Assembly: GCA_024228555.1 (NCBI GenBank)
Contig: JAAETI010000304.1
Coordinates: 6,229 to 70,228, forward strand
Direction: 5' to 3'
DNA length: 64,000 nt
DNA from: a bacterium
Lineage (GTDB): Bacteria > Actinomycetota > Acidimicrobiia > Spongiisociales > UBA5794
Shown one piece after another: positions 1-64,000 of the stretch. Position 1 is the first letter of the stretch. The number at the start of each line of letters is the position of its first letter. The translations under genes were made by a program, and so were the position numbers. The notes under the pieces are model-generated. The model made no database searches and was not told where the DNA came from. It saw nothing but the letters and a program-made list of their open reading frames with translations.

Positions 1-1215
1 GATGGCCCCATCGGTCACGTCGTAGAGACGCAGCAGCAACTTGATCAGAGTCGTCTTACCGGAGCCGGTTGCCCCCACGAACGCCGTCGTGGCACCTGGT
101 GCGAGGTCGAGGTCGATGCCAAACAGCACCGGGTAGCCGGGGCGGTAGGCAAAGCCAACGTCATCGAACTCGATGCGACCATTCACATCGGCTCGGTCCA
201 ACTCGCCGTCTCCAGAAACAATCTCAGCGGGGGTGTCGAGAACATCGAGTATGCGATTGGTTGAGGCCATCGCTCGTTGATACAGGTCGAAGGTCTGGCC
301 GAGCCGGGTAAGCGGCCACAGGAGGCGTTGAGTAAGGAACACCATCGTGCTGTAGGCACCAACGGCAAGACGATCGTCGAGGGTCAGGAAACCACCCCAC
401 AGCAGCGTTGCGGTGAAGCCGAGCAGGACGACGATGCGGATCAGCGGGGAGAACGCCGCACTGAGGGTGATGGCGCTGCGGTTCGCTTCCCGGTAGTGCT
501 CACTCTCCTCGGTGACCCGATCGATCTCCCTGTCCTCCGAGGTGAACGCTTTGATGGTGGCGATACCTCCGAGGTTGTTGGCGAGGAGGCTGCTGATCGC
601 CCCGGCGGCCTCACGGACCCGGGCATACCGAGGCTCCATGCGTTTCTGGAACCGGAATGAACCCCACAGAATCAGTGGGATCGGGAGGAAGGCCACCCAG
701 GCGATGCTCGGTGCCAAGACAAAGAACATGAACCCGATCAGCACCACGGTCGTGAGCACCTGGAGAACCTCGTTTGCTCCCGTATCCAAGAAGCGTTCGA
801 GCTGGTTGACGTCGTCGTTGAGGATGGCCATGAGATTGCCCGTTGCCTGGTCCTCGAAATAGGCCATCTCCAGCTGCTGCATGTGGGCGTAGGCGTCGAG
901 CCGCATCTCGTGCTGGATGGTCTGGGCGAGATTGCGCCAGGCGACCCCGAGGAGATACTCGAAGAGTGATTCGAGACCCCAGATGACGAACGTCAGGAAC
1001 GTCAAAACCACCAGTTGGCTACGGGCCGTTTCGAAACCCCAGTTGGAGAGAAACGCTCCCTCCTTGTTCACTGCGATATCGACGGCCATTCCGATCAACA
1101 CCGGGGGAGCGATATCGAATGCCTTGTTGAGGATGGACCATGTTGCGGCACGAATTAGGTTGCCACGGTGGGATTCTGCGTATTGCCAGAGACGGCGGAG
1201 CGGAGCTTGTTCCAT
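1..1215 (-). CDS. ABC transporter, fused permease/ATP-binding (ABCB-like); 3' end runs off the window
   Basis: Read manually on the minus strand: ATG at 1215 ([18 protein letters not shown]...), hydrophobic TM segments, Walker [10 protein letters not shown] near 50-76; absent from the ORF track because there is no stop in the window. Confidence 0.9.
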
Positions 1216-1272
1216 AGAGCCATTCACCCTAGACCGTCATCAACCGGCCGCTAGTTCGGCGATAATTGTCTG

Positions 1273-1887
1273 ATGCAGTTGCCAATGTTCCCACTCGGCT
1301 CGGTGCTCTTTCCCGGTGCGGTCCTTCCGCTGCAAGTGTTTGAGCCTCGCTATCGTGCGCTGGTGACTGATGTCGCTGCAGGAGATGGATGCTTTGGCGT
1401 TGTCCTGATCAATCGTGGCAGCGATATCGGCGGTGGTGATGAGCGCACCGAGGTCGGATCGATCGCCGATCTGGTCCGCAACGGCGAAGCCGAAGACGGT
1501 CGAATCCTCATCGTGGCAGTCGGACGGGAGCGGATCAGGGTGTCCGATTGGCTCGAGGATGATCCGTACCCCCGCGCCATGGTCGAACCATTCCCAGAAG
1601 GAGAGGTCCGGTCCGGCATTGATGTTGCAATCAAGAAGGTGGTCGCGGCGCGCAGCAAGCTGTTGGCGCTCGCCATCGAAATGGGCGCCCACGGGCAGAA
1701 CCTCGACCTCGACCTGCCCGACGATCCCGCGGCTGCCGCTTGGAGCCTCTGCGAGGCCGCCCCGGTAGGTTCCTTCGATCGACAACGGCTGATCGAAACG
1801 GATGGTGCTGTAGAGCGGCTTGAGCTTCTCGAGAGGATGATGAGCGACCAGACCACGGATCTCGTCGAAGTCTTGCGGCGCGGCTAA
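1273..1887 (+). CDS. LON peptidase substrate-binding (N-terminal) domain protein
   Basis: LPMFPLGSVLFPG..LPLQVFEPRY motif; FGVVLI.RG. Confidence 0.9.
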   Translation: MQLPMFPLGSVLFPGAVLPLQVFEPRYRALVTDVAAGDGCFGVVLINRGSDIGGGDERTEVGSIADLVRNGEAEDGRILIVAVGRERIRVSDWLEDDPYPRAMVEPFPEGEVRSGIDVAIKKVVAARSKLLALAIEMGAHGQNLDLDLPDDPAAAAWSLCEAAPVGSFDRQRLIETDGAVERLELLERMMSDQTTDLVEVLRRG

Positions 1888-1896
1888 CCGCAGTCG

Positions 1897-4410
1897 CTAG
1901 TCGCCAAGGTCGGGAACACCGATGAAGATGACAATGGTCTGCTCCGGTTCAACCAGTGCTCCACCCGGGGGACTAGTGCTGATCACATGACCGATGGCCG
2001 AGGGTTCATCGGTGGGGACGTTCTCGATCGTCCAGGTCAGATTGAGGCCCGATTCCTCGTTGAACGTTGTGAATGTGGCTTCGAGATCGGCGAGGGCCAC
2101 TCCGCGGAGGTCGATTAGCTCTGGGGCAACACCCGACGAGAACCGAACGGTTACCACTCCACCCTGGGTAACTTCGGCTCCACCCCGTGGACTCTGACTG
2201 AGGAACGTGCCTTCCGGTTCGAGAGAAGCTACTCGCGAGACATTGGCACGCAGGCCTGCTTTGTAGATTGCGTCTCGTGCGTCCTTCTCGCTCATCCCAC
2301 TGACGTTAGGGACCTCTGTCTTTGGAGTGCGGAAGAATGCGGACGTGCCTTCGGGCGCTTCGGGGAAGGGTGTCTCGGGGATGTTCTCTTTTTCGATCAT
2401 CCACGTCATGAAGTCGTGATAGACCGGGCCGGCCACGCTACCGCCGTACGCCCTGCGGATCGACTGTGTGGTGTCGGTGCGTTCGTTGTAGACGGTGAAA
2501 TTGACCATCTCGATTTGGGCGTCGGCGTGGCCAACCCAGACGGCCGTTGTGTATTGAGGTATTGCACCGACGAACCAGACATCGCGGAAGTTCTGTGCGG
2601 TACCCGTCTTGCCAAACTGGTCACGACCGATGTTGGCGGCGGGCGCAGTTCCACCACCACGGGGCACCTTGCGCAGTGTCTGCACAACGGCAGCCGAGAG
2701 GGCTTCGTCCAGAACACGGGTCGGCTCGACCTCGTGCTCGTACAGCACGTTTCCTGAGGAGTCGACGATGCTCTCGATGAGGTAGCTGTCGATCTTGTCG
2801 CCGTAGTTGGCGATTGTCGAATAGGCCGATGCCATCTCCAGTGGCGTCACTGCCTGAGTACCCAGGGCAATTGAGAGCACCGGGCTGAGCGGCGACTCGA
2901 TGCCGATCTTGTGGGCGGTGTCGACGATGTTCTCGGGGCCGACCGCCAGCGACACCTGCGCATATACAGTGTTCTTCGACGTGTAGGTGGCTTGCTCCAG
3001 AGTCATGACTCCCTGACCGCCACCGCCTGCGTTGTTAACGGTCCAGATGTTGCCCTGCGGGCTACAGGGGAAGCCACAGTCGATCTTCTGCGGGCTCGTG
3101 TAATCCCACCAGGTGCCCAGCGTGATCGGCCAACCAAACTGGCTGCCGTTTTCGAGCCCAGAGACCAGCGCGATCGGTTTGAATGATGAACCGGCCTGAC
3201 GCCGTCCCTTGGTGGCAAGGTCGTAGGTGCGTTCGCCTGCTTCGAAGTCGTCGCCGAAGTCGAGCCCCGAGGAGATAACGCGGATTGCGCCGGTTTCGTT
3301 TTCGATCATGGCGATTGCTCCGGTTGGCCCCTCCGGATCCCGGAACCATGACCGCAGCATGCGGTTGGCTTCCTGCTGCTGCTCATAGTTGACCGTGACC
3401 GTGATAGTCAGCCCACCGCCACCTTCGCAGTCGGTGTCGCTGGCGGGGCACCCGAACAGGGCTTCCTTACGCTGTGTAAAGGTCTCGCCGAGTCCGAATG
3501 GGTCGGTGGGGTCGTTGAGGATGCGCTCTCGTGCTTCGATGATGATGCGCGGATCGACGTCTTCGAAGTCGACGTGTTCGATGGGTGCGAGCGGCTCAGC
3601 TTGGGCGGAGAGGGACTCTTCTTCGGTGATGAAGCCGTTCTTCTCCATCTGTTTGATGACTGAGTTGCGTCGATCCAGGACGGTGTCGGTGTTCTCGCGG
3701 ATGTTGTAGACCGTAGGGTTCCGAATCGGAACCGCAATTGAGGCTGCCTCTGCAATCGTGACGTTTCCGAGGTCCTTGCCAAAATACTCTTGAGAGGCAG
3801 CGGCCACGCCATAGGCGTTCTCACCGAAGAACTGGGAGTTGAGATAGAACTCGAGGATCTCGTCTTTGGTGTAGGTGCGCTCCAACTCAGCAGCGATGAC
3901 AGCCTCACAGATCTTTCTGTCGATCGTGATCTCATCAGTCAGAACGTTCTTTTTGATGATTTGCTGGGTGATCGTCGATCCGCCGCGGGTACTGCCGGTG
4001 CGTGCATTGTCTAGGGCGGCGCTGAGAATCGAAGAGAAGTCGATGCCCTCATGCGTGTAGAAATCACCATCCTCAGCGGAGACGACCGCCCATTGCACGA
4101 TCTCAGGAATCTCCTCGATCGATACCGGCTGGCTATTGCGCTCAGTCAGCTTGCCAAGCAGGACCCCGTCGCTTGTGTAGACCTCAGAAAGGCTGCCGAG
4201 AGCGGGGAAACTCAGGTCGTAGTCGTCGGGATCGCAAACCAGATCGCCGGCGACATCATCGACGGTGCCAAATGCCGCATTGGCCTCCAAAAAAGCGAAT
4301 ATGCCGAATAGGGATGCGCCGAGCACCGTGATGACAGCGATGAGGGCAACGCTGGAAACGCGCTTGCCGCGGCGTTCCCTTCGTTCGATTAGGTGAAGGC
4401 TTGGATCCAT
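1897..4410 (-). CDS. Class A penicillin-binding protein (transglycosylase/transpeptidase) with C-terminal PASTA domains
   Basis: EDxxFYxHxG, GGSTITQQ, SSFK (SxxK), SKN, KTGT; PASTA-like VPNVSGM tail; N-terminal TM. Confidence 0.95.
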   Translation of the reverse strand: MDPSLHLIERRERRGKRVSSVALIAVITVLGASLFGIFAFLEANAAFGTVDDVAGDLVCDPDDYDLSFPALGSLSEVYTSDGVLLGKLTERNSQPVSIEEIPEIVQWAVVSAEDGDFYTHEGIDFSSILSAALDNARTGSTRGGSTITQQIIKKNVLTDEITIDRKICEAVIAAELERTYTKDEILEFYLNSQFFGENAYGVAAASQEYFGKDLGNVTIAEAASIAVPIRNPTVYNIRENTDTVLDRRNSVIKQMEKNGFITEEESLSAQAEPLAPIEHVDFEDVDPRIIIEARERILNDPTDPFGLGETFTQRKEALFGCPASDTDCEGGGGLTITVTVNYEQQQEANRMLRSWFRDPEGPTGAIAMIENETGAIRVISSGLDFGDDFEAGERTYDLATKGRRQAGSSFKPIALVSGLENGSQFGWPITLGTWWDYTSPQKIDCGFPCSPQGNIWTVNNAGGGGQGVMTLEQATYTSKNTVYAQVSLAVGPENIVDTAHKIGIESPLSPVLSIALGTQAVTPLEMASAYSTIANYGDKIDSYLIESIVDSSGNVLYEHEVEPTRVLDEALSAAVVQTLRKVPRGGGTAPAANIGRDQFGKTGTAQNFRDVWFVGAIPQYTTAVWVGHADAQIEMVNFTVYNERTDTTQSIRRAYGGSVAGPVYHDFMTWMIEKENIPETPFPEAPEGTSAFFRTPKTEVPNVSGMSEKDARDAIYKAGLRANVSRVASLEPEGTFLSQSPRGGAEVTQGGVVTVRFSSGVAPELIDLRGVALADLEATFTTFNEESGLNLTWTIENVPTDEPSAIGHVISTSPPGGALVEPEQTIVIFIGVPDLGD

Positions 4411-4480
4411 GGTTTCAGGTGTATAGACGTTGCCGATCGCAGAATGGTTCCCAGAGGTACCATCTCCAGCAGTCTGATGG

Positions 4481-6073
<1,593 letters not shown>

Positions 6074-6091
6074 GACGTTGGCTCACAAGCT

Positions 6092-6136
6092 GGAGCTCGC
6101 CTTGCGAGCTCCCAAGGAACCCGCAAAGCGGGTTCC
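6092..6136. repeat. Two tandem GC-rich palindromes with 3-nt loops between convergent genes (REP-like or bidirectional terminator)
   Basis: ggagctcgc-ctt-gcgagctcc (6092-6112) and ggaacccgc-aaa-gcgggttcc (6116-6136). Confidence 0.7.
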
Positions 6137-6154
6137 CGTACTCCGTAAATGGAT

Positions 6155-7903
6155 CTATTTGATGACCATGAGGACGGTGCCGTTGGTGACGGTGTCTCCA
6201 GGCTGAATCCGCATGTCGATGATCTCGCCGTCCCTCGGCGACTTGATCTCGTTCTCCATCTTCATGGCCTCGAGCACACACAGCGGTTCGCCCTCTTTGA
6301 CCGGCTCTCCGGCCGCCTTGTGGACTTTCACGATTGTGCCCTGCATTGGGGCTGCGACCAGACCGCTGTCGTCCGCAGGTCCAGAGTGGCGGTCGAGCTT
6401 GGGGGGTCGGCGGCGCGGCGCCGCCTTTTGCCCACCGGCTGACGGAGCCGCCATGACCGGCGCCCAATACTTGACCTGGAAACGCCGACCCCCGACCTCA
6501 ACGGTGATTGCCCGCTCTTCTTGTTCCTCCTCAGTGGGGAGATGCGGAGCGATGTCCCCCTCGAGGTCAGAGAAGTCCAGGTTCTCTTCGACCCATCGCG
6601 TCGAATAGCCGCCCTCGGCGAACCCATCGGTGCCGAGGATCTTGAGATGTGCGGGAATAGTTGTCGCCAGACCTGTGATCTGGAACGACCTGAGAGCGTT
6701 TCTGCCACGGCAAATCGCTTCGTTACGATCGCGACCCCAGACCACAAGCTTCGCAATGAGGTTGTCGTAGTACTGGCTGATCGCAGAGCCCGCGCCGACA
6801 CCGCTGTCGACACGGACACCTGGCCCACCCGGTTCCCGGTAGTCGACGATGGTGCCCGGGTTCGGCATGAAGTTGCGTGCGGGATCCTCGGCGTTGATCC
6901 GGAACTCGATCGCATGGCCGCGTGGCTCCGTAGCGGTGAAGCTGAGCGGCTCGCCGGCCGCGACACGGAGCTGTTCCTTCACGAGGTCGATCCCGGTGAC
7001 AGCCTCAGTGATGGTGTGTTCCACCTGAATCCGCGTGTTCATCTCCAGAAAGTAGAACTCACCATCCTGCGTCATCAGGAATTCGATCGTCCCCGCCGAC
7101 ACGTAGTCGGTGGCTTTGGCGACGGCCAGCGCGGCTGCAGCGATCTTGGTGCGTTGCGCTTCCGTGACGCCGACGGCGGGAGTCTCCTCGACCAACTTCT
7201 GATGACGGCGTTGCGCCGAGCAGTCACGCTCTCCAACGAACACCGCATTGCCATGGGTGTCACAAATGATCTGAGCTTCGATATGACGGGGTTCATCGAG
7301 GTACTTCTCGACGTAGACCTCGGGTCGAGAGAAATAGGCGTCGGCTTCGCGACGAGCCGCATCGAAAGCAGTTTCGAGGTCCCCCTCCTCGTGGACGACG
7401 CGGAGGCCCTTGCCGCCGCCACCATGTGCGGCCTTGATGGCGATCGGGTAGCCGTGCTCAGCTGCAAACGACTTGACATCTGCTGCGGCGGCGAGCGGTT
7501 CCTGAGTCCCCGGCACGGCAGCAACGCCGGCTTTGCCGACCGCCACTCGGGATGCGATCTTGTCGCCCATCGTGATGATTGCCTTGGGCGAGGGGCCAAC
7601 CCAAATGATGCCGGCATCAATGACAGCCTGGGCAAACCCTGCATTCTCGGCGAGGAACCCGTAGCCCGGATGGATGGCAGAAGCGTCCGCTGCTTTGGCC
7701 ACTTCGAGAATGCGCTCGATGTTGAGATACGACTCGCCCGCCGGAGCTGGTCCGATGTTCCATGCTTCGTCGGCCAGGTCGACGTGCATCGCGTTGCGAT
7801 CCAACTCTGAGTAGACCGCAATGGTGCGCTTGCCAATCTCCTTGGCGGCACGAATGACTCTGACGGCGATTTCACCACGATTGGCAACTAGTACTGATTC
7901 CAC
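6155..7903 (-). CDS. Acetyl/propionyl-CoA carboxylase alpha subunit (biotin carboxylase + BCCP)
   Basis: VLVANRGEIA, HPGYGFLAEN, GGGGKG, RDCSAQRRHQK, biotinylation motif EAMKM. Confidence 0.96.
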   Translation of the reverse strand: MESVLVANRGEIAVRVIRAAKEIGKRTIAVYSELDRNAMHVDLADEAWNIGPAPAGESYLNIERILEVAKAADASAIHPGYGFLAENAGFAQAVIDAGIIWVGPSPKAIITMGDKIASRVAVGKAGVAAVPGTQEPLAAAADVKSFAAEHGYPIAIKAAHGGGGKGLRVVHEEGDLETAFDAARREADAYFSRPEVYVEKYLDEPRHIEAQIICDTHGNAVFVGERDCSAQRRHQKLVEETPAVGVTEAQRTKIAAAALAVAKATDYVSAGTIEFLMTQDGEFYFLEMNTRIQVEHTITEAVTGIDLVKEQLRVAAGEPLSFTATEPRGHAIEFRINAEDPARNFMPNPGTIVDYREPGGPGVRVDSGVGAGSAISQYYDNLIAKLVVWGRDRNEAICRGRNALRSFQITGLATTIPAHLKILGTDGFAEGGYSTRWVEENLDFSDLEGDIAPHLPTEEEQEERAITVEVGGRRFQVKYWAPVMAAPSAGGQKAAPRRRPPKLDRHSGPADDSGLVAAPMQGTIVKVHKAAGEPVKEGEPLCVLEAMKMENEIKSPRDGEIIDMRIQPGDTVTNGTVLMVIK

Positions 7904-7997
7904 GGCGTCATCCTAGGTGGCTGGTCCGGAAATCGCCGTGTCGACTGACTGGCGAAATGCTCTGGTTTCGAGGTACTGATAGGCCTGCTGCAGCGGA

Positions 7998-9548
7998 TCA
8001 CAGCGGGATATTCCCATGCTTTCGTGGCGGCATGGCTTCCCGCTTGGTCCGCAGCATCTCGAGTGCTCGGATCAACCGCGGCCTAGTCTCTCTCGGCTCG
8101 ATGACCTCGTCAACGAACCCTCGCTCGGCGGCAACATACGGGTTGTTGAACTGCGTCTCGTACTCGTCGATCAGCTCGTGGTTGCGAGCTTCGGGATCGT
8201 CTGCCTTGGCGATCTCCCTGCGGTGAATGATGTTGACCGCGCCTTGAGCTCCCATGACGGCAATCTGTGCGGTCGGCCATGCGTAAACGACATCCGCCCG
8301 GACCGCCCGGGAGTTCATGACCACATACGCACCGCCATAGGCCTTGCGGGTAATCACGGTGATCTTGGGAACCGTTGCTTCCGCATATGCATAAAGCAGC
8401 TTGGCGCCGTGACGGATGATGCCACCGTGTTCTTGCTCGATTCCGGGAAGGAACCCGGGAACGTCGACGAACGAGACGATGGGGATGTTGAAGGCGTCGC
8501 AGAACCGGATGAATCGAGCGGCCTTCGCCGAGGACTCGATGTCAAGGGTGCCGGCAAGAATCGCGGGCTGGTTGCCGATGATGCCGACGGCGTAGCCGTC
8601 AAGTCTGGCGAAGCCGATGATGATGTTGGCGGCGTAGTGCTCGTGGACCTGATAGAACTCGCCGTCGTCAACGACGATCTCAACCAGCTCGACCATGTCG
8701 TAGGGGAGATTGGCGTTGTTGGGGATGATCTCGGTGAGATCCTCATCCATCCGATCGGGTCGATCCATTGGGGTGAAGTAAGGCGGAACTTCCATGTTGT
8801 TGCGGGGCAAGAACGAAAGCAGATAGCGGACTTCCTCGAGCGCCGACCTGTCGTCGCTTGCCACAAAGTGAGTGACTCCGGACTTGGTGCCGTGGGCGTG
8901 GGCGCCGCCCAGGTCCTCGAAGGTGACGTCCTCACCGGTGACGGTCCGAATGACCTCGGGACCTGTGATGAACAGGTGGGACAACCCCTCCACCTGGTAG
9001 ACGAAGTCGGTGATAGCGGGGGAGTAGACGGCGCCTCCGGCGCAGGGGCCCATGACCACCGAGATCTGGGGGATCACCCCCGAGGCGCGCACATTGCGCT
9101 CGAATATCCTGCCGTAGCCGTCGAGAGCGGTGACGCCTTCCTGAATGCGTGCTCCACCGGAGTCCTTGAGTCCAATGAGCGGTGCTCCGGTGTCCATTGC
9201 GAGGTCCATGACCTTGCAGATCTTGTCGGCGACGACCGCCCCAAGGCTGCCGCCAAATGCGGTGAAGTCCTCGGCAAAGATGAACACAGTTCTGCCGTCG
9301 ATCGTGCCCCACCCGGTAATGACGGCGTCACCCAAGGGGCGCTTGTCCTCGATGCCAAAGCCCTGGGCCTGGTGCTGAACCAGCATGTCCATCTCTTGGA
9401 ACGAACCCTTGTCGAGAAGCGCCTCGACTCTTTCGCGTGCTGTCAGCTTGCCGAGATCGTGTTGCCGGTCAACGGCGCGTCGACTTGCCGGCTCGTGTGC
9501 CGATTCACGCAGTTGGCGTAACTGTTCGATTAGTTCGTCGGTTGTCAC
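7998..9548 (-). CDS. pccB: Acyl-CoA carboxylase beta (carboxyltransferase) subunit
   Basis: DSGGARIQEG, GPCAGGAVYSPA, VDVPGFLPG, RKAYGGAY, C-terminal KHGNIPL. Confidence 0.93.
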   Translation of the reverse strand: MTTDELIEQLRQLRESAHEPASRRAVDRQHDLGKLTARERVEALLDKGSFQEMDMLVQHQAQGFGIEDKRPLGDAVITGWGTIDGRTVFIFAEDFTAFGGSLGAVVADKICKVMDLAMDTGAPLIGLKDSGGARIQEGVTALDGYGRIFERNVRASGVIPQISVVMGPCAGGAVYSPAITDFVYQVEGLSHLFITGPEVIRTVTGEDVTFEDLGGAHAHGTKSGVTHFVASDDRSALEEVRYLLSFLPRNNMEVPPYFTPMDRPDRMDEDLTEIIPNNANLPYDMVELVEIVVDDGEFYQVHEHYAANIIIGFARLDGYAVGIIGNQPAILAGTLDIESSAKAARFIRFCDAFNIPIVSFVDVPGFLPGIEQEHGGIIRHGAKLLYAYAEATVPKITVITRKAYGGAYVVMNSRAVRADVVYAWPTAQIAVMGAQGAVNIIHRREIAKADDPEARNHELIDEYETQFNNPYVAAERGFVDEVIEPRETRPRLIRALEMLRTKREAMPPRKHGNIPL

Positions 9549-9602
9549 TGCCCGGTCTCCGGTAATCTCGGCGTATCTGTCTATGACTCGCAGAAACGCG
9601 TA

Positions 9603-10277
9603 ATGGCTACACCCTACGACACGATTTTTCTCGACGAGGTGACCTCCACCCAGGATGTCGCCACGGTTGAGCTACGTCGCAGGGCTCGACCGGTGTTGAT
9701 CGTAGCCAACCGTCAGACGCAAGGCCGCGGACGGAGTAGCAACGATTGGTGGCAGGCGACCTCCGCGATCGCCGCATCCCTGGCATTTCCCCACGACACG
9801 GTCAAGGTCTCCGAGACCTTCTCCCTTGTGGTCGGTCTTGCGGTTCGGTTGGCGATTCGGCAAGTTGCCGACGTTGATGTCCAACTCAAATGGCCAAATG
9901 ACATCGAGCAAGGTGGACGCAAGGTCGGTGGGATCCTGGTCGAGACGGACCCAGAGCGAGTCGTTGTCGGTTGCGGCCTCAACTTGTGGTGGCCGGAGGC
10001 GCCGCACGGCGCTGGCGCTCTCTTTGGCGATGAACCTTCGGCGAACTCGGGACGCCTCATCAGCGAAGCGTGGGCGACTTCGCTTCTGGCCGATAGACGC
10101 TGGGATCGAAGCGCCTATCTCCAAGCATGTTCCACGATCGGTGCGGAACTGACGTGGGATCCCGACGGTCACGGCACCGCCAAGGACATTGATGCAAGGG
10201 GCGGCCTCGTCGTATCGACCACGGACGGCGCGGTCACCCTTCGTTCTGGTGAAGTGAGAACGGTTAGGAAGGCGTAG
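9603..10277 (+). CDS. birA: Biotin--protein ligase (group I, no HTH)
   Basis: STQD, QTQGRGR, LKWPND, KVGGILVE; divergent from carboxylase genes. Confidence 0.92.
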   Translation: MATPYDTIFLDEVTSTQDVATVELRRRARPVLIVANRQTQGRGRSSNDWWQATSAIAASLAFPHDTVKVSETFSLVVGLAVRLAIRQVADVDVQLKWPNDIEQGGRKVGGILVETDPERVVVGCGLNLWWPEAPHGAGALFGDEPSANSGRLISEAWATSLLADRRWDRSAYLQACSTIGAELTWDPDGHGTAKDIDARGGLVVSTTDGAVTLRSGEVRTVRKA

Positions 10278-10289
10278 CCGAGCAGTCGA

Positions 10290-11360
10290 TCAGCGGTAGC
10301 GCTTGATCTTTGGTGGCTTCTTCTTTGCCCGCGACTTCACGGTTTTGGCGTCCGAGCGAGCTCGCATCGAGTCTGCAATCTCGGTGTCGCGCATCCAGTT
10401 GGTCATGCGCCGGAACATCGATGGTTTGGGTGGCTTGGGCTGTGCACCGCGCATCGATATGTTCTTTGCGACCTTGGTCCGCTTTACCCTTTGCCCCACT
10501 GTTGGGCCGGCCGGCTTAGCTTCTCGCACACCAAACGACCGTCTCCTGGCGTGGCGCCCACCAGCCCGCGCTCCGGCACCGGCGGCAACTCCATGGCGCT
10601 GCGGCTGCAGGATGGCAATCGTTGCGATGAGTGCGATCAGCGTGAGACCGACAATGGTCAGCCACCACCAGTTGTTGGTGAGGAACGTATCCCCTCCGTC
10701 AGCCGGAACGGCGATGGCAGCAATGGTGGTCGTGGTTGCGACTGGAGCTGCGGTTGTGGTTGTTGTCTCCGGTGGCGCAGTTGTTGTGGTTGTCGGAGCC
10801 GCGGTGGTCGTCGTGGTCGTGGTCGTGGTCGACGTGGTCGTGGTCTCCGGCGGGAGCGTTGTGGTGGTCGTTGTTGTGGTGGTTGTCGTTGGCGCCCGAG
10901 TGGTGGTCGGCGGGCGGGTGGTGGTGGTCGTGGTGGTTGTGGTTGTGGTTGTCGTGGTGGCGGGCACGATTGTCACCGAGATGGTGCAAGAGTCGATGGT
11001 TCCGGGGCCTTCGACGATGCCAACCGATCCGCTGCCAGAAGCACCGGACGCCGCGGTGATTGTTGCGGTCGCGGTCCAGTCTCCTCCGCCGGAGGGGCTG
11101 ACGCCACTGACCACGGCCGAGACGCCTGAGACCGCACCGAGCCTGGCGAATGCGTCACTCGAGGATGAGAAACCGATCGAGACTGACCGTGCTTCTCCGG
11201 CAGGGACGCTCACGCTCGGGCAAGACGTGATGACCGCATGTGCCTCCGTCGTGGCACCAAGCAACACGCCAACGCTCGTGAGCAGCAGCACGAACGCCAT
11301 CACTAGCGGATAGCGAGGTGTGACGGTTTGTGATCTGTTACGGGTCAACGGTTTACCCAA
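10290..11360 (-). CDS. Thr/Pro-rich single-pass surface protein (mucin-like stalk); start uncertain
   Basis: Signal peptide ending AHA, small Cys-pair domain, long poly-Thr tracts, TM WWWLTIVGLTLIALIATIAIL, basic cytoplasmic tail. Confidence 0.75.
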   Translation of the reverse strand: MGKPLTRNRSQTVTPRYPLVMAFVLLLTSVGVLLGATTEAHAVITSCPSVSVPAGEARSVSIGFSSSSDAFARLGAVSGVSAVVSGVSPSGGGDWTATATITAASGASGSGSVGIVEGPGTIDSCTISVTIVPATTTTTTTTTTTTTTRPPTTTRAPTTTTTTTTTTTLPPETTTTSTTTTTTTTTAAPTTTTTAPPETTTTTAAPVATTTTIAAIAVPADGGDTFLTNNWWWLTIVGLTLIALIATIAILQPQRHGVAAGAGARAGGRHARRRSFGVREAKPAGPTVGQRVKRTKVAKNISMRGAQPKPPKPSMFRRMTNWMRDTEIADSMRARSDAKTVKSRAKKKPPKIKRYR

Positions 11361-11438
11361 TCCTTGGTCGCCCTGAGACTAGACGGTCCGACGGATGCCC
11401 ACTTCTCCAGAGAATATCGGGCCAAAACCACGAATGCC

Positions 11439-12713
11439 TTAGCTCTTATCGCGAGGTGGCTGGTCGTACCATCGGTTCAGAGCCGGAGCGTAGCCTGCAA
11501 ATCGAACTGCGCTTCCTGCGGCCCAACTCAGCGGCCGGGCAAATGCACCTGTCACGCCGGCAGTCGCGGCGGCGGCAAGTTGGAATGGTGCCGACAGCAA
11601 GCTGATCAATGCGATCTGGTTTGTCCGTCCTGCCGCCGTCATCTCCTGGATTACCAGCGTGATGAGGCCCATCAAAAGGTTGGCCCCGATCGAGGCTGCG
11701 ACAAGCCACGAAACCTCGTAGGCACCGGGGACGAGGCGCAGCATCGGGTTCCCCGCCCAGTCTGTACCAACCAGCGCGAGATACGCCACCGCAGCCGCAG
11801 TGACCAGCAGGGCGAACTGGAAACGAATCCGGCGAGCCGCGGCTCTATCGACCCGGATCGCGGCTTTCATGACCCGCGGGCCAAGCACATAACTGAGTCC
11901 GGTACCGAGTACCAGGAGGGGGTGAGCAACGACACGGGCCGACTCCGCATAGCCCAGCACCTCGGTTCCAGCGATGTAGCCGATGATGGTGGCTGCTCCG
12001 AATTTCGTCACCGCCGGTATCCCGACCCCAGCGAGTAGGCCCGACCCAGACCGAACGAGGTCGCGCAGCAGAAGTGGCTCAACTGGTTCATCCGGGCGCC
12101 GCCACGGTGTTGCCAGCGCGATCCCGGTCAGCAGCGAGGACGCGTTGGCAACGGCAAGAGCACCGAACGGGATCCAAATGCCAGGCACGTCACTCAGATT
12201 GAGAACGGCGATGGCGCCCACCGTTGCCACCAGCTGCGCCGACGACACCGCAACCGATGCCCACGATCGCTGTGCAATGTGGAGCAGCCGGCGAACGTGA
12301 TCCTGGCTCGGCCACAAGAATGTGGTTAGGGCACCGGTGATCGCAAGCGGGGTGATGACCTCGGCTGTGGAGATAGGTGCGGTGGCCAGGGCTGCAAATG
12401 CTATCGCCAGGACTCCCGCAAGAGACGGCCCCACGCCAAGCCGGAGGGTTTGGGAGAGAGCCCGGAGCCGTATGCGTTGCGGCCAGGACACCGTCACAAC
12501 TTCGGCGGGGACAAAGACGAGGTTGCTTGCCAGCACCTGTCCAAGGGTGAACGCGGTGAAGAAGACCGCATATACCCCAATCTCCGATGCCTCGAGCACG
12601 TTGACCGCAACGAGGCCCGCCACAAACGTGGCGAGTGACGAAAGGCCGGCATCCACGACACCGGCCGACAACTGCAGAGATCGGCTAGGTCTCTGGGCTT
12701 GCTGCTGGCTCAT
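11439..12713 (-). CDS. Wzx/MOP-like polysaccharide flippase (paralog 1)
   Basis: About 12 hydrophobic segments, N-terminal VVDAGLSSLATF...GVYAVFFT; located in polysaccharide locus; clear paralog at 23812-25101. Confidence 0.7.
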   Translation of the reverse strand: MSQQQAQRPSRSLQLSAGVVDAGLSSLATFVAGLVAVNVLEASEIGVYAVFFTAFTLGQVLASNLVFVPAEVVTVSWPQRIRLRALSQTLRLGVGPSLAGVLAIAFAALATAPISTAEVITPLAITGALTTFLWPSQDHVRRLLHIAQRSWASVAVSSAQLVATVGAIAVLNLSDVPGIWIPFGALAVANASSLLTGIALATPWRRPDEPVEPLLLRDLVRSGSGLLAGVGIPAVTKFGAATIIGYIAGTEVLGYAESARVVAHPLLVLGTGLSYVLGPRVMKAAIRVDRAAARRIRFQFALLVTAAAVAYLALVGTDWAGNPMLRLVPGAYEVSWLVAASIGANLLMGLITLVIQEMTAAGRTNQIALISLLSAPFQLAAAATAGVTGAFARPLSWAAGSAVRFAGYAPALNRWYDQPPRDKS

Positions 12714-14206
12714 GGCCGAACAGCCGCCGCACCGATGTTGGCCTCGCGGTCCTGGTCGATGTGGAGTTCGCCGCGGCGCGCCAAGACGGTCAACGCAGCA
12801 CCTGCCCCGTAGAATGTCCAGAGCCAGATCGACACCTGCGGACCCTCGAGAGTTGGATCAAAGATGGCGTTGACGAGGATCGGCACCGGACTCAACATGA
12901 TCCAGCTGGCGATAGCCGTTTCACGGAAATGGCGGCGGGCTCGCAAGCGACGCCGGGTTATCTGCATCCCGGCGAACCACGAGAACCAGACAACGACCCA
13001 AAGCATCACGCCTACCCACCCCTGCCGCGCCAGTATGCCGACATGTGAGTTGTGGGGGTTGCGCAGCGGAGTAGTCGGGTCGGTGCTGATGTCATATCTC
13101 TCGCCCAGATCGGGCCCCGGCCCGAACCCGGCAATCGGTGTTTCCTCAGTGACATCTGAAAGCACTTCGCTCCAGATCCTCAGCCGCCACTCGGTCGTGT
13201 CCTGCTCGCGTGACGTACCCGCCTCACGATCGAAGATGCTCGTCACGTTGCCCACGAACTGCTCAACTGAGACGTCGCGCTGATCAAAGACTTCAAGCCG
13301 AATGTCGAACGTGATTGCCAATGACGCAAGGACGATTCCGACGCTGATCATGACGAAGGCAAGGTCACCACGACGTCGGCTCAGCATGAACATCAACAGC
13401 AGCAACGCAACGGTGGTGGCGACGAGGCCGCCGCGATTCTGCAGACCAGTGAAGAGGATCACGATGGTGCCGAGGCTGGTGAGAGCGATGCGCTGGCGGA
13501 GCGCAAAAAGGTGATTGTCGGCATCAACGAGCCACAGCCAGGCGATCCCAATCGCGGCGATCACCGACATGTTCCCCGTACGATGCGCCAGAACGGCGAC
13601 ATTCGAGTCGGGAACGCTGACGAGGAGGGCCGGGATCGTCTTGAGGACAATCGAAAACGGGTACCAGATCAGCATGAAGGGGAGGGCTCGGCCGAAAAGC
13701 GTCGACCAGCGATCGAGTCGCCGTGGATCCCACGCGATGAGCGAGGCGACGAGGAAGGCGGTCAGTCCGTAGTACCAGAGGGCGGAATCTCGGATGGCAT
13801 CAAGCCCCCACGCCGGTGCCCCGAGGACCAGCAAGATGGCACCCCACAGCATGTAGAGCCGCAGCGTCTTGAAGGAGTGGCCACCCCGAACGAGCGGACT
13901 GACTCGGTTGGCGGAGGTGAGCATCATCGCAACGCCGATGGCGAGGACCAACTCACCCACGAACAACGGTGTTCCGGGGACATGGAACCACGCAAAGCCC
14001 CGATCGAGCATTGCGTACCCAAAGAGGGCGGCCAGCAGTGCGGTTTCGAACCAGCCCACGATGTTGGGTTCAGTCAGCTCGTCCTCGTGCGGAGCGGCGA
14101 TCAGCGAGATCCCGCCTGTGATCCGGAAACGTGTGGACACCTGGCCTCGGGTTCCCAGAGTTAGCGCCAACAGGAAGGCCAGCGCGGTAGCGCCCCCGAC
14201 CACCAA
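12710..14206 (-). CDS. O-antigen ligase/Wzy-like polymerase
   Basis: Multi-TM protein; NRGG, WRLRIW, GFGPG, PHNSHVGILARQGWVG typical of the Wzy_C domain. Confidence 0.85.
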   Translation of the reverse strand: MVVGGATALAFLLALTLGTRGQVSTRFRITGGISLIAAPHEDELTEPNIVGWFETALLAALFGYAMLDRGFAWFHVPGTPLFVGELVLAIGVAMMLTSANRVSPLVRGGHSFKTLRLYMLWGAILLVLGAPAWGLDAIRDSALWYYGLTAFLVASLIAWDPRRLDRWSTLFGRALPFMLIWYPFSIVLKTIPALLVSVPDSNVAVLAHRTGNMSVIAAIGIAWLWLVDADNHLFALRQRIALTSLGTIVILFTGLQNRGGLVATTVALLLLMFMLSRRRGDLAFVMISVGIVLASLAITFDIRLEVFDQRDVSVEQFVGNVTSIFDREAGTSREQDTTEWRLRIWSEVLSDVTEETPIAGFGPGPDLGERYDISTDPTTPLRNPHNSHVGILARQGWVGVMLWVVVWFSWFAGMQITRRRLRARRHFRETAIASWIMLSPVPILVNAIFDPTLEGPQVSIWLWTFYGAGAALTVLARRGELHIDQDREANIGAAAVRP

Positions 14207-14326
14207 TGTGGTCGTGTTCGCCGCAACGAGAACTAGCGAGTCGCCTGTGATTATGTGTCCCTTCCTGTCGGTTGGAGATTAAGGCCTGCTGGGCTCGCAG
14301 GAGCCCGCTTGTGACTGTGTATTGGT

Positions 14327-16126
14327 CTAGCCAGCGGCATCTGTCGAGGAAAGGGCCGGATCTTGGTCTACGGGTTGCTGTGCCATCCGGATCATTTCGC
14401 GGCGCAGCGGTGCTCGGTTGTAGACATAGCCAATCGTCGGCGTGCCAACGGTGCGGAGCCGCTCCCGGAGCTCTGCAGCGTTGGGGGCGCTCCCGCCATG
14501 ACCGACGACCACGAGTGTTGTATCGGCCAAGCGCAGGATGGTTCCGCTGTAGGCAACCCGCAGCAGCGGCGGGGTGTCGATGAGTACTAGGTCATAGTCG
14601 AGACGGAGCCGATCCATGATGGCGGACGCCCGTTCCGATGCGAAGAAGTCGGCAGACTCGGTCATCGCGATCCCGCGGCTGAAGAGAGTGAGCGTTCCGA
14701 TCCCGCTGACGGCGATTTGGTGGCCCGCGGCATCGGTGTCGGCACCGTCGGGGGCGACGTCGGTCAGTCCAAAACGGGGTTCATCGGTGACCAGCATGCC
14801 GGTGAGGGATTGACCGACGAAGTCAGCGTCGATGAGTGCGACCCGGTTGCCGGCTTGGGCGGCCGCAAGCGCGGTATTGGCGGTGACGGTCGTGCTGCCT
14901 TCGAGGTGGGCTGCGGCAACGATGGCGACAGACGTCGACTGTGCTGGAAGCCCGTCGCTGTTACTGCCCTGCGGTCGGCCGGCGAGACCCGATGCCACGA
15001 ATCGGAATGATTCTGCAGCGACTGAGGAAGACGCCTCGACGGTGGGGAGTTCGGTACGCAGCCTCTCCTCCGCGAACAGCGGGATATCGGCAATCAGATT
15101 GGTTCCCAAAACGACTTGCGGTTCGGTGCGGTCACCGAAGTGGCGGCGGCCACTAGCGAGGTAGAACGCCAGTGCTCCACCGAGCATGGCACCGAAGATT
15201 GCCCCTGCAACTGCGAGGACCGCGACCGATGATGGGGCGGCCGTCCGCGCCTCGACAACAAACGTTATCCCACTGCCCGCGACTTCTGCGTCAACCATGA
15301 GTTCGTCGCGGCGAAGTTGCAGCGCAGCCAGCCGGGTCAGCAGATCCGACTGCTGGCGCACTATTGCGTCGTCAACCGTCGGGGTGCCAACCTCATCCAA
15401 TGCAGCCTGCATTGTGTTGATCAGTGATTCGAGCTCGGCGAAGCGGTCGGAGAACTGCCCAAGGGCCAGATTGTCGTCGGCAGCTGGAGGGACATCGAGT
15501 GCCAGCAGCTCACCGACGGCGTTGTCGATAGCTGTTTCGAGGCTTGTGGCACTCGCCGAGAGCTCGGCCTCCTCCGCAAGCTGTCTCGCCAGACCGGTGA
15601 GTTCGGTCTCGAATTCCGCGATCGCCGCGTTGAGCTCGTTGATCGCCGAGGCGCGCGTATTGGCCGCGGCTTCGCGACTGACCTCGCGGTATGCGTCGAT
15701 CACGGCATTGACTGTGGCGATTGCGGTGTCTGGGTCGACGTGGGAAAAGCTAATGGTGATGACGTCGGTCGAAGACGCGGACTGGACGGCGAGGCCCAGC
15801 TCGATCCACAACGCAGACACAGCACGCGGTGGCTCGGCTGCTGCGAGGTTGCGCTCTGCCGTCTCGGCGACAGCGTGCGAGCTAATGATCGCCCACTGGT
15901 TCGACACATGTCGGCGTGGATCGAGTTCTGCGTTGGCGGCGAAGACCGCAGACGAGCGCGGGTCCTGGACAGTGACCGATGCAGTTGCAGTCCATGTCTG
16001 GCTGTCGCTGGCGTAGTACCACCCTGCGATCCCAAACAAGATGGCAAAGAGCAACACGATGAACCGATACCGCCAAGCCGCACCCAAAAGGGTCGGCTGG
16101 AACGGGGTGGATTTGCGGTCGGTCAT
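14327..16126 (-). CDS. Wzz/Wzc-like polysaccharide copolymerase with degenerate kinase domain
   Basis: TM-coiled coil-TM, AESFR, Walker A EGSTT (Lys lost), LIDAD, LVLIDTPP; ATG at 16126 aligns with paralog N-terminus FQPT..GAAWRYR. Confidence 0.85.
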   Translation of the reverse strand: MTDRKSTPFQPTLLGAAWRYRFIVLLFAILFGIAGWYYASDSQTWTATASVTVQDPRSSAVFAANAELDPRRHVSNQWAIISSHAVAETAERNLAAAEPPRAVSALWIELGLAVQSASSTDVITISFSHVDPDTAIATVNAVIDAYREVSREAAANTRASAINELNAAIAEFETELTGLARQLAEEAELSASATSLETAIDNAVGELLALDVPPAADDNLALGQFSDRFAELESLINTMQAALDEVGTPTVDDAIVRQQSDLLTRLAALQLRRDELMVDAEVAGSGITFVVEARTAAPSSVAVLAVAGAIFGAMLGGALAFYLASGRRHFGDRTEPQVVLGTNLIADIPLFAEERLRTELPTVEASSSVAAESFRFVASGLAGRPQGSNSDGLPAQSTSVAIVAAAHLEGSTTVTANTALAAAQAGNRVALIDADFVGQSLTGMLVTDEPRFGLTDVAPDGADTDAAGHQIAVSGIGTLTLFSRGIAMTESADFFASERASAIMDRLRLDYDLVLIDTPPLLRVAYSGTILRLADTTLVVVGHGGSAPNAAELRERLRTVGTPTIGYVYNRAPLRREMIRMAQQPVDQDPALSSTDAAG

Positions 16127-16494
16127 GACACTCCGGCGTCTGGAATAGGCGGGACGAAAATCGAGCGTACTACAACCTGGAAACAGCTCACCTGAGGGTA
16201 CGAGGGACAGGTCATTGGTTCGTTGGCTCGGTGTCGATCTGTGACGCCTGACTGATGATGGGGGCAGATAGACCGATCTGGGTAGGGGGCTGACCTGTGG
16301 TGCGTGTCCAGGTCTTGTGGGGCTTGCCGCGCTCCAACCATCCCATATACTGCGAACGCATTCACAGAGAACCCAAGGGGGCAGAGTTTCGTGGTGGGAA
16401 CACATTCATCAATGTCACCGGCTGCAATCCGCCCGCGTGGCGGATCAGTAGTCAAGACGGGGGCCAGCCCGTCACAATTGAGAGGTAGGAAGCA

Positions 16495-17514
16495 ATGAAG
16501 ATTGCGATCTTTGGTGTAGGCGGATTCATAGGTTCGAATCTCGTTGAGCACCTTGTCGAAGAAGGTGTCCATGAAGTCGTCGGTATGGACGTCACGAATA
16601 GCAAGCTCGCCGGTATCGAGGGCGCCAACTTCAAGTACATCGAAGGCAACGTCGGCTCGGACGTGACAACGGCCGAAGAGCTGACCGAGTGGGCTGATGC
16701 CGTGGTGGACTTGATTGCCTACGCCAACCCGAGCATCTATGTCGAGGCACCTCTCGATGTCGTGCAGCTCAACTTCTTCGAGAACATGAAGATTCTCGAT
16801 TACTGCCTCAAGTACCAGACCCGCCTCATCCAGTACTCAACGTCTGAGGTATATGGGAAGCGGACTCGGGACGAGGAGTATGTCGAGGACAGTTCTGATT
16901 TGGTCATGGGTCCGGTCACCAAGCAGCGTTGGATCTATGCGGCGTCCAAGCAACTGCTCGAGCGCATCATCCACGGGCACGGTCTGCGTGGCGACCTCGA
17001 CTACTCGGTAATCCGTCCGTTCAACTTTGTTGGGCCACGGTTTGACTACCTCGTGCCTGCGGGCGCCAAGGGTGGACCGCGTGTCTTCTCGCACTTTGTT
17101 TCGGCCCTGATCACGGGCGGACCTATCCATCTTGTCGATGGTGGCGGCCAGCATCGTTGCTTCACCCACATCAAGGATGCGTCAGAGGCTTTCTCCACCA
17201 TCCTCGAGCACCCGGCTGCGCATAACCAGATCTTCAACATCGGCAACCCCGACACGAACATCACGATGCGTGGGTTGGCTGAGATGATGGGCGGGATCTA
17301 TACCGAGCTCACCGGGAAGGCGCCTAGCAACGAGATCATCGAGATCTCGGGTGAGGATTTCTACGGCAAGGGCTACGAGGACATGGATCGGGTACCGCCG
17401 AATGTCGACAAGCTGAGGGCACTCGGTTGGACACCAAAGCGTGACCTAGACAACATCTTCCGCGAGGCGATCGCGTTCTACCTAGAACCCGAGCGCCACG
17501 CCTCGATTGTGTAG
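16495..17514 (+). CDS. UDP-glucuronate decarboxylase-type SDR (ArnA C-terminal / UDP-apiose-xylose synthase-like)
   Basis: GVGGFIG, STSEVYG, QRWIYAASK, RPFNFVGPR, LVDGG, FNIGNP, FYGKGYED; SD gaggtagga. Confidence 0.85.
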   Translation: MKIAIFGVGGFIGSNLVEHLVEEGVHEVVGMDVTNSKLAGIEGANFKYIEGNVGSDVTTAEELTEWADAVVDLIAYANPSIYVEAPLDVVQLNFFENMKILDYCLKYQTRLIQYSTSEVYGKRTRDEEYVEDSSDLVMGPVTKQRWIYAASKQLLERIIHGHGLRGDLDYSVIRPFNFVGPRFDYLVPAGAKGGPRVFSHFVSALITGGPIHLVDGGGQHRCFTHIKDASEAFSTILEHPAAHNQIFNIGNPDTNITMRGLAEMMGGIYTELTGKAPSNEIIEISGEDFYGKGYEDMDRVPPNVDKLRALGWTPKRDLDNIFREAIAFYLEPERHASIV

Positions 17515-17636
17515 GAAGGGTGTTGGACAAATGCCGTGCAGACTCGTCTATTCCGACAACGATTCGGGTGCGCAAGGCCCGACGAGTCGAAGCTGGCATT
17601 GTTCGACACGCTCCTAAAAGGGTGTTCACACCCAAC

Positions 17637-20012
17637 ATGAGTAGCAATTGGTGGCGAGCCTGCAGTAGTGGGCTCGCCGTCGTTGCGCTGTTGGCGATGG
17701 CGCCGGCGGCGGGGGCGACCGAGGTTCCCGATGGCGACATCATGATCATCGCCGCACACCCCGACGACGACATCATCACCGCGGCGGGCATCATCAGCGA
17801 TGCCACCGACAACGGTCAAACGGTCACCATTGCCTATATGACCAATGGCGATCGGTGCGCAACTCCCAGCCAGACACCGGCGAACTGCTCAGCGGTGGAC
17901 CCGGACATCGGGGACGTGAGGCAAGACGAGAGCGTCGACGCGCTCACCGAGGTGCTCGGCAGCGATTTCGTCGAAGACAACATGATCTTTCTTGGTTACC
18001 CGGGCGGCTTTCTTCCATATCTGCGCAACGGCACACCGCTTCCCGGCGACCTTGCGCACATCGCCACCTATGCCGACCAGGGCCTGAACAACACCGACTG
18101 GCACGACACCTGGAAGGGTGCGGGCTCTCAGCATGCTCTTTACACGGCAGGGGCCATATCCGAAGATCTCTACGAATTGCTCCTTGAGTATCGGCCCGAC
18201 CACATCTTCACTCACTCGGAGTTTGATAGGCATAGCGACCATCTCTCGACGTACCGCGAGGTGATGGAGGCGATTGATGAAGTGCAGGACACTGTCCCGT
18301 CGTACGACCCATACGTTCACACGACCATCGTTCATGTAGCAGAACCGGCAATACCACTGTCGTGGCCCGCTTCAGCCGATCCGACTGCATGGCATGTTCC
18401 CGTTCCATTCCTCGACCACGATGATGTCAGTGATGGGGAACTGCTTTGGGCCAGTCGGGAGAGTTTCGAGGTACCGGCCCCGATGCAGAGCACCAATCTG
18501 TCACAGAATCCAAAACGAGAGGCTATCGAAGCCCACGCAACACAAGCTCCGGACGAGGGTGGCTTCATCCGGAAGTTCCTTCACCGTGATGAGGTGTTCT
18601 GGATTGAGCGTCTTGGTGACCCGGAGGGAATCGCAGACGCCTACACGGTCGCCGAGGGCGGCGACATTGATCAGACGGATACCGGGCCTACCGGGGTCTT
18701 GGCCAACGATGTCCGCGGAGTATTGCTGGGACCGTCCACTCTGGGTCCGATGACAGCGTCGGCCGTGATTAGTGGTGTCGACCACGGCACCTTGTATCTC
18801 GACTCGGAAGGGTGGTTCACCTACACCCATGACGGATCCAACACCTCGTCTGATTCCTTCACTTATCGACCCAAGCAGGGTTCGTCGAACGGGACGGTTG
18901 CGACTGTGACCATCACAGTCATTCCAGACGATGAGGTTCCAACCGCCGACGACGACGGGCCCTACGACGTTTCTCACGGTGGCAGCCTTACGATATCGGC
19001 GCCCGGCGTCCTCGACGGGGACGTTGATCCTGAAGCGGGTGAGCTCACCGCGGCGGTCGAGGCGAACCCCATCCACGGCACTTTGACGCTGAACGCCAAC
19101 GGCTCGTTCACGTATGTCCACAACGGGACTACCACGACCGCAGACAGTTTTACCTATCGCGCCGTCGATGGGGGCGGCAATCAATCCAACATCGCGACAG
19201 TGACTTTGGACATCGCTCCCGCTTCTGGTTTCAACGTGTCGATCGCCGGCAGCGCCACTGGGGCAGAGGGCACCCTCGCTTCGTTTACTGCCAACGTTTC
19301 TGGGGGCAGCGGCAGCTACACCTACGACTGGTCGATCAAGCTCGCCGGTGTCGAGGTCTTGCCGGGGAGCCTCTCCCAACTGACCTTCACCCCCGACGAA
19401 GGTGGCGTGTACACCGTTGAGCTGCTGGCAGGTGATGGCTCCAGCTTCGCGACTGACACATTCACTTTCACGGTGGTAGGTGACCTCGGCAGCAGTCCGT
19501 TCACCGGCGACATCATCTGGTTGGCGAACCGGGGTATCACTCGCGGCTGCAACGCCGATGGGACCGAGTTCTGTCCGACCGATACCGTGACCCGTGGCCA
19601 GATGGCGGCGTTCCTGGTCCGTGCCCTCGAGCTCACCGATGACGGTGGTGGCAACACTTTCACCGATGACGACGGTTCCATTTTTGAAGATGACATCGCC
19701 AAGCTTGCCGAGTCCGGTATTACCCGTGGCTGCAACGCTGCTGGCACCAAGTTCTGTCCGGAGCAACGGGTGACCCGTGGCCAGATGGCTGCGTTCTTGG
19801 TGCGGGCGTTTGCTCTCACTGATGACGGTGGCGGTAATTCGTTCACCGACGACGACGACTCGATCTTCCAGGACGACATCGCCAAGCTGGCCGCGGCTGG
19901 TATCACCCTTGGGTGCAATCCACCTGCGAACACCAAGTTCTGTCCCGATGGTTTGGTGACTCGGGGACAGATGGCCGCATTCCTGCTCAGGGCCGAGAGC
20001 TGGCTACCGTAG
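17637..20012 (+). CDS. Secreted PIG-L/LmbE-family deacetylase with Ig-like (cadherin-like/PKD) domains and three C-terminal SLH-like repeats
   Basis: Signal peptide, AHPDDD, TNGD, HSDH; GVLANDV/HGTLTLNANGSFTY repeats; three GITRGC..FCP..VTRGQMAAFL repeats. Confidence 0.85.
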   Translation: MSSNWWRACSSGLAVVALLAMAPAAGATEVPDGDIMIIAAHPDDDIITAAGIISDATDNGQTVTIAYMTNGDRCATPSQTPANCSAVDPDIGDVRQDESVDALTEVLGSDFVEDNMIFLGYPGGFLPYLRNGTPLPGDLAHIATYADQGLNNTDWHDTWKGAGSQHALYTAGAISEDLYELLLEYRPDHIFTHSEFDRHSDHLSTYREVMEAIDEVQDTVPSYDPYVHTTIVHVAEPAIPLSWPASADPTAWHVPVPFLDHDDVSDGELLWASRESFEVPAPMQSTNLSQNPKREAIEAHATQAPDEGGFIRKFLHRDEVFWIERLGDPEGIADAYTVAEGGDIDQTDTGPTGVLANDVRGVLLGPSTLGPMTASAVISGVDHGTLYLDSEGWFTYTHDGSNTSSDSFTYRPKQGSSNGTVATVTITVIPDDEVPTADDDGPYDVSHGGSLTISAPGVLDGDVDPEAGELTAAVEANPIHGTLTLNANGSFTYVHNGTTTTADSFTYRAVDGGGNQSNIATVTLDIAPASGFNVSIAGSATGAEGTLASFTANVSGGSGSYTYDWSIKLAGVEVLPGSLSQLTFTPDEGGVYTVELLAGDGSSFATDTFTFTVVGDLGSSPFTGDIIWLANRGITRGCNADGTEFCPTDTVTRGQMAAFLVRALELTDDGGGNTFTDDDGSIFEDDIAKLAESGITRGCNAAGTKFCPEQRVTRGQMAAFLVRAFALTDDGGGNSFTDDDDSIFQDDIAKLAAAGITLGCNPPANTKFCPDGLVTRGQMAAFLLRAESWLP

Positions 20013-20174
20013 GACCACTGCAACTAGCCGATTATGGGGGGTTGCCATAGCGGCCGCAGATAGTAGTGAGTGATACTCTCACAGTAGTTTCAGATATCCC
20101 GAAAGTCGTGCACGAAGCGCGGTTTTCATCGGTTTCGGCGGGGAACCTCGTCGCTCGATTGGAAGGTGACAATC

Positions 20175-22733
20175 ATGACTTATGTAGGGACCGGAGCCAG
20201 GAGATTTCTGATCCTGGTCGTAGCTATGGCCATGGCCGTAGCGGCACTTGCGCTGCTACCGGCTACCCAGGCCGACGCTGCATTCCCCGGTGCAAACGGC
20301 TGGATCGTCTTTGAAAATGTTGGCGTCATCTATGTGATGCCCGCCGACGGAAGCGCTGCTCCGACGGACGTGAGCAGTTCTGTAACCGGTAACGCTCTTG
20401 CCGACCCGGTCTTCTCACCGGACGGAACCCGGATCGCGCTGTCCCGCGACGACTCGGGTGACGCCAACGTCTGGATCGCCGACTTCAACCCCGCCGGGCC
20501 TTCGCTAGGGGCAATCGGCACCTGGACCCAGGTCACCAACGGCAACGCCGACGGAGAGCCGGCCTGGTCGCCAGACGGCACCGAGATCGCCTTTGTGCGA
20601 CGTATGGCGTTCACGCTCGACGAGGTTGATCTTGGTACGGCGGTCACAGCCAACGACGCCACCGGAGTGACGCTCACCGCATCAGGAGCCGGGTTCGCTG
20701 CTGCCGGTGTGGATTTCGGCGATGCTGTTCGGAATACTTCAGATGGATCCGCGGGCGTTGCGCAGTCGGCGACGGCTAACACCATCACGCTGCAGGCAGC
20801 GCTGACCGGTGGAACGCTGAACACGTGGACTATTGGCGACACCTACGAGGTTGACATCGCTCATCGCCAAATCTTCACCATATCTTCGGCGGGCCCAGCG
20901 CAGGCTGGCACCCAGATCAGCGACGGTGGGGCTACACCCGCCTACGACGACAACTATCCCGATTGGTCACCCGACGGCACCACTATTGCCATGGCGACAA
21001 CTCGGAACGGCAATACCGATATTTACCTGATGGACGACACCGGCGGTTCGCTGGTGAATCTCACCGACGGTATTGGCAATCTCGCCACACGGCCCAACTG
21101 GTCGCCTGACGGCACCCAGTTGGCATTCAACTCACCTGAGGGTGGGGCGGGGACCCACATCTGGATTGCAGAAGCAGATGACAGCGGAACCACCCAGGTG
21201 ACGACTGAGGACACCGTCGATGAGCATGCAGTGTGGTCGCCTGACGGCACCCTGATTGCGTTCCGTCGCGGCGGTGCAAGCGGACAGACGTTCACCGTCG
21301 CCGCAACCGGTGGCGCTGGCGCCCAGGTCTACAGCGTTGCAACACCGGCGTCCCATAATGAGCCCGACTGGCAGGCAACGGTGAGCGGTGTCAACGATGC
21401 CTATGCAGTCAGCGAAGGGGCCACCCTCGTCGTAGCTGCACCCGGCGTTCTTGATAACGACGTGGATCTCGTCATCGGCGCCCAAACCGCCGTGCTCGAC
21501 ACAGGTGTGTCGAACGGAACACTCACACTCGGCAGTAACGGCTCAGTTGCGTACAAGCATGACGGCAGCGAGACGACATCCGACTCGTTCACCTATCACC
21601 CGGTGCAGAACGGTGTTGTCGGTTCGACGGCAACTGTGACCATCACAATCAACCCGGTTGACGATCCGCCAACCGCAGTCGACGACGGCCTGTATGGCGT
21701 TGCTACCGGCGGCACACTTACAGTATCGGCTGCCGAAGGCGTGTTGTTGAACGACATCGATCCTGAGGGCTTGGGACTCACGGCGGCGTTGGTCGCCGAT
21801 GCGACCAGTGGCACCCTCACCTTGAACAGCGATGGTTCGTTCACATACGTCCACAACGGAAGTACTGCGACGACCGACTCGTTCACCTACAAGGCTGTCG
21901 ATCCGGGCACCAACGAGTCCAACGTTGCAACCGTGAGCATTGAGGTCGGTTCTGCGCCACCAACAGTGGAGATTGAAGGTTTGACCGTTGGCGCCACCGG
22001 CGTCCAGTCCATCTTCACCGCTGTTGTTGACGGGACCGGCACCCCGACCTACGCGTGGTCGATCACCGGTGCCTCCGACACGGGCACCGAAGAGACCTTC
22101 CCGTTCACTCCAGCCGCCGGTGGCACGCACACCGTTTCGGTCACAGCGACGGACGCCATCGGGCCGGGTAGCGACACCTTCGAGTTCACCGTAGTTGGTG
22201 ACATCGTCGGTAGCGTGTTCACCGACGACATCATCTGGATGGCCGACCGGGGTATCACCCGCGGTTGTGTAGCGGATGGAACAGAGTTCTGTCCTACGGA
22301 TAGCGTGACACGTGGCCAGATGGCTGCGTTCATGGTCCGGGCCCTCGAGCTGACTGATGATGGTGGTGGCAACAAGTTCATCGATGACGATGATTCCATC
22401 TTTCAAGATGACATTGCCAAGCTGGCGGCGGCGGGTATCACCAGGGGCTGTAACCCACCGGCGAACACGGAATTCTGTCCCAATGATTCCGTCACTCGTG
22501 GCGAGATGGCTGCCTTTATGGTCAGGGCGTTCAACCTGACTGATGATGGTGGTGGCAACAAGTTCATCGATGACGATGGTTCCATCTTTGAAGATGACAT
22601 TGCCAAGCTGGCGGCGGCGGGTATCACCAGGGGCTGTAACCCACCGGCGAACACGGAATTCTGTCCTGATGGGCTCGTGACTCGTGGTGCGATGGCTGCA
22701 TTCATGCACCGTGCCGAAAGCTACCTTCCGTAG
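20175..22733 (+). CDS. Secreted PD40/TolB-like beta-propeller protein with Ig-like domains and three SLH-like repeats
   Basis: Signal peptide ending ADA; repeated P.WSPDGT.IAF; two cadherin-like repeats; SLH repeats; SD ggaagg at 20161. Confidence 0.85.
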   Translation: MTYVGTGARRFLILVVAMAMAVAALALLPATQADAAFPGANGWIVFENVGVIYVMPADGSAAPTDVSSSVTGNALADPVFSPDGTRIALSRDDSGDANVWIADFNPAGPSLGAIGTWTQVTNGNADGEPAWSPDGTEIAFVRRMAFTLDEVDLGTAVTANDATGVTLTASGAGFAAAGVDFGDAVRNTSDGSAGVAQSATANTITLQAALTGGTLNTWTIGDTYEVDIAHRQIFTISSAGPAQAGTQISDGGATPAYDDNYPDWSPDGTTIAMATTRNGNTDIYLMDDTGGSLVNLTDGIGNLATRPNWSPDGTQLAFNSPEGGAGTHIWIAEADDSGTTQVTTEDTVDEHAVWSPDGTLIAFRRGGASGQTFTVAATGGAGAQVYSVATPASHNEPDWQATVSGVNDAYAVSEGATLVVAAPGVLDNDVDLVIGAQTAVLDTGVSNGTLTLGSNGSVAYKHDGSETTSDSFTYHPVQNGVVGSTATVTITINPVDDPPTAVDDGLYGVATGGTLTVSAAEGVLLNDIDPEGLGLTAALVADATSGTLTLNSDGSFTYVHNGSTATTDSFTYKAVDPGTNESNVATVSIEVGSAPPTVEIEGLTVGATGVQSIFTAVVDGTGTPTYAWSITGASDTGTEETFPFTPAAGGTHTVSVTATDAIGPGSDTFEFTVVGDIVGSVFTDDIIWMADRGITRGCVADGTEFCPTDSVTRGQMAAFMVRALELTDDGGGNKFIDDDDSIFQDDIAKLAAAGITRGCNPPANTEFCPNDSVTRGEMAAFMVRAFNLTDDGGGNKFIDDDGSIFEDDIAKLAAAGITRGCNPPANTEFCPDGLVTRGAMAAFMHRAESYLP
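22351..22666 (+). repeat. Near-identical intragenic 130-bp direct repeat (186-bp period) in SLH repeats 2 and 3
   Basis: 22351-22480 vs 22537-22666 differ at only about 2 positions. Confidence 0.85.
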
Positions 22734-22752
22734 CGGAAGCATCAATAACTTG

Positions 22753-22785
22753 AAGAAGGGGCCCCAATTGGGGCCCCTTCTTTTT
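22753..22785 (+). terminator. Intrinsic terminator (perfect 30-bp palindrome, likely bidirectional)
   Basis: aagaaggggcccc-aatt-ggggccccttctt followed by ttt; between convergent genes. Confidence 0.88.
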
Positions 22786-22798
22786 GTCCTTGGCTGAT

Positions 22799-23815
22799 TC
22801 AGCGGCGCAGGCTGTCTTCACCAGGCAAACTGCCGCGTCGGGCCCGGCGTGCCGCAGGCCCGAGCCGCTGACTCCACAGCCGCTTCAGCACATGGCTCGG
22901 ATCTGCAACGACCGCAACGCCGATGTGGAAGACCATGCTGGAGCGATGGCGGTTTGCGAAGGCGATCCCTGCTGCCCTGTAGTGATATTGAGCAACATCG
23001 TCCTGCCGGGTGCGGAAACGCCACAACAACGATTGCTCATGCTCCCAACGGATGTAGTCGTCTCTGCTGATAGGTGCGTCACCGCGGTTGGCGGCGGCGC
23101 GACGGGCCCGCACGTAGCGGTGGGTGCGGCGGCCATCAAAGAAGCGTCGCATCACATTGCTGCTGTGATGAACTCGATACAGAAGCAGTGGCTCCGGTAT
23201 GGCGCGGACAACCCCGTGATCAGCCATCCGGTCACAGAAATCGAGGTCCGCCGCGGTCGATAGGCCCGAGTCATATCCGCCGACTAGTTCGAACAGTTCC
23301 TTGCGATATGCGGCGGTGCCGCCAAAGACCATGGTTGGTTCGCCGCGCTCGCGCATCTTGTTGAACTCTTGAGTTGACGTCGGCCCTGTCCTGGACAGGC
23401 TCAGAATCTCTTCTCGGTCGTTGGTGTGCGAGGCGAAGGACCCAAGGACCGCAAGATCGGGGTCGCCCAACAGCTCCGCGAGCTGTTTCTCGAACCGATC
23501 TGGCATCGAGATGTCATCGGAGTCCATTCGCCCGATGATGGGGGCCCTTGCCGCCGCTGCTCCCTTGTTGAATGCGACCGCCTCGCCTTCGTTCTGAGCG
23601 CTGCGGATGGGACGGATGCGAGCGTCCCCAGCGGCGAGTTCTTCGACGATCTCCCACGTGCGGTCGGTCGATCCATCGTCGACGATTATCAACTCGAGAT
23701 CCGTGAGCGTCTGATCGAGGATGCTTCCGACAGCCCGCTCCAGATACGGCATAGCGTTATAAGCAGGCATCACCACGCTCAGTGCCGGTGTGTGCGGGGT
23801 AGACATGTCACTCAC
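22799..23815 (-). CDS. Glycosyltransferase family 2
   Basis: SVVMPAYN, IIVDDGSTD, MDSDD. Confidence 0.93.
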   Translation of the reverse strand: MSDMSTPHTPALSVVMPAYNAMPYLERAVGSILDQTLTDLELIIVDDGSTDRTWEIVEELAAGDARIRPIRSAQNEGEAVAFNKGAAAARAPIIGRMDSDDISMPDRFEKQLAELLGDPDLAVLGSFASHTNDREEILSLSRTGPTSTQEFNKMRERGEPTMVFGGTAAYRKELFELVGGYDSGLSTAADLDFCDRMADHGVVRAIPEPLLLYRVHHSSNVMRRFFDGRRTHRYVRARRAAANRGDAPISRDDYIRWEHEQSLLWRFRTRQDDVAQYHYRAAGIAFANRHRSSMVFHIGVAVVADPSHVLKRLWSQRLGPAARRARRGSLPGEDSLRR

Positions 23816-25101
23816 GGCAGCACCACCGGGGGTGCAACATCAAGTTCAGAAGGGGCAATACCTTCGGCATAGTGATGCTTGAGCAGGAACCGTGCGCCGG
23901 TGAACCGGAGCAGTCCTTCGAGGATCAAGCCGTAGGGCCGGGCGAAGGCACCTGTGGTGCCTGCCGTAAACGACATGATGAGTAGTGCCGGGCTGGTCAC
24001 TGCGGACAATCCTGCCAGGAGCCTTGTCCGCCCGGCTCCGATGATCTCACTGGTGAGCAGCATCACGAGAGCGCTGATCACGTTTGCCGCAACCGTGACG
24101 GGAACGAGCCACTGGACCTCGTAGGCAGCGGGGACGATGCGCTCCATCGGGTTCAATGCCCAGCTCCAGCCGACGAGCGCAACGTATGCGATCCCGGAAC
24201 CAGTGATGGCAAGCGCATACGCCCGCCAGGTGCGCCACGACGTCCTGGAGTCGAGGGTCATGCCCGCTCGCATTGAGTGCGGCCCGAGGACGGCGACTAG
24301 CCCGGTGGCGAGCACGACTATTGGTTGCGCAACCTGACGGGCGGCTTCCGCATGTCCGTATGCAACCAGCCCGGCGAGTTGGACCAAGACGTTGGCCGCT
24401 GCAAACGCAAACGCCGCAGGCAGCGACGCACGAAGAACCAGCCACTTGCCGGAAGCTACGAGCTTGCGCCACTCGAGGTGCACGTCGCCGCCCGCCCTTT
24501 GTTCCGCCCGCGCCAGTATCCAACCAAAGGCAAGTGAGGCGCTGTTGGCGATAGCGAGTGATCCGAAAGGGATCCAGGCACGGTGGACCGACGTCGTGGT
24601 CAAGGCGACGATTGCAGTTGCGACCACCACGAGTTGCACGACTGACACCTTGGCTGCATCCCAGGACCGTTCTGCAATGTGCAGCATCTTGCGGACATGG
24701 TTTTGCATCGGTGAGAAGAGGATGGTGATGCTTGTGGTCAGAACGAGGGCGACGATTGTCTCCGTCGAGGCCTTGTCTCGCAAGATGATGCCTGCCGCAA
24801 GTGCAACGAGGGCACCAATCGCACTCGGGAGGAGACCCAGACGTAACGCCTTTGAAACGCTGGCGAGTCTTGCAGGTCGCTTTGCCGCGACCGCCACGAC
24901 CTGTGCGGGGACGTAGATGAGTTCGCTGACGATGATGCCACCGAGCATGAACGCCGTGAAGAACACGCCGTAAACACCGCGATCGGTCTCGCTGAGAAGC
25001 GTGACGCCGGTTAGCCCGGCTCCAAAGGACGCGATCGATGCAATCGCAGCATCGACGACCCCCGCCGGCAAGTGACGACGAACCGAGCCTTGGCCCTTCA
25101 C
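23812..25101 (-). CDS. Wzx/MOP-like polysaccharide flippase (paralog 2)
   Basis: AGVVDAAIASIASF, HVRKMLHIAERSW, WIPFG, YEVQWLV shared with 11439-12713. Confidence 0.7.
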   Translation of the reverse strand: MKGQGSVRRHLPAGVVDAAIASIASFGAGLTGVTLLSETDRGVYGVFFTAFMLGGIIVSELIYVPAQVVAVAAKRPARLASVSKALRLGLLPSAIGALVALAAGIILRDKASTETIVALVLTTSITILFSPMQNHVRKMLHIAERSWDAAKVSVVQLVVVATAIVALTTTSVHRAWIPFGSLAIANSASLAFGWILARAEQRAGGDVHLEWRKLVASGKWLVLRASLPAAFAFAAANVLVQLAGLVAYGHAEAARQVAQPIVVLATGLVAVLGPHSMRAGMTLDSRTSWRTWRAYALAITGSGIAYVALVGWSWALNPMERIVPAAYEVQWLVPVTVAANVISALVMLLTSEIIGAGRTRLLAGLSAVTSPALLIMSFTAGTTGAFARPYGLILEGLLRFTGARFLLKHHYAEGIAPSELDVAPPVVLP

Positions 25102-26204
25102 AAGACCTCCCGATACGCTTCGAGGGTCCGTCGGGCGACATTCGACCAGCGGAATCTCTCGGCAAGCGTCTGCCCGTATTTGATGAGGGAATTCTCTGAT
25201 GCGGTCAGCGCTCTGTCCATGGCGGCAGCGAATGATTCGTACTCGTCGTCGAACGGGAAATGCGTGTTTCCCATGACCTCTGCGACGGCGGGGATCTGGT
25301 AAAAAACGACGGCAGTACCCAGGAGGGCGGCTTCCAGCGGCGGTAGCCCGAAACCCTCGTATCCCGAACCGAACACCAAGATGCGGGAGGTCGCGACCAG
25401 GTCGACGAGATCCTCGCTTGCCAGGAATGCTTGCTCGTGTTGGGCACCGGGGATTCTGTCAATGAGAGCGGCGACGTCTTCAGCGACCCGTCCGATGACG
25501 AGCAACTCGATGTCGGGCCCGCTGGCATCGAGATAGCGACCGATCTGTTCGATCGTTTTTTTGGTGAGCTTGTGCGGGTGGGTTGAGCCAAAGACCAGGA
25601 TGCGTTGTTGCTTTGGCCACGCATGACCGCGGGCGGTTACCAGCGAAAGGGCCCCTTCGTGGGTCACGTGGATTGGGGCACCGGGCCGGATCGTCTCCAG
25701 TCGCCCTTTGGTGAAATCGGACACCGCAAGCACCGCATCCGCCTTGCGCAGCGTGTGTTTGATCGATGCCGAGAAGTACTTCGAACGACGGGTAACACCC
25801 TCGGGCCCGAAGTCACCGGCTGCGTAGCGGACGGGGATGTCGTCATGGAGGGTTGCGACGACACGCATGTCCCGGGGTCGGTGCAGTGGGATGAAGCCCT
25901 TGGGGAAGTGCAGCACGTCCGCCCCGGCTTGACGGGCCCAGCGCAGACTCTTGACATGGTCCGTCACCAGTCTCGATATCGCCCTTGATGGTTCGTCGGT
26001 GAGGTGCCATTCCAGATGCGAAAGGTCGGGGAGGAGCTGCTCCATCTCGGTCTTCATGCCGGCATTGCCTAGCACGACCAGTCGTTCCCCTGAGTCGAGG
26101 TTCTGGCTGAGGCCGGAGAGGAGGCCGAGCGAGTAGTTAATGATGCCATGGCTGGCGGTGCGACTCCTGGTCAGGTCAGCCATGTAATACGCGTAGACAG
26201 CCAT
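25098..26204 (-). CDS. Glycosyltransferase family 4
   Basis: TLHDDIP, VSDFTK, YEGFGLPPLEA, FRWSNVARRT. Confidence 0.9.
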   Translation of the reverse strand: MAVYAYYMADLTRSRTASHGIINYSLGLLSGLSQNLDSGERLVVLGNAGMKTEMEQLLPDLSHLEWHLTDEPSRAISRLVTDHVKSLRWARQAGADVLHFPKGFIPLHRPRDMRVVATLHDDIPVRYAAGDFGPEGVTRRSKYFSASIKHTLRKADAVLAVSDFTKGRLETIRPGAPIHVTHEGALSLVTARGHAWPKQQRILVFGSTHPHKLTKKTIEQIGRYLDASGPDIELLVIGRVAEDVAALIDRIPGAQHEQAFLASEDLVDLVATSRILVFGSGYEGFGLPPLEAALLGTAVVFYQIPAVAEVMGNTHFPFDDEYESFAAAMDRALTASENSLIKYGQTLAERFRWSNVARRTLEAYREVL

Positions 26205-26206
26205 AG

Positions 26207-27334
26207 CTACTTCGCCTCGGACAGGTCGGGGGTGCGGCACTCCTCCGCCGTCCACATTTTGGCAGCGAGGTCCAGTTGCTTCTCGATAGCGGTGCAGCGG
26301 GCATCGAGGATGGGTTCGATATGGTCTAGGGATCCGTCGCGAGCAGCCGCCAGGGCCGCCGTGATGTTGGAGGCACCCGATGAAGGTTGTAGCGAGAGTA
26401 TGGAGAGGTCAGCGACGAGGGTTCTGACCTTGTCGACCACAGGTATGGCGACGGGGGTAACCCCATGCAATATCGACAGCAGCAGCGGGTGCATACGTGC
26501 GCTGACCACGACGTCGGCATTTCGATAGTGAGCGAGTCCGGCATCGAGGGTTGCCGGCACCACGTACTCGATGTCGTCAGTTCCGAGGACCTCAGCCATA
26601 CGCGCCAACTCCCCGGCGTCGTAGTCGTTCCTGCGGTCGTGAGCCATCACAGTGACCTGCCAACCCTCTTGGCGTGCGGTCGCTGCGATCACATCGAAGG
26701 TGGCTGCAAGGTCGCCGACCCGCTGTGTATCTCTGTTCGGGATGAGGAGCAGTCGTTGGCCGTCATTCGACGAAGTGCCGCTCTCGATGTCGTCGAGCGT
26801 TAGTGCGATATCGCCGCCGACCGCAGTCTTCTCTGCCGGAAATCCGGCTTCAGTCAATGCCCGTTCTGATGGTGTGTCGCGAACCATGGCCATGTGGGCG
26901 CGGCCGTACATAGTCCTGACGAGCCACTTGGTGGTGCGGCGCAGCACCGGCTCGGCGCCGATGCCGAAGATGATTGGGCGCCCTCCGAACATACGGTTGA
27001 TCAAGGTCAAAACCGCGGTATAACCAACCGGGAAACCAAGTCCGCCGCGGTCATCGATCAGCTGGCCACCGCCACAAACGAGGTCGCTGTGGCGCAGCGC
27101 ACTGAACAAGCGCAGCGGGTGGCGGAAGGAGATCGGCTGCAACCCAAGACGCCTGTAGACGCGATTGGCCTCCTTGTCCGGCTCGTTCTGCACGATAAGA
27201 CTGCGAGGATCGAGATCGCGCCGACGCAAGAGAGACACCAACGCGACGAGGATGGCCTCGTCGCCGATGTTCATACCGCCATACGCCCCCCAGATGGCGA
27301 GCGGACGGTGCCGTGGCTGATCCCGATCTGTCAT
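26207..27334 (-). CDS. Polysaccharide pyruvyltransferase (CsaB-like)
   Basis: GAYGGMNIGDEAIL, GGGQLIDD, GIG, VRDTPS, SARMHP..GVTPVAI..DKV; ATGA overlap with upstream GMC gene. Confidence 0.85.
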   Translation of the reverse strand: MTDRDQPRHRPLAIWGAYGGMNIGDEAILVALVSLLRRRDLDPRSLIVQNEPDKEANRVYRRLGLQPISFRHPLRLFSALRHSDLVCGGGQLIDDRGGLGFPVGYTAVLTLINRMFGGRPIIFGIGAEPVLRRTTKWLVRTMYGRAHMAMVRDTPSERALTEAGFPAEKTAVGGDIALTLDDIESGTSSNDGQRLLLIPNRDTQRVGDLAATFDVIAATARQEGWQVTVMAHDRRNDYDAGELARMAEVLGTDDIEYVVPATLDAGLAHYRNADVVVSARMHPLLLSILHGVTPVAIPVVDKVRTLVADLSILSLQPSSGASNITAALAAARDGSLDHIEPILDARCTAIEKQLDLAAKMWTAEECRTPDLSEAK

Positions 27335-28983
27335 CCGTATCGCTGTCCGATCGTGTCGGCAACGCGGCACGCCCACGCCACGGTGGTCAGCAGGGGGTTG
27401 GCGTAACCCCCGGTCGGAAACACCGACGAGTCGGCAACGTACAGGTCCTGGACGGTGTGCGCCTTGCCATCGGGATCGACTACCCCACGGGTCGGGTCTG
27501 TCGACATCCGTGCTGTGCCCAGATGGTGGTGTCCGCCGCGGATGTTGGGGCCCCACTCGTTGTTGTCCTCGGTGAACGCCTGCTCGGGTACCAACTTCCC
27601 GAGTCCCGAATCCTCGAGTTGCTTGCCGACGATCTTCTGAGCCCGTGCGATCGACTCCTTATCAATTCGGCTGAGGCGCCAATCGAGACGCAGTTGGGGG
27701 ACCCCAAGCGCATCGCACCGGTCTCCGAGCGTGATGCGGCTGTCACGGTTCGGTGATTGTTCGCTCTGGGTATAGAGCGCAAGCTCGCGAGGACGACGCA
27801 GTGCTTCGTGATAGATGACTTTGGCGATCTCGGGCGAGCCCTTGATCAATCGGCCCGTCAGTGTGCCGACCCCTTCGGGCAGGGACCGAGTTCGCATCTG
27901 ATCGAAGAAACGCCGAGGAGACCGCAGGTTGCCTACCGCAAGTTTGAATGCCTGATATGCATCCGAGTCCTCTCTACTGACCGGGCTCACGGTCCGGAAG
28001 TGTGTTGAGAAGTTGAGCAGGTGGTCTGATTCGGTTCGGCCACGGGCGACGGTGTAGGCAACCTTCATTGCGCCCGCCGGACGTTGCAAGGCGAGCCGGG
28101 CCCTTGCTCCGGAGATTCCCTTGTCAATGGCTGGCAATTCGGACCGGTTCATCACGCCGGAAGGGAACAACTCGATGCGCCCGGTGACCAGATGAGGATG
28201 TTCCATGAAGTAGCGGCCAACCGTGTCGTTCTCGTTGGCGAGACCGGCAGGGTTTGCGTCATTGGATGCAAGGAGGAGCCGGGCTGTTTCCATTGCGCCA
28301 GGTGCAAGCACCACGACTCGGCCGGAGACGGTGAACTGGTTGCCGTCGAGACTGGCGACCTTGACTCCTCTTGCCTGCTTCCCATCCGGGTCGCTAACAA
28401 CCTCGGTCGCCGTTGCGTTGACGATCGTGGAGATCTGCGTCGACTTCGTCAGCCGTTCGCGGTAGGCGATACCAAATTTGGTGGGAGGGGACCCCTGCCA
28501 CAGCGCGATCTCCACGTCGCCACCGACGAAGGGCTGGAGATAAAGGGGAGGCAGGCTCGTGCTCGAGTTCGGGGTCCATTCTTCGCTTTCGAGTTGGCAG
28601 AGAACGCCGGCAGCCCGGTAATACGGCTGCATGGCTTCGTACGAGACTGGCCAGCCGCTGTCGGGGACCCAATCACGTTTCTCGAAATCCAGCGGATCCA
28701 TGGGGCGACACCACCCGGCCCATTTGTGGCTGGAGCCACCGAGAACACGGTGTCGGGTGAGGATCAGGTCGTAGTAGTCGAGGCCGATGTTGTCGCCAAC
28801 ATTCAGGTCCTGCGCTGGGGGCTCTGCGGTCAGCCCGCCGCTTTCGAGGACAACGATCTTGAGGCTCGTCGCCTCGCTCAGGCGAAGAGCAAGCGAGATA
28901 CCGGCCGGCCCTCCTCCTACCACGCATACGTCGGTTTCGAGAACCGTATCTCTGGGAATCTGTGCGGCGTCCTGGATCGCCAT
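27331..28983 (-). CDS. GMC-family FAD oxidoreductase
   Basis: VVGGGPAG, LGGSSHKWAG, VGRYFMEHP, HHHLGTARM, YVADSSVFPTGGYANP. Confidence 0.92.
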   Translation of the reverse strand: MAIQDAAQIPRDTVLETDVCVVGGGPAGISLALRLSEATSLKIVVLESGGLTAEPPAQDLNVGDNIGLDYYDLILTRHRVLGGSSHKWAGWCRPMDPLDFEKRDWVPDSGWPVSYEAMQPYYRAAGVLCQLESEEWTPNSSTSLPPLYLQPFVGGDVEIALWQGSPPTKFGIAYRERLTKSTQISTIVNATATEVVSDPDGKQARGVKVASLDGNQFTVSGRVVVLAPGAMETARLLLASNDANPAGLANENDTVGRYFMEHPHLVTGRIELFPSGVMNRSELPAIDKGISGARARLALQRPAGAMKVAYTVARGRTESDHLLNFSTHFRTVSPVSREDSDAYQAFKLAVGNLRSPRRFFDQMRTRSLPEGVGTLTGRLIKGSPEIAKVIYHEALRRPRELALYTQSEQSPNRDSRITLGDRCDALGVPQLRLDWRLSRIDKESIARAQKIVGKQLEDSGLGKLVPEQAFTEDNNEWGPNIRGGHHHLGTARMSTDPTRGVVDPDGKAHTVQDLYVADSSVFPTGGYANPLLTTVAWACRVADTIGQRYG

Positions 28984-29038
28984 CCTTGCTCCTGTTGTCG
29001 TATCTATGTCCGAACTGGCCGGTCCCGAGAGAGAAGGG

Positions 29039-30229
29039 TCAGATCGCTTTCAAAATCGTCTGCTCCAATTCCTTGATCGCAGCCTTGCGATCGAGGAGGG
29101 GAGAGGCGTCGGCTTCGGTCGCCGCAAAGTGGCTGTCAAGGGCGGCGGCAAAGCCGTTGATGACATGGTCGACACTCCCTATTGCGACCCGGGCCACCCG
29201 GCTGTCATCGGTCGCTCTCCTGGCAATCGAACCCGCCCCACCGTGGTCGAGAACGATGACGCGCCGAGCTGTGTAGAACGCCTCGGTCAGTGCCAATCCT
29301 CCTTCTTCACGCAGTCCGGTGAAGACTGTAGTTGTCGCATGCCTCATCAGCTCGATTGCCTCACCGCGAGTGACCCATCCCGGGAACTCGATGCGGTCGG
29401 CGACACCCAGCTCGGTGGCCAGTTGCTCCAGAGCGGAGCGTTGCGGACCATCGCCAACCATCACCAGCCGGATGTCCTTGCTAGCCCGGGCCAGCGCCTC
29501 GATGGCAAGCCGGCCTCCCTTGCGAGTCTCCATAAGCGAGGCCCACAAGGCATAGCGCTTGTCCTCCAGGGATTCCGCGGGCGGAACCTCGTTGAATACT
29601 GCGTGATTGAGGACGACCGCATTTGGCTGCACCTCGGCGGGGAGTGCGTGCAGGGTTTCGTCGTTCTGCACGATGGCGACGGTTGCCCGCCGTGCAGTTC
29701 GTCGACTCGCCGGAAGTCGCGCCATTGTCCGGATACCAAGGATGTCGAGAACCTCCTGGGCGACGCCACTCTTGCCCAGGAGCGGCCACAAATCCCGCGG
29801 TGTCTTCACTGCTCCTCCGACCGGGCCCCATACCGAGGGGACACCGAGCGAGTTGGCTGGTGTCGGTAACCAGTAGACCGAAAGTGTCACATGGCTGATC
29901 GCATCGATCTTCATCGTCGCAATGATTTGCTTGGCGGTGCGGTGCGCTTTCCTAAGCCACCATTGGTAGTGGATGAAATGCGGAATCCTGTGCCAGCGCA
30001 TCCATTTGCCCCCTAGCCGGTCGGGGACTTCCACAAACATCGGGTGTGGCCCAGGAGTCGTCGCCAGCCACTCGCGGACGTCGGCGGCTCGAGCGCTGCC
30101 GGTGAGTACGACGAGGTCGGCGATCTTGTGTAATGCCATGACCATTCCCCAACCGGCACCGGGCTCGGACCCTACGTTTGGTCCGCAAGCGTGGGCGAAG
30201 ACAAGCAGACGAGGCCGAGCCGAACTCAC
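29039..30229 (-). CDS. Glycosyltransferase family 4
   Basis: ACGPNVGSEPGAGW, RKG, VGDGP, LREEGGLALTEA; GTG start overlaps upstream stop. Confidence 0.88.
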   Translation of the reverse strand: MSSARPRLLVFAHACGPNVGSEPGAGWGMVMALHKIADLVVLTGSARAADVREWLATTPGPHPMFVEVPDRLGGKWMRWHRIPHFIHYQWWLRKAHRTAKQIIATMKIDAISHVTLSVYWLPTPANSLGVPSVWGPVGGAVKTPRDLWPLLGKSGVAQEVLDILGIRTMARLPASRRTARRATVAIVQNDETLHALPAEVQPNAVVLNHAVFNEVPPAESLEDKRYALWASLMETRKGGRLAIEALARASKDIRLVMVGDGPQRSALEQLATELGVADRIEFPGWVTRGEAIELMRHATTTVFTGLREEGGLALTEAFYTARRVIVLDHGGAGSIARRATDDSRVARVAIGSVDHVINGFAAALDSHFAATEADASPLLDRKAAIKELEQTILKAI

Positions 30230-31779
30230 TCTCGTGTTCCGTTCACGTCCTGGCCGGCGGCCACCCACTGCGACCATGTCATGTCCTGCTTGTTCCATGC
30301 AAAGGCTTTGCCGCTTGCCTTCAGATAGGTGTTGTCCTCAAACCGGTTGTTGCGATCGGTGAACACGGAGCGGTCATCCATATCTTCGACAAGCCCTGTC
30401 TGGCCGGTGTTCATGGTGATGGTGTTGTGGTGTACCCACAGGTTGCTGAGGGAGTAGGGCCCGCCGCTGTCACGGTCCTTGCCACGGTCCTGTTGGATAG
30501 CGGTGATCCCGTCGGCATTGCCGCTGACCACGTTGTCGCTCACCTCTACGTCTGCAGATGCGGCGACCAGAATCCCGCCCCCCCACAGCCAGGTTGAGTG
30601 GGCAAACCCGTTGTTGGTAACCGTGTTTCCGCTGATGAGGGCATCGTATGAGATCTCGTGGAAGATGCCGGGTCCGGTGTTGTCATAAACCGTGTTGTTC
30701 AAGTAAGTGGTGGCGTATGCATCGATGTCGGTCCATAAACCGGGGCCCAGATTGTTGTGCACTGTCGTCTCGCGAATAGTGAGCCCGACGGTCCTGGTGA
30801 ACTTGGTGCCCCCCGCCTCCCACCCTCTACTGAAACCGCGAATGTTGTTGTTGGCGATATCGCACTGTTCAACGAGGATGTCCTCGCCCCGGCTCCCGGC
30901 CAAACCCAGTTGCCCGTTGTGGTGGACCGAGGCCCGCCGAATGGTCGTCGCCATTCCTGTTCTGATGCCTGCTCCGTGGTTGAGTCGAACCTCGACGTCT
31001 TCGATCAGCCAGTTGGACCCAAAGTCGCCGCCGCCCGGGAGTTGGGACTGGATGGCGCCTTCCTGGGCCCGCACTGCGTACTTCTCGACGGTGAGGTCCC
31101 TGATGGTGACGTTGTCGGCATCGCTGACAAATGCGTATTCGGATATGCCGATCTCGACGTTGCGGACGGTTGGGTCGTCGAACACCACAATGGTGGTGCC
31201 ATCCGACCACCAGGTACCCGCGCTGAGGTCGCTGCGATCGTCGACCCGCCACAGCATGGCGTCATCCATGAAGAGGTCATTGCGATATACACATGCTTCG
31301 TAGTCATCCTGGCAACTCCCGTGACCGTCCTGGTCAATCGCGATTGAAGTGGTCGACCAATGGTCGCCGTCGGCGCTGAGATCGTCCACAGGGATTGCAC
31401 CGTTGAGGACGGCACCGGGTTCGCCTGCAAAGACCATGCCGTCCTTGGGTCGGATCTGACGAGAACGGTGGATCCCTGGGAGCAAGGAGAAATGTGTCCC
31501 AGGATCGGATTGCTCCACAAGCTGGGCGATGTCGTCGCCGGGCGATACCACGATCTCGATGATCGGTGGCGGCTCGGTCGACTCGGTGGTCGGTGCGGTG
31601 GTCGTGGTGGTGGTCGTGGTCGGTGTTGGTGCGGTGGTCGCCGACGTGGATGAGGTTGCAGGAGGAAGCGTGCTGGGCCCGGGGGTTTCCGCGGTGACCT
31701 CCGGGCTGCATGCCGCAAGAACGACTGCAGCGGCCGCCATCATGATGTGGAGTCGGCACAGCCGCAATGGCACTCGCAA
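30226..31779 (-). CDS. Lipoprotein with right-handed parallel beta-helix domain; start uncertain
   Basis: Lipobox VLAAC, Thr/Pro linker, repeated N..GI / NN.V..N beta-helix turns. Confidence 0.82.
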   Translation of the reverse strand: MRVPLRLCRLHIMMAAAAVVLAACSPEVTAETPGPSTLPPATSSTSATTAPTPTTTTTTTTAPTTESTEPPPIIEIVVSPGDDIAQLVEQSDPGTHFSLLPGIHRSRQIRPKDGMVFAGEPGAVLNGAIPVDDLSADGDHWSTTSIAIDQDGHGSCQDDYEACVYRNDLFMDDAMLWRVDDRSDLSAGTWWSDGTTIVVFDDPTVRNVEIGISEYAFVSDADNVTIRDLTVEKYAVRAQEGAIQSQLPGGGDFGSNWLIEDVEVRLNHGAGIRTGMATTIRRASVHHNGQLGLAGSRGEDILVEQCDIANNNIRGFSRGWEAGGTKFTRTVGLTIRETTVHNNLGPGLWTDIDAYATTYLNNTVYDNTGPGIFHEISYDALISGNTVTNNGFAHSTWLWGGGILVAASADVEVSDNVVSGNADGITAIQQDRGKDRDSGGPYSLSNLWVHHNTITMNTGQTGLVEDMDDRSVFTDRNNRFEDNTYLKASGKAFAWNKQDMTWSQWVAAGQDVNGTRE

Positions 31780-32098
31780 GATGCCCCCTTGATCCTTTTG
31801 GCCTTGCCCTGTAGCGGTCACGCTAGCACTGCAGCGACTATCCAGGATTGGCCCGAGTCCTTATTGACTCAGAGGTGACTAGTGATAGCCAAGATATACG
31901 CTCAGTTGTGCACTGAACGCCGAGCGTGAACGAGGGTCCCCGCGACGTCGTGTGACACTACCTCCAAATATCTCAATAGATTCGGGCCCTTCTTGGGGGT
32001 AACTAGATACTTCGCTCGTCTCGTGAATGGGTCTATCACACTTCCCTGCGGCTTCTATCCTGGTGTTGGGCTGATAATCAGATATCCAGGGGGCTGGA

Positions 32099-32818
32099 AT
32101 GCTGCAGGGTAGGAGCAGAGGGGCGTCATCGCCCGTCGATGTTGTTGATCGTTCGAGGGTAGGCAGGACAGAGAGAAGCGAGCCGTTTCTCCGCGTTGTC
32201 CCGGAACCGCGACGTGTTGGTGGATACGAGCGTTTTGTGAAACCAGGTCTCGATCGACTTGGCGGAATCGTGCTTTCGGTGATCACGTTGCCGATTCTTG
32301 CGGTCGTTATTCCGATGATCTGGGTGAAGCTGGGGCGACCCGCCATATTCAAGCAGCAGCGCATTGGGCGTTCCGGCGAGGAGTTCACGCTCTACAAGCT
32401 GCGCACCATGAAGGAAGACCGACGGATCCGTGTTGTTGGATTCGACGGTACGGACCGTCGAATCAACCACAAGTCACCCGACGATCCCCGCCACGTGCCT
32501 CTTGGTCGCACCCTCCGCAAGTGGAGTCTTGATGAGATTCCGCAGTTCTGGAACGTTGCCTTGGGGCAGATGAGCCTGGTCGGGCCACGTCCAGAGCTGC
32601 CGCATATTGTTGCCCGCTATGAAGATTGGCAGCACCGTCGCCATGACGTGAAGCCAGGCGTTACCGGGTTGTGGCAGGTGTCGGAGCGGGGCGACATCCC
32701 AATGCACCTTGCGACCGACATCGACGTCGAATATGTTGACTCGCTGAGCTTCCGCAAAGACCTGCGGGTGCTTCTGCTGACCGTGCCGGCGGCGCTGGGC
32801 TCGCAAAAGGGCTACTAG
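32099..32818 (+). CDS. Priming undecaprenyl-phosphate sugar-1-phosphate transferase (Bac_transf, PglC/WbaP C-terminal type)
   Basis: FKQQRIG, YKLRTM, DPR, LRKWSLDEIPQFWNV, MSLVGPRP, KPGVTGLWQV. Confidence 0.93.
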   Translation: MLQGRSRGASSPVDVVDRSRVGRTERSEPFLRVVPEPRRVGGYERFVKPGLDRLGGIVLSVITLPILAVVIPMIWVKLGRPAIFKQQRIGRSGEEFTLYKLRTMKEDRRIRVVGFDGTDRRINHKSPDDPRHVPLGRTLRKWSLDEIPQFWNVALGQMSLVGPRPELPHIVARYEDWQHRRHDVKPGVTGLWQVSERGDIPMHLATDIDVEYVDSLSFRKDLRVLLLTVPAALGSQKGY

Positions 32819-32949
32819 TCGCCGCAGCTACCAAGCAGATCCATGACTTCGATTGCTCACGGTTGACGGTTTGGTGACCGGCGTGGGCTATTTGGGCGGA
32901 CCGGGCTGAAACGGACCGCTAGCCTCGGCGAAACTCAAGCAGGAGCTCC

Positions 32950-33714
32950 ATGACCTTCCCGGAAAAAGCGCCAGTTGTTGGTGTGCCCATCTCGCTCACG
33001 TCCTATGAAGGGGTCTTTGAGGCCATCTCGAATCGACCGTCTGATAGCGCGACCGTTGTTGCAGTATGCAATGTACATTCGGTCATGTCGGCTCGGCGCG
33101 ACCCCGATCTGATGGTCGCGATCGGTGGGGCGGAGATTGCCACGCCGGATGGCGTCCCCATCGTCTGGGGATTGCGGAGCACCGTCCGCAGGGAGCAGCA
33201 GCGGGTCTATGGGCCCGAGCTGATGAGATTGGCGATGGTCCGTTCCGAGGAACTCGGTTGGACGCACTACATCTACGGCAGCACTCCGGACACGATCGAG
33301 CAGCTAGAAGCAGCCATTGCAGGCTTTGCCCCCAGGGCCCAGATCGCCGGGTCGGAATCGCCACCGTTTCGCGAGATGACGGAGGCGGAGACTGAAGCCT
33401 CGCTCACCGCGATCCGCACTAGCGGTGCCGACGTGGTCTGGGTTGGGCTGGGCATGCCAAAGCAAGAGCTATGGATGCATGAGATGCGCGCAGCACTGCC
33501 CGGTGTGGCCGTGATCGGCGTCGGTGCCGCGTTCGACTTCATTGCCGGCACCAAGAAGCAAGCTCCTGAGTGGATGCAAAAGGCGGGTTTGGAGTGGCTA
33601 TTCCGGTTTGTGCAGGAGCCACGCCGGTTGTGGCGTCGCTACCTGTGGAACAACCCCTCCTACCTTGTACTATTGGGCCTTCAGGTGCTGAAGAGCAAGC
33701 TCAGAAGAAGCTAG
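32950..33714 (+). CDS. WecB/TagA/CpsF family glycosyltransferase (GT26)
   Basis: PDGVPIVW, RVYGPEL, SPPFR, WVGLGMPKQE, GVGAAFDF, APEWMQKAGLEWLFR..EPRRLWRRY. Confidence 0.94.
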   Translation: MTFPEKAPVVGVPISLTSYEGVFEAISNRPSDSATVVAVCNVHSVMSARRDPDLMVAIGGAEIATPDGVPIVWGLRSTVRREQQRVYGPELMRLAMVRSEELGWTHYIYGSTPDTIEQLEAAIAGFAPRAQIAGSESPPFREMTEAETEASLTAIRTSGADVVWVGLGMPKQELWMHEMRAALPGVAVIGVGAAFDFIAGTKKQAPEWMQKAGLEWLFRFVQEPRRLWRRYLWNNPSYLVLLGLQVLKSKLRRS

Positions 33715-33736
33715 GGCTTCCCGAGAAGGGAAGCCC
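33714..33736. terminator. Hairpin between convergent genes
   Basis: gggcttccc-gagaa-gggaagccc; no clear U tract. Confidence 0.55.
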
Positions 33737-33745
33737 CGATCTCGG

Positions 33746-35461
33746 CTACGGCGTGTAGCTGCCCGTTGTGTCGTGGCCAATGTCCTGCCAACCAGAGAAC
33801 GAATGGGTGTGGGCTTCCCAGTTCCAGTCCACATCGCCGACATAGTCGTTGTTCTCCCAGCGGTTGTTGCCAGGTTCGTAGATCGCCTGGCTGCCGATGT
33901 CCTGGGCGGCGCCGCTCAGACCGCTGTCCACGATGACGTTGTCGTGTACGTAGTTGTTCTGGGCCAGGTACTTGCCGTACTCACCACTCCCACGGTCTTG
34001 CTGAGTGATGGTGATTCCGTTGTGGTTGCCCTCTAGGTAGTTGCCGTAGATCTCGACGCCCTGTGATGAGGCAATAACGATGCCGCCTCCCCACAGCCAC
34101 TGGGCGTGCCCAAAGCCGTTGTATCGGATGGTGTTGTTGCGGATGATCCCGTCGTACCCGATCTCATGGAACAGTCCGTTGGCAAAGTTGTGCTCAACGA
34201 GGTTGTTCTCGTAGATGATCCCGATGTTGTCGTGGTCTGTCCAGAAGCCCGGCCCGTGGTTGTGGTGTGTCCAGTTGCCGCGCACAGTGAGGTTTGTCGT
34301 TGACCAGAACTTGGAACCACCCGCTTCGAATCCCCAGTTGTAGTCCTGCTCGAAGTTGTTGTAGGCAACCTCGTTGTTCTCGATAAGGCCATTGACAGAG
34401 TGCGGCACATTGATACCGAGTTGGTAGTTGTGGTGGATGTTGTTGAAACGCACCGTCGGCGTTCCCGACGAGAGCCGCACCCCAACCGCTGCATTGTGAT
34501 GAATGTCACATCCTTCAACGGTCCAGTCGCCGCCGTCGGCGTCGATGGCGCCGCGTTGCTTGTTGGAGTCGTAGTTACGGATCTCCAGGTTGCGTAGCAG
34601 CACATCATCCGCGGACCCATCGAAGGCGTAATCCGTTGTGTCATTCCCATCGAGCACGGCGTCATTGGCTCCGATGAACTGTTGGCCGTCGCGGGGCTTG
34701 ATTGTCTGGCGATTGTGGGTGCCGTGGATCATGAAGACTGTGCCCTCAGGGCTGTCCTTGGCGAGATCTCCAATGTCGTCACCCGGGTAGACGTGCTTGT
34801 CGATATCGACTTCTTCGAATCGTGGGGGAGGGTTCATCGGGACGAGTTTTTCGGCTCGACCGATCAGTGTCGCCATCTCGTCGCGTCGCAGCAGAGAGTT
34901 CGGGCAGTAGCGACTGTTGACAGGTGGGTTGCAGCCCGCGGTGACACCGGCCTTGCGCAGACGGTTGATCGCATCCTCGTGGATTGAGGATTCGTCATCG
35001 ACGAAGGAGTCGGTGGACGTCGATGGATAGCCGTAGCCACGGACCAGGAATGATGCCATCTCGGCTCTGGTCAGGCTGCGGTCCGGACAGAACTTGCCGT
35101 CACCGCATCCCGATGTCACGCCGGCGGCTGCAAGTTTGTTGATGTCGCTCTCGAATATCGAGTCGCCGTCGTCGGTGAACCAGTCTTTGCCGCCGTCGCT
35201 GGTGAGGTCGAGGGCTCGGACCAGGAACGCGGCCATCTGGCCGCGGGTGACCACCCGGTTAGGGCAGTACTCGGAATTGAATGGTGGGTTGCATCCCGTG
35301 GTGATGCCCGCGGCAGCGATTGCCTCGATGTACCCCTCGTGGATGTTTTGGTCGTCGTCGGTGAAAGATCCACCGGGATTTGCTGCTTGGGCTGCCGGGA
35401 TTGCAACGAGTGTTGCCGAGGCAACCGCGGCGACAATAAGTAGTCGTGAGAAGGTGCGCAT
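33746..35461 (-). CDS. Secreted protein: three N-terminal SLH-like repeats + right-handed beta-helix domain
   Basis: Signal peptide ending AQA; TRGQMAAF/TRAEMASF/RRDEMATL repeats; beta-helix domain paralogous to 30226-31779. Confidence 0.85.
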   Translation of the reverse strand: MRTFSRLLIVAAVASATLVAIPAAQAANPGGSFTDDDQNIHEGYIEAIAAAGITTGCNPPFNSEYCPNRVVTRGQMAAFLVRALDLTSDGGKDWFTDDGDSIFESDINKLAAAGVTSGCGDGKFCPDRSLTRAEMASFLVRGYGYPSTSTDSFVDDESSIHEDAINRLRKAGVTAGCNPPVNSRYCPNSLLRRDEMATLIGRAEKLVPMNPPPRFEEVDIDKHVYPGDDIGDLAKDSPEGTVFMIHGTHNRQTIKPRDGQQFIGANDAVLDGNDTTDYAFDGSADDVLLRNLEIRNYDSNKQRGAIDADGGDWTVEGCDIHHNAAVGVRLSSGTPTVRFNNIHHNYQLGINVPHSVNGLIENNEVAYNNFEQDYNWGFEAGGSKFWSTTNLTVRGNWTHHNHGPGFWTDHDNIGIIYENNLVEHNFANGLFHEIGYDGIIRNNTIRYNGFGHAQWLWGGGIVIASSQGVEIYGNYLEGNHNGITITQQDRGSGEYGKYLAQNNYVHDNVIVDSGLSGAAQDIGSQAIYEPGNNRWENNDYVGDVDWNWEAHTHSFSGWQDIGHDTTGSYTP

Positions 35462-35572
35462 TTGGGCACCCTACATCGGCCGGCCGCACCACGGGCTAAG
35501 AAGAAGTTAAGAGTGTGCCATGAAGAAAGCGCCGTGGCACGACCCGTACTAGTTAGTTCTACCTAGTCAGTT

Positions 35573-36949
35573 CTACCAGGCGTCCGAGGCTCTTGGGGTG
35601 ATCTCATGTCCGGTGCCCATGCCTTCATAAGTCAGGCCGGCGGCACGCACCCGGGCGGGATCAAAGACGTTGCGACCATCGATCACGAGGTTGCCGCGCA
35701 TCTTTGAGGCCACTTCCTCGAAGTCGAGGTGGCGAAGCTCATCCCACTCTGTGACAAGAACTAGAGCATCGGCACTCTGTACGACTGCATATGGATCGCT
35801 GCTGGTTTGCAGGTCTGGCAACTCAGGGATCTGCTTGACGAGCGGATCGTAGGCCCTGACGATGGCGCCCCGGTTCGCCAACTCCTTGGCGATTGTGATG
35901 GCTGGAGCATCGCGAACATCATCGGTCTCCGGCTTGAACGCAAGTCCGAGCAACGCGACCCGACTGCCCCGAAGCGGGCGTAGATGCTGCTGGAGCTTGG
36001 TGATGACACGATGGCGCTGCTTGAAGTTGACAGCCATCGTGGCCTCGAGGAGTGACGGATCCTGGCCATGGGCCCGAGCAGTCGCGGCGAGCGCCTCGAC
36101 ATCCTTGCCGAAGCATGAACCACCCCAACCGACACCGGCCTGGAGGAACTGTGCGGAAATCCGGGAGTCGAGGCCCATAGCTCTCGCAACCTCTTTGACG
36201 TCCGCGTTCACCCACTCGCAGATCTCTGCGATCTCATTGATGAAGCTGATCTTGGTAGCGAGGAATGCGTTGGCCGCGTACTTGATCGTTTCGGCTGTGG
36301 ATCGATCGGTTTTGACGAGGATCGGATGATCGGTCGCCCGCCCGCCGGGGAATGCCTGCTTGAGGATGGGGTCATAGGCGGCAGCGACGGCGTCGACTGC
36401 CTCGGGGTGGGTGCCTCCGAGCACAATCCGCTCCGGATGGAGGAAGTCACGCACAGCGCTCCCTTCGCGGAGGAACTCTGGATTGCTGACAACCGAAAAG
36501 ACATCGCTGTCGACGTCATCCCCGAGCACGTTCTCGATCGTCGAGGTGAGCCAGTTGCCGCTGCCGACAGGCACAGTGCTCTTGGTAACGATGACGTGGG
36601 GGGAGTGCATCGCCATTCCAATACTCTTGGCGGCTGCAGTCACATTCGTGATGTCCGGGTGACCACCCTCACCGGGAGGGGTGTCTACGCACAGAAAGAC
36701 GACCTCTGAGTTGGCCATGGCCAACTCATAGTCATCGGTGAAAGTGAGATTTCCGTTGTCGACTCCGTCGCGAAGGAGTTCGTCGAGGCCGGGCTCATAG
36801 AAATACGAGGAACCGCCCTGAAGCATCGCGAGTTTTTCTGGGTTGATCTCGACCCCGACAACCTCATGGCCTATCTTCGCCATGCAGGCGGCCACCACCG
36901 TACCCACGTACCCGCTACCGATTACTGAAATACCTGAATCTGAAATCAC
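35573..36949 (-). CDS. ugd: UDP-glucose/GDP-mannose dehydrogenase
   Basis: GSGYVG, KSTVPVG, NPEFLREG, KYAANAFLATKISF, GGSCFGKD, GLAFKP. Confidence 0.92.
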   Translation of the reverse strand: MISDSGISVIGSGYVGTVVAACMAKIGHEVVGVEINPEKLAMLQGGSSYFYEPGLDELLRDGVDNGNLTFTDDYELAMANSEVVFLCVDTPPGEGGHPDITNVTAAAKSIGMAMHSPHVIVTKSTVPVGSGNWLTSTIENVLGDDVDSDVFSVVSNPEFLREGSAVRDFLHPERIVLGGTHPEAVDAVAAAYDPILKQAFPGGRATDHPILVKTDRSTAETIKYAANAFLATKISFINEIAEICEWVNADVKEVARAMGLDSRISAQFLQAGVGWGGSCFGKDVEALAATARAHGQDPSLLEATMAVNFKQRHRVITKLQQHLRPLRGSRVALLGLAFKPETDDVRDAPAITIAKELANRGAIVRAYDPLVKQIPELPDLQTSSDPYAVVQSADALVLVTEWDELRHLDFEEVASKMRGNLVIDGRNVFDPARVRAAGLTYEGMGTGHEITPRASDAW

Positions 36950-37260
36950 TGTCGTCCCCTTTGCCCCTGGTCGTGAGCTCTCGATCTGGCAGACGAGAGT
37001 CAACCATCAATACAACGCGGAGTATACAAGTGGGAACCCAGAGTGAGCGGTGTGGTAGCCGCCTCGTACCAATTTTGGGTTACAGCAGACTCGGCGTGGT
37101 AATGACCTGCCAGATTCAACGTCACCGACGGTTTTGTGCGGTGCACTAGCCAAGGTGACCAGTCGCAGATTAGCGGGCTGGCCCAATTTGGCATGAGGGC
37201 TAAGGTTCCACCTGCGCTGGCCGTTGCTGGCGCCGCCATTGCAGACCAACACTCTGAGAG

Positions 37261-39096
37261 ATGTGGATGTACGACTCGTACTCACAGGATTTTGAACCGA
37301 CAGTCGCGGGTGCGGCTTGGCAGTACAGATGGTTGGTGCTGTTCCTGGCCCTCGGTTTTGCCGGGCTCGGATGGCTGTTGGCGAGCAATCGCGAGGCCTA
37401 CACCGCCACTGCCGTGATTCTTGTCGAAGATCCACGTTCGTCGAACCTATTCGATGGGGGCACAGTCGGCTCGCCCGAGCGTTATGTGCGAAGCCAGGCT
37501 GAGATCATGTCGTCGTTGTCTGTCGCGCAACGAGCGAGTGAGATTGCAGCACACGCCGATCCGTCGGTGCTTATCACGGCTGACGAGATCAGCGCACAGG
37601 GCCTTGCCATTGATTCGGATGAAGACAGCAGCCTCATCCGTATTTCCTATACAGCGGAGAATCCGTCGGATGCCGTTGAGGTGGTGAACTCCGTTTCCGT
37701 CGCCTATCAAGAATTGGGTCGTGAACTGGCGATCAGTGAATATGAGAGCGTCCTTCAGGAGCTGGATCTGCTAATCGTGCAGCTGACTATCGATGGGCAG
37801 GATCTCCAAGATGAATTGCGCCGCCTTCGCACCAGCGATGCTGAGCGGCTGGCGATCCAAGATCAACTCGAGGGAGCAATTTCCCGTCTTCTGTTGCTGG
37901 AGACCACTCCACTAAACGGAACGCCGGAGGACTACGCACAGACTGCGGCAGAACTCAGCGAGATTGGGCTGCAGATAGCGACTCTTCGTGCGGCTCTGGC
38001 CAACCAGGCTGACGACCCTGCAATCCAGGTGCTTGAAGCACAGAGCACCGATGTGCAGAACCGGATCATCAGTTTGCAAGAGGTTCGCGATCAGCGTGCG
38101 GTCGATGCTCAGCTCATCAGCAGCGGAGTGGTGTTCTACGACCCGGCCGTTGAAGGAATTGCCTCCAGCGCGGCGACTCTTGTCGTTTTTGGTTTCTTGA
38201 TGGGCTCAGTGTTGGGGGCGGCAATGGCGGTGCCCTTGGCGAGACGTCGTCGTCGCTTCAGCTCTCGGATCGAACCGGAGTCCGCCCTCGGGGCTCCGCT
38301 CCTTGCCGACATCCCCTCATTCTTCGAAGAGCGTCTGTCCACCAATTTGCCTGCGGTTGAGGCATCGGCTAGCGCCGCCGCCGAGTCCTTCCGTTTCGTG
38401 GCATCCGCGATCGCCCTGCAACGCGACCGTGCCTTCGGCGACGAAGAGGGTCCCGCCTTCAAAACAGTCGTTGTCACCTCAACATCCGTTTCTGAAGGTA
38501 AGACCACAGTCATCGCCAATACCGCCTTTGCTGCTGCTCGCGAGGGAAGTCGGGTGCTGGTCATCGATGCCGACTTTGCCGACCAGGGCCTCACCAGGTT
38601 GATGGTGGGCTCCGCGATCCCCGAGGCTGGGCTTGCCGAGGTGGTGACCGGGATCGCGACACTCGATGATGCGCTGGTTTCGGTGCCGATGGAAGACGCC
38701 GGTTCGGTTGATCTGCTGCACGGCGGCAAGGTTGTCACCTCAGCGTTCGATCTGCTGTCGTCGGGCGCCGTCGAGGGCATCTTCGCCGAACTCGCCAAGC
38801 GCTATAACTTGATCCTGATCGACGGGCCACCGTTGCCGCGGGTGGCGTATTCGACAACGTTGGTGCGTCTTGCCGACCGGGCGCTCGTGGTCGTCGCTCA
38901 TGGTGAGGACATCCGCGGCACCCAGGAGTTGCGTCGTCAGCTGAACCTCATCGAGACACCGGTTATGGGTTACGTATACAACCTTGCGCCGCTACGTCCT
39001 GAGATGGCCCTTGCCGTTGGGTCGACCCGACCGTCGCGTGATCGATCGCAGGTCTCCGACGAGGTAGCTGATGACGATGAGGCAGACGACGCCTAG
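37261..39096 (+). CDS. Wzz/Wzc-like polysaccharide copolymerase/BY-kinase
   Basis: TM-coiled coil-TM; AESFR; intact Walker A SEGKTT; VIDAD; LILIDGPP; no C-terminal Tyr cluster. Confidence 0.88.
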   Translation: MWMYDSYSQDFEPTVAGAAWQYRWLVLFLALGFAGLGWLLASNREAYTATAVILVEDPRSSNLFDGGTVGSPERYVRSQAEIMSSLSVAQRASEIAAHADPSVLITADEISAQGLAIDSDEDSSLIRISYTAENPSDAVEVVNSVSVAYQELGRELAISEYESVLQELDLLIVQLTIDGQDLQDELRRLRTSDAERLAIQDQLEGAISRLLLLETTPLNGTPEDYAQTAAELSEIGLQIATLRAALANQADDPAIQVLEAQSTDVQNRIISLQEVRDQRAVDAQLISSGVVFYDPAVEGIASSAATLVVFGFLMGSVLGAAMAVPLARRRRRFSSRIEPESALGAPLLADIPSFFEERLSTNLPAVEASASAAAESFRFVASAIALQRDRAFGDEEGPAFKTVVVTSTSVSEGKTTVIANTAFAAAREGSRVLVIDADFADQGLTRLMVGSAIPEAGLAEVVTGIATLDDALVSVPMEDAGSVDLLHGGKVVTSAFDLLSSGAVEGIFAELAKRYNLILIDGPPLPRVAYSTTLVRLADRALVVVAHGEDIRGTQELRRQLNLIETPVMGYVYNLAPLRPEMALAVGSTRPSRDRSQVSDEVADDDEADDA

Positions 39097-39167
39097 CTGG
39101 AAACGCCCTTTGCTTTGCGGCTTCTATCCTTGGCGCAAGAGCACATCCAGATCACCTGTGAGGACTC

Positions 39168-40559
39168 GTGAAACGAACGCTGATCAAGCACGTACTCAAC
39201 TCGTCTGCCGTCGACGAGCCGGTGGAGGTCGCCGGCTGGGTTCGAACCCGGCGTGATTCCAAAGGGGGTTTCTCCTTTGTTGAAGTGAACGATGGTTCGA
39301 GCTTCTCTGGTATCCAGGTCATTGTTCCCGGCGAGCTCGCCAACTACGAGTCCGAGGTGCTCAATCTGACCACCGGCAGCGCCGTTGCGATCACCGGTGA
39401 ACTCGTGGAATCACCAGGTGCAGGGCAGCGGGTTGAGGTCCACGCAACTGAGGTCAAGGTCTACGGACTCGCCGATCCAGAAGACTATCCGCTCCAGAAG
39501 AAGCGGATCTCCTACGAGAAGTTACGCGATATCGCCCATCTTCGGCCGCGAACCAATACGTTCGGAGCTGTCGCCAGAGTGCGCAACGCCCTGGCGTACG
39601 CAACCCACAAGTTCTATCAGGAACGTGACTTTCTCTATCTCCACACCCCGATGATCACCTCGAGCGATGCTGAGGGGGCGGGGGAGATGTTCCAGGTCAC
39701 CACTTTGGATGTGGGCGCACCACCCCGCGTTGATGGGCAGGTCGATTACTCAAAGGACTTCTTTGGCAAGCCGACCTTTCTTACCGTGAGCGGTCAGTTG
39801 TCTGCCGAGACCTACGCCAGTGCGCTCGATCGGGTCTATACGTTTGGCCCGACGTTTCGGGCGGAGAACTCGAATACCCGCCGTCACCTCGCTGAGTTTT
39901 GGATGATCGAACCGGAGCTTGCGTTTGCAGACTTGTCCGACAACGCCGATCTAGCCGAGGACTACATCCGCTACATGTTCCAGCATGTGCTCGACAACTG
40001 TCTCGACGACCTCGAGTTCTTCAACAAGTGGGTCGAGGAAGGGGTCTTGGATCGGCTCCATGCGATCGTCGATTCCGAGTTTCGCCGGATTACGTACACC
40101 GAGGCGATTGCCGCTCTCGAGGGTGCCGCTGCTTCGTTTGAGTTCCCCGTCAGCTGGGGAGCTGACCTGCAGTCAGAGCACGAGAGATATCTGACCGAGG
40201 TTGTCTTCGACCAGCCGGTGGTGGTTACCGACTATCCGAAGGACATCAAGGCTTTCTACATGCGGCGCAACGATGATGGCAAGACGGTCGCTGCCATGGA
40301 TGTCTTGCTGCCAGGGGTGGGAGAGATCGTTGGTGGAAGCCAGCGCGAGGAACGCCACGACGTGCTGCTCGAGTCCATCACCGAGAAGGGTCTGCCTCTT
40401 GATGAATACTGGTGGTATCTCGACTTGCGACGCTTTGGATCGGTACCTCACGCTGGGTTCGGTCTCGGGTTCGGCCGGATCGTCCAGTTCGTGACCGGGA
40501 TGCAAAACATCCGAGACGTCATCCCGTATCCGCGCACGCCAAACAGTGCCGAGTTCTAG
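39168..40559 (+). CDS. asnS: Asparagine--tRNA ligase
   Basis: [56 protein letters not shown]. Confidence 0.96.
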
Positions 40560-40568
40560 ATAGCGTTG

Positions 40569-41498
40569 CTACTGGTGGTTTTCCCACCAGCCGATTGTCT
40601 TGGTCAGACCCTCTTCGAGAGCGGTGCCCGCCTCGAAATCGAAGAGCTGGGCTGCCTTGGTGGTGTCCAGCTTGCGACGGGGTTGGCCGTCGGGCTTGGT
40701 GGTATCCCAAACAACATTGCCTTCGTATCGGGTCAATTTGGCGATTAGCTCGACTAGCTCACGGATTGTGATTTCGTGGCTGGTGCCGACATTGACCGGC
40801 TGGTCGCCGTTGAACATCTCGGTTGCGGACACGATTGCCCGAGCGGCGTCCTCGACATAGAGGAACTCACGTGAAGCGGACCCCGTGCCCCATGCAGCTA
40901 CTTCCGGCGCATTCTCATCGCGGGCGGTGATGAACTTGCGGATGAGGGCGGGTATGACGTGCGAGGTCTCGAGATCGAAATTGTCGCGAGGCCCATACAG
41001 GTTGACCGGCAGGAGGTAGATCCCGTTGAGCCCGTATTGCTGGCGATATGCCTGCAACATGACCAAGAGACTCTTCTTGGCGACGCCGTACGGGGCGTTG
41101 GTCTCCTCTGGGTATCCGTTCCACAAGTCTTCCTCGCGGAACGGAACAGGGGCAAACTTCGGGTAGGCGCATACGGTGCCGACCTGGACAAACTTCTCCA
41201 GGCGCTGTCGGCGAGCCTCTTCGATGAGGTGAAGCCCCATGGCCATGTTTGCGTAGAAGTAACGACCGGGATTGGATCGGTTGGCGCCGATGCCGCCGAC
41301 CTCAGCGGCCAGGTGGATAACCAAATCAGGGTTGGCGTCGGCGTACAGCTGGCGAACAGCGTCTTGTTCGGTCAGGTCGTAGTCGGCCCTTCTTGGGATG
41401 AAGAGCTCGCCGGCTCCAGCGGCCTCGAGCTGTCCACACAGAAACGAGCCAAGGAAGCCGGCGCCACCGGTCACGACGATTCGCTTGTCGGCAATCAC
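40569..41498 (-). CDS. fcl: GDP-L-fucose synthase
   Basis: [51 protein letters not shown]. Confidence 0.94.
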
Positions 41499-42535
41499 CG
41501 ACCGGCTCCGTTCCACTCGATGCTCTTGAGGCCTGCGTCGACAAGGGTCCTTTCCTGCTTCGCCAACTCGAGATCCGACTCGACCATCATCTCGACAAGC
41601 TCATCGAATCTGACCTTCGGTGTCCAGCCGAGTTCCTTGCGGGCCTTGCTGGCATCACCTTCGAGCAACTCGACCTCCGCGGGGCGCATGTAGCGGGGAT
41701 CGAACTCGACGTGCTTCTCCCAGTCGAGGTCGAGCAGTTCAAACGTCTTGTGGGCGAACTCCCGCACGGAGTGTCGCTCACCGGTTGCGATTACGTAATC
41801 GTCCGGCTCGTCTTGCTGGAGAATCAGCCACATGGCCTCGGTGTAGTCACCGGCAAAGCCCCAGTCACGCTCGGCGTCCAGGTTGCCGAGGTATAGCTTG
41901 CGTTGCAGCCCGAGCTTGATCCGGGTGGCGGCTCGTGTGATCTTGCGGGTGACGAACGTCTCGCCACGTCGTGGTGACTCGTGGTTGAACAAGATCCCGC
42001 TGCAGGCGTACATGTCGTAGGCCTCGCGGTAGTTGACCGCCTGCCAGAAGCTGTAGACCTTGCCGACCGCATAGGGAGAGCGCGGGTGGAACGGTGTTGT
42101 CTCTGATTGAGGTGTTTCCACCACCTTGCCGTACATCTCTGACGACGAGGCCTGATAGAAGCGGATCTTGGGATTGGTCATCCGGATCGCCTCGAGCATC
42201 CGTAGCGTCCCCAGCGCGACGACGTCTGCGGTGTAGATCGGGTTTTGGAAAGAGACGGCCACGTGGCTCTGTGCCCCGAGGTTGTACACCTCGTGCGGGT
42301 CGACATCCTGCATCAGCCTGCTCAGGCCGTTGCCGTCTGCAAGGTCTCCGTAGTGGAGGAACAGCTTGGCGCTCTCGACGTGAGAATCCAGATAGAGATG
42401 GTCGATTCTCTCAGTCGCAAAGGTTGAAGAACGACGGATCAATCCGTGAACCTCGTAACCCTTTTCAATGAGCTGCTCCGCGAGGTACGAACCGTCCTGG
42501 CCGGTGATGCCTGTCACCAAGGCTCGGCGTGTCAT
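41495..42535 (-). CDS. gmd: GDP-mannose 4,6-dehydratase
   Basis: [51 protein letters not shown]. Confidence 0.96.
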
Positions 42536-42677
42536 GACATTGTCTCCTCTTCTATGACAGCGATGTCCCTGCCGCTGTCTCCTGGTCCCATGTGATTGCC
42601 GTCCCCGCAATCGACGACGCGGGCTGAATCTAGCGCCACTCAGTGACCAGCGGTACGGGTGATTGACCTCAAATGGT

Positions 42678-43565
42678 TTACGAGTCGAGATCTTCGATGG
42701 TCTTTGGCCAGTCATCTTTGAGGAGCCGGGACAGCGACCGGTCGGCAAGGATTCGCCCCTCGGTCTGACACTCAGGGCAGTAGTTCGTTTCTCGTGATGC
42801 ATAGACGATGCGTTGCACCGCGGTCCCGCAGACGGGACAAGGCTCGCCGTACTTGCCGTGCACAGCCATTTTCGGGTGAAACGCCGTGACCTTCTTCGGA
42901 AAACCGTCACCCGTTTCCTCGCGTCGGATCTCCGTCCACTCATCGAGGATCTCTTTGGATGCGACGAACAGTCGATTGATCTCGGACTCAGATAGGTTGG
43001 TGTTCGTCTGCATCGGAGAGAGCTTGGCCCGATGCAGAATCTCATCTGCAAACGCTCCACCGATGCCGGAAATGAACCGGGCATCGGTCAGTGCTCGCTT
43101 CAGCGTGTGGCGCTCAGCATTGAGCGCAGAGGCGAACTCATCAGGGCTGGCTTCGCTGAGTTCGAGACCGCCCGGGTCGAGCTCGGCGAGGGCTTCTTCG
43201 CCGCGGACCACGTGGAGCGATGCCCGCCGCTTGGTGCCTGCCTCGGTGAGAAGGAGCGTTCCATCGGTGAAGTCAAAGGCCGCCAGCCCGATCTTGCCGG
43301 GGATCTGCTTGCGCTCCTCGTGCCAATGCAATCGACCGGCAACCATCAGATGTAGGACGACGAACAGGTCGTTGGGGAACGCAAAGACGATGCGCTTCCC
43401 TATGCGCCGCAACCCGGTTACCTGTTTGCCGAACACCGCGTCAAGGGGAGGGTCGTAGGTGCGCAGTGACGAGAACGACTTCACCCGGACCGTCTCGAGG
43501 GTCGTGTTGGTGATGCGCGTATCCATGGCATCGATGTAGGAGACAATCTCGGGTAGTTCAGGCAT
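42678..43565 (-). CDS. Fpg/Nei-family DNA glycosylase
   Basis: N-terminal MPELPE, RIGK, HLMVAGR, H2TH GIG..ADEIL, Zn finger CPVC...CPECQ. Confidence 0.92.
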
Positions 43566-43566
43566 G

Positions 43567-44268
43567 TCAGCGGAACATGTCTTCGTTTGCGGGCCGCACC
43601 AGATCAGTCGCCCGGTCGGCCCCAGCTGCCCACTGCACACCACGTACAACGGCAATCGGGATCTGGGTCGACTTGCCCATCGCCAGATCTGCCGCAGCGG
43701 CTATCTCGTCGACGATCGCAACCTCGGTCGCCTCCATGATCCTGCCGTTGGCGTCGCCGAGCCCCTTGTAGTCGTCGATCACCTTCAGGCCCGAGACGCC
43801 AATAGCGACATCGGTCTGGCCCCGCCGCCATGGGCGTCCGAAGGTATCACTGATGATCACGGGCACATCTATGTCGGTAGCCTGTTGCACTCGCATCCGA
43901 ATCCCATGAGCGGAGCGGTCGGGATCGATCGGCAGCAACACCGCACGGTCGCCGGTGACGTTTGATCTGTCAACGCCGGCGTTCGCACAGATGAACCCGT
44001 GCCGAGTCTGGGTAATCACCAGATCGCCGCGGCGACGGATTACGGCTTGTGCCTCGTCTAGGACCGCGGCCCGGTAGGCGTCGTCGTCGCCGGCATCGAT
44101 GAAGCGCCCCTCTGCCTTCGATACGATCTTGTGCGTAACGACGAGAACGTCACCCGACCGAAGGTTGGTGCCGGATTGGTCGATGGCGTCGAGAATCATC
44201 TGAGCGACGTCATCGCCCGGCTCAACCTCGGGAATCCCGGTGACGGGGAAGATCTGTACTGAGTTCAC
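43567..44268 (-). CDS. cofE: Coenzyme F420-0:L-glutamate ligase
   Basis: GIPEVEPGDD, KIVSKAEG, CANAGVDRSN, DTFGRPWR.G, DEIAAAADL. Confidence 0.93.
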   Translation of the reverse strand: MNSVQIFPVTGIPEVEPGDDVAQMILDAIDQSGTNLRSGDVLVVTHKIVSKAEGRFIDAGDDDAYRAAVLDEAQAVIRRRGDLVITQTRHGFICANAGVDRSNVTGDRAVLLPIDPDRSAHGIRMRVQQATDIDVPVIISDTFGRPWRRGQTDVAIGVSGLKVIDDYKGLGDANGRIMEATEVAIVDEIAAAADLAMGKSTQIPIAVVRGVQWAAGADRATDLVRPANEDMFR

Positions 44269-45227
44269 GGGACCATCGTATCCACAAGCCACTCGCCAAA
44301 TTGCAGTCCCTGTACTTTGTCGCTGATCCTGGTGTCGGCGGCGACGACTTGGGTTTCTGCACTACTCAGCTCCGTGTCGGCGGCGTCGACCCGGTCAACG
44401 ATCAGCGTGTCCAGCAGCCCCGAATATGACTCCAGAATGCCCGCCGTCCCCGCTGCCATGCCCAAAGAGGTAACGACACGGTCCGCGGGTCCTTTGAGCG
44501 CCTTGCCGCCAAACAACGGGCTGATGGCGACCACGTTGCCCGCCGCCGCGATAGCCTCCTCAACCCCCGTGATCCGGAGTATCGGCCAGATCGATAGTGG
44601 TGGGTTGGAAGGGGCAATGACAACAAGGTCCGCCTGGCTGATACGGGCAAGCAGACCCGGCGCCGGCTCGGCGTCGGCGATGCCGGCGTAGTCGAGGGCG
44701 ACAGCCTCATCGCGGTGGCCGCGGGTCACGAAGTAGTCCTGGAACGAGAGCCAGGTGCCGTCGTCGATCTGAACCCTGGTGCGGATCTTGTCGTTGCTGG
44801 CGGGCATCACAGTTGCGGTTGCGCCGAGCTCGGATGCGATCTGCGCCGTCACATCGGCGAGCTGAACACCGTTGCGGAGAGCTTCGGTTCGGATGAGGCA
44901 GTTTGCCAGGTCACGATCGCCAAGCCGGAACGAAGTGTCGATACCGGTTGCGGCCATGGCGTCCATCACCGAGAACGTGTCGTCTGCGATACCCCAGCCG
45001 TGTGGTCCCTCAATGCCGGCCAACGTATAGGTGACCGTATCGAGATCCGCCGCTACGTACGCACCGTACATATAATCGTCGTCGCCTACGTTGACGACTA
45101 CCGTCAATCGTTCTGGTGCGACAACGCCGGAGAGCGCTCTCGCCATGCGGGCGCCACCAACACCACCACAAAGCACTACTACGTCAATATCGCGATAGAT
45201 AGGTCTCGACTCCAGAATGCCGCCCAT
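44265..45227 (-). CDS. cofD: 2-phospho-L-lactate transferase; start uncertain
   Basis: GGVGGAR, NVGDD, DLDTV.YTLAG, FRLGDRD, FQDYFV, APSNP.LSI.PIL, LKGPAD. Confidence 0.93.
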   Translation of the reverse strand: MGGILESRPIYRDIDVVVLCGGVGGARMARALSGVVAPERLTVVVNVGDDDYMYGAYVAADLDTVTYTLAGIEGPHGWGIADDTFSVMDAMAATGIDTSFRLGDRDLANCLIRTEALRNGVQLADVTAQIASELGATATVMPASNDKIRTRVQIDDGTWLSFQDYFVTRGHRDEAVALDYAGIADAEPAPGLLARISQADLVVIAPSNPPLSIWPILRITGVEEAIAAAGNVVAISPLFGGKALKGPADRVVTSLGMAAGTAGILESYSGLLDTLIVDRVDAADTELSSAETQVVAADTRISDKVQGLQFGEWLVDTMVP

Positions 45228-47991
45228 GTCATCCCCGGGGAACCCCAAACCAAAGATCGTCGCTGCCGTGCTTGCGCACGACAGTACCGAGGTTTCGGAG
45301 TCCATCTCCCGGGTTCGCAGCCAAGTCTACGGCACCGACCGGATCGTCGTTGTTGGGGCAGGGAGCGGAGGGAGACATGCCGCAGATGCTGCGGGTGTCG
45401 AGTGGATGAGCACGGTGCCAAATCTGCTGGGATCGATTGACTCGTCGATTACACACCTCTGGCTTCTCTACGCCGGTGCGCTGCCACGGCCCGACGCACT
45501 CGCGGCTTTGGTCGACGAGGCGGAGCGGACCGATGCCGCCGTCGCTGGTTCGAAGCTGGTTCATGACGACGAACCGGATCGCTTGATCGCTGTCGGCATC
45601 GCAACCGATGTTTTCGACGTCCCTTATCTGGGCCTTGACGAAGATGAGATCGACGCTGGCCAGTATGACGTGGTCCGCGACGTCGCCGCCGTGGCTGGGG
45701 TCTCGATGCTGATCCGTCGCGATCTTGCTCGTGGTGTCGGAGGGCCGGATCCAAAGATGACGCCAGAGGCTGCCGCAATCGACATCTGTCAGCGGGCCCG
45801 ACTCCGCGGTGCTCGCGTTGTTGTCGTGCCGTCGTCGGAGGTTCTGTTCCCCGCGGATCGATTCCGCACGACCGAGTGGCGTGAGGGTGCCGGACGCATC
45901 CGAGCCATGTTGAAGGTGTACAGCCTGTTGACTCTCTTGTGGGCGATCCCGATCCGTTTCCTGATCGGTTTGCTCGAGGCGATCGTGAGTCCGTTCCTCG
46001 GGCGTTGGACATTGTTCAACTTCATCCGCGCCTGGCTGTGGAACCTATGGCATCTCCCTTCGCTGCTCAGCGAGCGTGCCGCGGCGAGAAAAGGCAAAGC
46101 GTTCGGAGACGCCGAATTGTTCCGATTCCAGATGCGCGGGTCGGCAAGGCTCTCGGCGATCGGCAGCGAGATCGGTGACCGGTTGCGGTCCCGTCTTGAT
46201 CGCAGTGACAACCTCAGCGTCGCGTCCATCGGCAACGATCTGCGCCAGCCTGCATTCATCGTCGGTGTCCTTACCGTCCTCACGTCGCTCATCGCAGTTC
46301 GGGCGTTGTGGTCGGCAGGTTGGCCGGCGGTCGGCTTCAGCATGCCCCTACCCGAGTCGGCGCAAGCCGGCATCGGTGCCTACGCCGGCGGCTGGAACCC
46401 CGCAGGCTTTGGTTCCGTCGAGCAACTCCCGCCACTGGTCGGTCTCGCCGGCGTTGTCCAGTACGTTCTCTTCGGGTCGCCAACCGCAGCTGCCTGGGCG
46501 ATGAGCTTGGCGGCAGTCGTCGCCGGGATCTGGGGGACAATCCGATTACTCCGTACGTGGGACATCGAAGTGGTCGCTGGCTGGGCCGCTGGAATCGTTC
46601 TCGTTGCGGGCCCTGCTGCACAGGCGATTGGGGACCGGACTGCAATCGGATACCTGCTCGGGCTGGGCGTCTTGCCCTGGGCGATCCGAGTGACGTCTGC
46701 CCGCTGGCCGTGGAGCTTCGCTCGCAAGCTTGGCCGAATCGCGGCGACTGCATGGGTCATTGGCATGCTTGGGCTTGTTGCCCCGCCGCTTCTCGTCGTT
46801 CCCGCTTTCGTGCTCTTGGTGAGAGGGGTGCTCCGACCGGCAGACGTGAGGGCATGGGGCGCACTCGGGATCGCCTTGTTGGGAACGGTGATTGCGATTC
46901 CTCTCTTGTTGCCGTGGGTTGCGGTTGTCGACATTGGGTCCTACTTGACCAGCGGCTCGGAGTTCTGGACCCCGAGCCTTGTTCCGCTGTTGGCAATCGC
47001 CGCCGCGTTTGTGGCAGGGGCAATCGCCGCACCCGGCCGCAAGCTCGATGCCGTGATTCTCGGCGGCGTCCTCGTTGGTTCTGGTGCGATCGTGGCCCGT
47101 GGACATGACCTGGGTCTGGGTCGCGAGGCGGCCCTGTGTGGCCTGGCTGTCGTCGCCCTCGGGTCTGCTTTTGTCGTTGGCGGAATCCTCGATGCTTTGC
47201 GCTCAGCCGATGTCGCGGGTTGGCGTCGCGTCGTGGCCGGTATCGGTGGTGTGGCGGCTGTCGTCTTGGTGGCGACCACGGTCTTCCCGCTGTTCGGGGG
47301 ACGAGCCGGTCTGCCCGCTGATGATTTCGCCGAGCCCTTGCGTTTTACGACGGCTGCGGATGGCGAGGCAAGCAACTCGCGGATTCTCCTCGTTGGTCCG
47401 GAGGCGACGTTGCCGGGTGAATCACGGGTGGTCCGTGGTGCCGCCTACAGGGTGGTCTCCGCGCCAGTTCCCGGCCTCTGGGAGGCGGAGTTGCCCGAAC
47501 CGCGGTCAGTAGATGTTGCTCTGGAGGAGCTGCTCGACGCGCTCATCGAGGGTGAGGAATCGCGGGCTGGTGACGTTCTTGCTTCGTTTGGGATCCGTTG
47601 GGTTGTCGCTACTGGTGAGACCCCGCTTGAAGCAGTCTTTGACGGGCAGTTGGACCTGATCTCGCTTGGCGGAGCGAAACGCCCCACATTTCTGGTCGAC
47701 AGCGAACAGCCGGTGCGGGCAATTGCTACGAGTGGCGTTGCTTGGAGCAGGAGCGGCACCGGGTATGAGGGCGGTGTTGCGGAAGGGGACAGGGTCTTCC
47801 TTGCGGAGAGCGCCAATTCCCGGTGGGGAGCCGATCCGTGGGTGCAGTCGGGGTGGGGCAATGAGGTCTCCGCAGCGACCGGCACCGCCGAATTCAACCC
47901 GATCGAGTCACGTCGCAACCAAGCGGTGATGGCGGCGGCCCTGTTTGCCATCCTTGTCGTGTTCTCGGCGTTTGCGAGGAGACAACGATGA
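45226..47991 (+). CDS. Large GT2-like glycosyltransferase with many C-terminal TM segments (actinobacterial whiB-region type)
   Basis: HLWLL..GALPRPDAL, GSKL, DEIDAGQYD..RDV.AV.G.SMLIRR followed by multi-TM region; upstream of DUF5719-like gene. Confidence 0.75.
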   Translation: MSSPGNPKPKIVAAVLAHDSTEVSESISRVRSQVYGTDRIVVVGAGSGGRHAADAAGVEWMSTVPNLLGSIDSSITHLWLLYAGALPRPDALAALVDEAERTDAAVAGSKLVHDDEPDRLIAVGIATDVFDVPYLGLDEDEIDAGQYDVVRDVAAVAGVSMLIRRDLARGVGGPDPKMTPEAAAIDICQRARLRGARVVVVPSSEVLFPADRFRTTEWREGAGRIRAMLKVYSLLTLLWAIPIRFLIGLLEAIVSPFLGRWTLFNFIRAWLWNLWHLPSLLSERAAARKGKAFGDAELFRFQMRGSARLSAIGSEIGDRLRSRLDRSDNLSVASIGNDLRQPAFIVGVLTVLTSLIAVRALWSAGWPAVGFSMPLPESAQAGIGAYAGGWNPAGFGSVEQLPPLVGLAGVVQYVLFGSPTAAAWAMSLAAVVAGIWGTIRLLRTWDIEVVAGWAAGIVLVAGPAAQAIGDRTAIGYLLGLGVLPWAIRVTSARWPWSFARKLGRIAATAWVIGMLGLVAPPLLVVPAFVLLVRGVLRPADVRAWGALGIALLGTVIAIPLLLPWVAVVDIGSYLTSGSEFWTPSLVPLLAIAAAFVAGAIAAPGRKLDAVILGGVLVGSGAIVARGHDLGLGREAALCGLAVVALGSAFVVGGILDALRSADVAGWRRVVAGIGGVAAVVLVATTVFPLFGGRAGLPADDFAEPLRFTTAADGEASNSRILLVGPEATLPGESRVVRGAAYRVVSAPVPGLWEAELPEPRSVDVALEELLDALIEGEESRAGDVLASFGIRWVVATGETPLEAVFDGQLDLISLGGAKRPTFLVDSEQPVRAIATSGVAWSRSGTGYEGGVAEGDRVFLAESANSRWGADPWVQSGWGNEVSAATGTAEFNPIESRRNQAVMAAALFAILVVFSAFARRQR

Positions 47992-49379
47992 AGCGCATTC
48001 TCGGGCTGATCATTGTTGGAGTAGTGGTCCTTGGTGCGGTTGCTCTTCCCGAACCGCCCCCCGTTGCCGGGCCTGACTTCGTCGGACCTCAGGAGCGCGA
48101 ATCGGTCGCTGCAGCCACCGCCAGCGTTTGGTATTGCCCGTGGGTTGCCAGCGGTGCGTTGCGCGATTCAACAGTGATGATTGCGACAAAGGTCCCCCTC
48201 GCTGCTGAAATCACCCTGCCGCAGCAGATTGCGGATGAGGACGCTGATTTGGCAACGGTCTCCGTCGTCGAGCCAGGGGCGATGGTCGTACCGGTCGGTG
48301 AGATTGTGCGGCGGGGTGACACGCCGCTGTTTATTGAGCTCAGCGACGGACCTGCCTCCGTGGCTGTGGTCGAATCCAGTACGCAGCTATTGACAGGAGA
48401 CACCTGTGTCGCTCGCATCCCGAAGGTGTGGGAACTTCCTGGGGGAACCACGAGAGAGGGCAGGACCCTCACCCTGCGGTTGTTTAACCCGTTCCCTGAG
48501 CTCGCCAAGGTCAGCGTGAGTGGGGCGAGCGAGTCCGGTGAAACCGGTTTGATCGACCTGCAGAATCTCGACGTTGCGGCGCGGACCTGGCAGGACGTGA
48601 ATCTCAACTCTTTGGTACCGCTCCTCGACGATCTCGCGCTGACGGTCACTTCCAGCGAAGGCTTTGTGATCCCGTCGCTGGTGGTTGCCGGATTGACCGA
48701 CGAGGCGAGCTGGCCCGGCGTTGCGCCGTCAGCCAATTGGGAATTCCCTGTCGCCACTGTATCTGCGCAATATGCGCCGTCGCTGATGCTCACCAACAGC
48801 GGAAATGCACCGGTCAACGCAGTTGTGGACGTGTATACGTCAGAGGGAGCGACGATCAGTGCCCGTGAGGTTGTTGTCGATCCATCGGTGCCGCGTCGGG
48901 TGGACCTCAGCGACCTCGCTGATGGTGCAATGGGCGTTCGAGTCCGTGCGTCCGCTCCGCTCGCTGCGGTTGTGCTAGCCGAGGAGTCGGTTGCGGCCCA
49001 GCAGCCGACTGACGAAGAGGGCTTGATCGACGAGGACACCATATTGGGTGATCGCATTGCTGGGACGATCGGTGTGTCCGTACCAGCGACTGAGTGGCTC
49101 CTTCCCGGGCTGCAGGCGGTCGCTGAGGGGTCGTCCTCGCTTTGGATCCTCAACACAGGAACTGAGTCGGCCACCATCACGCTACAAGCGCTCGGTTCAA
49201 GCGCGACGGCGGTGTCGAAACAGTCTGTCCCGCCTGGCACGGTTCTGGGCGTGCCCCTTGGATTTGACGAGGCTATTGGCGGTTACCAGCTCGAGTCGTC
49301 TGTTCCGGTGTCTGTTGCCTGGAGCGCTGAGGCCACAACCGGGCTCATGTTTGTCTCCGGGACGGTGGTCGGTGGGTAA
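47988..49379 (+). CDS. Secreted DUF5719-like protein
   Basis: Signal anchor, WYCP, C..P.VW.LPGG.T, L.LFNP; syntenic position after large GT2. Confidence 0.7.
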   Translation: MKRILGLIIVGVVVLGAVALPEPPPVAGPDFVGPQERESVAAATASVWYCPWVASGALRDSTVMIATKVPLAAEITLPQQIADEDADLATVSVVEPGAMVVPVGEIVRRGDTPLFIELSDGPASVAVVESSTQLLTGDTCVARIPKVWELPGGTTREGRTLTLRLFNPFPELAKVSVSGASESGETGLIDLQNLDVAARTWQDVNLNSLVPLLDDLALTVTSSEGFVIPSLVVAGLTDEASWPGVAPSANWEFPVATVSAQYAPSLMLTNSGNAPVNAVVDVYTSEGATISAREVVVDPSVPRRVDLSDLADGAMGVRVRASAPLAAVVLAEESVAAQQPTDEEGLIDEDTILGDRIAGTIGVSVPATEWLLPGLQAVAEGSSSLWILNTGTESATITLQALGSSATAVSKQSVPPGTVLGVPLGFDEAIGGYQLESSVPVSVAWSAEATTGLMFVSGTVVGG

Positions 49380-49749
49380 CCCCGCGCTGGGTCTTGGCGT
49401 AGTTGCCGCCGTGATTCTGGTTGCAGCCGGTGCCGCCTACCTCCTGCGACGCAACACCGCGTTCCATCCACTCATCGATGTCTCAGGCCTTGGCCTGCCT
49501 GCAGGCATTGTCGTGTTCACCTCCACCGACTGTCCTCGCTGCAAAGATGCGCTTGCGGTTGCCCGCCGAGTCGATGCGCCTTTGCGTGAAGTCACCTACG
49601 AAATCGAGTCCGACCTCCAGGAACGGGCCGGTGTGATTGGGGTTCCTCTGACCCTCGTAATCGATGACTCCGGCACTTCGGTTGCTCAGTTCGCCGGACA
49701 ACTCAGTGAGCGATCGCTGCGGAAGGCGCTCGCCGGCGCCGGGTTGTAG
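49372..49749 (+). CDS. Membrane-anchored thioredoxin-fold protein
   Basis: N-terminal TM; VFTSTDCPRC; GVP cis-Pro motif. Confidence 0.7.
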   Translation: MGNPALGLGVVAAVILVAAGAAYLLRRNTAFHPLIDVSGLGLPAGIVVFTSTDCPRCKDALAVARRVDAPLREVTYEIESDLQERAGVIGVPLTLVIDDSGTSVAQFAGQLSERSLRKALAGAGL

Positions 49750-49798
49750 CGGAGGATCCACCAACGTTTGGCTTTGGCGCACTAGCGTCACGAACCTG

Positions 49799-50020
49799 AT
49801 GAACTACAGATGTACCCGCTGCACTTCCCCCGCTGACTCAGTGATGTCGTTTGATTATCCGGGTCGGTCAATGTGGATCACCGATATCGACGTGCTTCCC
49901 GAACCCGGCACCGGTTATCTGCTGTGCGCCGCACACGCCTCTCGTCTCGGGGCACCAGTTGGCTGGACCCTGGTCGACAAGCGTTCTCCGATGGCTCGGT
50001 TGTTTTCGGTGCCGGCCTAG
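49799..50020 (+). CDS. DUF3499-like small protein
   Basis: C.RC...A...SFDY....W, LCAAHA.RL.APVGW. Confidence 0.75.
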   Translation: MNYRCTRCTSPADSVMSFDYPGRSMWITDIDVLPEPGTGYLLCAAHASRLGAPVGWTLVDKRSPMARLFSVPA

Positions 50021-50031
50021 ATGGGTTTGGC

Positions 50032-50310
50032 ATGCCGATAGACCGCGACGTTCTTGAAGCCATCCGCGAGATGGATGAACCGGAGCTGCGTCGTCTGCTG
50101 ATCTTGGCCAGGGCACGTTTGGAGAATCGTGGCGTGTTCTCAGCGGAAAGTGAACCGGAAGTCAAGCTACGACGCCAGATGGTGAAATGCGGCAAGGATT
50201 CGTGCACTCAATGTCCGCACGGGCCCTACTGGTATGCCTACTGGTGGGAGAAGGGGAAGCGACGCTCTCGGTATGTCGGGAAGCTCGATGAGATTCCCGA
50301 GATGGCATGA
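50032..50310 (+). CDS. Small Zn-binding protein (DUF6788-like)
   Basis: VKCGKDSCTQCPHGPYWYAYW..GKRRSRYVGK. Confidence 0.7.
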   Translation: MPIDRDVLEAIREMDEPELRRLLILARARLENRGVFSAESEPEVKLRRQMVKCGKDSCTQCPHGPYWYAYWWEKGKRRSRYVGKLDEIPEMA

Positions 50311-50357
50311 TCGGGAAATTCGCCGAGGACGCCGAAATGGCGACTACTCTTGTAGCC

Positions 50358-50567
50358 ATGAGTAGGAGAAGAGGCGTCCCAGCAGAACCGTTGCAGTGTG
50401 CGGATTGCGGAGCCAACAACGTTATCCAGATCGAGCTCACGCTCCCCGACGGGACAGAAGTCAACTTCTGTTCCTGCCATCAATGTGAGGCGCGGTGGTG
50501 GGACAGAGAAGGTGAGCCGCTCGAGTTGGATGTCGTCCTCGAACTTGCCCGCAACACCGACGCGTGA
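50358..50567 (+). CDS. Small zinc-ribbon protein
   Basis: CADCG...FCSCHQCEARWW; TACTCT -10 box 7 nt before ATG. Confidence 0.7.
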   Translation: MSRRRGVPAEPLQCADCGANNVIQIELTLPDGTEVNFCSCHQCEARWWDREGEPLELDVVLELARNTDA

Positions 50568-50603
50568 ACTGCGGAATCCTTTCACTGAGCTAGCCTCTCG
50601 CCG

Positions 50604-52796
50604 GTGACAACCACTTCTTCTCTTCGTTCCAAGCCTTCAGGCAGTCGACTGCTCGTGGTTTTGGCGATCCTGTTGCCGGCCGGGCTGATCCTGCTGATCA
50701 TGGCCGGTCTGGTGGCGAGCGTCAGCCCGCAGAGTAGTTTTCCGTTCTTCAACCTGGACCTGCATTGGCCATCGATTCTGATGGCGAATACCCCTACAGG
50801 TGGGGACATGGGCGCACACGTTGTACTCCCTCAGGTCCTGCGTGACGACCTGATACCTTCGGGCCGGATTCTGGGTTGGAGTAATGACTGGTACGCCGGC
50901 TACCCAGTGTTCTACTTCTACTTCCCTCTGCCCGCCGTCTTCACGGTCCTGCTGGACGTGTTCCTTCCCTACGGCGTCGCTTTCAAGCTCTCCACCATCA
51001 TCGGCCTGGTAGCTATGCCTGCCGCCGCCTACTACCTCGTGCGCTCGATCGGATTTGCCCGACCGGTTGCGGCTGTTGCTGCTGCGTTTGGCTCGATGTT
51101 CGTGTTCATGGAGAGCTTCAGCATCTTCGGAGCGAACATAAAGTCAACGCTTGCCGGCGAGTTCTCTTTCTCGTGGTCGTTTGCACTGTCGCTCGTCTAC
51201 TTGGGGATGGTGATTCGAGATTCGAGGGAGGGGAGAGGCTTCACTCCCGCAGCTGCTGCGGTATTGGCGCTGACGGCGTTCAGCCACATCGTCACCACGA
51301 TCGTTATCGTTCTTGTCTCCTTGCCGATCTTCTTGAGGCGGCGGGGCGGTACCAAAGTCGTGATGTCTTGGCTTCTCGGATTCGCCATGGTCGCTTTCTG
51401 GGCGCTTCCTGTTTTCATCAGGATTACCGGCGGTCTCACCACCGACATGGGGTGGACGCCGCTGACCGGCATCCGCGGGCCAGGCATATCGAACGTTGGC
51501 ACTCCGTTCACGAACGAGTTCATCCCGATCTTTGTGCTGGGTGTGATCGGAGCTGTGTGGTCGCTGCTGCGCAGCGAAGACGTACGTCTCCTACTCACGA
51601 TGACGATTGCCCCCTTCCTCGGCTACCTAATCATCGCCGAACAAGGCTGGACCATCCTCTACAACGCCCGCCTGCTTCCCTACTGGTTTATGGGGGTGTT
51701 CCTCTTCGCCGGCATCGCCGTGGGTCTCGGGACGACTCGATTAGCGCGATGGCTGCCCAACCGTCACGAGAACACGGTCAGCCTTGGCCTTGTCGTCGTT
51801 GCGATCACGCTGTTGGTGACGATTATCGGCGTGCACGATATCCCCGGCTGGGTCAATTGGAACTACCAGGGGTACGAGGGCAAATCGGCCTATACAGAGT
51901 TGAACGCCCTTGTCAGCGATATTGACGAACTCCCCGAGGGTCGAGTCATGTGGGAATACAACAAGGAGATTCAAGAGCAGTACGGGACACCGATGGCTCT
52001 CATGCTGATCCCGTACTGGAGTGACGACCACGAAACGATGGAGGGGGTGTTCTTCGAGTCCTCACTGACCACTCCGTTCCACTTTCTCAACCAGGCAGAA
52101 ATGAGCAGGTCGCCGTCGCAGCCGGTGCGCGGCCTGACTTACCGGACCTTCGACCTCGAGCGGGGGATCGCTCACTCGATGCTCTACAACATCGAGTACT
52201 ACGTAGCTCAGACAGAAGAGATGACCGGAGAGGCGAACCGGCTCGGCCTAGAGGCGTTGATCGAAGAGGAGGGCTACTCGATCTTTGCGCTCGAGGAAAC
52301 AAGCGCTGTCGATGTCGCCCAGTTCATGCCGATGGTCTACGAGGGTGAGGAGGAGTTCATCGAGGTTGCCCTCGCTTGGTATGACGAACTCGACACTCTC
52401 GACAATTGGATCGTTGCCGATGGGCCTGAAGAGTGGGACCGTTTCTACGAGATTCTGGGACCGTACGACCTCGGCGATCCTCTCGACACCGCGGATGCGG
52501 TGGTCAGCGACATTGTTATCGACAACCACAACATATCGTTCACGACAACGGCAGTGGGCGTGCCGCACCTGGTGAAGACGTCGTACTTCCCAAATTGGGA
52601 AGCCACCGGTGCGGAAGGTCCGTATCGAGCTGCACCCTCGCTCATGATCGTTGTACCAACCGAGGAAGAAGTTTCACTGGAGTTTGCGAGGACTTGGACC
52701 GAAAACGTAGGCATGGCACTCACCCTTGCCGCGTTCATGTTTGTGGTCTGGTGGGTGTCACGATCCCGCGCTAGTCGGCGGGGGAGAACCGCCTAG
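50604..52796 (+). CDS. GT-C-fold membrane glycosyltransferase-like (6-pyruvoyl-tetrahydropterin synthase-related membrane protein family)
   Basis: GGDMGAH, GWSNDWYAGYPVFYFYFPL, about 13 TM, extracellular domain ending SYFPNW...G..PSLM. Confidence 0.78.
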   Translation: MTTTSSLRSKPSGSRLLVVLAILLPAGLILLIMAGLVASVSPQSSFPFFNLDLHWPSILMANTPTGGDMGAHVVLPQVLRDDLIPSGRILGWSNDWYAGYPVFYFYFPLPAVFTVLLDVFLPYGVAFKLSTIIGLVAMPAAAYYLVRSIGFARPVAAVAAAFGSMFVFMESFSIFGANIKSTLAGEFSFSWSFALSLVYLGMVIRDSREGRGFTPAAAAVLALTAFSHIVTTIVIVLVSLPIFLRRRGGTKVVMSWLLGFAMVAFWALPVFIRITGGLTTDMGWTPLTGIRGPGISNVGTPFTNEFIPIFVLGVIGAVWSLLRSEDVRLLLTMTIAPFLGYLIIAEQGWTILYNARLLPYWFMGVFLFAGIAVGLGTTRLARWLPNRHENTVSLGLVVVAITLLVTIIGVHDIPGWVNWNYQGYEGKSAYTELNALVSDIDELPEGRVMWEYNKEIQEQYGTPMALMLIPYWSDDHETMEGVFFESSLTTPFHFLNQAEMSRSPSQPVRGLTYRTFDLERGIAHSMLYNIEYYVAQTEEMTGEANRLGLEALIEEEGYSIFALEETSAVDVAQFMPMVYEGEEEFIEVALAWYDELDTLDNWIVADGPEEWDRFYEILGPYDLGDPLDTADAVVSDIVIDNHNISFTTTAVGVPHLVKTSYFPNWEATGAEGPYRAAPSLMIVVPTEEEVSLEFARTWTENVGMALTLAAFMFVVWWVSRSRASRRGRTA

Positions 52797-52807
52797 CTGA
52801 GGTCCGC

Positions 52808-53374
52808 GTGCGAGCCTACATCCGATCCCTTTTCACCCGAAACGCTATCAATCAACTGATCAAGGTGAGTTTGGTCGGCGTTGTGAACACAGTCGTCTCG
52901 ATTGCGTTGTTCAACGTGTTCCTCAATCTCTTCGGCGGGACCAAGGACGCGGACGAAGGGTTCAATTGGGAGCAGTTCTGGGCTGTTGCGCTGTCGTTTC
53001 TCATCGCCACATTCGTGTCGTACTTCCTCAACAGGCGGTGGACTTTCAAGCTCGCTGAACCGGGGGACATGCGAAGGGAGACCGCCAATTTCGTTGGGAT
53101 CAACGTTGCCGCGTGGCTGGCAACACAGTTCGTTGTGAGCGGTGGCGACTGGGTATGGGGTCCCCTGAGTCGGACGCAGCAGAACGGGTTCTACCTGCTG
53201 GCATCAGCGCTGATCATCATCCCCAAGTTCGCCGGCTATCGCGACATAGTCTTTCGCAAAGCGATTTCCGCCAAGGTGGCCGCCGCCGATCTACTTCCAG
53301 CGGAAGCTTCTCACCCAGATCCGGAGGGTGTCCCAGCCCATCTCCCACAGCGTGGAGAGGGAGAGGCCGCCTGA
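52808..53374 (+). CDS. GtrA-family lipid-sugar flippase
   Basis: VGVVNTVV, SYFLNRRWTF, four TM. Confidence 0.88.
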   Translation: MRAYIRSLFTRNAINQLIKVSLVGVVNTVVSIALFNVFLNLFGGTKDADEGFNWEQFWAVALSFLIATFVSYFLNRRWTFKLAEPGDMRRETANFVGINVAAWLATQFVVSGGDWVWGPLSRTQQNGFYLLASALIIIPKFAGYRDIVFRKAISAKVAAADLLPAEASHPDPEGVPAHLPQRGEGEAA

Positions 53375-54013
53375 GGAACCGGGCGCCAGCGCCACAGGTG
53401 CTTCGGCAAGGGAACCTCCTGCCTTCCTGATACGAATCAGTAGCTCTAGATCGAATGTATAGCCGACGGTTTCGAGGGCTGGCAGCGTGCTTGCCAAGGC
53501 TGAGCGTTTGAATGCCTTCAATCCCGTTTGGGTTTCGTGGACGGGGAGACGAAACAACAATCGGTTCACCGCGGCGAATGTAAGGCTGAGCACCCTGCGT
53601 AGCGCCGGGTACCGACCGGGCGCCATTGCGGTCCGCTTGGCGCCAACCAACGCATCAACTCCCTGGTGCTCGAACTCGGCAACGAAGGCGGGGAGCTGCT
53701 CTGGCGGCAGATCGAGATCTGAATCGAGGAATACGATTGTGTCGCCGGTCGCGTGCCTGAAGCCCTCCTTGAGCGCTCCGCCCTTGCCACGGTTCGTCGC
53801 ATAGCCGACAACCGAGACGATTTCGTGGCCACTGGCGGCTTTCTCTGCAAAGCCTCGCGTGTCATCGGTGCTACCATCGTCGATAACGATGACTTCGACA
53901 TCGGTCCAGGAATCGACAACATCGACAACTCGGTCGATGTTGTCGGCGATAACGAGTTCGAGTTGGTAGGCCGGCATCAAGATGGAGACGCCAGCTTGCG
54001 GAGTGTGCGGCAT
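53291..54013 (-). CDS. GT2 polyprenol-phosphate sugar synthase-like (DPM/DPG synthase family)
   Basis: SILMPAY, IDDGSTD, NRGKGGAL, FLDSDLD, ETQTGLKAF, FDLELL. Confidence 0.87.
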   Translation of the reverse strand: MPHTPQAGVSILMPAYQLELVIADNIDRVVDVVDSWTDVEVIVIDDGSTDDTRGFAEKAASGHEIVSVVGYATNRGKGGALKEGFRHATGDTIVFLDSDLDLPPEQLPAFVAEFEHQGVDALVGAKRTAMAPGRYPALRRVLSLTFAAVNRLLFRLPVHETQTGLKAFKRSALASTLPALETVGYTFDLELLIRIRKAGGSLAEAPVALAPGSSGGLSLSTLWEMGWDTLRIWVRSFRWK

Positions 54014-54084
54014 TGTCGACCAATTGTAGGGGGGTTGACGAGCAAGTCGGTCGGCCACTCGCCCGAGACCGTACAATCCCGCCT

Positions 54085-55599
54085 ATGAGTTTCGATCAAA
54101 TCTTCAAGGCCTATGACATCAGGGGCACCGTCCCCGACCAGCTCGACGAGGAGTCGGCGGAGCGGATCGGGGCTGCATTCGCGCAATTCGCCGCAGCCGA
54201 CCGTATTGCGGTCGGTAGGGACTGCCGGGATTCGTCCCCTGGTCTGGCCGATGCCCTGATCAAGGGGATCACATCACAGGGCGTAGCCGTTGACGACTTG
54301 GGGATGATCACGACCGACATGGTGTACTTCGCTTCAGGCTCGATGGATCAGCCGGGAGTGGTCATCACCGCAAGTCACAATCCCAAGGGCTACAACGGGA
54401 TCAAGCTGTGCTTGGCCGGAGCCGCCCCTGTCGGTGTCGACAGCGGCCTTGTAGAGATTCGGGCCGGAGCGGAACAAGGGGTCGAGTCAGCCGCAGTCCC
54501 AGGGGACGTTACCGAAGTCGATGTGTTGCCGGGCTACATCGAGCACCTGATGTCGATCATCGACATCGATCAGATGAGTGAGCTACGGGTTGCCGCCGAC
54601 GGTGGCAACGGTGTGGCCGGCGTGGCGGTGCCGACGGTCTTCGATCGGATCCCTGCCCAGCTAACGGGGCTGTATCTCGAACCGGACGGCAGCTTTCCCA
54701 ATCACCACCCCGACCCATTGCGTCCGGAGAACCTTGTCGATCTCGAGGCGTTGATGACTACCGACACGCAGGACCTAGGTGTCGCCTTCGATGGTGACGC
54801 CGACCGTGCGTTCTTCATCGACGACAAACTGAGCCCGCTGCCGGGAAGCACGGTCACCGCAATCATTGCCAGCTGGTTCCTGAGCAAGAACCCAGGGGAA
54901 CGGATCGTTCACAATCTGATCTGTTCCAAGGCGGTTGCTGAAGCCGTGAGAGATGCGGGTGGGAAGCCGGTTCGCACCCGAGTTGGTCATTCCTACATAA
55001 AGCAGGTGATGAAGGAGACGGGTGCGATCTTCGGTGGCGAGCACTCCGGCCACTACTACTTCAGAGACAACTACCGCGCTGATTCGGGCATCCTGGCCAT
55101 GCTCGTTCTCCTGCAGGTTCTTGCCGAGGACGGTCGCCCCCTGTCGGAGTTGCGTCAGGAGTACGAGCCGTATGCGCAATCGGGGGAGATCAACTTCGAC
55201 GTTGCGGACAAAGACGCTGCGATTGATGTCATCGCTGGTGCGTTTCCCGGCGCAGAGTTCGACCGTCTTGACGGTCTGACGATTGATCTCGGCGACCGGT
55301 GGCTGAACGTGCGGCCATCGAACACCGAACCGGTGTTGCGCCTAAATGTCGAAGCTCCGACTGCGGGTGACGTCGACGGTGTCGTCACTCAGGTACGCTC
55401 AATCCTCGTGGAACCACAACAACAGCGACCAGGGCTCCTTCCCGAGGGTCTCTTGGAGATCATGCAATGTCCGTCGTGCGCAGGGGCGCTGGCCGAGGTT
55501 GCGGACCCGCCATCACTGCGCTGCAGCGGGTGTGGGTTGAGCTACCCGGTCGACGACGGCATTCCGGTGATGTTGATCGAAGAGGCCACTCAGACCTAA
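54085..55599 (+). CDS. manB: Phosphomannomutase/phosphoglucomutase with C-terminal Trm112-like domain fused in frame
   Basis: FKAYDIRG, TASHNP, FDGDADR, GEHSGH, RPSNTEP; tail LLEIMQCPSC..LRCSGCGLSYPVDDGIPVML. Confidence 0.9.
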   Translation: MSFDQIFKAYDIRGTVPDQLDEESAERIGAAFAQFAAADRIAVGRDCRDSSPGLADALIKGITSQGVAVDDLGMITTDMVYFASGSMDQPGVVITASHNPKGYNGIKLCLAGAAPVGVDSGLVEIRAGAEQGVESAAVPGDVTEVDVLPGYIEHLMSIIDIDQMSELRVAADGGNGVAGVAVPTVFDRIPAQLTGLYLEPDGSFPNHHPDPLRPENLVDLEALMTTDTQDLGVAFDGDADRAFFIDDKLSPLPGSTVTAIIASWFLSKNPGERIVHNLICSKAVAEAVRDAGGKPVRTRVGHSYIKQVMKETGAIFGGEHSGHYYFRDNYRADSGILAMLVLLQVLAEDGRPLSELRQEYEPYAQSGEINFDVADKDAAIDVIAGAFPGAEFDRLDGLTIDLGDRWLNVRPSNTEPVLRLNVEAPTAGDVDGVVTQVRSILVEPQQQRPGLLPEGLLEIMQCPSCAGALAEVADPPSLRCSGCGLSYPVDDGIPVMLIEEATQT

Positions 55600-55955
55600 G
55601 GCGCTGATGTGCCTTGACGGCCGTAGTCATCTTCCAGCCGGACTACGTCGTCCAGTTCGGGGGTGGACACCTCGATGAGCCGGACGTCGGTGATCGCCTC
55701 GAACCGATGCACCCGGCCGGTGTGGACTCTGGCGAATTCACCTGGCCCCATCTGGATCTGTTCAACATCACCTTCATCGTTTTCGAGGTGCAGGTTGAGA
55801 GTTCCCTCGACGACAAAGATTGACTCATCCTTCTCGTGGTGGAACTGGAGAGATAGACGAGCCCCGGCATTGACAGAGATAAGTTTGCCGACATAACGGT
55901 CGGTGTGGGTCCAGATAAGTTCGCTGCCCCAGGGCTTTTCGACAAAGCTGCTCAT
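55596..55955 (-). CDS. Cupin domain protein (type II mannose-6-phosphate isomerase-like)
   Basis: VEKPWG.E, RLSLQFH..KDE, HRF, EVSTPELDDVVRLEDDYGR. Confidence 0.85.
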   Translation of the reverse strand: MSSFVEKPWGSELIWTHTDRYVGKLISVNAGARLSLQFHHEKDESIFVVEGTLNLHLENDEGDVEQIQMGPGEFARVHTGRVHRFEAITDVRLIEVSTPELDDVVRLEDDYGRQGTSAP

Positions 55956-56029
55956 GTCCCTCCTGGCGAGACTCGATATAAAACAGGTTAGCGTTGGGGG
56001 GGTACAAGGAAGACCAGAGAGGAACCACC

Positions 56030-57277
56030 GTGGACTATGACATCGCGGATCCGTCACTTGCTGAGCTTGGCGGACGTCGCATTGAGTGGGCAGGCCGACG
56101 CATGCCAGTGCTGGCGAACATCCGAGAGCGTTTTGAGGCCGACCAGCCACTTGCCGGAATCACAATCGGAGCGTGCATGCACGTCACGACCGAGACCGCC
56201 AACCTGATGACGGTCCTCCGTGCCGGTGGTGCTGCCGTCACTCTTTGCGCCTCGAACCCTCTGTCGACCCAGGATGACGTCGCCGCTGCCCTCGTAGCCG
56301 ATGGAGTACCTGTCTATGCGGTGCGCGGTGAGGACTCAGAGACTTTCTATCGCCACATCAATGCGGTCCTGGACACCAGGCCGGACCTCGTGTTCGACGA
56401 TGGTTGTGACATGACAACCGTATTGCACGAAGAACGCGCCGACCAGCCAGTCATCGGAGGCATGGAAGAGACGACCACCGGTGTTATTCGCCTTCGGGCA
56501 ATGGAGAACGAGGGAGTGCTTCGCTTTCCCGTTGTTGCGGTCAACGACTCTGACACGAAGCATCTCTTCGACAATCGTCACGGCACGGGCCAATCTTCTT
56601 TGGACGGGATCTTGCGTTCCGCAAACGTGCTGTTTGCCGGCCGCACGGTCGTAGTTGGAGGCTATGGCGATTGTGGTCTGGGTATTGCGAACCGTGCCGA
56701 TGGGCTCGGCGCCAAGGTCATCGTTGTCGAGTCCGACCCGGTTCGGGCGCTATCTGCAGCTATGGACGGTCACCAAGTGATGACCAGCCACGACGCTGCC
56801 CCGCTTGGTGACGTGTTCATTACTGCTACAGGTGACATCCACGTATTCCGCGCTGAGCACTTCGAGGCAATGAAAGACAGCGTCATCCTCGCCAACGCCG
56901 GCCACTTCGATGTGGAGCTCGACCTCAAAGCTCTTGGTGAGATGGCCGTCGGCTACCGCGAACTCCGAGACAACCTCGGCGAATACACATTGCCCGACGG
57001 ACGTCGGATCCTGGTGGTCGCAGAAGGACGGTTGGTGAATCTTGGCGCAGCCGAGGGTCATCCCGCGGACGTAATGGACATGTCGTTTGCAGACCAGGCG
57101 TTGGCAGCTGAGTGGCTCACTGTGAATGGGGCGTCGCTGGATGCCAAGGTATATGTCCTGCCCAAGGAACTGGACGATCAGGTGGCAACCCTGAAGCTCG
57201 AGTCAATGGGGTGCGGCCTGGAGCAGTTGACCGACGAACAGGTCGCCTATCTGAACTCCTGGCAGCACGGGACGTAG
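56030..57277 (+). CDS. ahcY: Adenosylhomocysteinase
   Basis: CMHVT.ETA, SNPLSTQD, DDG.D, EETTTG, KHLFDN, NAGHFDVE, GRLVNL..A.GHP..VMDMSFA; SD gagga. Confidence 0.96.
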   Translation: MDYDIADPSLAELGGRRIEWAGRRMPVLANIRERFEADQPLAGITIGACMHVTTETANLMTVLRAGGAAVTLCASNPLSTQDDVAAALVADGVPVYAVRGEDSETFYRHINAVLDTRPDLVFDDGCDMTTVLHEERADQPVIGGMEETTTGVIRLRAMENEGVLRFPVVAVNDSDTKHLFDNRHGTGQSSLDGILRSANVLFAGRTVVVGGYGDCGLGIANRADGLGAKVIVVESDPVRALSAAMDGHQVMTSHDAAPLGDVFITATGDIHVFRAEHFEAMKDSVILANAGHFDVELDLKALGEMAVGYRELRDNLGEYTLPDGRRILVVAEGRLVNLGAAEGHPADVMDMSFADQALAAEWLTVNGASLDAKVYVLPKELDDQVATLKLESMGCGLEQLTDEQVAYLNSWQHGT

Positions 57278-57289
57278 ACCCGGCGCGGC

Positions 57290-58186
57290 CTAGCTCTGGG
57301 AAACCGACGCGATCGGGCGGGTTCGCTTGCTCATGACACGAAGGTCGACGAGCACCTCGTCGTCGTGGTTTCGGGTCTCCTGTACCTGTGACAAAATCTC
57401 GTTGATCTGCGGTGCTGAGAGCCGGTGGTTGCGCATTAGGGCTTCTCGGATCGAGACAATCGCCTGACGATTTTCGAGCATGAGGCGGACTGACTCGCGC
57501 TTCGACTCACGCAGGATCGACTCGAGGCCTTTGCGGGTTTGGGCATCGTCCAGCACCCGTTCGACGAACGTGTTTCGACTGGGTCGTGATGCGTTCAGCG
57601 AAACGAGGGATCCCGACATGCCGAAGCGGCCGACCATGTCTGCGCCGAGTGTGGTTGCGCTAGCCAAGTCTTGCTCGACGTGAGCTCCGCTCTCACCCGC
57701 AAAGATCTCCTCGGCGGACATACCGGCGAGAACGTTCACGAGTTCCGCGCGGATCATAGATTGGGTCACCGCGGGGAGGAGGGAGGAATGTCGGCTGCAC
57801 GGCTCTGACATGTCGATAGCGCTGACCCCTGCGGGATCATTGATATAGGCAGCGACGACGTGGCCGGCATGGTGTGTAGCGAGCATTTGGCGTAGGGCAG
57901 GCGTTGCCATCATTCGGGTATTGCGATCGAGTGGACGTCGCCACAACGCAAGCATCGCAATGATTGCCGATGTTGCCACGATTGTGGCGAAAGCCGTATC
58001 GCCGATTGTGGCGGCATTCTGTGTCATTACCCGGACCCACAAAGAGATGTCAATGATGATCAATGCACTCGCCAGTGCAATGAATCGAAGATGCCGTCCG
58101 CTACGCCCGTAGGCGGAGGCGATTGTTCCCGCCCGCATTGCTAGCCCCCAAAGTTGCATGCCATTCCTGATGTCATCGTACAGCAC
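57290..58186 (-). CDS. Membrane protein with FtsH/M41-like C-terminal domain, no AAA module, HEXXH degenerate
   Basis: Two TM, then HHAGH, LAGMSAEEIF, DLASAT...MVGRFGM. Confidence 0.7.
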   Translation of the reverse strand: MLYDDIRNGMQLWGLAMRAGTIASAYGRSGRHLRFIALASALIIIDISLWVRVMTQNAATIGDTAFATIVATSAIIAMLALWRRPLDRNTRMMATPALRQMLATHHAGHVVAAYINDPAGVSAIDMSEPCSRHSSLLPAVTQSMIRAELVNVLAGMSAEEIFAGESGAHVEQDLASATTLGADMVGRFGMSGSLVSLNASRPSRNTFVERVLDDAQTRKGLESILRESKRESVRLMLENRQAIVSIREALMRNHRLSAPQINEILSQVQETRNHDDEVLVDLRVMSKRTRPIASVSQS

Positions 58187-58265
58187 GGTGAGTAGTTGGT
58201 CGGCTGCATTTAGCGGTCACGCAGACGGACTAGTCCGTGTCAGTTTGTGTTGATACCTTGCCATC

Positions 58266-58829
58266 ATGCCGATTTGTCTTGTGTGTTCTGCGTGGGGTGT
58301 TGGTCCACTTTGTCTCCGCTGTCGATCTCTTCTGAAGCCTGTCGATACCCGCGTTGCCTTCGATCAGTTGCAGGTGGGCAGCGCTCTTGGTCACGAATCG
58401 GCGGCCCGTCGCCTCGTCCACCTGCTCAAGTATCAGGGTCTCAGGATGGCGGGCGAGGTGCTCGGTGCGGCGATGGTCACACTGGTGCCACCCGGCGCAA
58501 CGACTCTGGTGCCGGTACCACGGGCGGTGGTGCGCAAGATGAAGTACGGCACCGATCCTGCCTTGGTGCTGGCCGGCGTGGTTGGGGCAGCAGTCGACTT
58601 GCCGGTTGTATCCGCGCTCGCTGCTCGGCTGTGGTGGCCGGCCCACGCCGGTATGGATCGGGACTCCCGTCGATCGCCCCGCTTCCGAGTGGTGGCACCC
58701 GCCCCCGCCGGGAGTGTCTTGGTCGACGATGTGCTCACGACGGGAGCAACGCTGGCTGCGGCAGGCCAGCTTCTTGGCGTCGGACAGGCGATTACCGCGA
58801 CCCGTGCGGGTACCAGAGGTTGCGGGTAG
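58266..58829 (+). CDS. ComF-family phosphoribosyltransferase-like protein
   Basis: C..C / C..C zinc ribbon, LKY, LVPVP, VLVDDVLTTGATL. Confidence 0.88.
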   Translation: MPICLVCSAWGVGPLCLRCRSLLKPVDTRVAFDQLQVGSALGHESAARRLVHLLKYQGLRMAGEVLGAAMVTLVPPGATTLVPVPRAVVRKMKYGTDPALVLAGVVGAAVDLPVVSALAARLWWPAHAGMDRDSRRSPRFRVVAPAPAGSVLVDDVLTTGATLAAAGQLLGVGQAITATRAGTRGCG

Positions 58830-58840
58830 GATAATGACGA

Positions 58841-58938
58841 CGGGCTAGCCGAGTCAGTCCGAAGCCGGAGCAGGTGTGCAGGAGTACTCGATAGACATCC
58901 CAGGAGACCCCGATTCTCAAGGGTTCTGGGATGGCCCG
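58841..58938 (+). promoter_or_regulatory. Putative structured 5' leader of hpf/raiA
   Basis: TAGGAT -10 at 58827; closing stem cgggct/ggcccg enclosing cgagt/actcg and catcccag..gaccc/gggttctgggatg stems. Confidence 0.45.
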
Positions 58939-58991
58939 AATCTCTCATTGATCTTGAGTTGTTTGTAGTTCGCCCCTCGAAAGGAGCCAAG

Positions 58992-59543
58992 GTGGACGTA
59001 CGCGTACACGGGAAGAATATGCGAGTTGAGGAAGCTGCCAGCGGCGTCGCTCACGACAAGATCGGGCACGCCAGCCGCATCTTTGACGATGGGTCGGTTG
59101 CCGATGTCGAGTTCTCCGAGCTCAAGAATCCCCGCTCGGCTGGCGAACGGTACAAGGTCGAGATCACGTCTCACATTGCAGGTCACACCGTACGAGTGGA
59201 GTCAGTGGCACCCGATCAATTCTCCGCAGTTGATCTTTCCGCCGACAAGTTCGAGCGGCAATTGCGCCGGCTCAAGGAACGGCTCATACAGCGGTCGCGA
59301 ACTAGGGATCACAAAACTCTCAATGACCAGTCACTTGAGTCCGATGAAGAGCAGGAAGACGGACCGCTGAGCATTGTGCGAACCAAGCGCTTTGAGATGC
59401 GGCCCATGACAGCGGAGGAAGCTGGACTGCAAATGGAGATGTTGGGACACAACTTCTTCTTCTTCCTTGACGCCGAGAGTGGCAAGTACTGCGTCCTCTA
59501 CCACCGAGACGACGGCAACCTAGGACTGATCGAACCCGCATGA
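58992..59543 (+). CDS. hpf: Ribosome hibernation promoting factor (long HPF/RaiA)
   Basis: DKFERQLRRLKER; C-terminal IVRTKRF.MRPMT.EEA.LQMEMLGHNFF; SD aaggag. Confidence 0.93.
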   Translation: MDVRVHGKNMRVEEAASGVAHDKIGHASRIFDDGSVADVEFSELKNPRSAGERYKVEITSHIAGHTVRVESVAPDQFSAVDLSADKFERQLRRLKERLIQRSRTRDHKTLNDQSLESDEEQEDGPLSIVRTKRFEMRPMTAEEAGLQMEMLGHNFFFFLDAESGKYCVLYHRDDGNLGLIEPA

Positions 59544-60190
59544 CACGACTTCTCGTAGTTGACGATGTTCCCCTCTTCAGGGCAGGCATAACCGCTGCCC
59601 TCAACGAGGCGGGCTTTGACGTTGTTGGCGAAGCTGGCAACGCCGAGGATGCTGTCGCTCAGGCCGAGATCCTGCAACCGGATCTCGTCCTGCTCGACGT
59701 CCTGATGCCAGGTCTATCCGGGCTCGACGTCGTTGGCAAGATCGTCGCTGCATCGGAGGAATCGCAGGTCATCCTGCTCACCGGTAGCGAGTCGGAAGAG
59801 GACATGATCTCAGCGATCAAGTCTGGGGCGCGCGGCTACATCGTCAAAGACATGCCCTTTGCCCACCTGGTCGATCTGATCAGGGCGGTAGCTGAGGGTG
59901 GCGGTGCGTTCTCGCCCAAGATGGCAGGAAAGATGGTCGACGTCCTTCGTCAGTTGTTGCGCCACCAAGAACTCTTCAAGTCGAGGAAGCCAACGTTGAC
60001 CGGGCGGGAGATCGAGGTTCTGCAACTGGTCGCCAGAGGTATGACCAGCAGAGAAATCGGCGATCGTCTCTACATCTCCGAGAACACTGTCAAGAACCAC
60101 ATTCGCAACATCCTCGACAAGCTTGGCCTGCACTCCCGCAACGAAGCGGTTCTCTATGCGCTTCGCGAAGAGTTGATCACCCTTGACTAG
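59540..60190 (+). CDS. NarL/LuxR-family response regulator
   Basis: VVDD, DLVLLDV.MPG, GYIVK, LTGREIEVL..G.TSREIG..LYISENTVKNH. Confidence 0.94.
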   Translation: MTRLLVVDDVPLFRAGITAALNEAGFDVVGEAGNAEDAVAQAEILQPDLVLLDVLMPGLSGLDVVGKIVAASEESQVILLTGSESEEDMISAIKSGARGYIVKDMPFAHLVDLIRAVAEGGGAFSPKMAGKMVDVLRQLLRHQELFKSRKPTLTGREIEVLQLVARGMTSREIGDRLYISENTVKNHIRNILDKLGLHSRNEAVLYALREELITLD

Positions 60191-60320
60191 GGGAACTCAC
60201 CGAAGGTGAGTTCCTTGCGAGTTCTGCTTTGCAGAACTCGGGGTGGCTTGCGAGTTCGGTGCAACCGACCTCGTGGGAACTCACCGAAGGTGAGTTCCTT
60301 GGCAGTTCCGGAGGAACTGC
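60191..60320. repeat. Array of five palindromic hairpins, including a 27-nt exact direct repeat (REP/BIME-like)
   Basis: gggaactcaccgaaggtgagttccttg at 60191 and 60275; hairpins at 60218-60240, 60251-60273, 60302-60320; all with 3-nt loops. Confidence 0.85.
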
Positions 60321-60375
60321 TGGTTGCGGGGGTTCCGCTTCCAAAAGCTCATCTGACTCCTACAATGCTTCTCCC

Positions 60376-63021
60376 ATGGCACTTTTCAACAGGATTCTTC
60401 GCGTCGGCGAAGGCAAGCAACTAAAAGAACTCGAGAAACTGGCAGTACTGGTCAATTCTCTCGAACCGGAGATCGAACAGCTGACCGACGATCAGCTTCG
60501 AGCGAAGACCGACGAGTTCCGGAAGAGGATCGTCGACGGCGAAACTCTCGATGACATTGAGGCGGAGGCCTTTGCGGTTGTTCGCGAGGCGGCCAGGAGG
60601 GTCCTCGGCGAGCGTCACTATGACGTGCAGGTCGTCGGTGCAGGCGCACTGGCGCGAGGCATGATCGCCGAGATGCGCACCGGTGAGGGCAAAACCCTCG
60701 TTTCGACAATGCCGACCTATCTGAACGCTCTCTCTGGTGGCGGCGTCCACGTCGTCACCGTCAATGACTACCTGGCAAGTCGTGACGCGGAGTGGATGGG
60801 AACCGTCCACAGGTTCCTCGGTCTCGAGATTGGAATCATCCAGGCCGACATGACTCCCGCCGAGCGTCGTCCCGCCTACGCCGCCGACATCACATACGGC
60901 ACGAACAACGAGTTTGGGTTCGACTACCTCCGCGACAACATGACCATGAAGCCCGAAGATATGGTGCAGCGTGGCCACGCCTATGCAATCGTCGATGAGG
61001 TCGACTCGATCCTCATCGATGAAGCGCGGACCCCTCTCATCATCTCCGGTCGCGTCGGTGAAACCGGCAAGTGGTATCGCGACTTTGCCCGTATCGCCAA
61101 CAGCCTGCATCGCGACATCCACTACGAAGTCGACGAGAAGAAGCGCCAGGTCATCACCACCGAAGATGGCGTGCACAAAGTCGAGCAGATTCTCGGCGTT
61201 GAGAACATGTACGACTTCGCCAACGTCGACATGATCCATCACCTCGACGTCGCTTTGAAGGCCAAGGAGCTCTACGAGCGTGATGTGGATTATCTGATTC
61301 GGCAGGGCGAGATCAAGATTGTTGATGAGTTCACTGGGCGCGTGCTCGATGGGCGGCGCTACTCCGAGGGTCTCCACCAGGGTATTGAGGCCAAAGAGGG
61401 CGTCAAGATCAAAGAAGAGAACCAGACGCTGGCCACGATCACGTTGCAGAACTACTTCCGCATGTACGACAAGCTCGCCGGGATGACGGGTACCGCCATC
61501 ACCGAGGCAGGCGAGTTCTACGAGATCTACAAGCTTGAAGTGGTCGAGGTCCCCACCAACCGTCCGATCGCTCGCGCCGACCAACCTGATCTTGTCTATG
61601 TGGATGAAGACGCCAAGTTCGACGCACTTGTTGACGACATCATCGAACACAACGCCAACGGTCAGCCGATTCTCGTGGGTACGGTGTCGATCGAGAAGTC
61701 GGAGCGTCTCTCCGGCCACCTCAACCGACGCGGCATCAAGCACGAGGTGCTCAATGCCAAACAGCACGCTCGGGAAGCACAGATCATCGCCCAGGCCGGC
61801 CAGCCGGGAGCTGTGACCGTCGCCACCAATATGGCTGGTCGTGGTGTCAACATCGCTCTAGGCGGAAACGCTCAGGAGCTGGCGCACGCCGAGATGAGGA
61901 AGCGTGGCATCGAGAAAGATGCCGAGGAGTACGACGACCAGTTCAACGAGCTTGTCGAGGAGTTCTCGATCCACACCGGAGCAGCAAGGGACCAGGTGCT
62001 GGAAGCCGGTGGGCTCTATGTGCTTGGCACAGAGCGTCACGAGTCACGCCGCATCGACAACCAGTTACGGGGTCGTTCCGGCCGTCAGGGCGATCCCGGT
62101 GAGTCACGTTTTTACCTTTCGCTAGAAGACGACCTGATGCGGAGGTTCGCCAACGATCGCGTCGCCTCCATCATGAGTCGACTCAAGATTCCCCGCGAAG
62201 TCCCCATCGAGCACAAGATGGTCAGCAAGGCGATCGAGCGGGCCCAAAACCAGGTCGAGGCGCAGAACTTCGAGATTCGTAAGAACGTCCTGAAGTACGA
62301 CGAGGTGATGAACACCCAGCGCAAGATCATCTACGAATGGCGAAATCAGATCCTCGTCGGCCATAAGACCGAAGAGCTGATCATTGATTGGCGCAATGAG
62401 GTCATTGAGGCCCATGTCCATGGCATGACCGACGGGATTGATCCCGAAGAGTGGGATTGGGATGGATTCACCGAGCGTACGACCTCGATCTACCCGCCGG
62501 GGATCGGCAAGCAATCGTTCGCTCATCCCGGTGACCTGGATGTCGAGGAAGTTGTCGAGGCATATCTGGAGGATGCTGCAAAGACGTATCTCGCCAGGGA
62601 AGAAGACTTGACGCCGGAGGTCTTGCGACGTCTGGAACGGACCGTGACCTTGTCGATTATCGACAACAAGTGGCGGGAACATCTCGCGGAGATGGACTAC
62701 CTGAGATCGGGTATCGGTCTGCGGGCGATGGCACAGAAGGACCCGCTGGTCGAATACCAGCGCGAAGGTTATGACCTCTTCTCGTTGCTGGTTGACTCGG
62801 TCAAGGAGGACACCCTCCGCTATATGTACCATGTCAAAGTGGTTCGGGAAGAGGCCCCGCAACGTCCCACCGCAATCCAGACTTCGGGACCGTCGACCGC
62901 AAAGCGGCGCACGGTACGAGTCAAGGACAAGATTGGGCGCAACGAGCCCTGTCCGTGCAACTCGGGCAAGAAATACAAGATGTGTCACGGCAAACCGGGA
63001 GCAGAGCCGCTGGCGGGATAG
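60376..63021 (+). CDS. secA: Preprotein translocase subunit SecA
   Basis: MRTGEGKT, VTVNDYLA, DEVDSILIDEARTPLIISG, ATNMAGRG, C-terminal GRNEPCPCNSGKKYKMCHG; TACAAT at 60361. Confidence 0.98.
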   Translation: MALFNRILRVGEGKQLKELEKLAVLVNSLEPEIEQLTDDQLRAKTDEFRKRIVDGETLDDIEAEAFAVVREAARRVLGERHYDVQVVGAGALARGMIAEMRTGEGKTLVSTMPTYLNALSGGGVHVVTVNDYLASRDAEWMGTVHRFLGLEIGIIQADMTPAERRPAYAADITYGTNNEFGFDYLRDNMTMKPEDMVQRGHAYAIVDEVDSILIDEARTPLIISGRVGETGKWYRDFARIANSLHRDIHYEVDEKKRQVITTEDGVHKVEQILGVENMYDFANVDMIHHLDVALKAKELYERDVDYLIRQGEIKIVDEFTGRVLDGRRYSEGLHQGIEAKEGVKIKEENQTLATITLQNYFRMYDKLAGMTGTAITEAGEFYEIYKLEVVEVPTNRPIARADQPDLVYVDEDAKFDALVDDIIEHNANGQPILVGTVSIEKSERLSGHLNRRGIKHEVLNAKQHAREAQIIAQAGQPGAVTVATNMAGRGVNIALGGNAQELAHAEMRKRGIEKDAEEYDDQFNELVEEFSIHTGAARDQVLEAGGLYVLGTERHESRRIDNQLRGRSGRQGDPGESRFYLSLEDDLMRRFANDRVASIMSRLKIPREVPIEHKMVSKAIERAQNQVEAQNFEIRKNVLKYDEVMNTQRKIIYEWRNQILVGHKTEELIIDWRNEVIEAHVHGMTDGIDPEEWDWDGFTERTTSIYPPGIGKQSFAHPGDLDVEEVVEAYLEDAAKTYLAREEDLTPEVLRRLERTVTLSIIDNKWREHLAEMDYLRSGIGLRAMAQKDPLVEYQREGYDLFSLLVDSVKEDTLRYMYHVKVVREEAPQRPTAIQTSGPSTAKRRTVRVKDKIGRNEPCPCNSGKKYKMCHGKPGAEPLAG

Positions 63022-63042
63022 CCGTCGACTTGTCTCCACCCC

Positions 63043-63420
63043 TTGAGAACCGTGGGGACTGGAAATAGCCGATCGACGCTTGGCGACGACGGCATAGTTA
63101 CCACTGGTCCGATCGACGACCAGGGTCCCCGGACGGGGGAGATGGTTGCGGAGATCGTGGCGGGTATCAAGACCTTGGTGGGATCGGCGTCACGACCCGT
63201 ATTGCGTATGCCAGATGACACCCGGCTCGAGCCTCGCGGCTGACAGATCCTCACCGAGTTCGTCGCCAGTGTCGCCGTGGCTGTAGCGATTGTTGCGGAC
63301 GACGATGCCCGAGTTCGGCTCGGTGCTTCTCCGGGAATGGCTGATGCGTTGCTGCTCCCGGTCCGGATATTCACCAATGAGGAGGACTCCCATCAGTGGC
63401 TCGGGGCTACTACCATGTGA
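63043..63420 (+). pseudogene. Nonsense-interrupted paralog of the downstream STAS/SpoIIAA-like gene
   Basis: In-frame TGA at 63241-63243; frame continues QILTEFVASVAVAVAIV..LLLPVRIFTNEEDSHQWL, colinear with 63465-63863 where the stop aligns with Trp. Confidence 0.75.
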
Positions 63421-63464
63421 GGTAGCGGAGTCCGAGGTGGGCTCTTGAGATGTTGTGAGTTCGG

Positions 63465-63863
63465 ATGCGTGTTGAGGAAACTCCGTATAACCGGATCACT
63501 CTGTTTGACGACGGCATCATTGAGGCGACCCCGCTGATGCCTCACATTCCGCGTAGGGCAGGCCTGATCGGTGGGGCTCTCGACACAATAGCCCGGCTCG
63601 CCGGCAGCGAGCGCCGCCCTGTCTTGTGGATTCCAACAGGGATACTGCCGTTGCCCCCCGATGCCTGGCAGACCATAGTTGCTCGTGTTGAGCGGATTGT
63701 GTCGGCTCTTGCCATCGTTGTTGATCCAGAAGATGAGCCTCTTCTGGGTGCTTTCCCTGCCTCGATCGACTCGCTCTTGATTCCAGCCCGTGTGTTCAAC
63801 GACCGGGCCGATGCCCGGGAGTGGCTGTTGCAGTTCGTCGACACTGGCGAGGGTTCCGGCTAG
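63465..63863 (+). CDS. STAS/SEC14 (SpoIIAA-like) domain hypothetical protein
   Basis: DDGII, RPVL, ALAIVV, PARVFNDRADAREWL C-terminal signature. Confidence 0.7.
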   Translation: MRVEETPYNRITLFDDGIIEATPLMPHIPRRAGLIGGALDTIARLAGSERRPVLWIPTGILPLPPDAWQTIVARVERIVSALAIVVDPEDEPLLGAFPASIDSLLIPARVFNDRADAREWLLQFVDTGEGSG

Positions 63864-63912
63864 GTACTCAAGCGAACGCACCAAGTGAGTTCGCAGCTAC
63901 CATCGCAGCTCC

Positions 63913-64000
63913 ATGAACGAGATTGACCCAAGAGCACGTTTAGAGGAACTCCGTTCGCGTCTTGATGACGCAAGGAGGTTCCTTTGACGTCGCAGGCAAG
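63913..64000 (+). CDS. prfB: Peptide chain release factor 2, 5' part, with programmed +1 frameshift
   Basis: ATG, 24 codons, AGG AGG TTC CTT TGA C: internal SD plus CTT TGA slippery site at the canonical position; lies downstream of secA. Confidence 0.88.

Follow-up and report, generated by a model that had tools for sequence, protein, structure and literature searches.

Gene content of the locus

The window, the whole 64,000-nucleotide stretch of contig JAAETI010000304.1 analyzed here, carries a sugar-polymer gene cluster of an uncultured Acidimicrobiia bacterium (genome G000), whose SecA reaches 89% identity in comparison with MAGs labelled Acidimicrobiia. Pfam and NCBIfam searches bore out the genes placed here by a preliminary description, namely a pyruvyltransferase, a TagA-family protein, a priming transferase, a Wzy-like protein and two Wzz/kinase-like proteins. 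The features are as follows.

11439..12713, minus: 12-helix membrane protein A, perhaps a flippase of a divergent Wzx type (about 12 hydrophobic segments)
12710..14206, minus: Wzy-like polymerase/O-antigen-ligase family membrane protein (Pfam Wzy_C E 4.3e-16, 59.5 bits; about 10 hydrophobic segments)
14327..16405, minus: copolymerase 1, fusion of a Wzz-like chain-length domain and a P-loop tyrosine-kinase-like ATPase (Wzz 24.5 bits, cut-off 25.5; AAA_31 32.2 bits)
16495..17514, plus: UDP-4-keto-pentose/UDP-xylose synthase, UDP-GlcA decarboxylase type (NCBIfam NF008872 300.1 bits, cut-off 294)
17637..20012, plus: secreted de-N-acetylase of PIG-L type, with Ig/cadherin-like domains and three C-terminal SLH repeats as anchor (PIG-L E 1.7e-23, Big_9, Cadherin_4, SLH 45.8 bits)
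20175..22733, plus: secreted beta-propeller protein of PD40/TolB-like type, with cadherin-like domains and three C-terminal SLH repeats as anchor (PD40 E 8.7e-28, Cadherin_4, SLH 38.4 bits)
22799..23815, minus: GT2 glycosyltransferase (Glycos_transf_2 E 7.7e-40)
23812..25101, minus: 12-helix membrane protein B, perhaps likewise a flippase of a divergent Wzx type (hydrophobic segments, identity to protein A)
25098..26255, minus: GT4 glycosyltransferase (Glycos_transf_1 and Glyco_transf_4)
26207..27334, minus: polysaccharide ketal-pyruvyltransferase, CsaB-related EPS-type subfamily (PS_pyruv_trans PF04230 E 1.7e-28)
27331..28983, minus: FAD oxidoreductase of the GMC family that may be a sugar oxidase (GMC_oxred_C E 1.3e-23)
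29039..30298, minus: GT4 glycosyltransferase (Glycos_transf_1 E 7.4e-19)
30226..31821, minus: right-handed beta-helix protein that may act on glycans as lyase, hydrolase or epimerase (Beta_helix E 1.8e-20)
32099..32818, plus: small polyprenyl-phosphate sugar-1-phosphate (priming) transferase (Bac_transf E 1.5e-53)
32950..33714, plus: WecG/TagA/CpsF-family glycosyltransferase (PF03808 E 1.2e-57)
33746..35461, minus: secreted protein combining a beta-helix catalytic part with three N-terminal SLH repeats as anchor (SLH 49.3 bits, Beta_helix E 1.1e-30)
35573..37003, minus: UDP-glucose 6-dehydrogenase, UDP-GlcA supply (three UDPG_MGDP_dh domains; TIGR03026 435.5 bits, cut-off 189.8)
37261..39096, plus: copolymerase 2, another fusion of Wzz-like domain and P-loop tyrosine-kinase-like ATPase (Wzz 22.9 bits, AAA_31 33.9 bits)
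40569..41516, minus: GDP-L-fucose synthase-like epimerase/reductase (Epimerase E 3.3e-58; NF047922 295 bits, under the cut-off of 500)
41495..42535, minus: GDP-mannose 4,6-dehydratase (TIGR01472 525.1 bits, cut-off 415)

Both copolymerases lie slightly below the Pfam cut-off for Wzz and above that for AAA_31, and their NCBIfam tyrosine autokinase matches (67.6 bits for copolymerase 1, 79.6 bits for copolymerase 2) are under the cut-off, as is the TIGR03025 match of the priming transferase (228.9 bits). The TagA-family protein passes the superfamily model, with the EpsA, WecG and TarA equivalogs all under cut-off, and matches PDB TagA 7mpk at E 2.9e-27. The pyruvyltransferase start at 27334 agrees with its full-length relatives, and the gene overlaps that of the GMC oxidoreductase by 4 bases. 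The beta-helix protein at 30226..31821 has a lipobox-like N-terminus reading ...VVLAAC, and the GDP-mannose 4,6-dehydratase domain begins at residue 187 of a long ORF ending at 43084.

Two flippases had also been described. Membrane proteins A and B are indeed paralogous (43% identical) 12-helix proteins, but neither matches Pfam or NCBIfam even at E 10. Among the 120 listed of 149 homologues of protein B, some are JGI-named O-antigen/teichoic acid export proteins and two carry PF13440 or PF01943 (Polysacc_synt-type), so that the flippase assignment is at best tentative.

The core gene order is kept in a second Acidimicrobiia MAG (locus L031), in which the pyruvyltransferase is 54% identical and again stands beside a GMC oxidoreductase. 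This locus also has counterparts of the beta-helix protein at 30226..31821 and, at the same position, of membrane protein B.

SLH proteins and their distribution

As previously described, three secreted proteins of the window carry exactly three SLH-like repeats each, all above the Pfam SLH cut-off of 20.8 bits and all behind an N-terminal signal-like hydrophobic stretch. The repeats span residues 657-825 of an ORF starting at 17520 in the PIG-L protein, residues 682-850 in the beta-propeller protein and residues 33-203 in the SLH-beta-helix protein, which has a PDB match in the SLH trimer of Sap (E 2.6e-10). The SLH-beta-helix trimer is closest to those of proteins on another contig of the genome, C912 (63, 59 and 57% identity), and is 50-51% identical to the trimers of the other two window proteins. 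The ligand-contact residues, a pyruvate-binding Arg and a flip Gly, are invariant in 16/16 aligned trimers. Together, these identities and invariant residues fit one common ligand.

An SLH system is indeed present in the lineage, where a large SLH repertoire co-occurs with pyruvyltransferase genes; G000 has 54 SLH-repeat ORFs. In a class sample of 151 genomes, mostly incomplete MAGs, from which all genome counts are taken, SLH was found in 17/37 genomes of the window's order and in 0/114 from the rest of the class. G000 has three pyruvyltransferase genes, and eight SLH ORFs were counted at a distance of up to 10 kb from them, including the three of the window. Random placement gave a mean of 0.45 and reached eight in 1/20000 trials, a significance that is overstated, as SLH genes also cluster among themselves.

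One possibility is that these SLH-like repeats bind peptidoglycan or another wall component, nearness to pyruvyltransferase genes being general clustering of envelope genes. The repeats are of a variant form, with an invariant Cys pair in 130/132 repeats. At the position where, according to passages in PMC6081394, a Trp of SpaA stacks on ManNAc, they have other residues, mostly Phe or His. Streamlined genomes (f11) still have a SpoIID protein with a degenerate stretch resembling SLH, and gave no pyruvyltransferase match. Three SLH-positive genomes (G069, G089 and G125) likewise had no pyruvyltransferase with either query, which also counts against the reading that we prefer below. However, pyruvate-binding SLH trimers and the SLH profile align in register, the Arg and Gly are invariant, and a CsaB-model pyruvyltransferase match occurs in 13/17 SLH-positive genomes of the order (14/17 with the truncated fusion of G113), compared to 3/20 SLH-negative ones, all weak. 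A ligand other than a pyruvylated glycan is thus highly doubtful.

Pyruvyltransferases and the SLH ligand

In the model of the preliminary description, as elaborated here, the window locus itself makes the pyruvylated polymer bound by SLH (or a second one) through a Wzx/Wzy route, LCP ligases encoded elsewhere attach it, and it serves as the docking site of the co-encoded SLH enzymes. The window pyruvyltransferase has three SLH-trimer genes less than 10 kb away, and the SLH-beta-helix gene has an ortholog at the same position in L031; both would be expected if the window polymer were the ligand. In addition, the pyruvyltransferase matches CsaB (TIGR03609) over the whole model, and this was its sole match to a named NCBIfam family; CsaB and WcaK were the only two pyruvyltransferase families returned by NCBIfam in all scans. 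The CsaB match likewise counts against our preferred reading.

The score, at 120.6 bits, is nevertheless under the cut-off of 213.1. The CsaB model was run on 90 of 150 listed homologues, leaving aside fragments, long fusions and the weakest matches: 56 scored below 150 bits, 8 between 150 and 213, and 26 reached 213. In a 100-row tree the window enzyme falls in a 55-row clade (SH-aLRT 96), of which 53 rows are database proteins below 150 bits and none passes the CsaB cut-off. The tree was built by a quick search, its branch support is limited to SH-aLRT and its root is uncertain; "separate from CsaB" here means clade membership together with score classes. On these two grounds, sub-cut-off score and separate clade, we rejected a bona fide CsaB identity for the window enzyme.

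Its relatives point the same way. The eight loci found in reference genomes belong to one Acidimicrobiia genome and seven Acidobacteria, Planctomycetes or Proteobacteria. Three of the four annotated non-actinobacterial loci (L055, L056 and L060) are of EPS type, with Poly_export, Wzz-GNVR kinase, Bac_transf, GT4 and acyl- or sulfotransferases, and the fourth (L057) has glycosyltransferases only. SLH is absent from these four loci, and the genomes that hold them gave no SLH match either (0/4). The grouping with EPS-type enzymes runs largely counter to the CsaB-like role first proposed.

Co-occurrence is no more favorable. With the window enzyme as query, the 151 class genomes gave G000 only, plus a 29%-identical match in G065. 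As 16/17 SLH-positive genomes of the order lack the enzyme with this query, it cannot be a requirement for SLH anchoring there. The window does contain a TagA-family gene, but such genes do not track SLH (4/17 SLH-positive and 8/20 SLH-negative genomes of the order). The mnaA and LCP genes not visible in the window were found elsewhere in G000, as three LCP genes and two intact WecB/MnaA-type epimerases, one adjoining a WecA/TagO-like gene. Their presence suits the original proposal; all are, however, unlinked to the window.

A better-conserved candidate locus exists. On contig C912, a GT2-pyruvyltransferase fusion is flanked by SLH wall hydrolases, is a conserved neighbor of SLH genes and tracks SLH. 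The fusion was found in 11/17 SLH-positive genomes of the order; in ten, both parts of the query are covered when contig breaks are allowed, and in the eleventh a contig end truncates the gene. Nine of these genomes have an SLH trimer gene no more than 6 kb from the fusion, whose surroundings in four genomes (G000, G023, G073 and G033) include SLH-bearing SpoIID, M15, GSDH and M23 proteins. The best fusion matches of SLH-negative genomes have no recognizable pyruvyltransferase part (GT2 part alone in G129 and G057; ending at query residue 704 of 882 in G117), which also argues against a ligand without pyruvate. We therefore consider it unlikely that the window locus makes the SLH ligand.

Alternatively, the C912 product could anchor housekeeping SLH wall hydrolases while the window polymer, as a capsule specific to the strain, displays an identical pyruvate-ketal epitope and holds a subset of SLH enzymes too. 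SLH neighbors flank all three pyruvyltransferase genes of G000, an observation that would equally suit the window-made ligand; the other holder of a window-type locus (G151) has both fusion and SLH; and the ligand-contact residues are the same in all trimers. Yet the window enzyme and the fusion belong to different clades, a shared epitope is an assumption, and more assumptions are needed than for a single ligand, making this arrangement quite improbable.

A proposed capsule-type locus with docked enzymes

The reading we favor, at a probability of about 0.5, is that the window is an accessory capsule/EPS-type locus with enzymes docked by SLH, the anchor ligand most likely coming from the order-wide fusion locus on C912 and not from the window. 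Of the proposal that the lineage docks co-encoded enzymes on its own pyruvylated wall polymer, the co-occurrence of an SLH repertoire with pyruvyltransferases stands; the role of the window CsaB- and TagA-like genes as makers of the ligand is not supported. Its novelty for Actinomycetota was also overstated. Our literature search found no paper describing an SLH/pyruvyltransferase system in Acidimicrobiia, but passages in three survey-level reports mention SLH in Actinobacteria and "a few examples within Actinobacteria" of SLH/CsaB co-occurrence (PMC6081394; PMC5817068; bioRxiv 10.1101/2021.05.31.446380).

Gene and domain content, synteny, position in the tree and co-occurrence counts were observed, whereas sugar composition, ligand identity and the role of the SLH enzymes are inferred; the route of synthesis is read from the gene families. 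The small Bac_transf enzyme would prime undecaprenyl phosphate, and the TagA-family transferase, one GT2 and two GT4 enzymes would build the repeat unit, with UDP-GlcA, UDP-xylose or UDP-4-keto-pentose, and GDP-fucose as probable locus-made precursors. The EPS-type pyruvyltransferase would add a pyruvate ketal, and the GMC oxidoreductase may oxidize a sugar. One or both 12-helix proteins would then flip the unit for Wzy-dependent polymerization, presumably controlled by the Wzz/kinase-like proteins.

The three SLH proteins would be extracellular enzymes with this polymer or the wall as substrate, namely the de-N-acetylase, the beta-propeller protein and a glycanase or lyase of beta-helix fold. 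Binding of their SLH trimers to a pyruvylated wall glycan would keep them on the cell. In a single-membrane cell, such docking would replace the periplasmic confinement of these enzymes in Gram-negative EPS systems.

Gene Content of the Polysaccharide Locus

Long ORFs between 11.4 and 43 kb of the window were translated and then scanned with Pfam and NCBIfam, and the gene list of the preliminary description was borne out. The genes with assigned coordinates and domains are:

12710-14206, minus strand: Wzy_C membrane protein (Pfam)
14327-16405, minus strand: Wzz-like domain (just below the Pfam cut-off) with P-loop kinase-like ATPase (AAA_31)
16495-17514, plus strand: UDP-xylose/4-keto-pentose synthase (above the NCBIfam cut-off)
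26207-27334, minus strand: PS_pyruv_trans enzyme (PF04230)
32099-32818, plus strand: small Bac_transf priming transferase (Pfam)
32950-33714, plus strand: WecG/TagA-family transferase (PF03808)
37261-39096, plus strand: Wzz-like domain (just below the Pfam cut-off) with P-loop kinase-like ATPase (AAA_31)

A GMC oxidoreductase gene overlaps the pyruvyltransferase gene by 4 bases, and the locus further encodes one GT2 and two GT4 transferases, two beta-helix proteins, a UDP-glucose dehydrogenase, a GDP-mannose dehydratase and a GDP-fucose-synthase-like protein. Parts of a Wzx/Wzy pathway recognized by Pfam are the Bac_transf priming enzyme, the Wzy_C polymerase and the two Wzz/AAA_31 copolymerase-like proteins. 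Two flippases had also been proposed. The window does carry a paralogous pair of 12-helix membrane proteins, 43% identical to each other, neither of which matches any Pfam or NCBIfam family, with Pfam tried up to E 10; membrane protein B has no similarity to the Polysacc_synt protein of the genome by BLASTP. Among the 120 listed of 149 membrane-protein homologues, some bear the JGI name "O-antigen/teichoic acid export membrane protein" and two contain a Polysacc_synt-type domain. The predicted flippase role is therefore plausible yet weakly supported.

Pfam at E 10 gave nothing useful for three other window ORFs that had no family assignment. A class II Asp/Asn-type tRNA synthetase gene, probably a housekeeping gene, lies at 39168-40559 (plus strand), flanked by the second Wzz/kinase-like gene on one side and the GDP-fucose genes on the other. 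Downstream of the locus, at 45217-52796, there is another, unassigned group of envelope-glycan genes. Its products are a protein of 924 aa (13 hydrophobic segments, a faint GT2 match), a DUF5719 protein and a protein of 730 aa that has 16 hydrophobic segments and matches no family; GtrA, GT2 and phosphomannomutase genes come next. The host genome is a 5.4-Mb MAG of 1027 contigs (97.7% complete). The SecA it encodes shares up to 89% identity with that of MAGs labelled Acidimicrobiia, in agreement with the actinobacterial class assumed in the preliminary description.

SLH Repeats and Their Carriers

Three secreted proteins of the window, a PIG-L deacetylase, a PD40 beta-propeller protein and a beta-helix protein, had been described as having exactly three SLH-like repeats each. 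This was confirmed, with Pfam SLH scores (45.8, 38.4 and 49.3 bits) all above the cut-off of 20.8. The trimer is C-terminal in two of the proteins and N-terminal in one. The repeat pattern is F-x-D-D..S-I-F..D-I..L-A-x-A-G-I-T-x-G-C-(loop)-F-C-P...V-T-R-G-Q/E-M-A-A-F-L-x-R-A. A search of the genome with an HMM made from seven window repeats found 54 SLH ORFs, spread over 40 contigs; three repeats are present in 35 of these ORFs. Proteins anchored in this way include SpoIID, M15, M23, VanY, VanW, GSDH, GH26, PL14 lyases, CEMIP/G8 beta-helix, 5'-nucleotidase, fn3 and Calx-beta types.

A profile of 16 SLH trimers of the lineage matched the Bacillus anthracis Sap trimer (3pyw) in register across all three repeats (E 2.2e-18), and also SbsB (4aq1), SpaA (6cwc) and OmpM-type SLH structures. 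The match to 3pyw lends indirect support to a predicted three-pronged trefoil fold. In the alignment of these trimers the GIIxG-type Gly and the TRAE-type Arg are invariant in all three repeats, and in a wider set of 132 repeats the Arg pattern is present in 129. The equivalent Gly and Arg of Paenibacillus alvei SpaA contact pyruvate, and its conserved SLH-Trp13 stacks on the ManNAc ring (PMC6081394). The Trp13 position is mostly Phe or His in the lineage, not Trp. An extra Cys pair (GC...CP) flanks the loop beside the ligand-contact Gly in 130 of 132 repeats. It occurs in the window SLH ORFs at 17520-20012, 20166-22733 and 33746-35461 and genome-wide in the 54 ORFs, and is lacking in the solved SLH trimers aligned to the repeats. 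The lineage repeats could be a disulfide-stapled SLH subtype.

The Window Pyruvyltransferase and CsaB

The window pyruvyltransferase matches PF04230 over positions 1-276 of 280 (E 1.7e-28). Its sole NCBIfam match is the CsaB model TIGR03609 (positions 3-290 of 301), where its 120.6 bits fail the equivalog cut-off of 213.1; the ortholog in L031, a syntenic locus of a second Acidimicrobiia MAG, scores 119.8 bits. At E 0.01 neither the WcaK model nor a PDB sequence search gave a match. A HMMER search of 1.84 billion representatives returned 2882 matches at E 1e-3 and 12 at 1e-30, the best being 61% identical. The NCBIfam scan covered 90 of 150 listed homologues, with fragments, long fusions and the weakest matches left out: 56 scored below 150 bits on the CsaB model, eight at 150-213 and 26 at 213 or above. 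Every one of the nearest homologues is a low scorer, and the ten nearest relatives carry the generic JGI name "WcaK-like" in a cluster look-up.

In a quick 100-row IQ-TREE phylogeny (LG+G4, SH-aLRT support only, root uncertain), the window enzyme fell in a 55-row clade with SH-aLRT of 96. This clade comprises 53 database proteins below 150 bits on the CsaB model, the window enzyme and its L031 ortholog, and all 26 rows reaching 213 bits lie outside it. The assignment of the enzyme to the CsaB type, as first proposed, was therefore not upheld by score or by phylogeny, and the protein looks like a member of an EPS-type branch of the CsaB-related family. It was also considered as the CsaB ortholog of the order; this was ruled out, as the higher-scoring proteins of genomes G065 (202 bits), G085 (192) and G037 (189) fall outside its clade.

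The enzyme is probably active, to judge from its conserved residues. Two residues, H282 and K302, do not vary in the 55-row alignment and are spaced 20 positions apart. The PEP-binding His and Lys of P. alvei CsaB are H308 and K328 (PMC10435577), which have the same spacing; the two pairs were compared by spacing alone.

Where Relatives of the Window Enzyme Occur

A pattern scan built on the 12 closest sequences, with one genome searched per species, found eight loci: L031, whose enzyme is 54% identical, and seven in Acidobacteria, Planctomycetes and Proteobacteria. L031 is syntenic with the window core, with the gene order UDP-Glc dehydrogenase, SLH-beta-helix, TagA-family, Bac_transf, beta-helix, GT4, GMC, pyruvyltransferase, GT4, membrane protein and GT2. 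Its genome (G151) has 19 Pfam SLH matches.

Four of the non-actinobacterial loci were annotated. Three of them (L055, L056 and L060) have EPS-type neighbors, namely Poly_export, Wzz-GNVR kinase, Bac_transf, GT4, and acyl- and sulfotransferases, and the fourth (L057) has glycosyltransferases only. None of the four contains an SLH gene, and Pfam SLH had no match in any of the four genomes that hold them.

The TagA-Family Gene and Unlinked Wall Genes

The window TagA-family protein matches Glyco_tran_WecG (PF03808) with E 1.2e-57 and PDB TagA (7mpk) with E 2.9e-27. It scores below the cut-offs of the equivalogs EpsA (133 vs. 500), WecG (107.4 vs. 323) and TarA (78.3 vs. 350), and the superfamily model is the sole NCBIfam model that it passes. 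The adjacent primer belongs to the Bac_transf family, not to the TagO/WecA type, and the TagA-family transferase would act after this primer.

The preliminary description had recommended a search of the genome for mnaA and LCP genes. Both were found elsewhere in the genome, not linked to the window, so that their lack in the window was rejected as an argument weakening a wall-polymer reading. The sole WecA-like gene of the genome is on another contig, C810. It belongs to a separate polysaccharide cluster (L013) that combines this WecA/TagO-like gene with WecB/MnaA (303.7 bits vs. 210), GFO/IDH/MocA, NDP-sugar dehydrogenase, heparinase II/III-like, sulfotransferase and Polysacc_synt flippase genes, and has no SLH gene and no TagA.

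Co-occurrence With SLH Across the Class

Six queries were run against 151 genomes of the class, 37 in the order of the window (the host included) and 114 outside it. Pfam SLH was found in 17 of the 37 and in none of the 114. The trimer profile matched the same 17 genomes strongly, and outside the order it gave weak matches in 32 of 35 small genomes of family f11. The preliminary description had proposed a check of whether CsaB-like and TagA genes accompany SLH. The window pyruvyltransferase as query found the host (one of 17 SLH-positive genomes in the order) and a 29%-identical match in G065, with none outside the order. TagA family PF03808 was present in 4/17 SLH-positive vs. 8/20 SLH-negative genomes of the order, and in 45/114 outside. 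On these counts, therefore, the two signature genes of the window do not track SLH.

The CsaB model TIGR03609 matched 13 of the 17 SLH-positive genomes and three of the 20 SLH-negative ones in the order, the latter all at 50 bits or less. Outside the order it matched 18 of 114 genomes, all SLH-negative, and no match anywhere in the 151-genome sample reached the CsaB cut-off. Three SLH-positive genomes (G069, G089 and G125) gave no pyruvyltransferase match.

The f11 genomes, of about 1 Mb and streamlined, belong to another order of the class. In 32 of the 35, three degenerate SLH-like repeats are kept in one SpoIID-type protein (for example L138, G005:C1:869942-873232), which by eye also has peptidoglycan-binding-type repeats. 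A pyruvyltransferase was found in none of the 35, and the repeats look like a remnant of an SLH system.

A GT2-Pyruvyltransferase Fusion as Candidate Partner

The host genome has three pyruvyltransferase genes: that of the window, an FrhB-like-domain fusion on contig C383 and a GT2 fusion on contig C912. The C912 cluster (L015:874-18594) consists of GT4, NDP-sugar dehydrogenase, SpoIID-SLH, M15-SLH, GSDH-SLH, the GT2-pyruvyltransferase fusion, Glyco_trans_1_2, GT4, M23-SLH, DUF3048 and GT2, so that the fusion gene sits among four SLH proteins (SpoIID, M15, GSDH and M23). This arrangement was seen again in three other genomes (G023, G073 and G033).

As a query, the fusion protein found 11 of the 17 SLH-positive genomes of the order and gave only partial matches outside it. 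Both its GT2 and pyruvyltransferase parts were matched in 10 SLH-positive genomes, contig breaks allowed, and in the 11th (G113) the fusion is cut at a contig end. In nine of these 11, the distance from the fusion to an SLH trimer gene is 6 kb or less. The fusion is present as well in G151, the other holder of a window-type locus, where an SLH gene is 6 kb away from it. Instead of the fusion, G065, G085 and G037 have near-threshold CsaB-like genes (189-202 bits), and the one in G065 adjoins an MnaA-like gene and SLH genes. In the SLH-negative family f3, no recognizable pyruvyltransferase part is left in the best matches. Those in G129 and G057 are confined to the GT2 part (query residues 7-505 and 9-360, respectively). 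The match in G117 ends at query residue 704 of 882, and the CsaB model gives no match there. This suggests that SLH and the pyruvyltransferase domain were lost jointly in these three genomes. We consider the C912 cluster, as an order-wide neighbor of SLH genes, a better candidate than the window locus for the source of the SLH ligand.

The SLH trimer of the window beta-helix protein is 63, 59 and 57% identical to the C912 trimers and 50-51% identical to the other two window trimers, a similarity across the two loci that fits one shared ligand. The third pyruvyltransferase gene (L014:342-11042, on C383) encodes a fusion with an FrhB/FdhB-like (F420-type) domain, and its neighbors encode a 1519-aa multi-GT protein, an LPG_synthase_TM protein and a GH26-SLH protein.

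Eight SLH ORFs lie within 10 kb of the three pyruvyltransferase genes of the host vs. 0.45 expected, a value reached by one in 20000 random placements. This enrichment beside all three genes, together with the one SLH gene kept in synteny within the window-type locus, leaves room for a different reading, in which the window polymer is itself the SLH ligand or a second ligand. Because of these two observations we give that alternative, both forms counted, about one chance in three. The locus looks rather like a strain-level accessory polysaccharide locus of capsule/EPS type. Its three SLH proteins then make most sense as processing or surface enzymes, which would be held on the general wall anchor of the lineage.

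Discussion

Anchoring through SLH domains and pyruvate is the textbook wall attachment of Firmicutes proteins, and for Actinobacteria the usual account is one of sortases, lipoproteins and the mycomembrane. The Acidimicrobiia lineage resembles the B. anthracis and P. alvei system (TagO, TagA, MnaA and CsaB, with Sap, SpaA and SlhA) in its terminal SLH trimers on secreted proteins, in its TRAE-type Arg and GIIxG-type Gly, in the adjacency of pyruvyltransferase and SLH genes, and in the many different enzymes docked. It differs in that the window enzyme scores below the CsaB cut-off and groups apart from the rows that pass it, priming in the window is by Bac_transf and not TagO, and the presence of TagA in the order does not follow that of SLH. 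In addition, the conserved partner is a GT2-pyruvyltransferase fusion, and the repeats contain an additional Cys pair but not the conserved Trp.

Wzy-dependent pyruvylated loci of Gram-negative bacteria include those of xanthan, with GumL and the TagA-family GumM, and of succinoglycan, with ExoV. The window set of Bac_transf, TagA/CpsF-family, GT4, pyruvyltransferase, Wzy and Wzz/kinase-like genes is similar to such EPS and capsule loci (colanic acid with WcaK, xanthan, succinoglycan), and three of the four annotated relative loci likewise have Poly_export, Wzz-GNVR kinase and Bac_transf. However, there is no Wza-type outer-membrane exporter, because the host is a single-membrane actinobacterium. 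Three accessory enzymes of the window have SLH wall anchors, unlike those loci, and the window enzyme gave no WcaK-model match at E 0.01.

SLH/CsaB tethering has been reported at survey level in diderm Terrabacteria (Thermus, cyanobacteria and Thermotogae) and in "a few" Actinobacteria (bioRxiv 10.1101/2021.05.31.446380). Our control genomes of Thermus, Deinococcus, Synechococcus and Thermotoga were positive for both SLH and PS_pyruv_trans, and the co-occurrence of the two within one Terrabacteria lineage is shared with Acidimicrobiia. In contrast, SLH in the lineage is carried by exoenzymes and wall hydrolases, not by an OmpM-type porin. The same survey scored any PF04230 match as CsaB (bioRxiv 10.1101/2021.05.31.446380). 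That criterion is too coarse, as such matches also occur in 18 of the 114 genomes outside the order, none of which has SLH. Pfam SLH matches are on record in Actinobacteria (PMC6030368, PMC6801904, PMC6081394), in 33 species according to PMC6081394, and the groups named include Coriobacteriales, Bifidobacteriales and Micrococcales (PMC5817068). Promicromonospora and Nocardiopsis have pyruvylated wall polymers described as lacking a known function (PMC6801904). Our literature search found no paper linking the SLH domain or S-layer homology with Acidimicrobiia, and nothing from 2021 onward on SLH and pyruvyltransferase in Actinomycetota.

The observation of the preliminary description was confirmed, and its interpretation was borne out in part. 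Its general idea was sound, because the lineage does use an SLH system coupled to pyruvyltransferases. Not supported is the part given to the window genes: the pyruvyltransferase is of EPS type, the TagA gene goes with a Bac_transf primer, and neither is a conserved partner of that system. Overall, this is an already known anchoring mechanism in a form specific to the lineage, and the polysaccharide locus of the window, with its SLH-docked enzymes, is in itself fairly ordinary.

A bolder combination of these elements can be formulated, although we consider it improbable. One Acidimicrobiia order would anchor some 50 surface enzymes through a new SLH subtype, each repeat disulfide-stapled by the ligand groove. 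The anchors would recognize a pyruvylated glycan that a bifunctional GT2-pyruvyltransferase makes without TagA. In this strain, a separately acquired EPS-type enzyme, that of the window, would put a bindable pyruvate ketal on the capsule, and a subset of SLH enzymes would shift from wall to capsule. If this were true, the capsule would be a programmable second docking layer for SLH enzymes.

For annotation, a "CsaB-like" match beside SLH genes does not identify the ligand-making enzyme, and sub-threshold CsaB matches include EPS-type enzymes. For the biology of the group, the data show heavy reliance on SLH anchors in one order of uncultured, abundant Acidimicrobiia, with 54 ORFs in the host genome and a cargo of wall hydrolases, lyases, nucleotidases and glycan enzymes. 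The likely ligand pathway departs from the model in that it has a GT2-pyruvyltransferase fusion and TagA is not consistently present.
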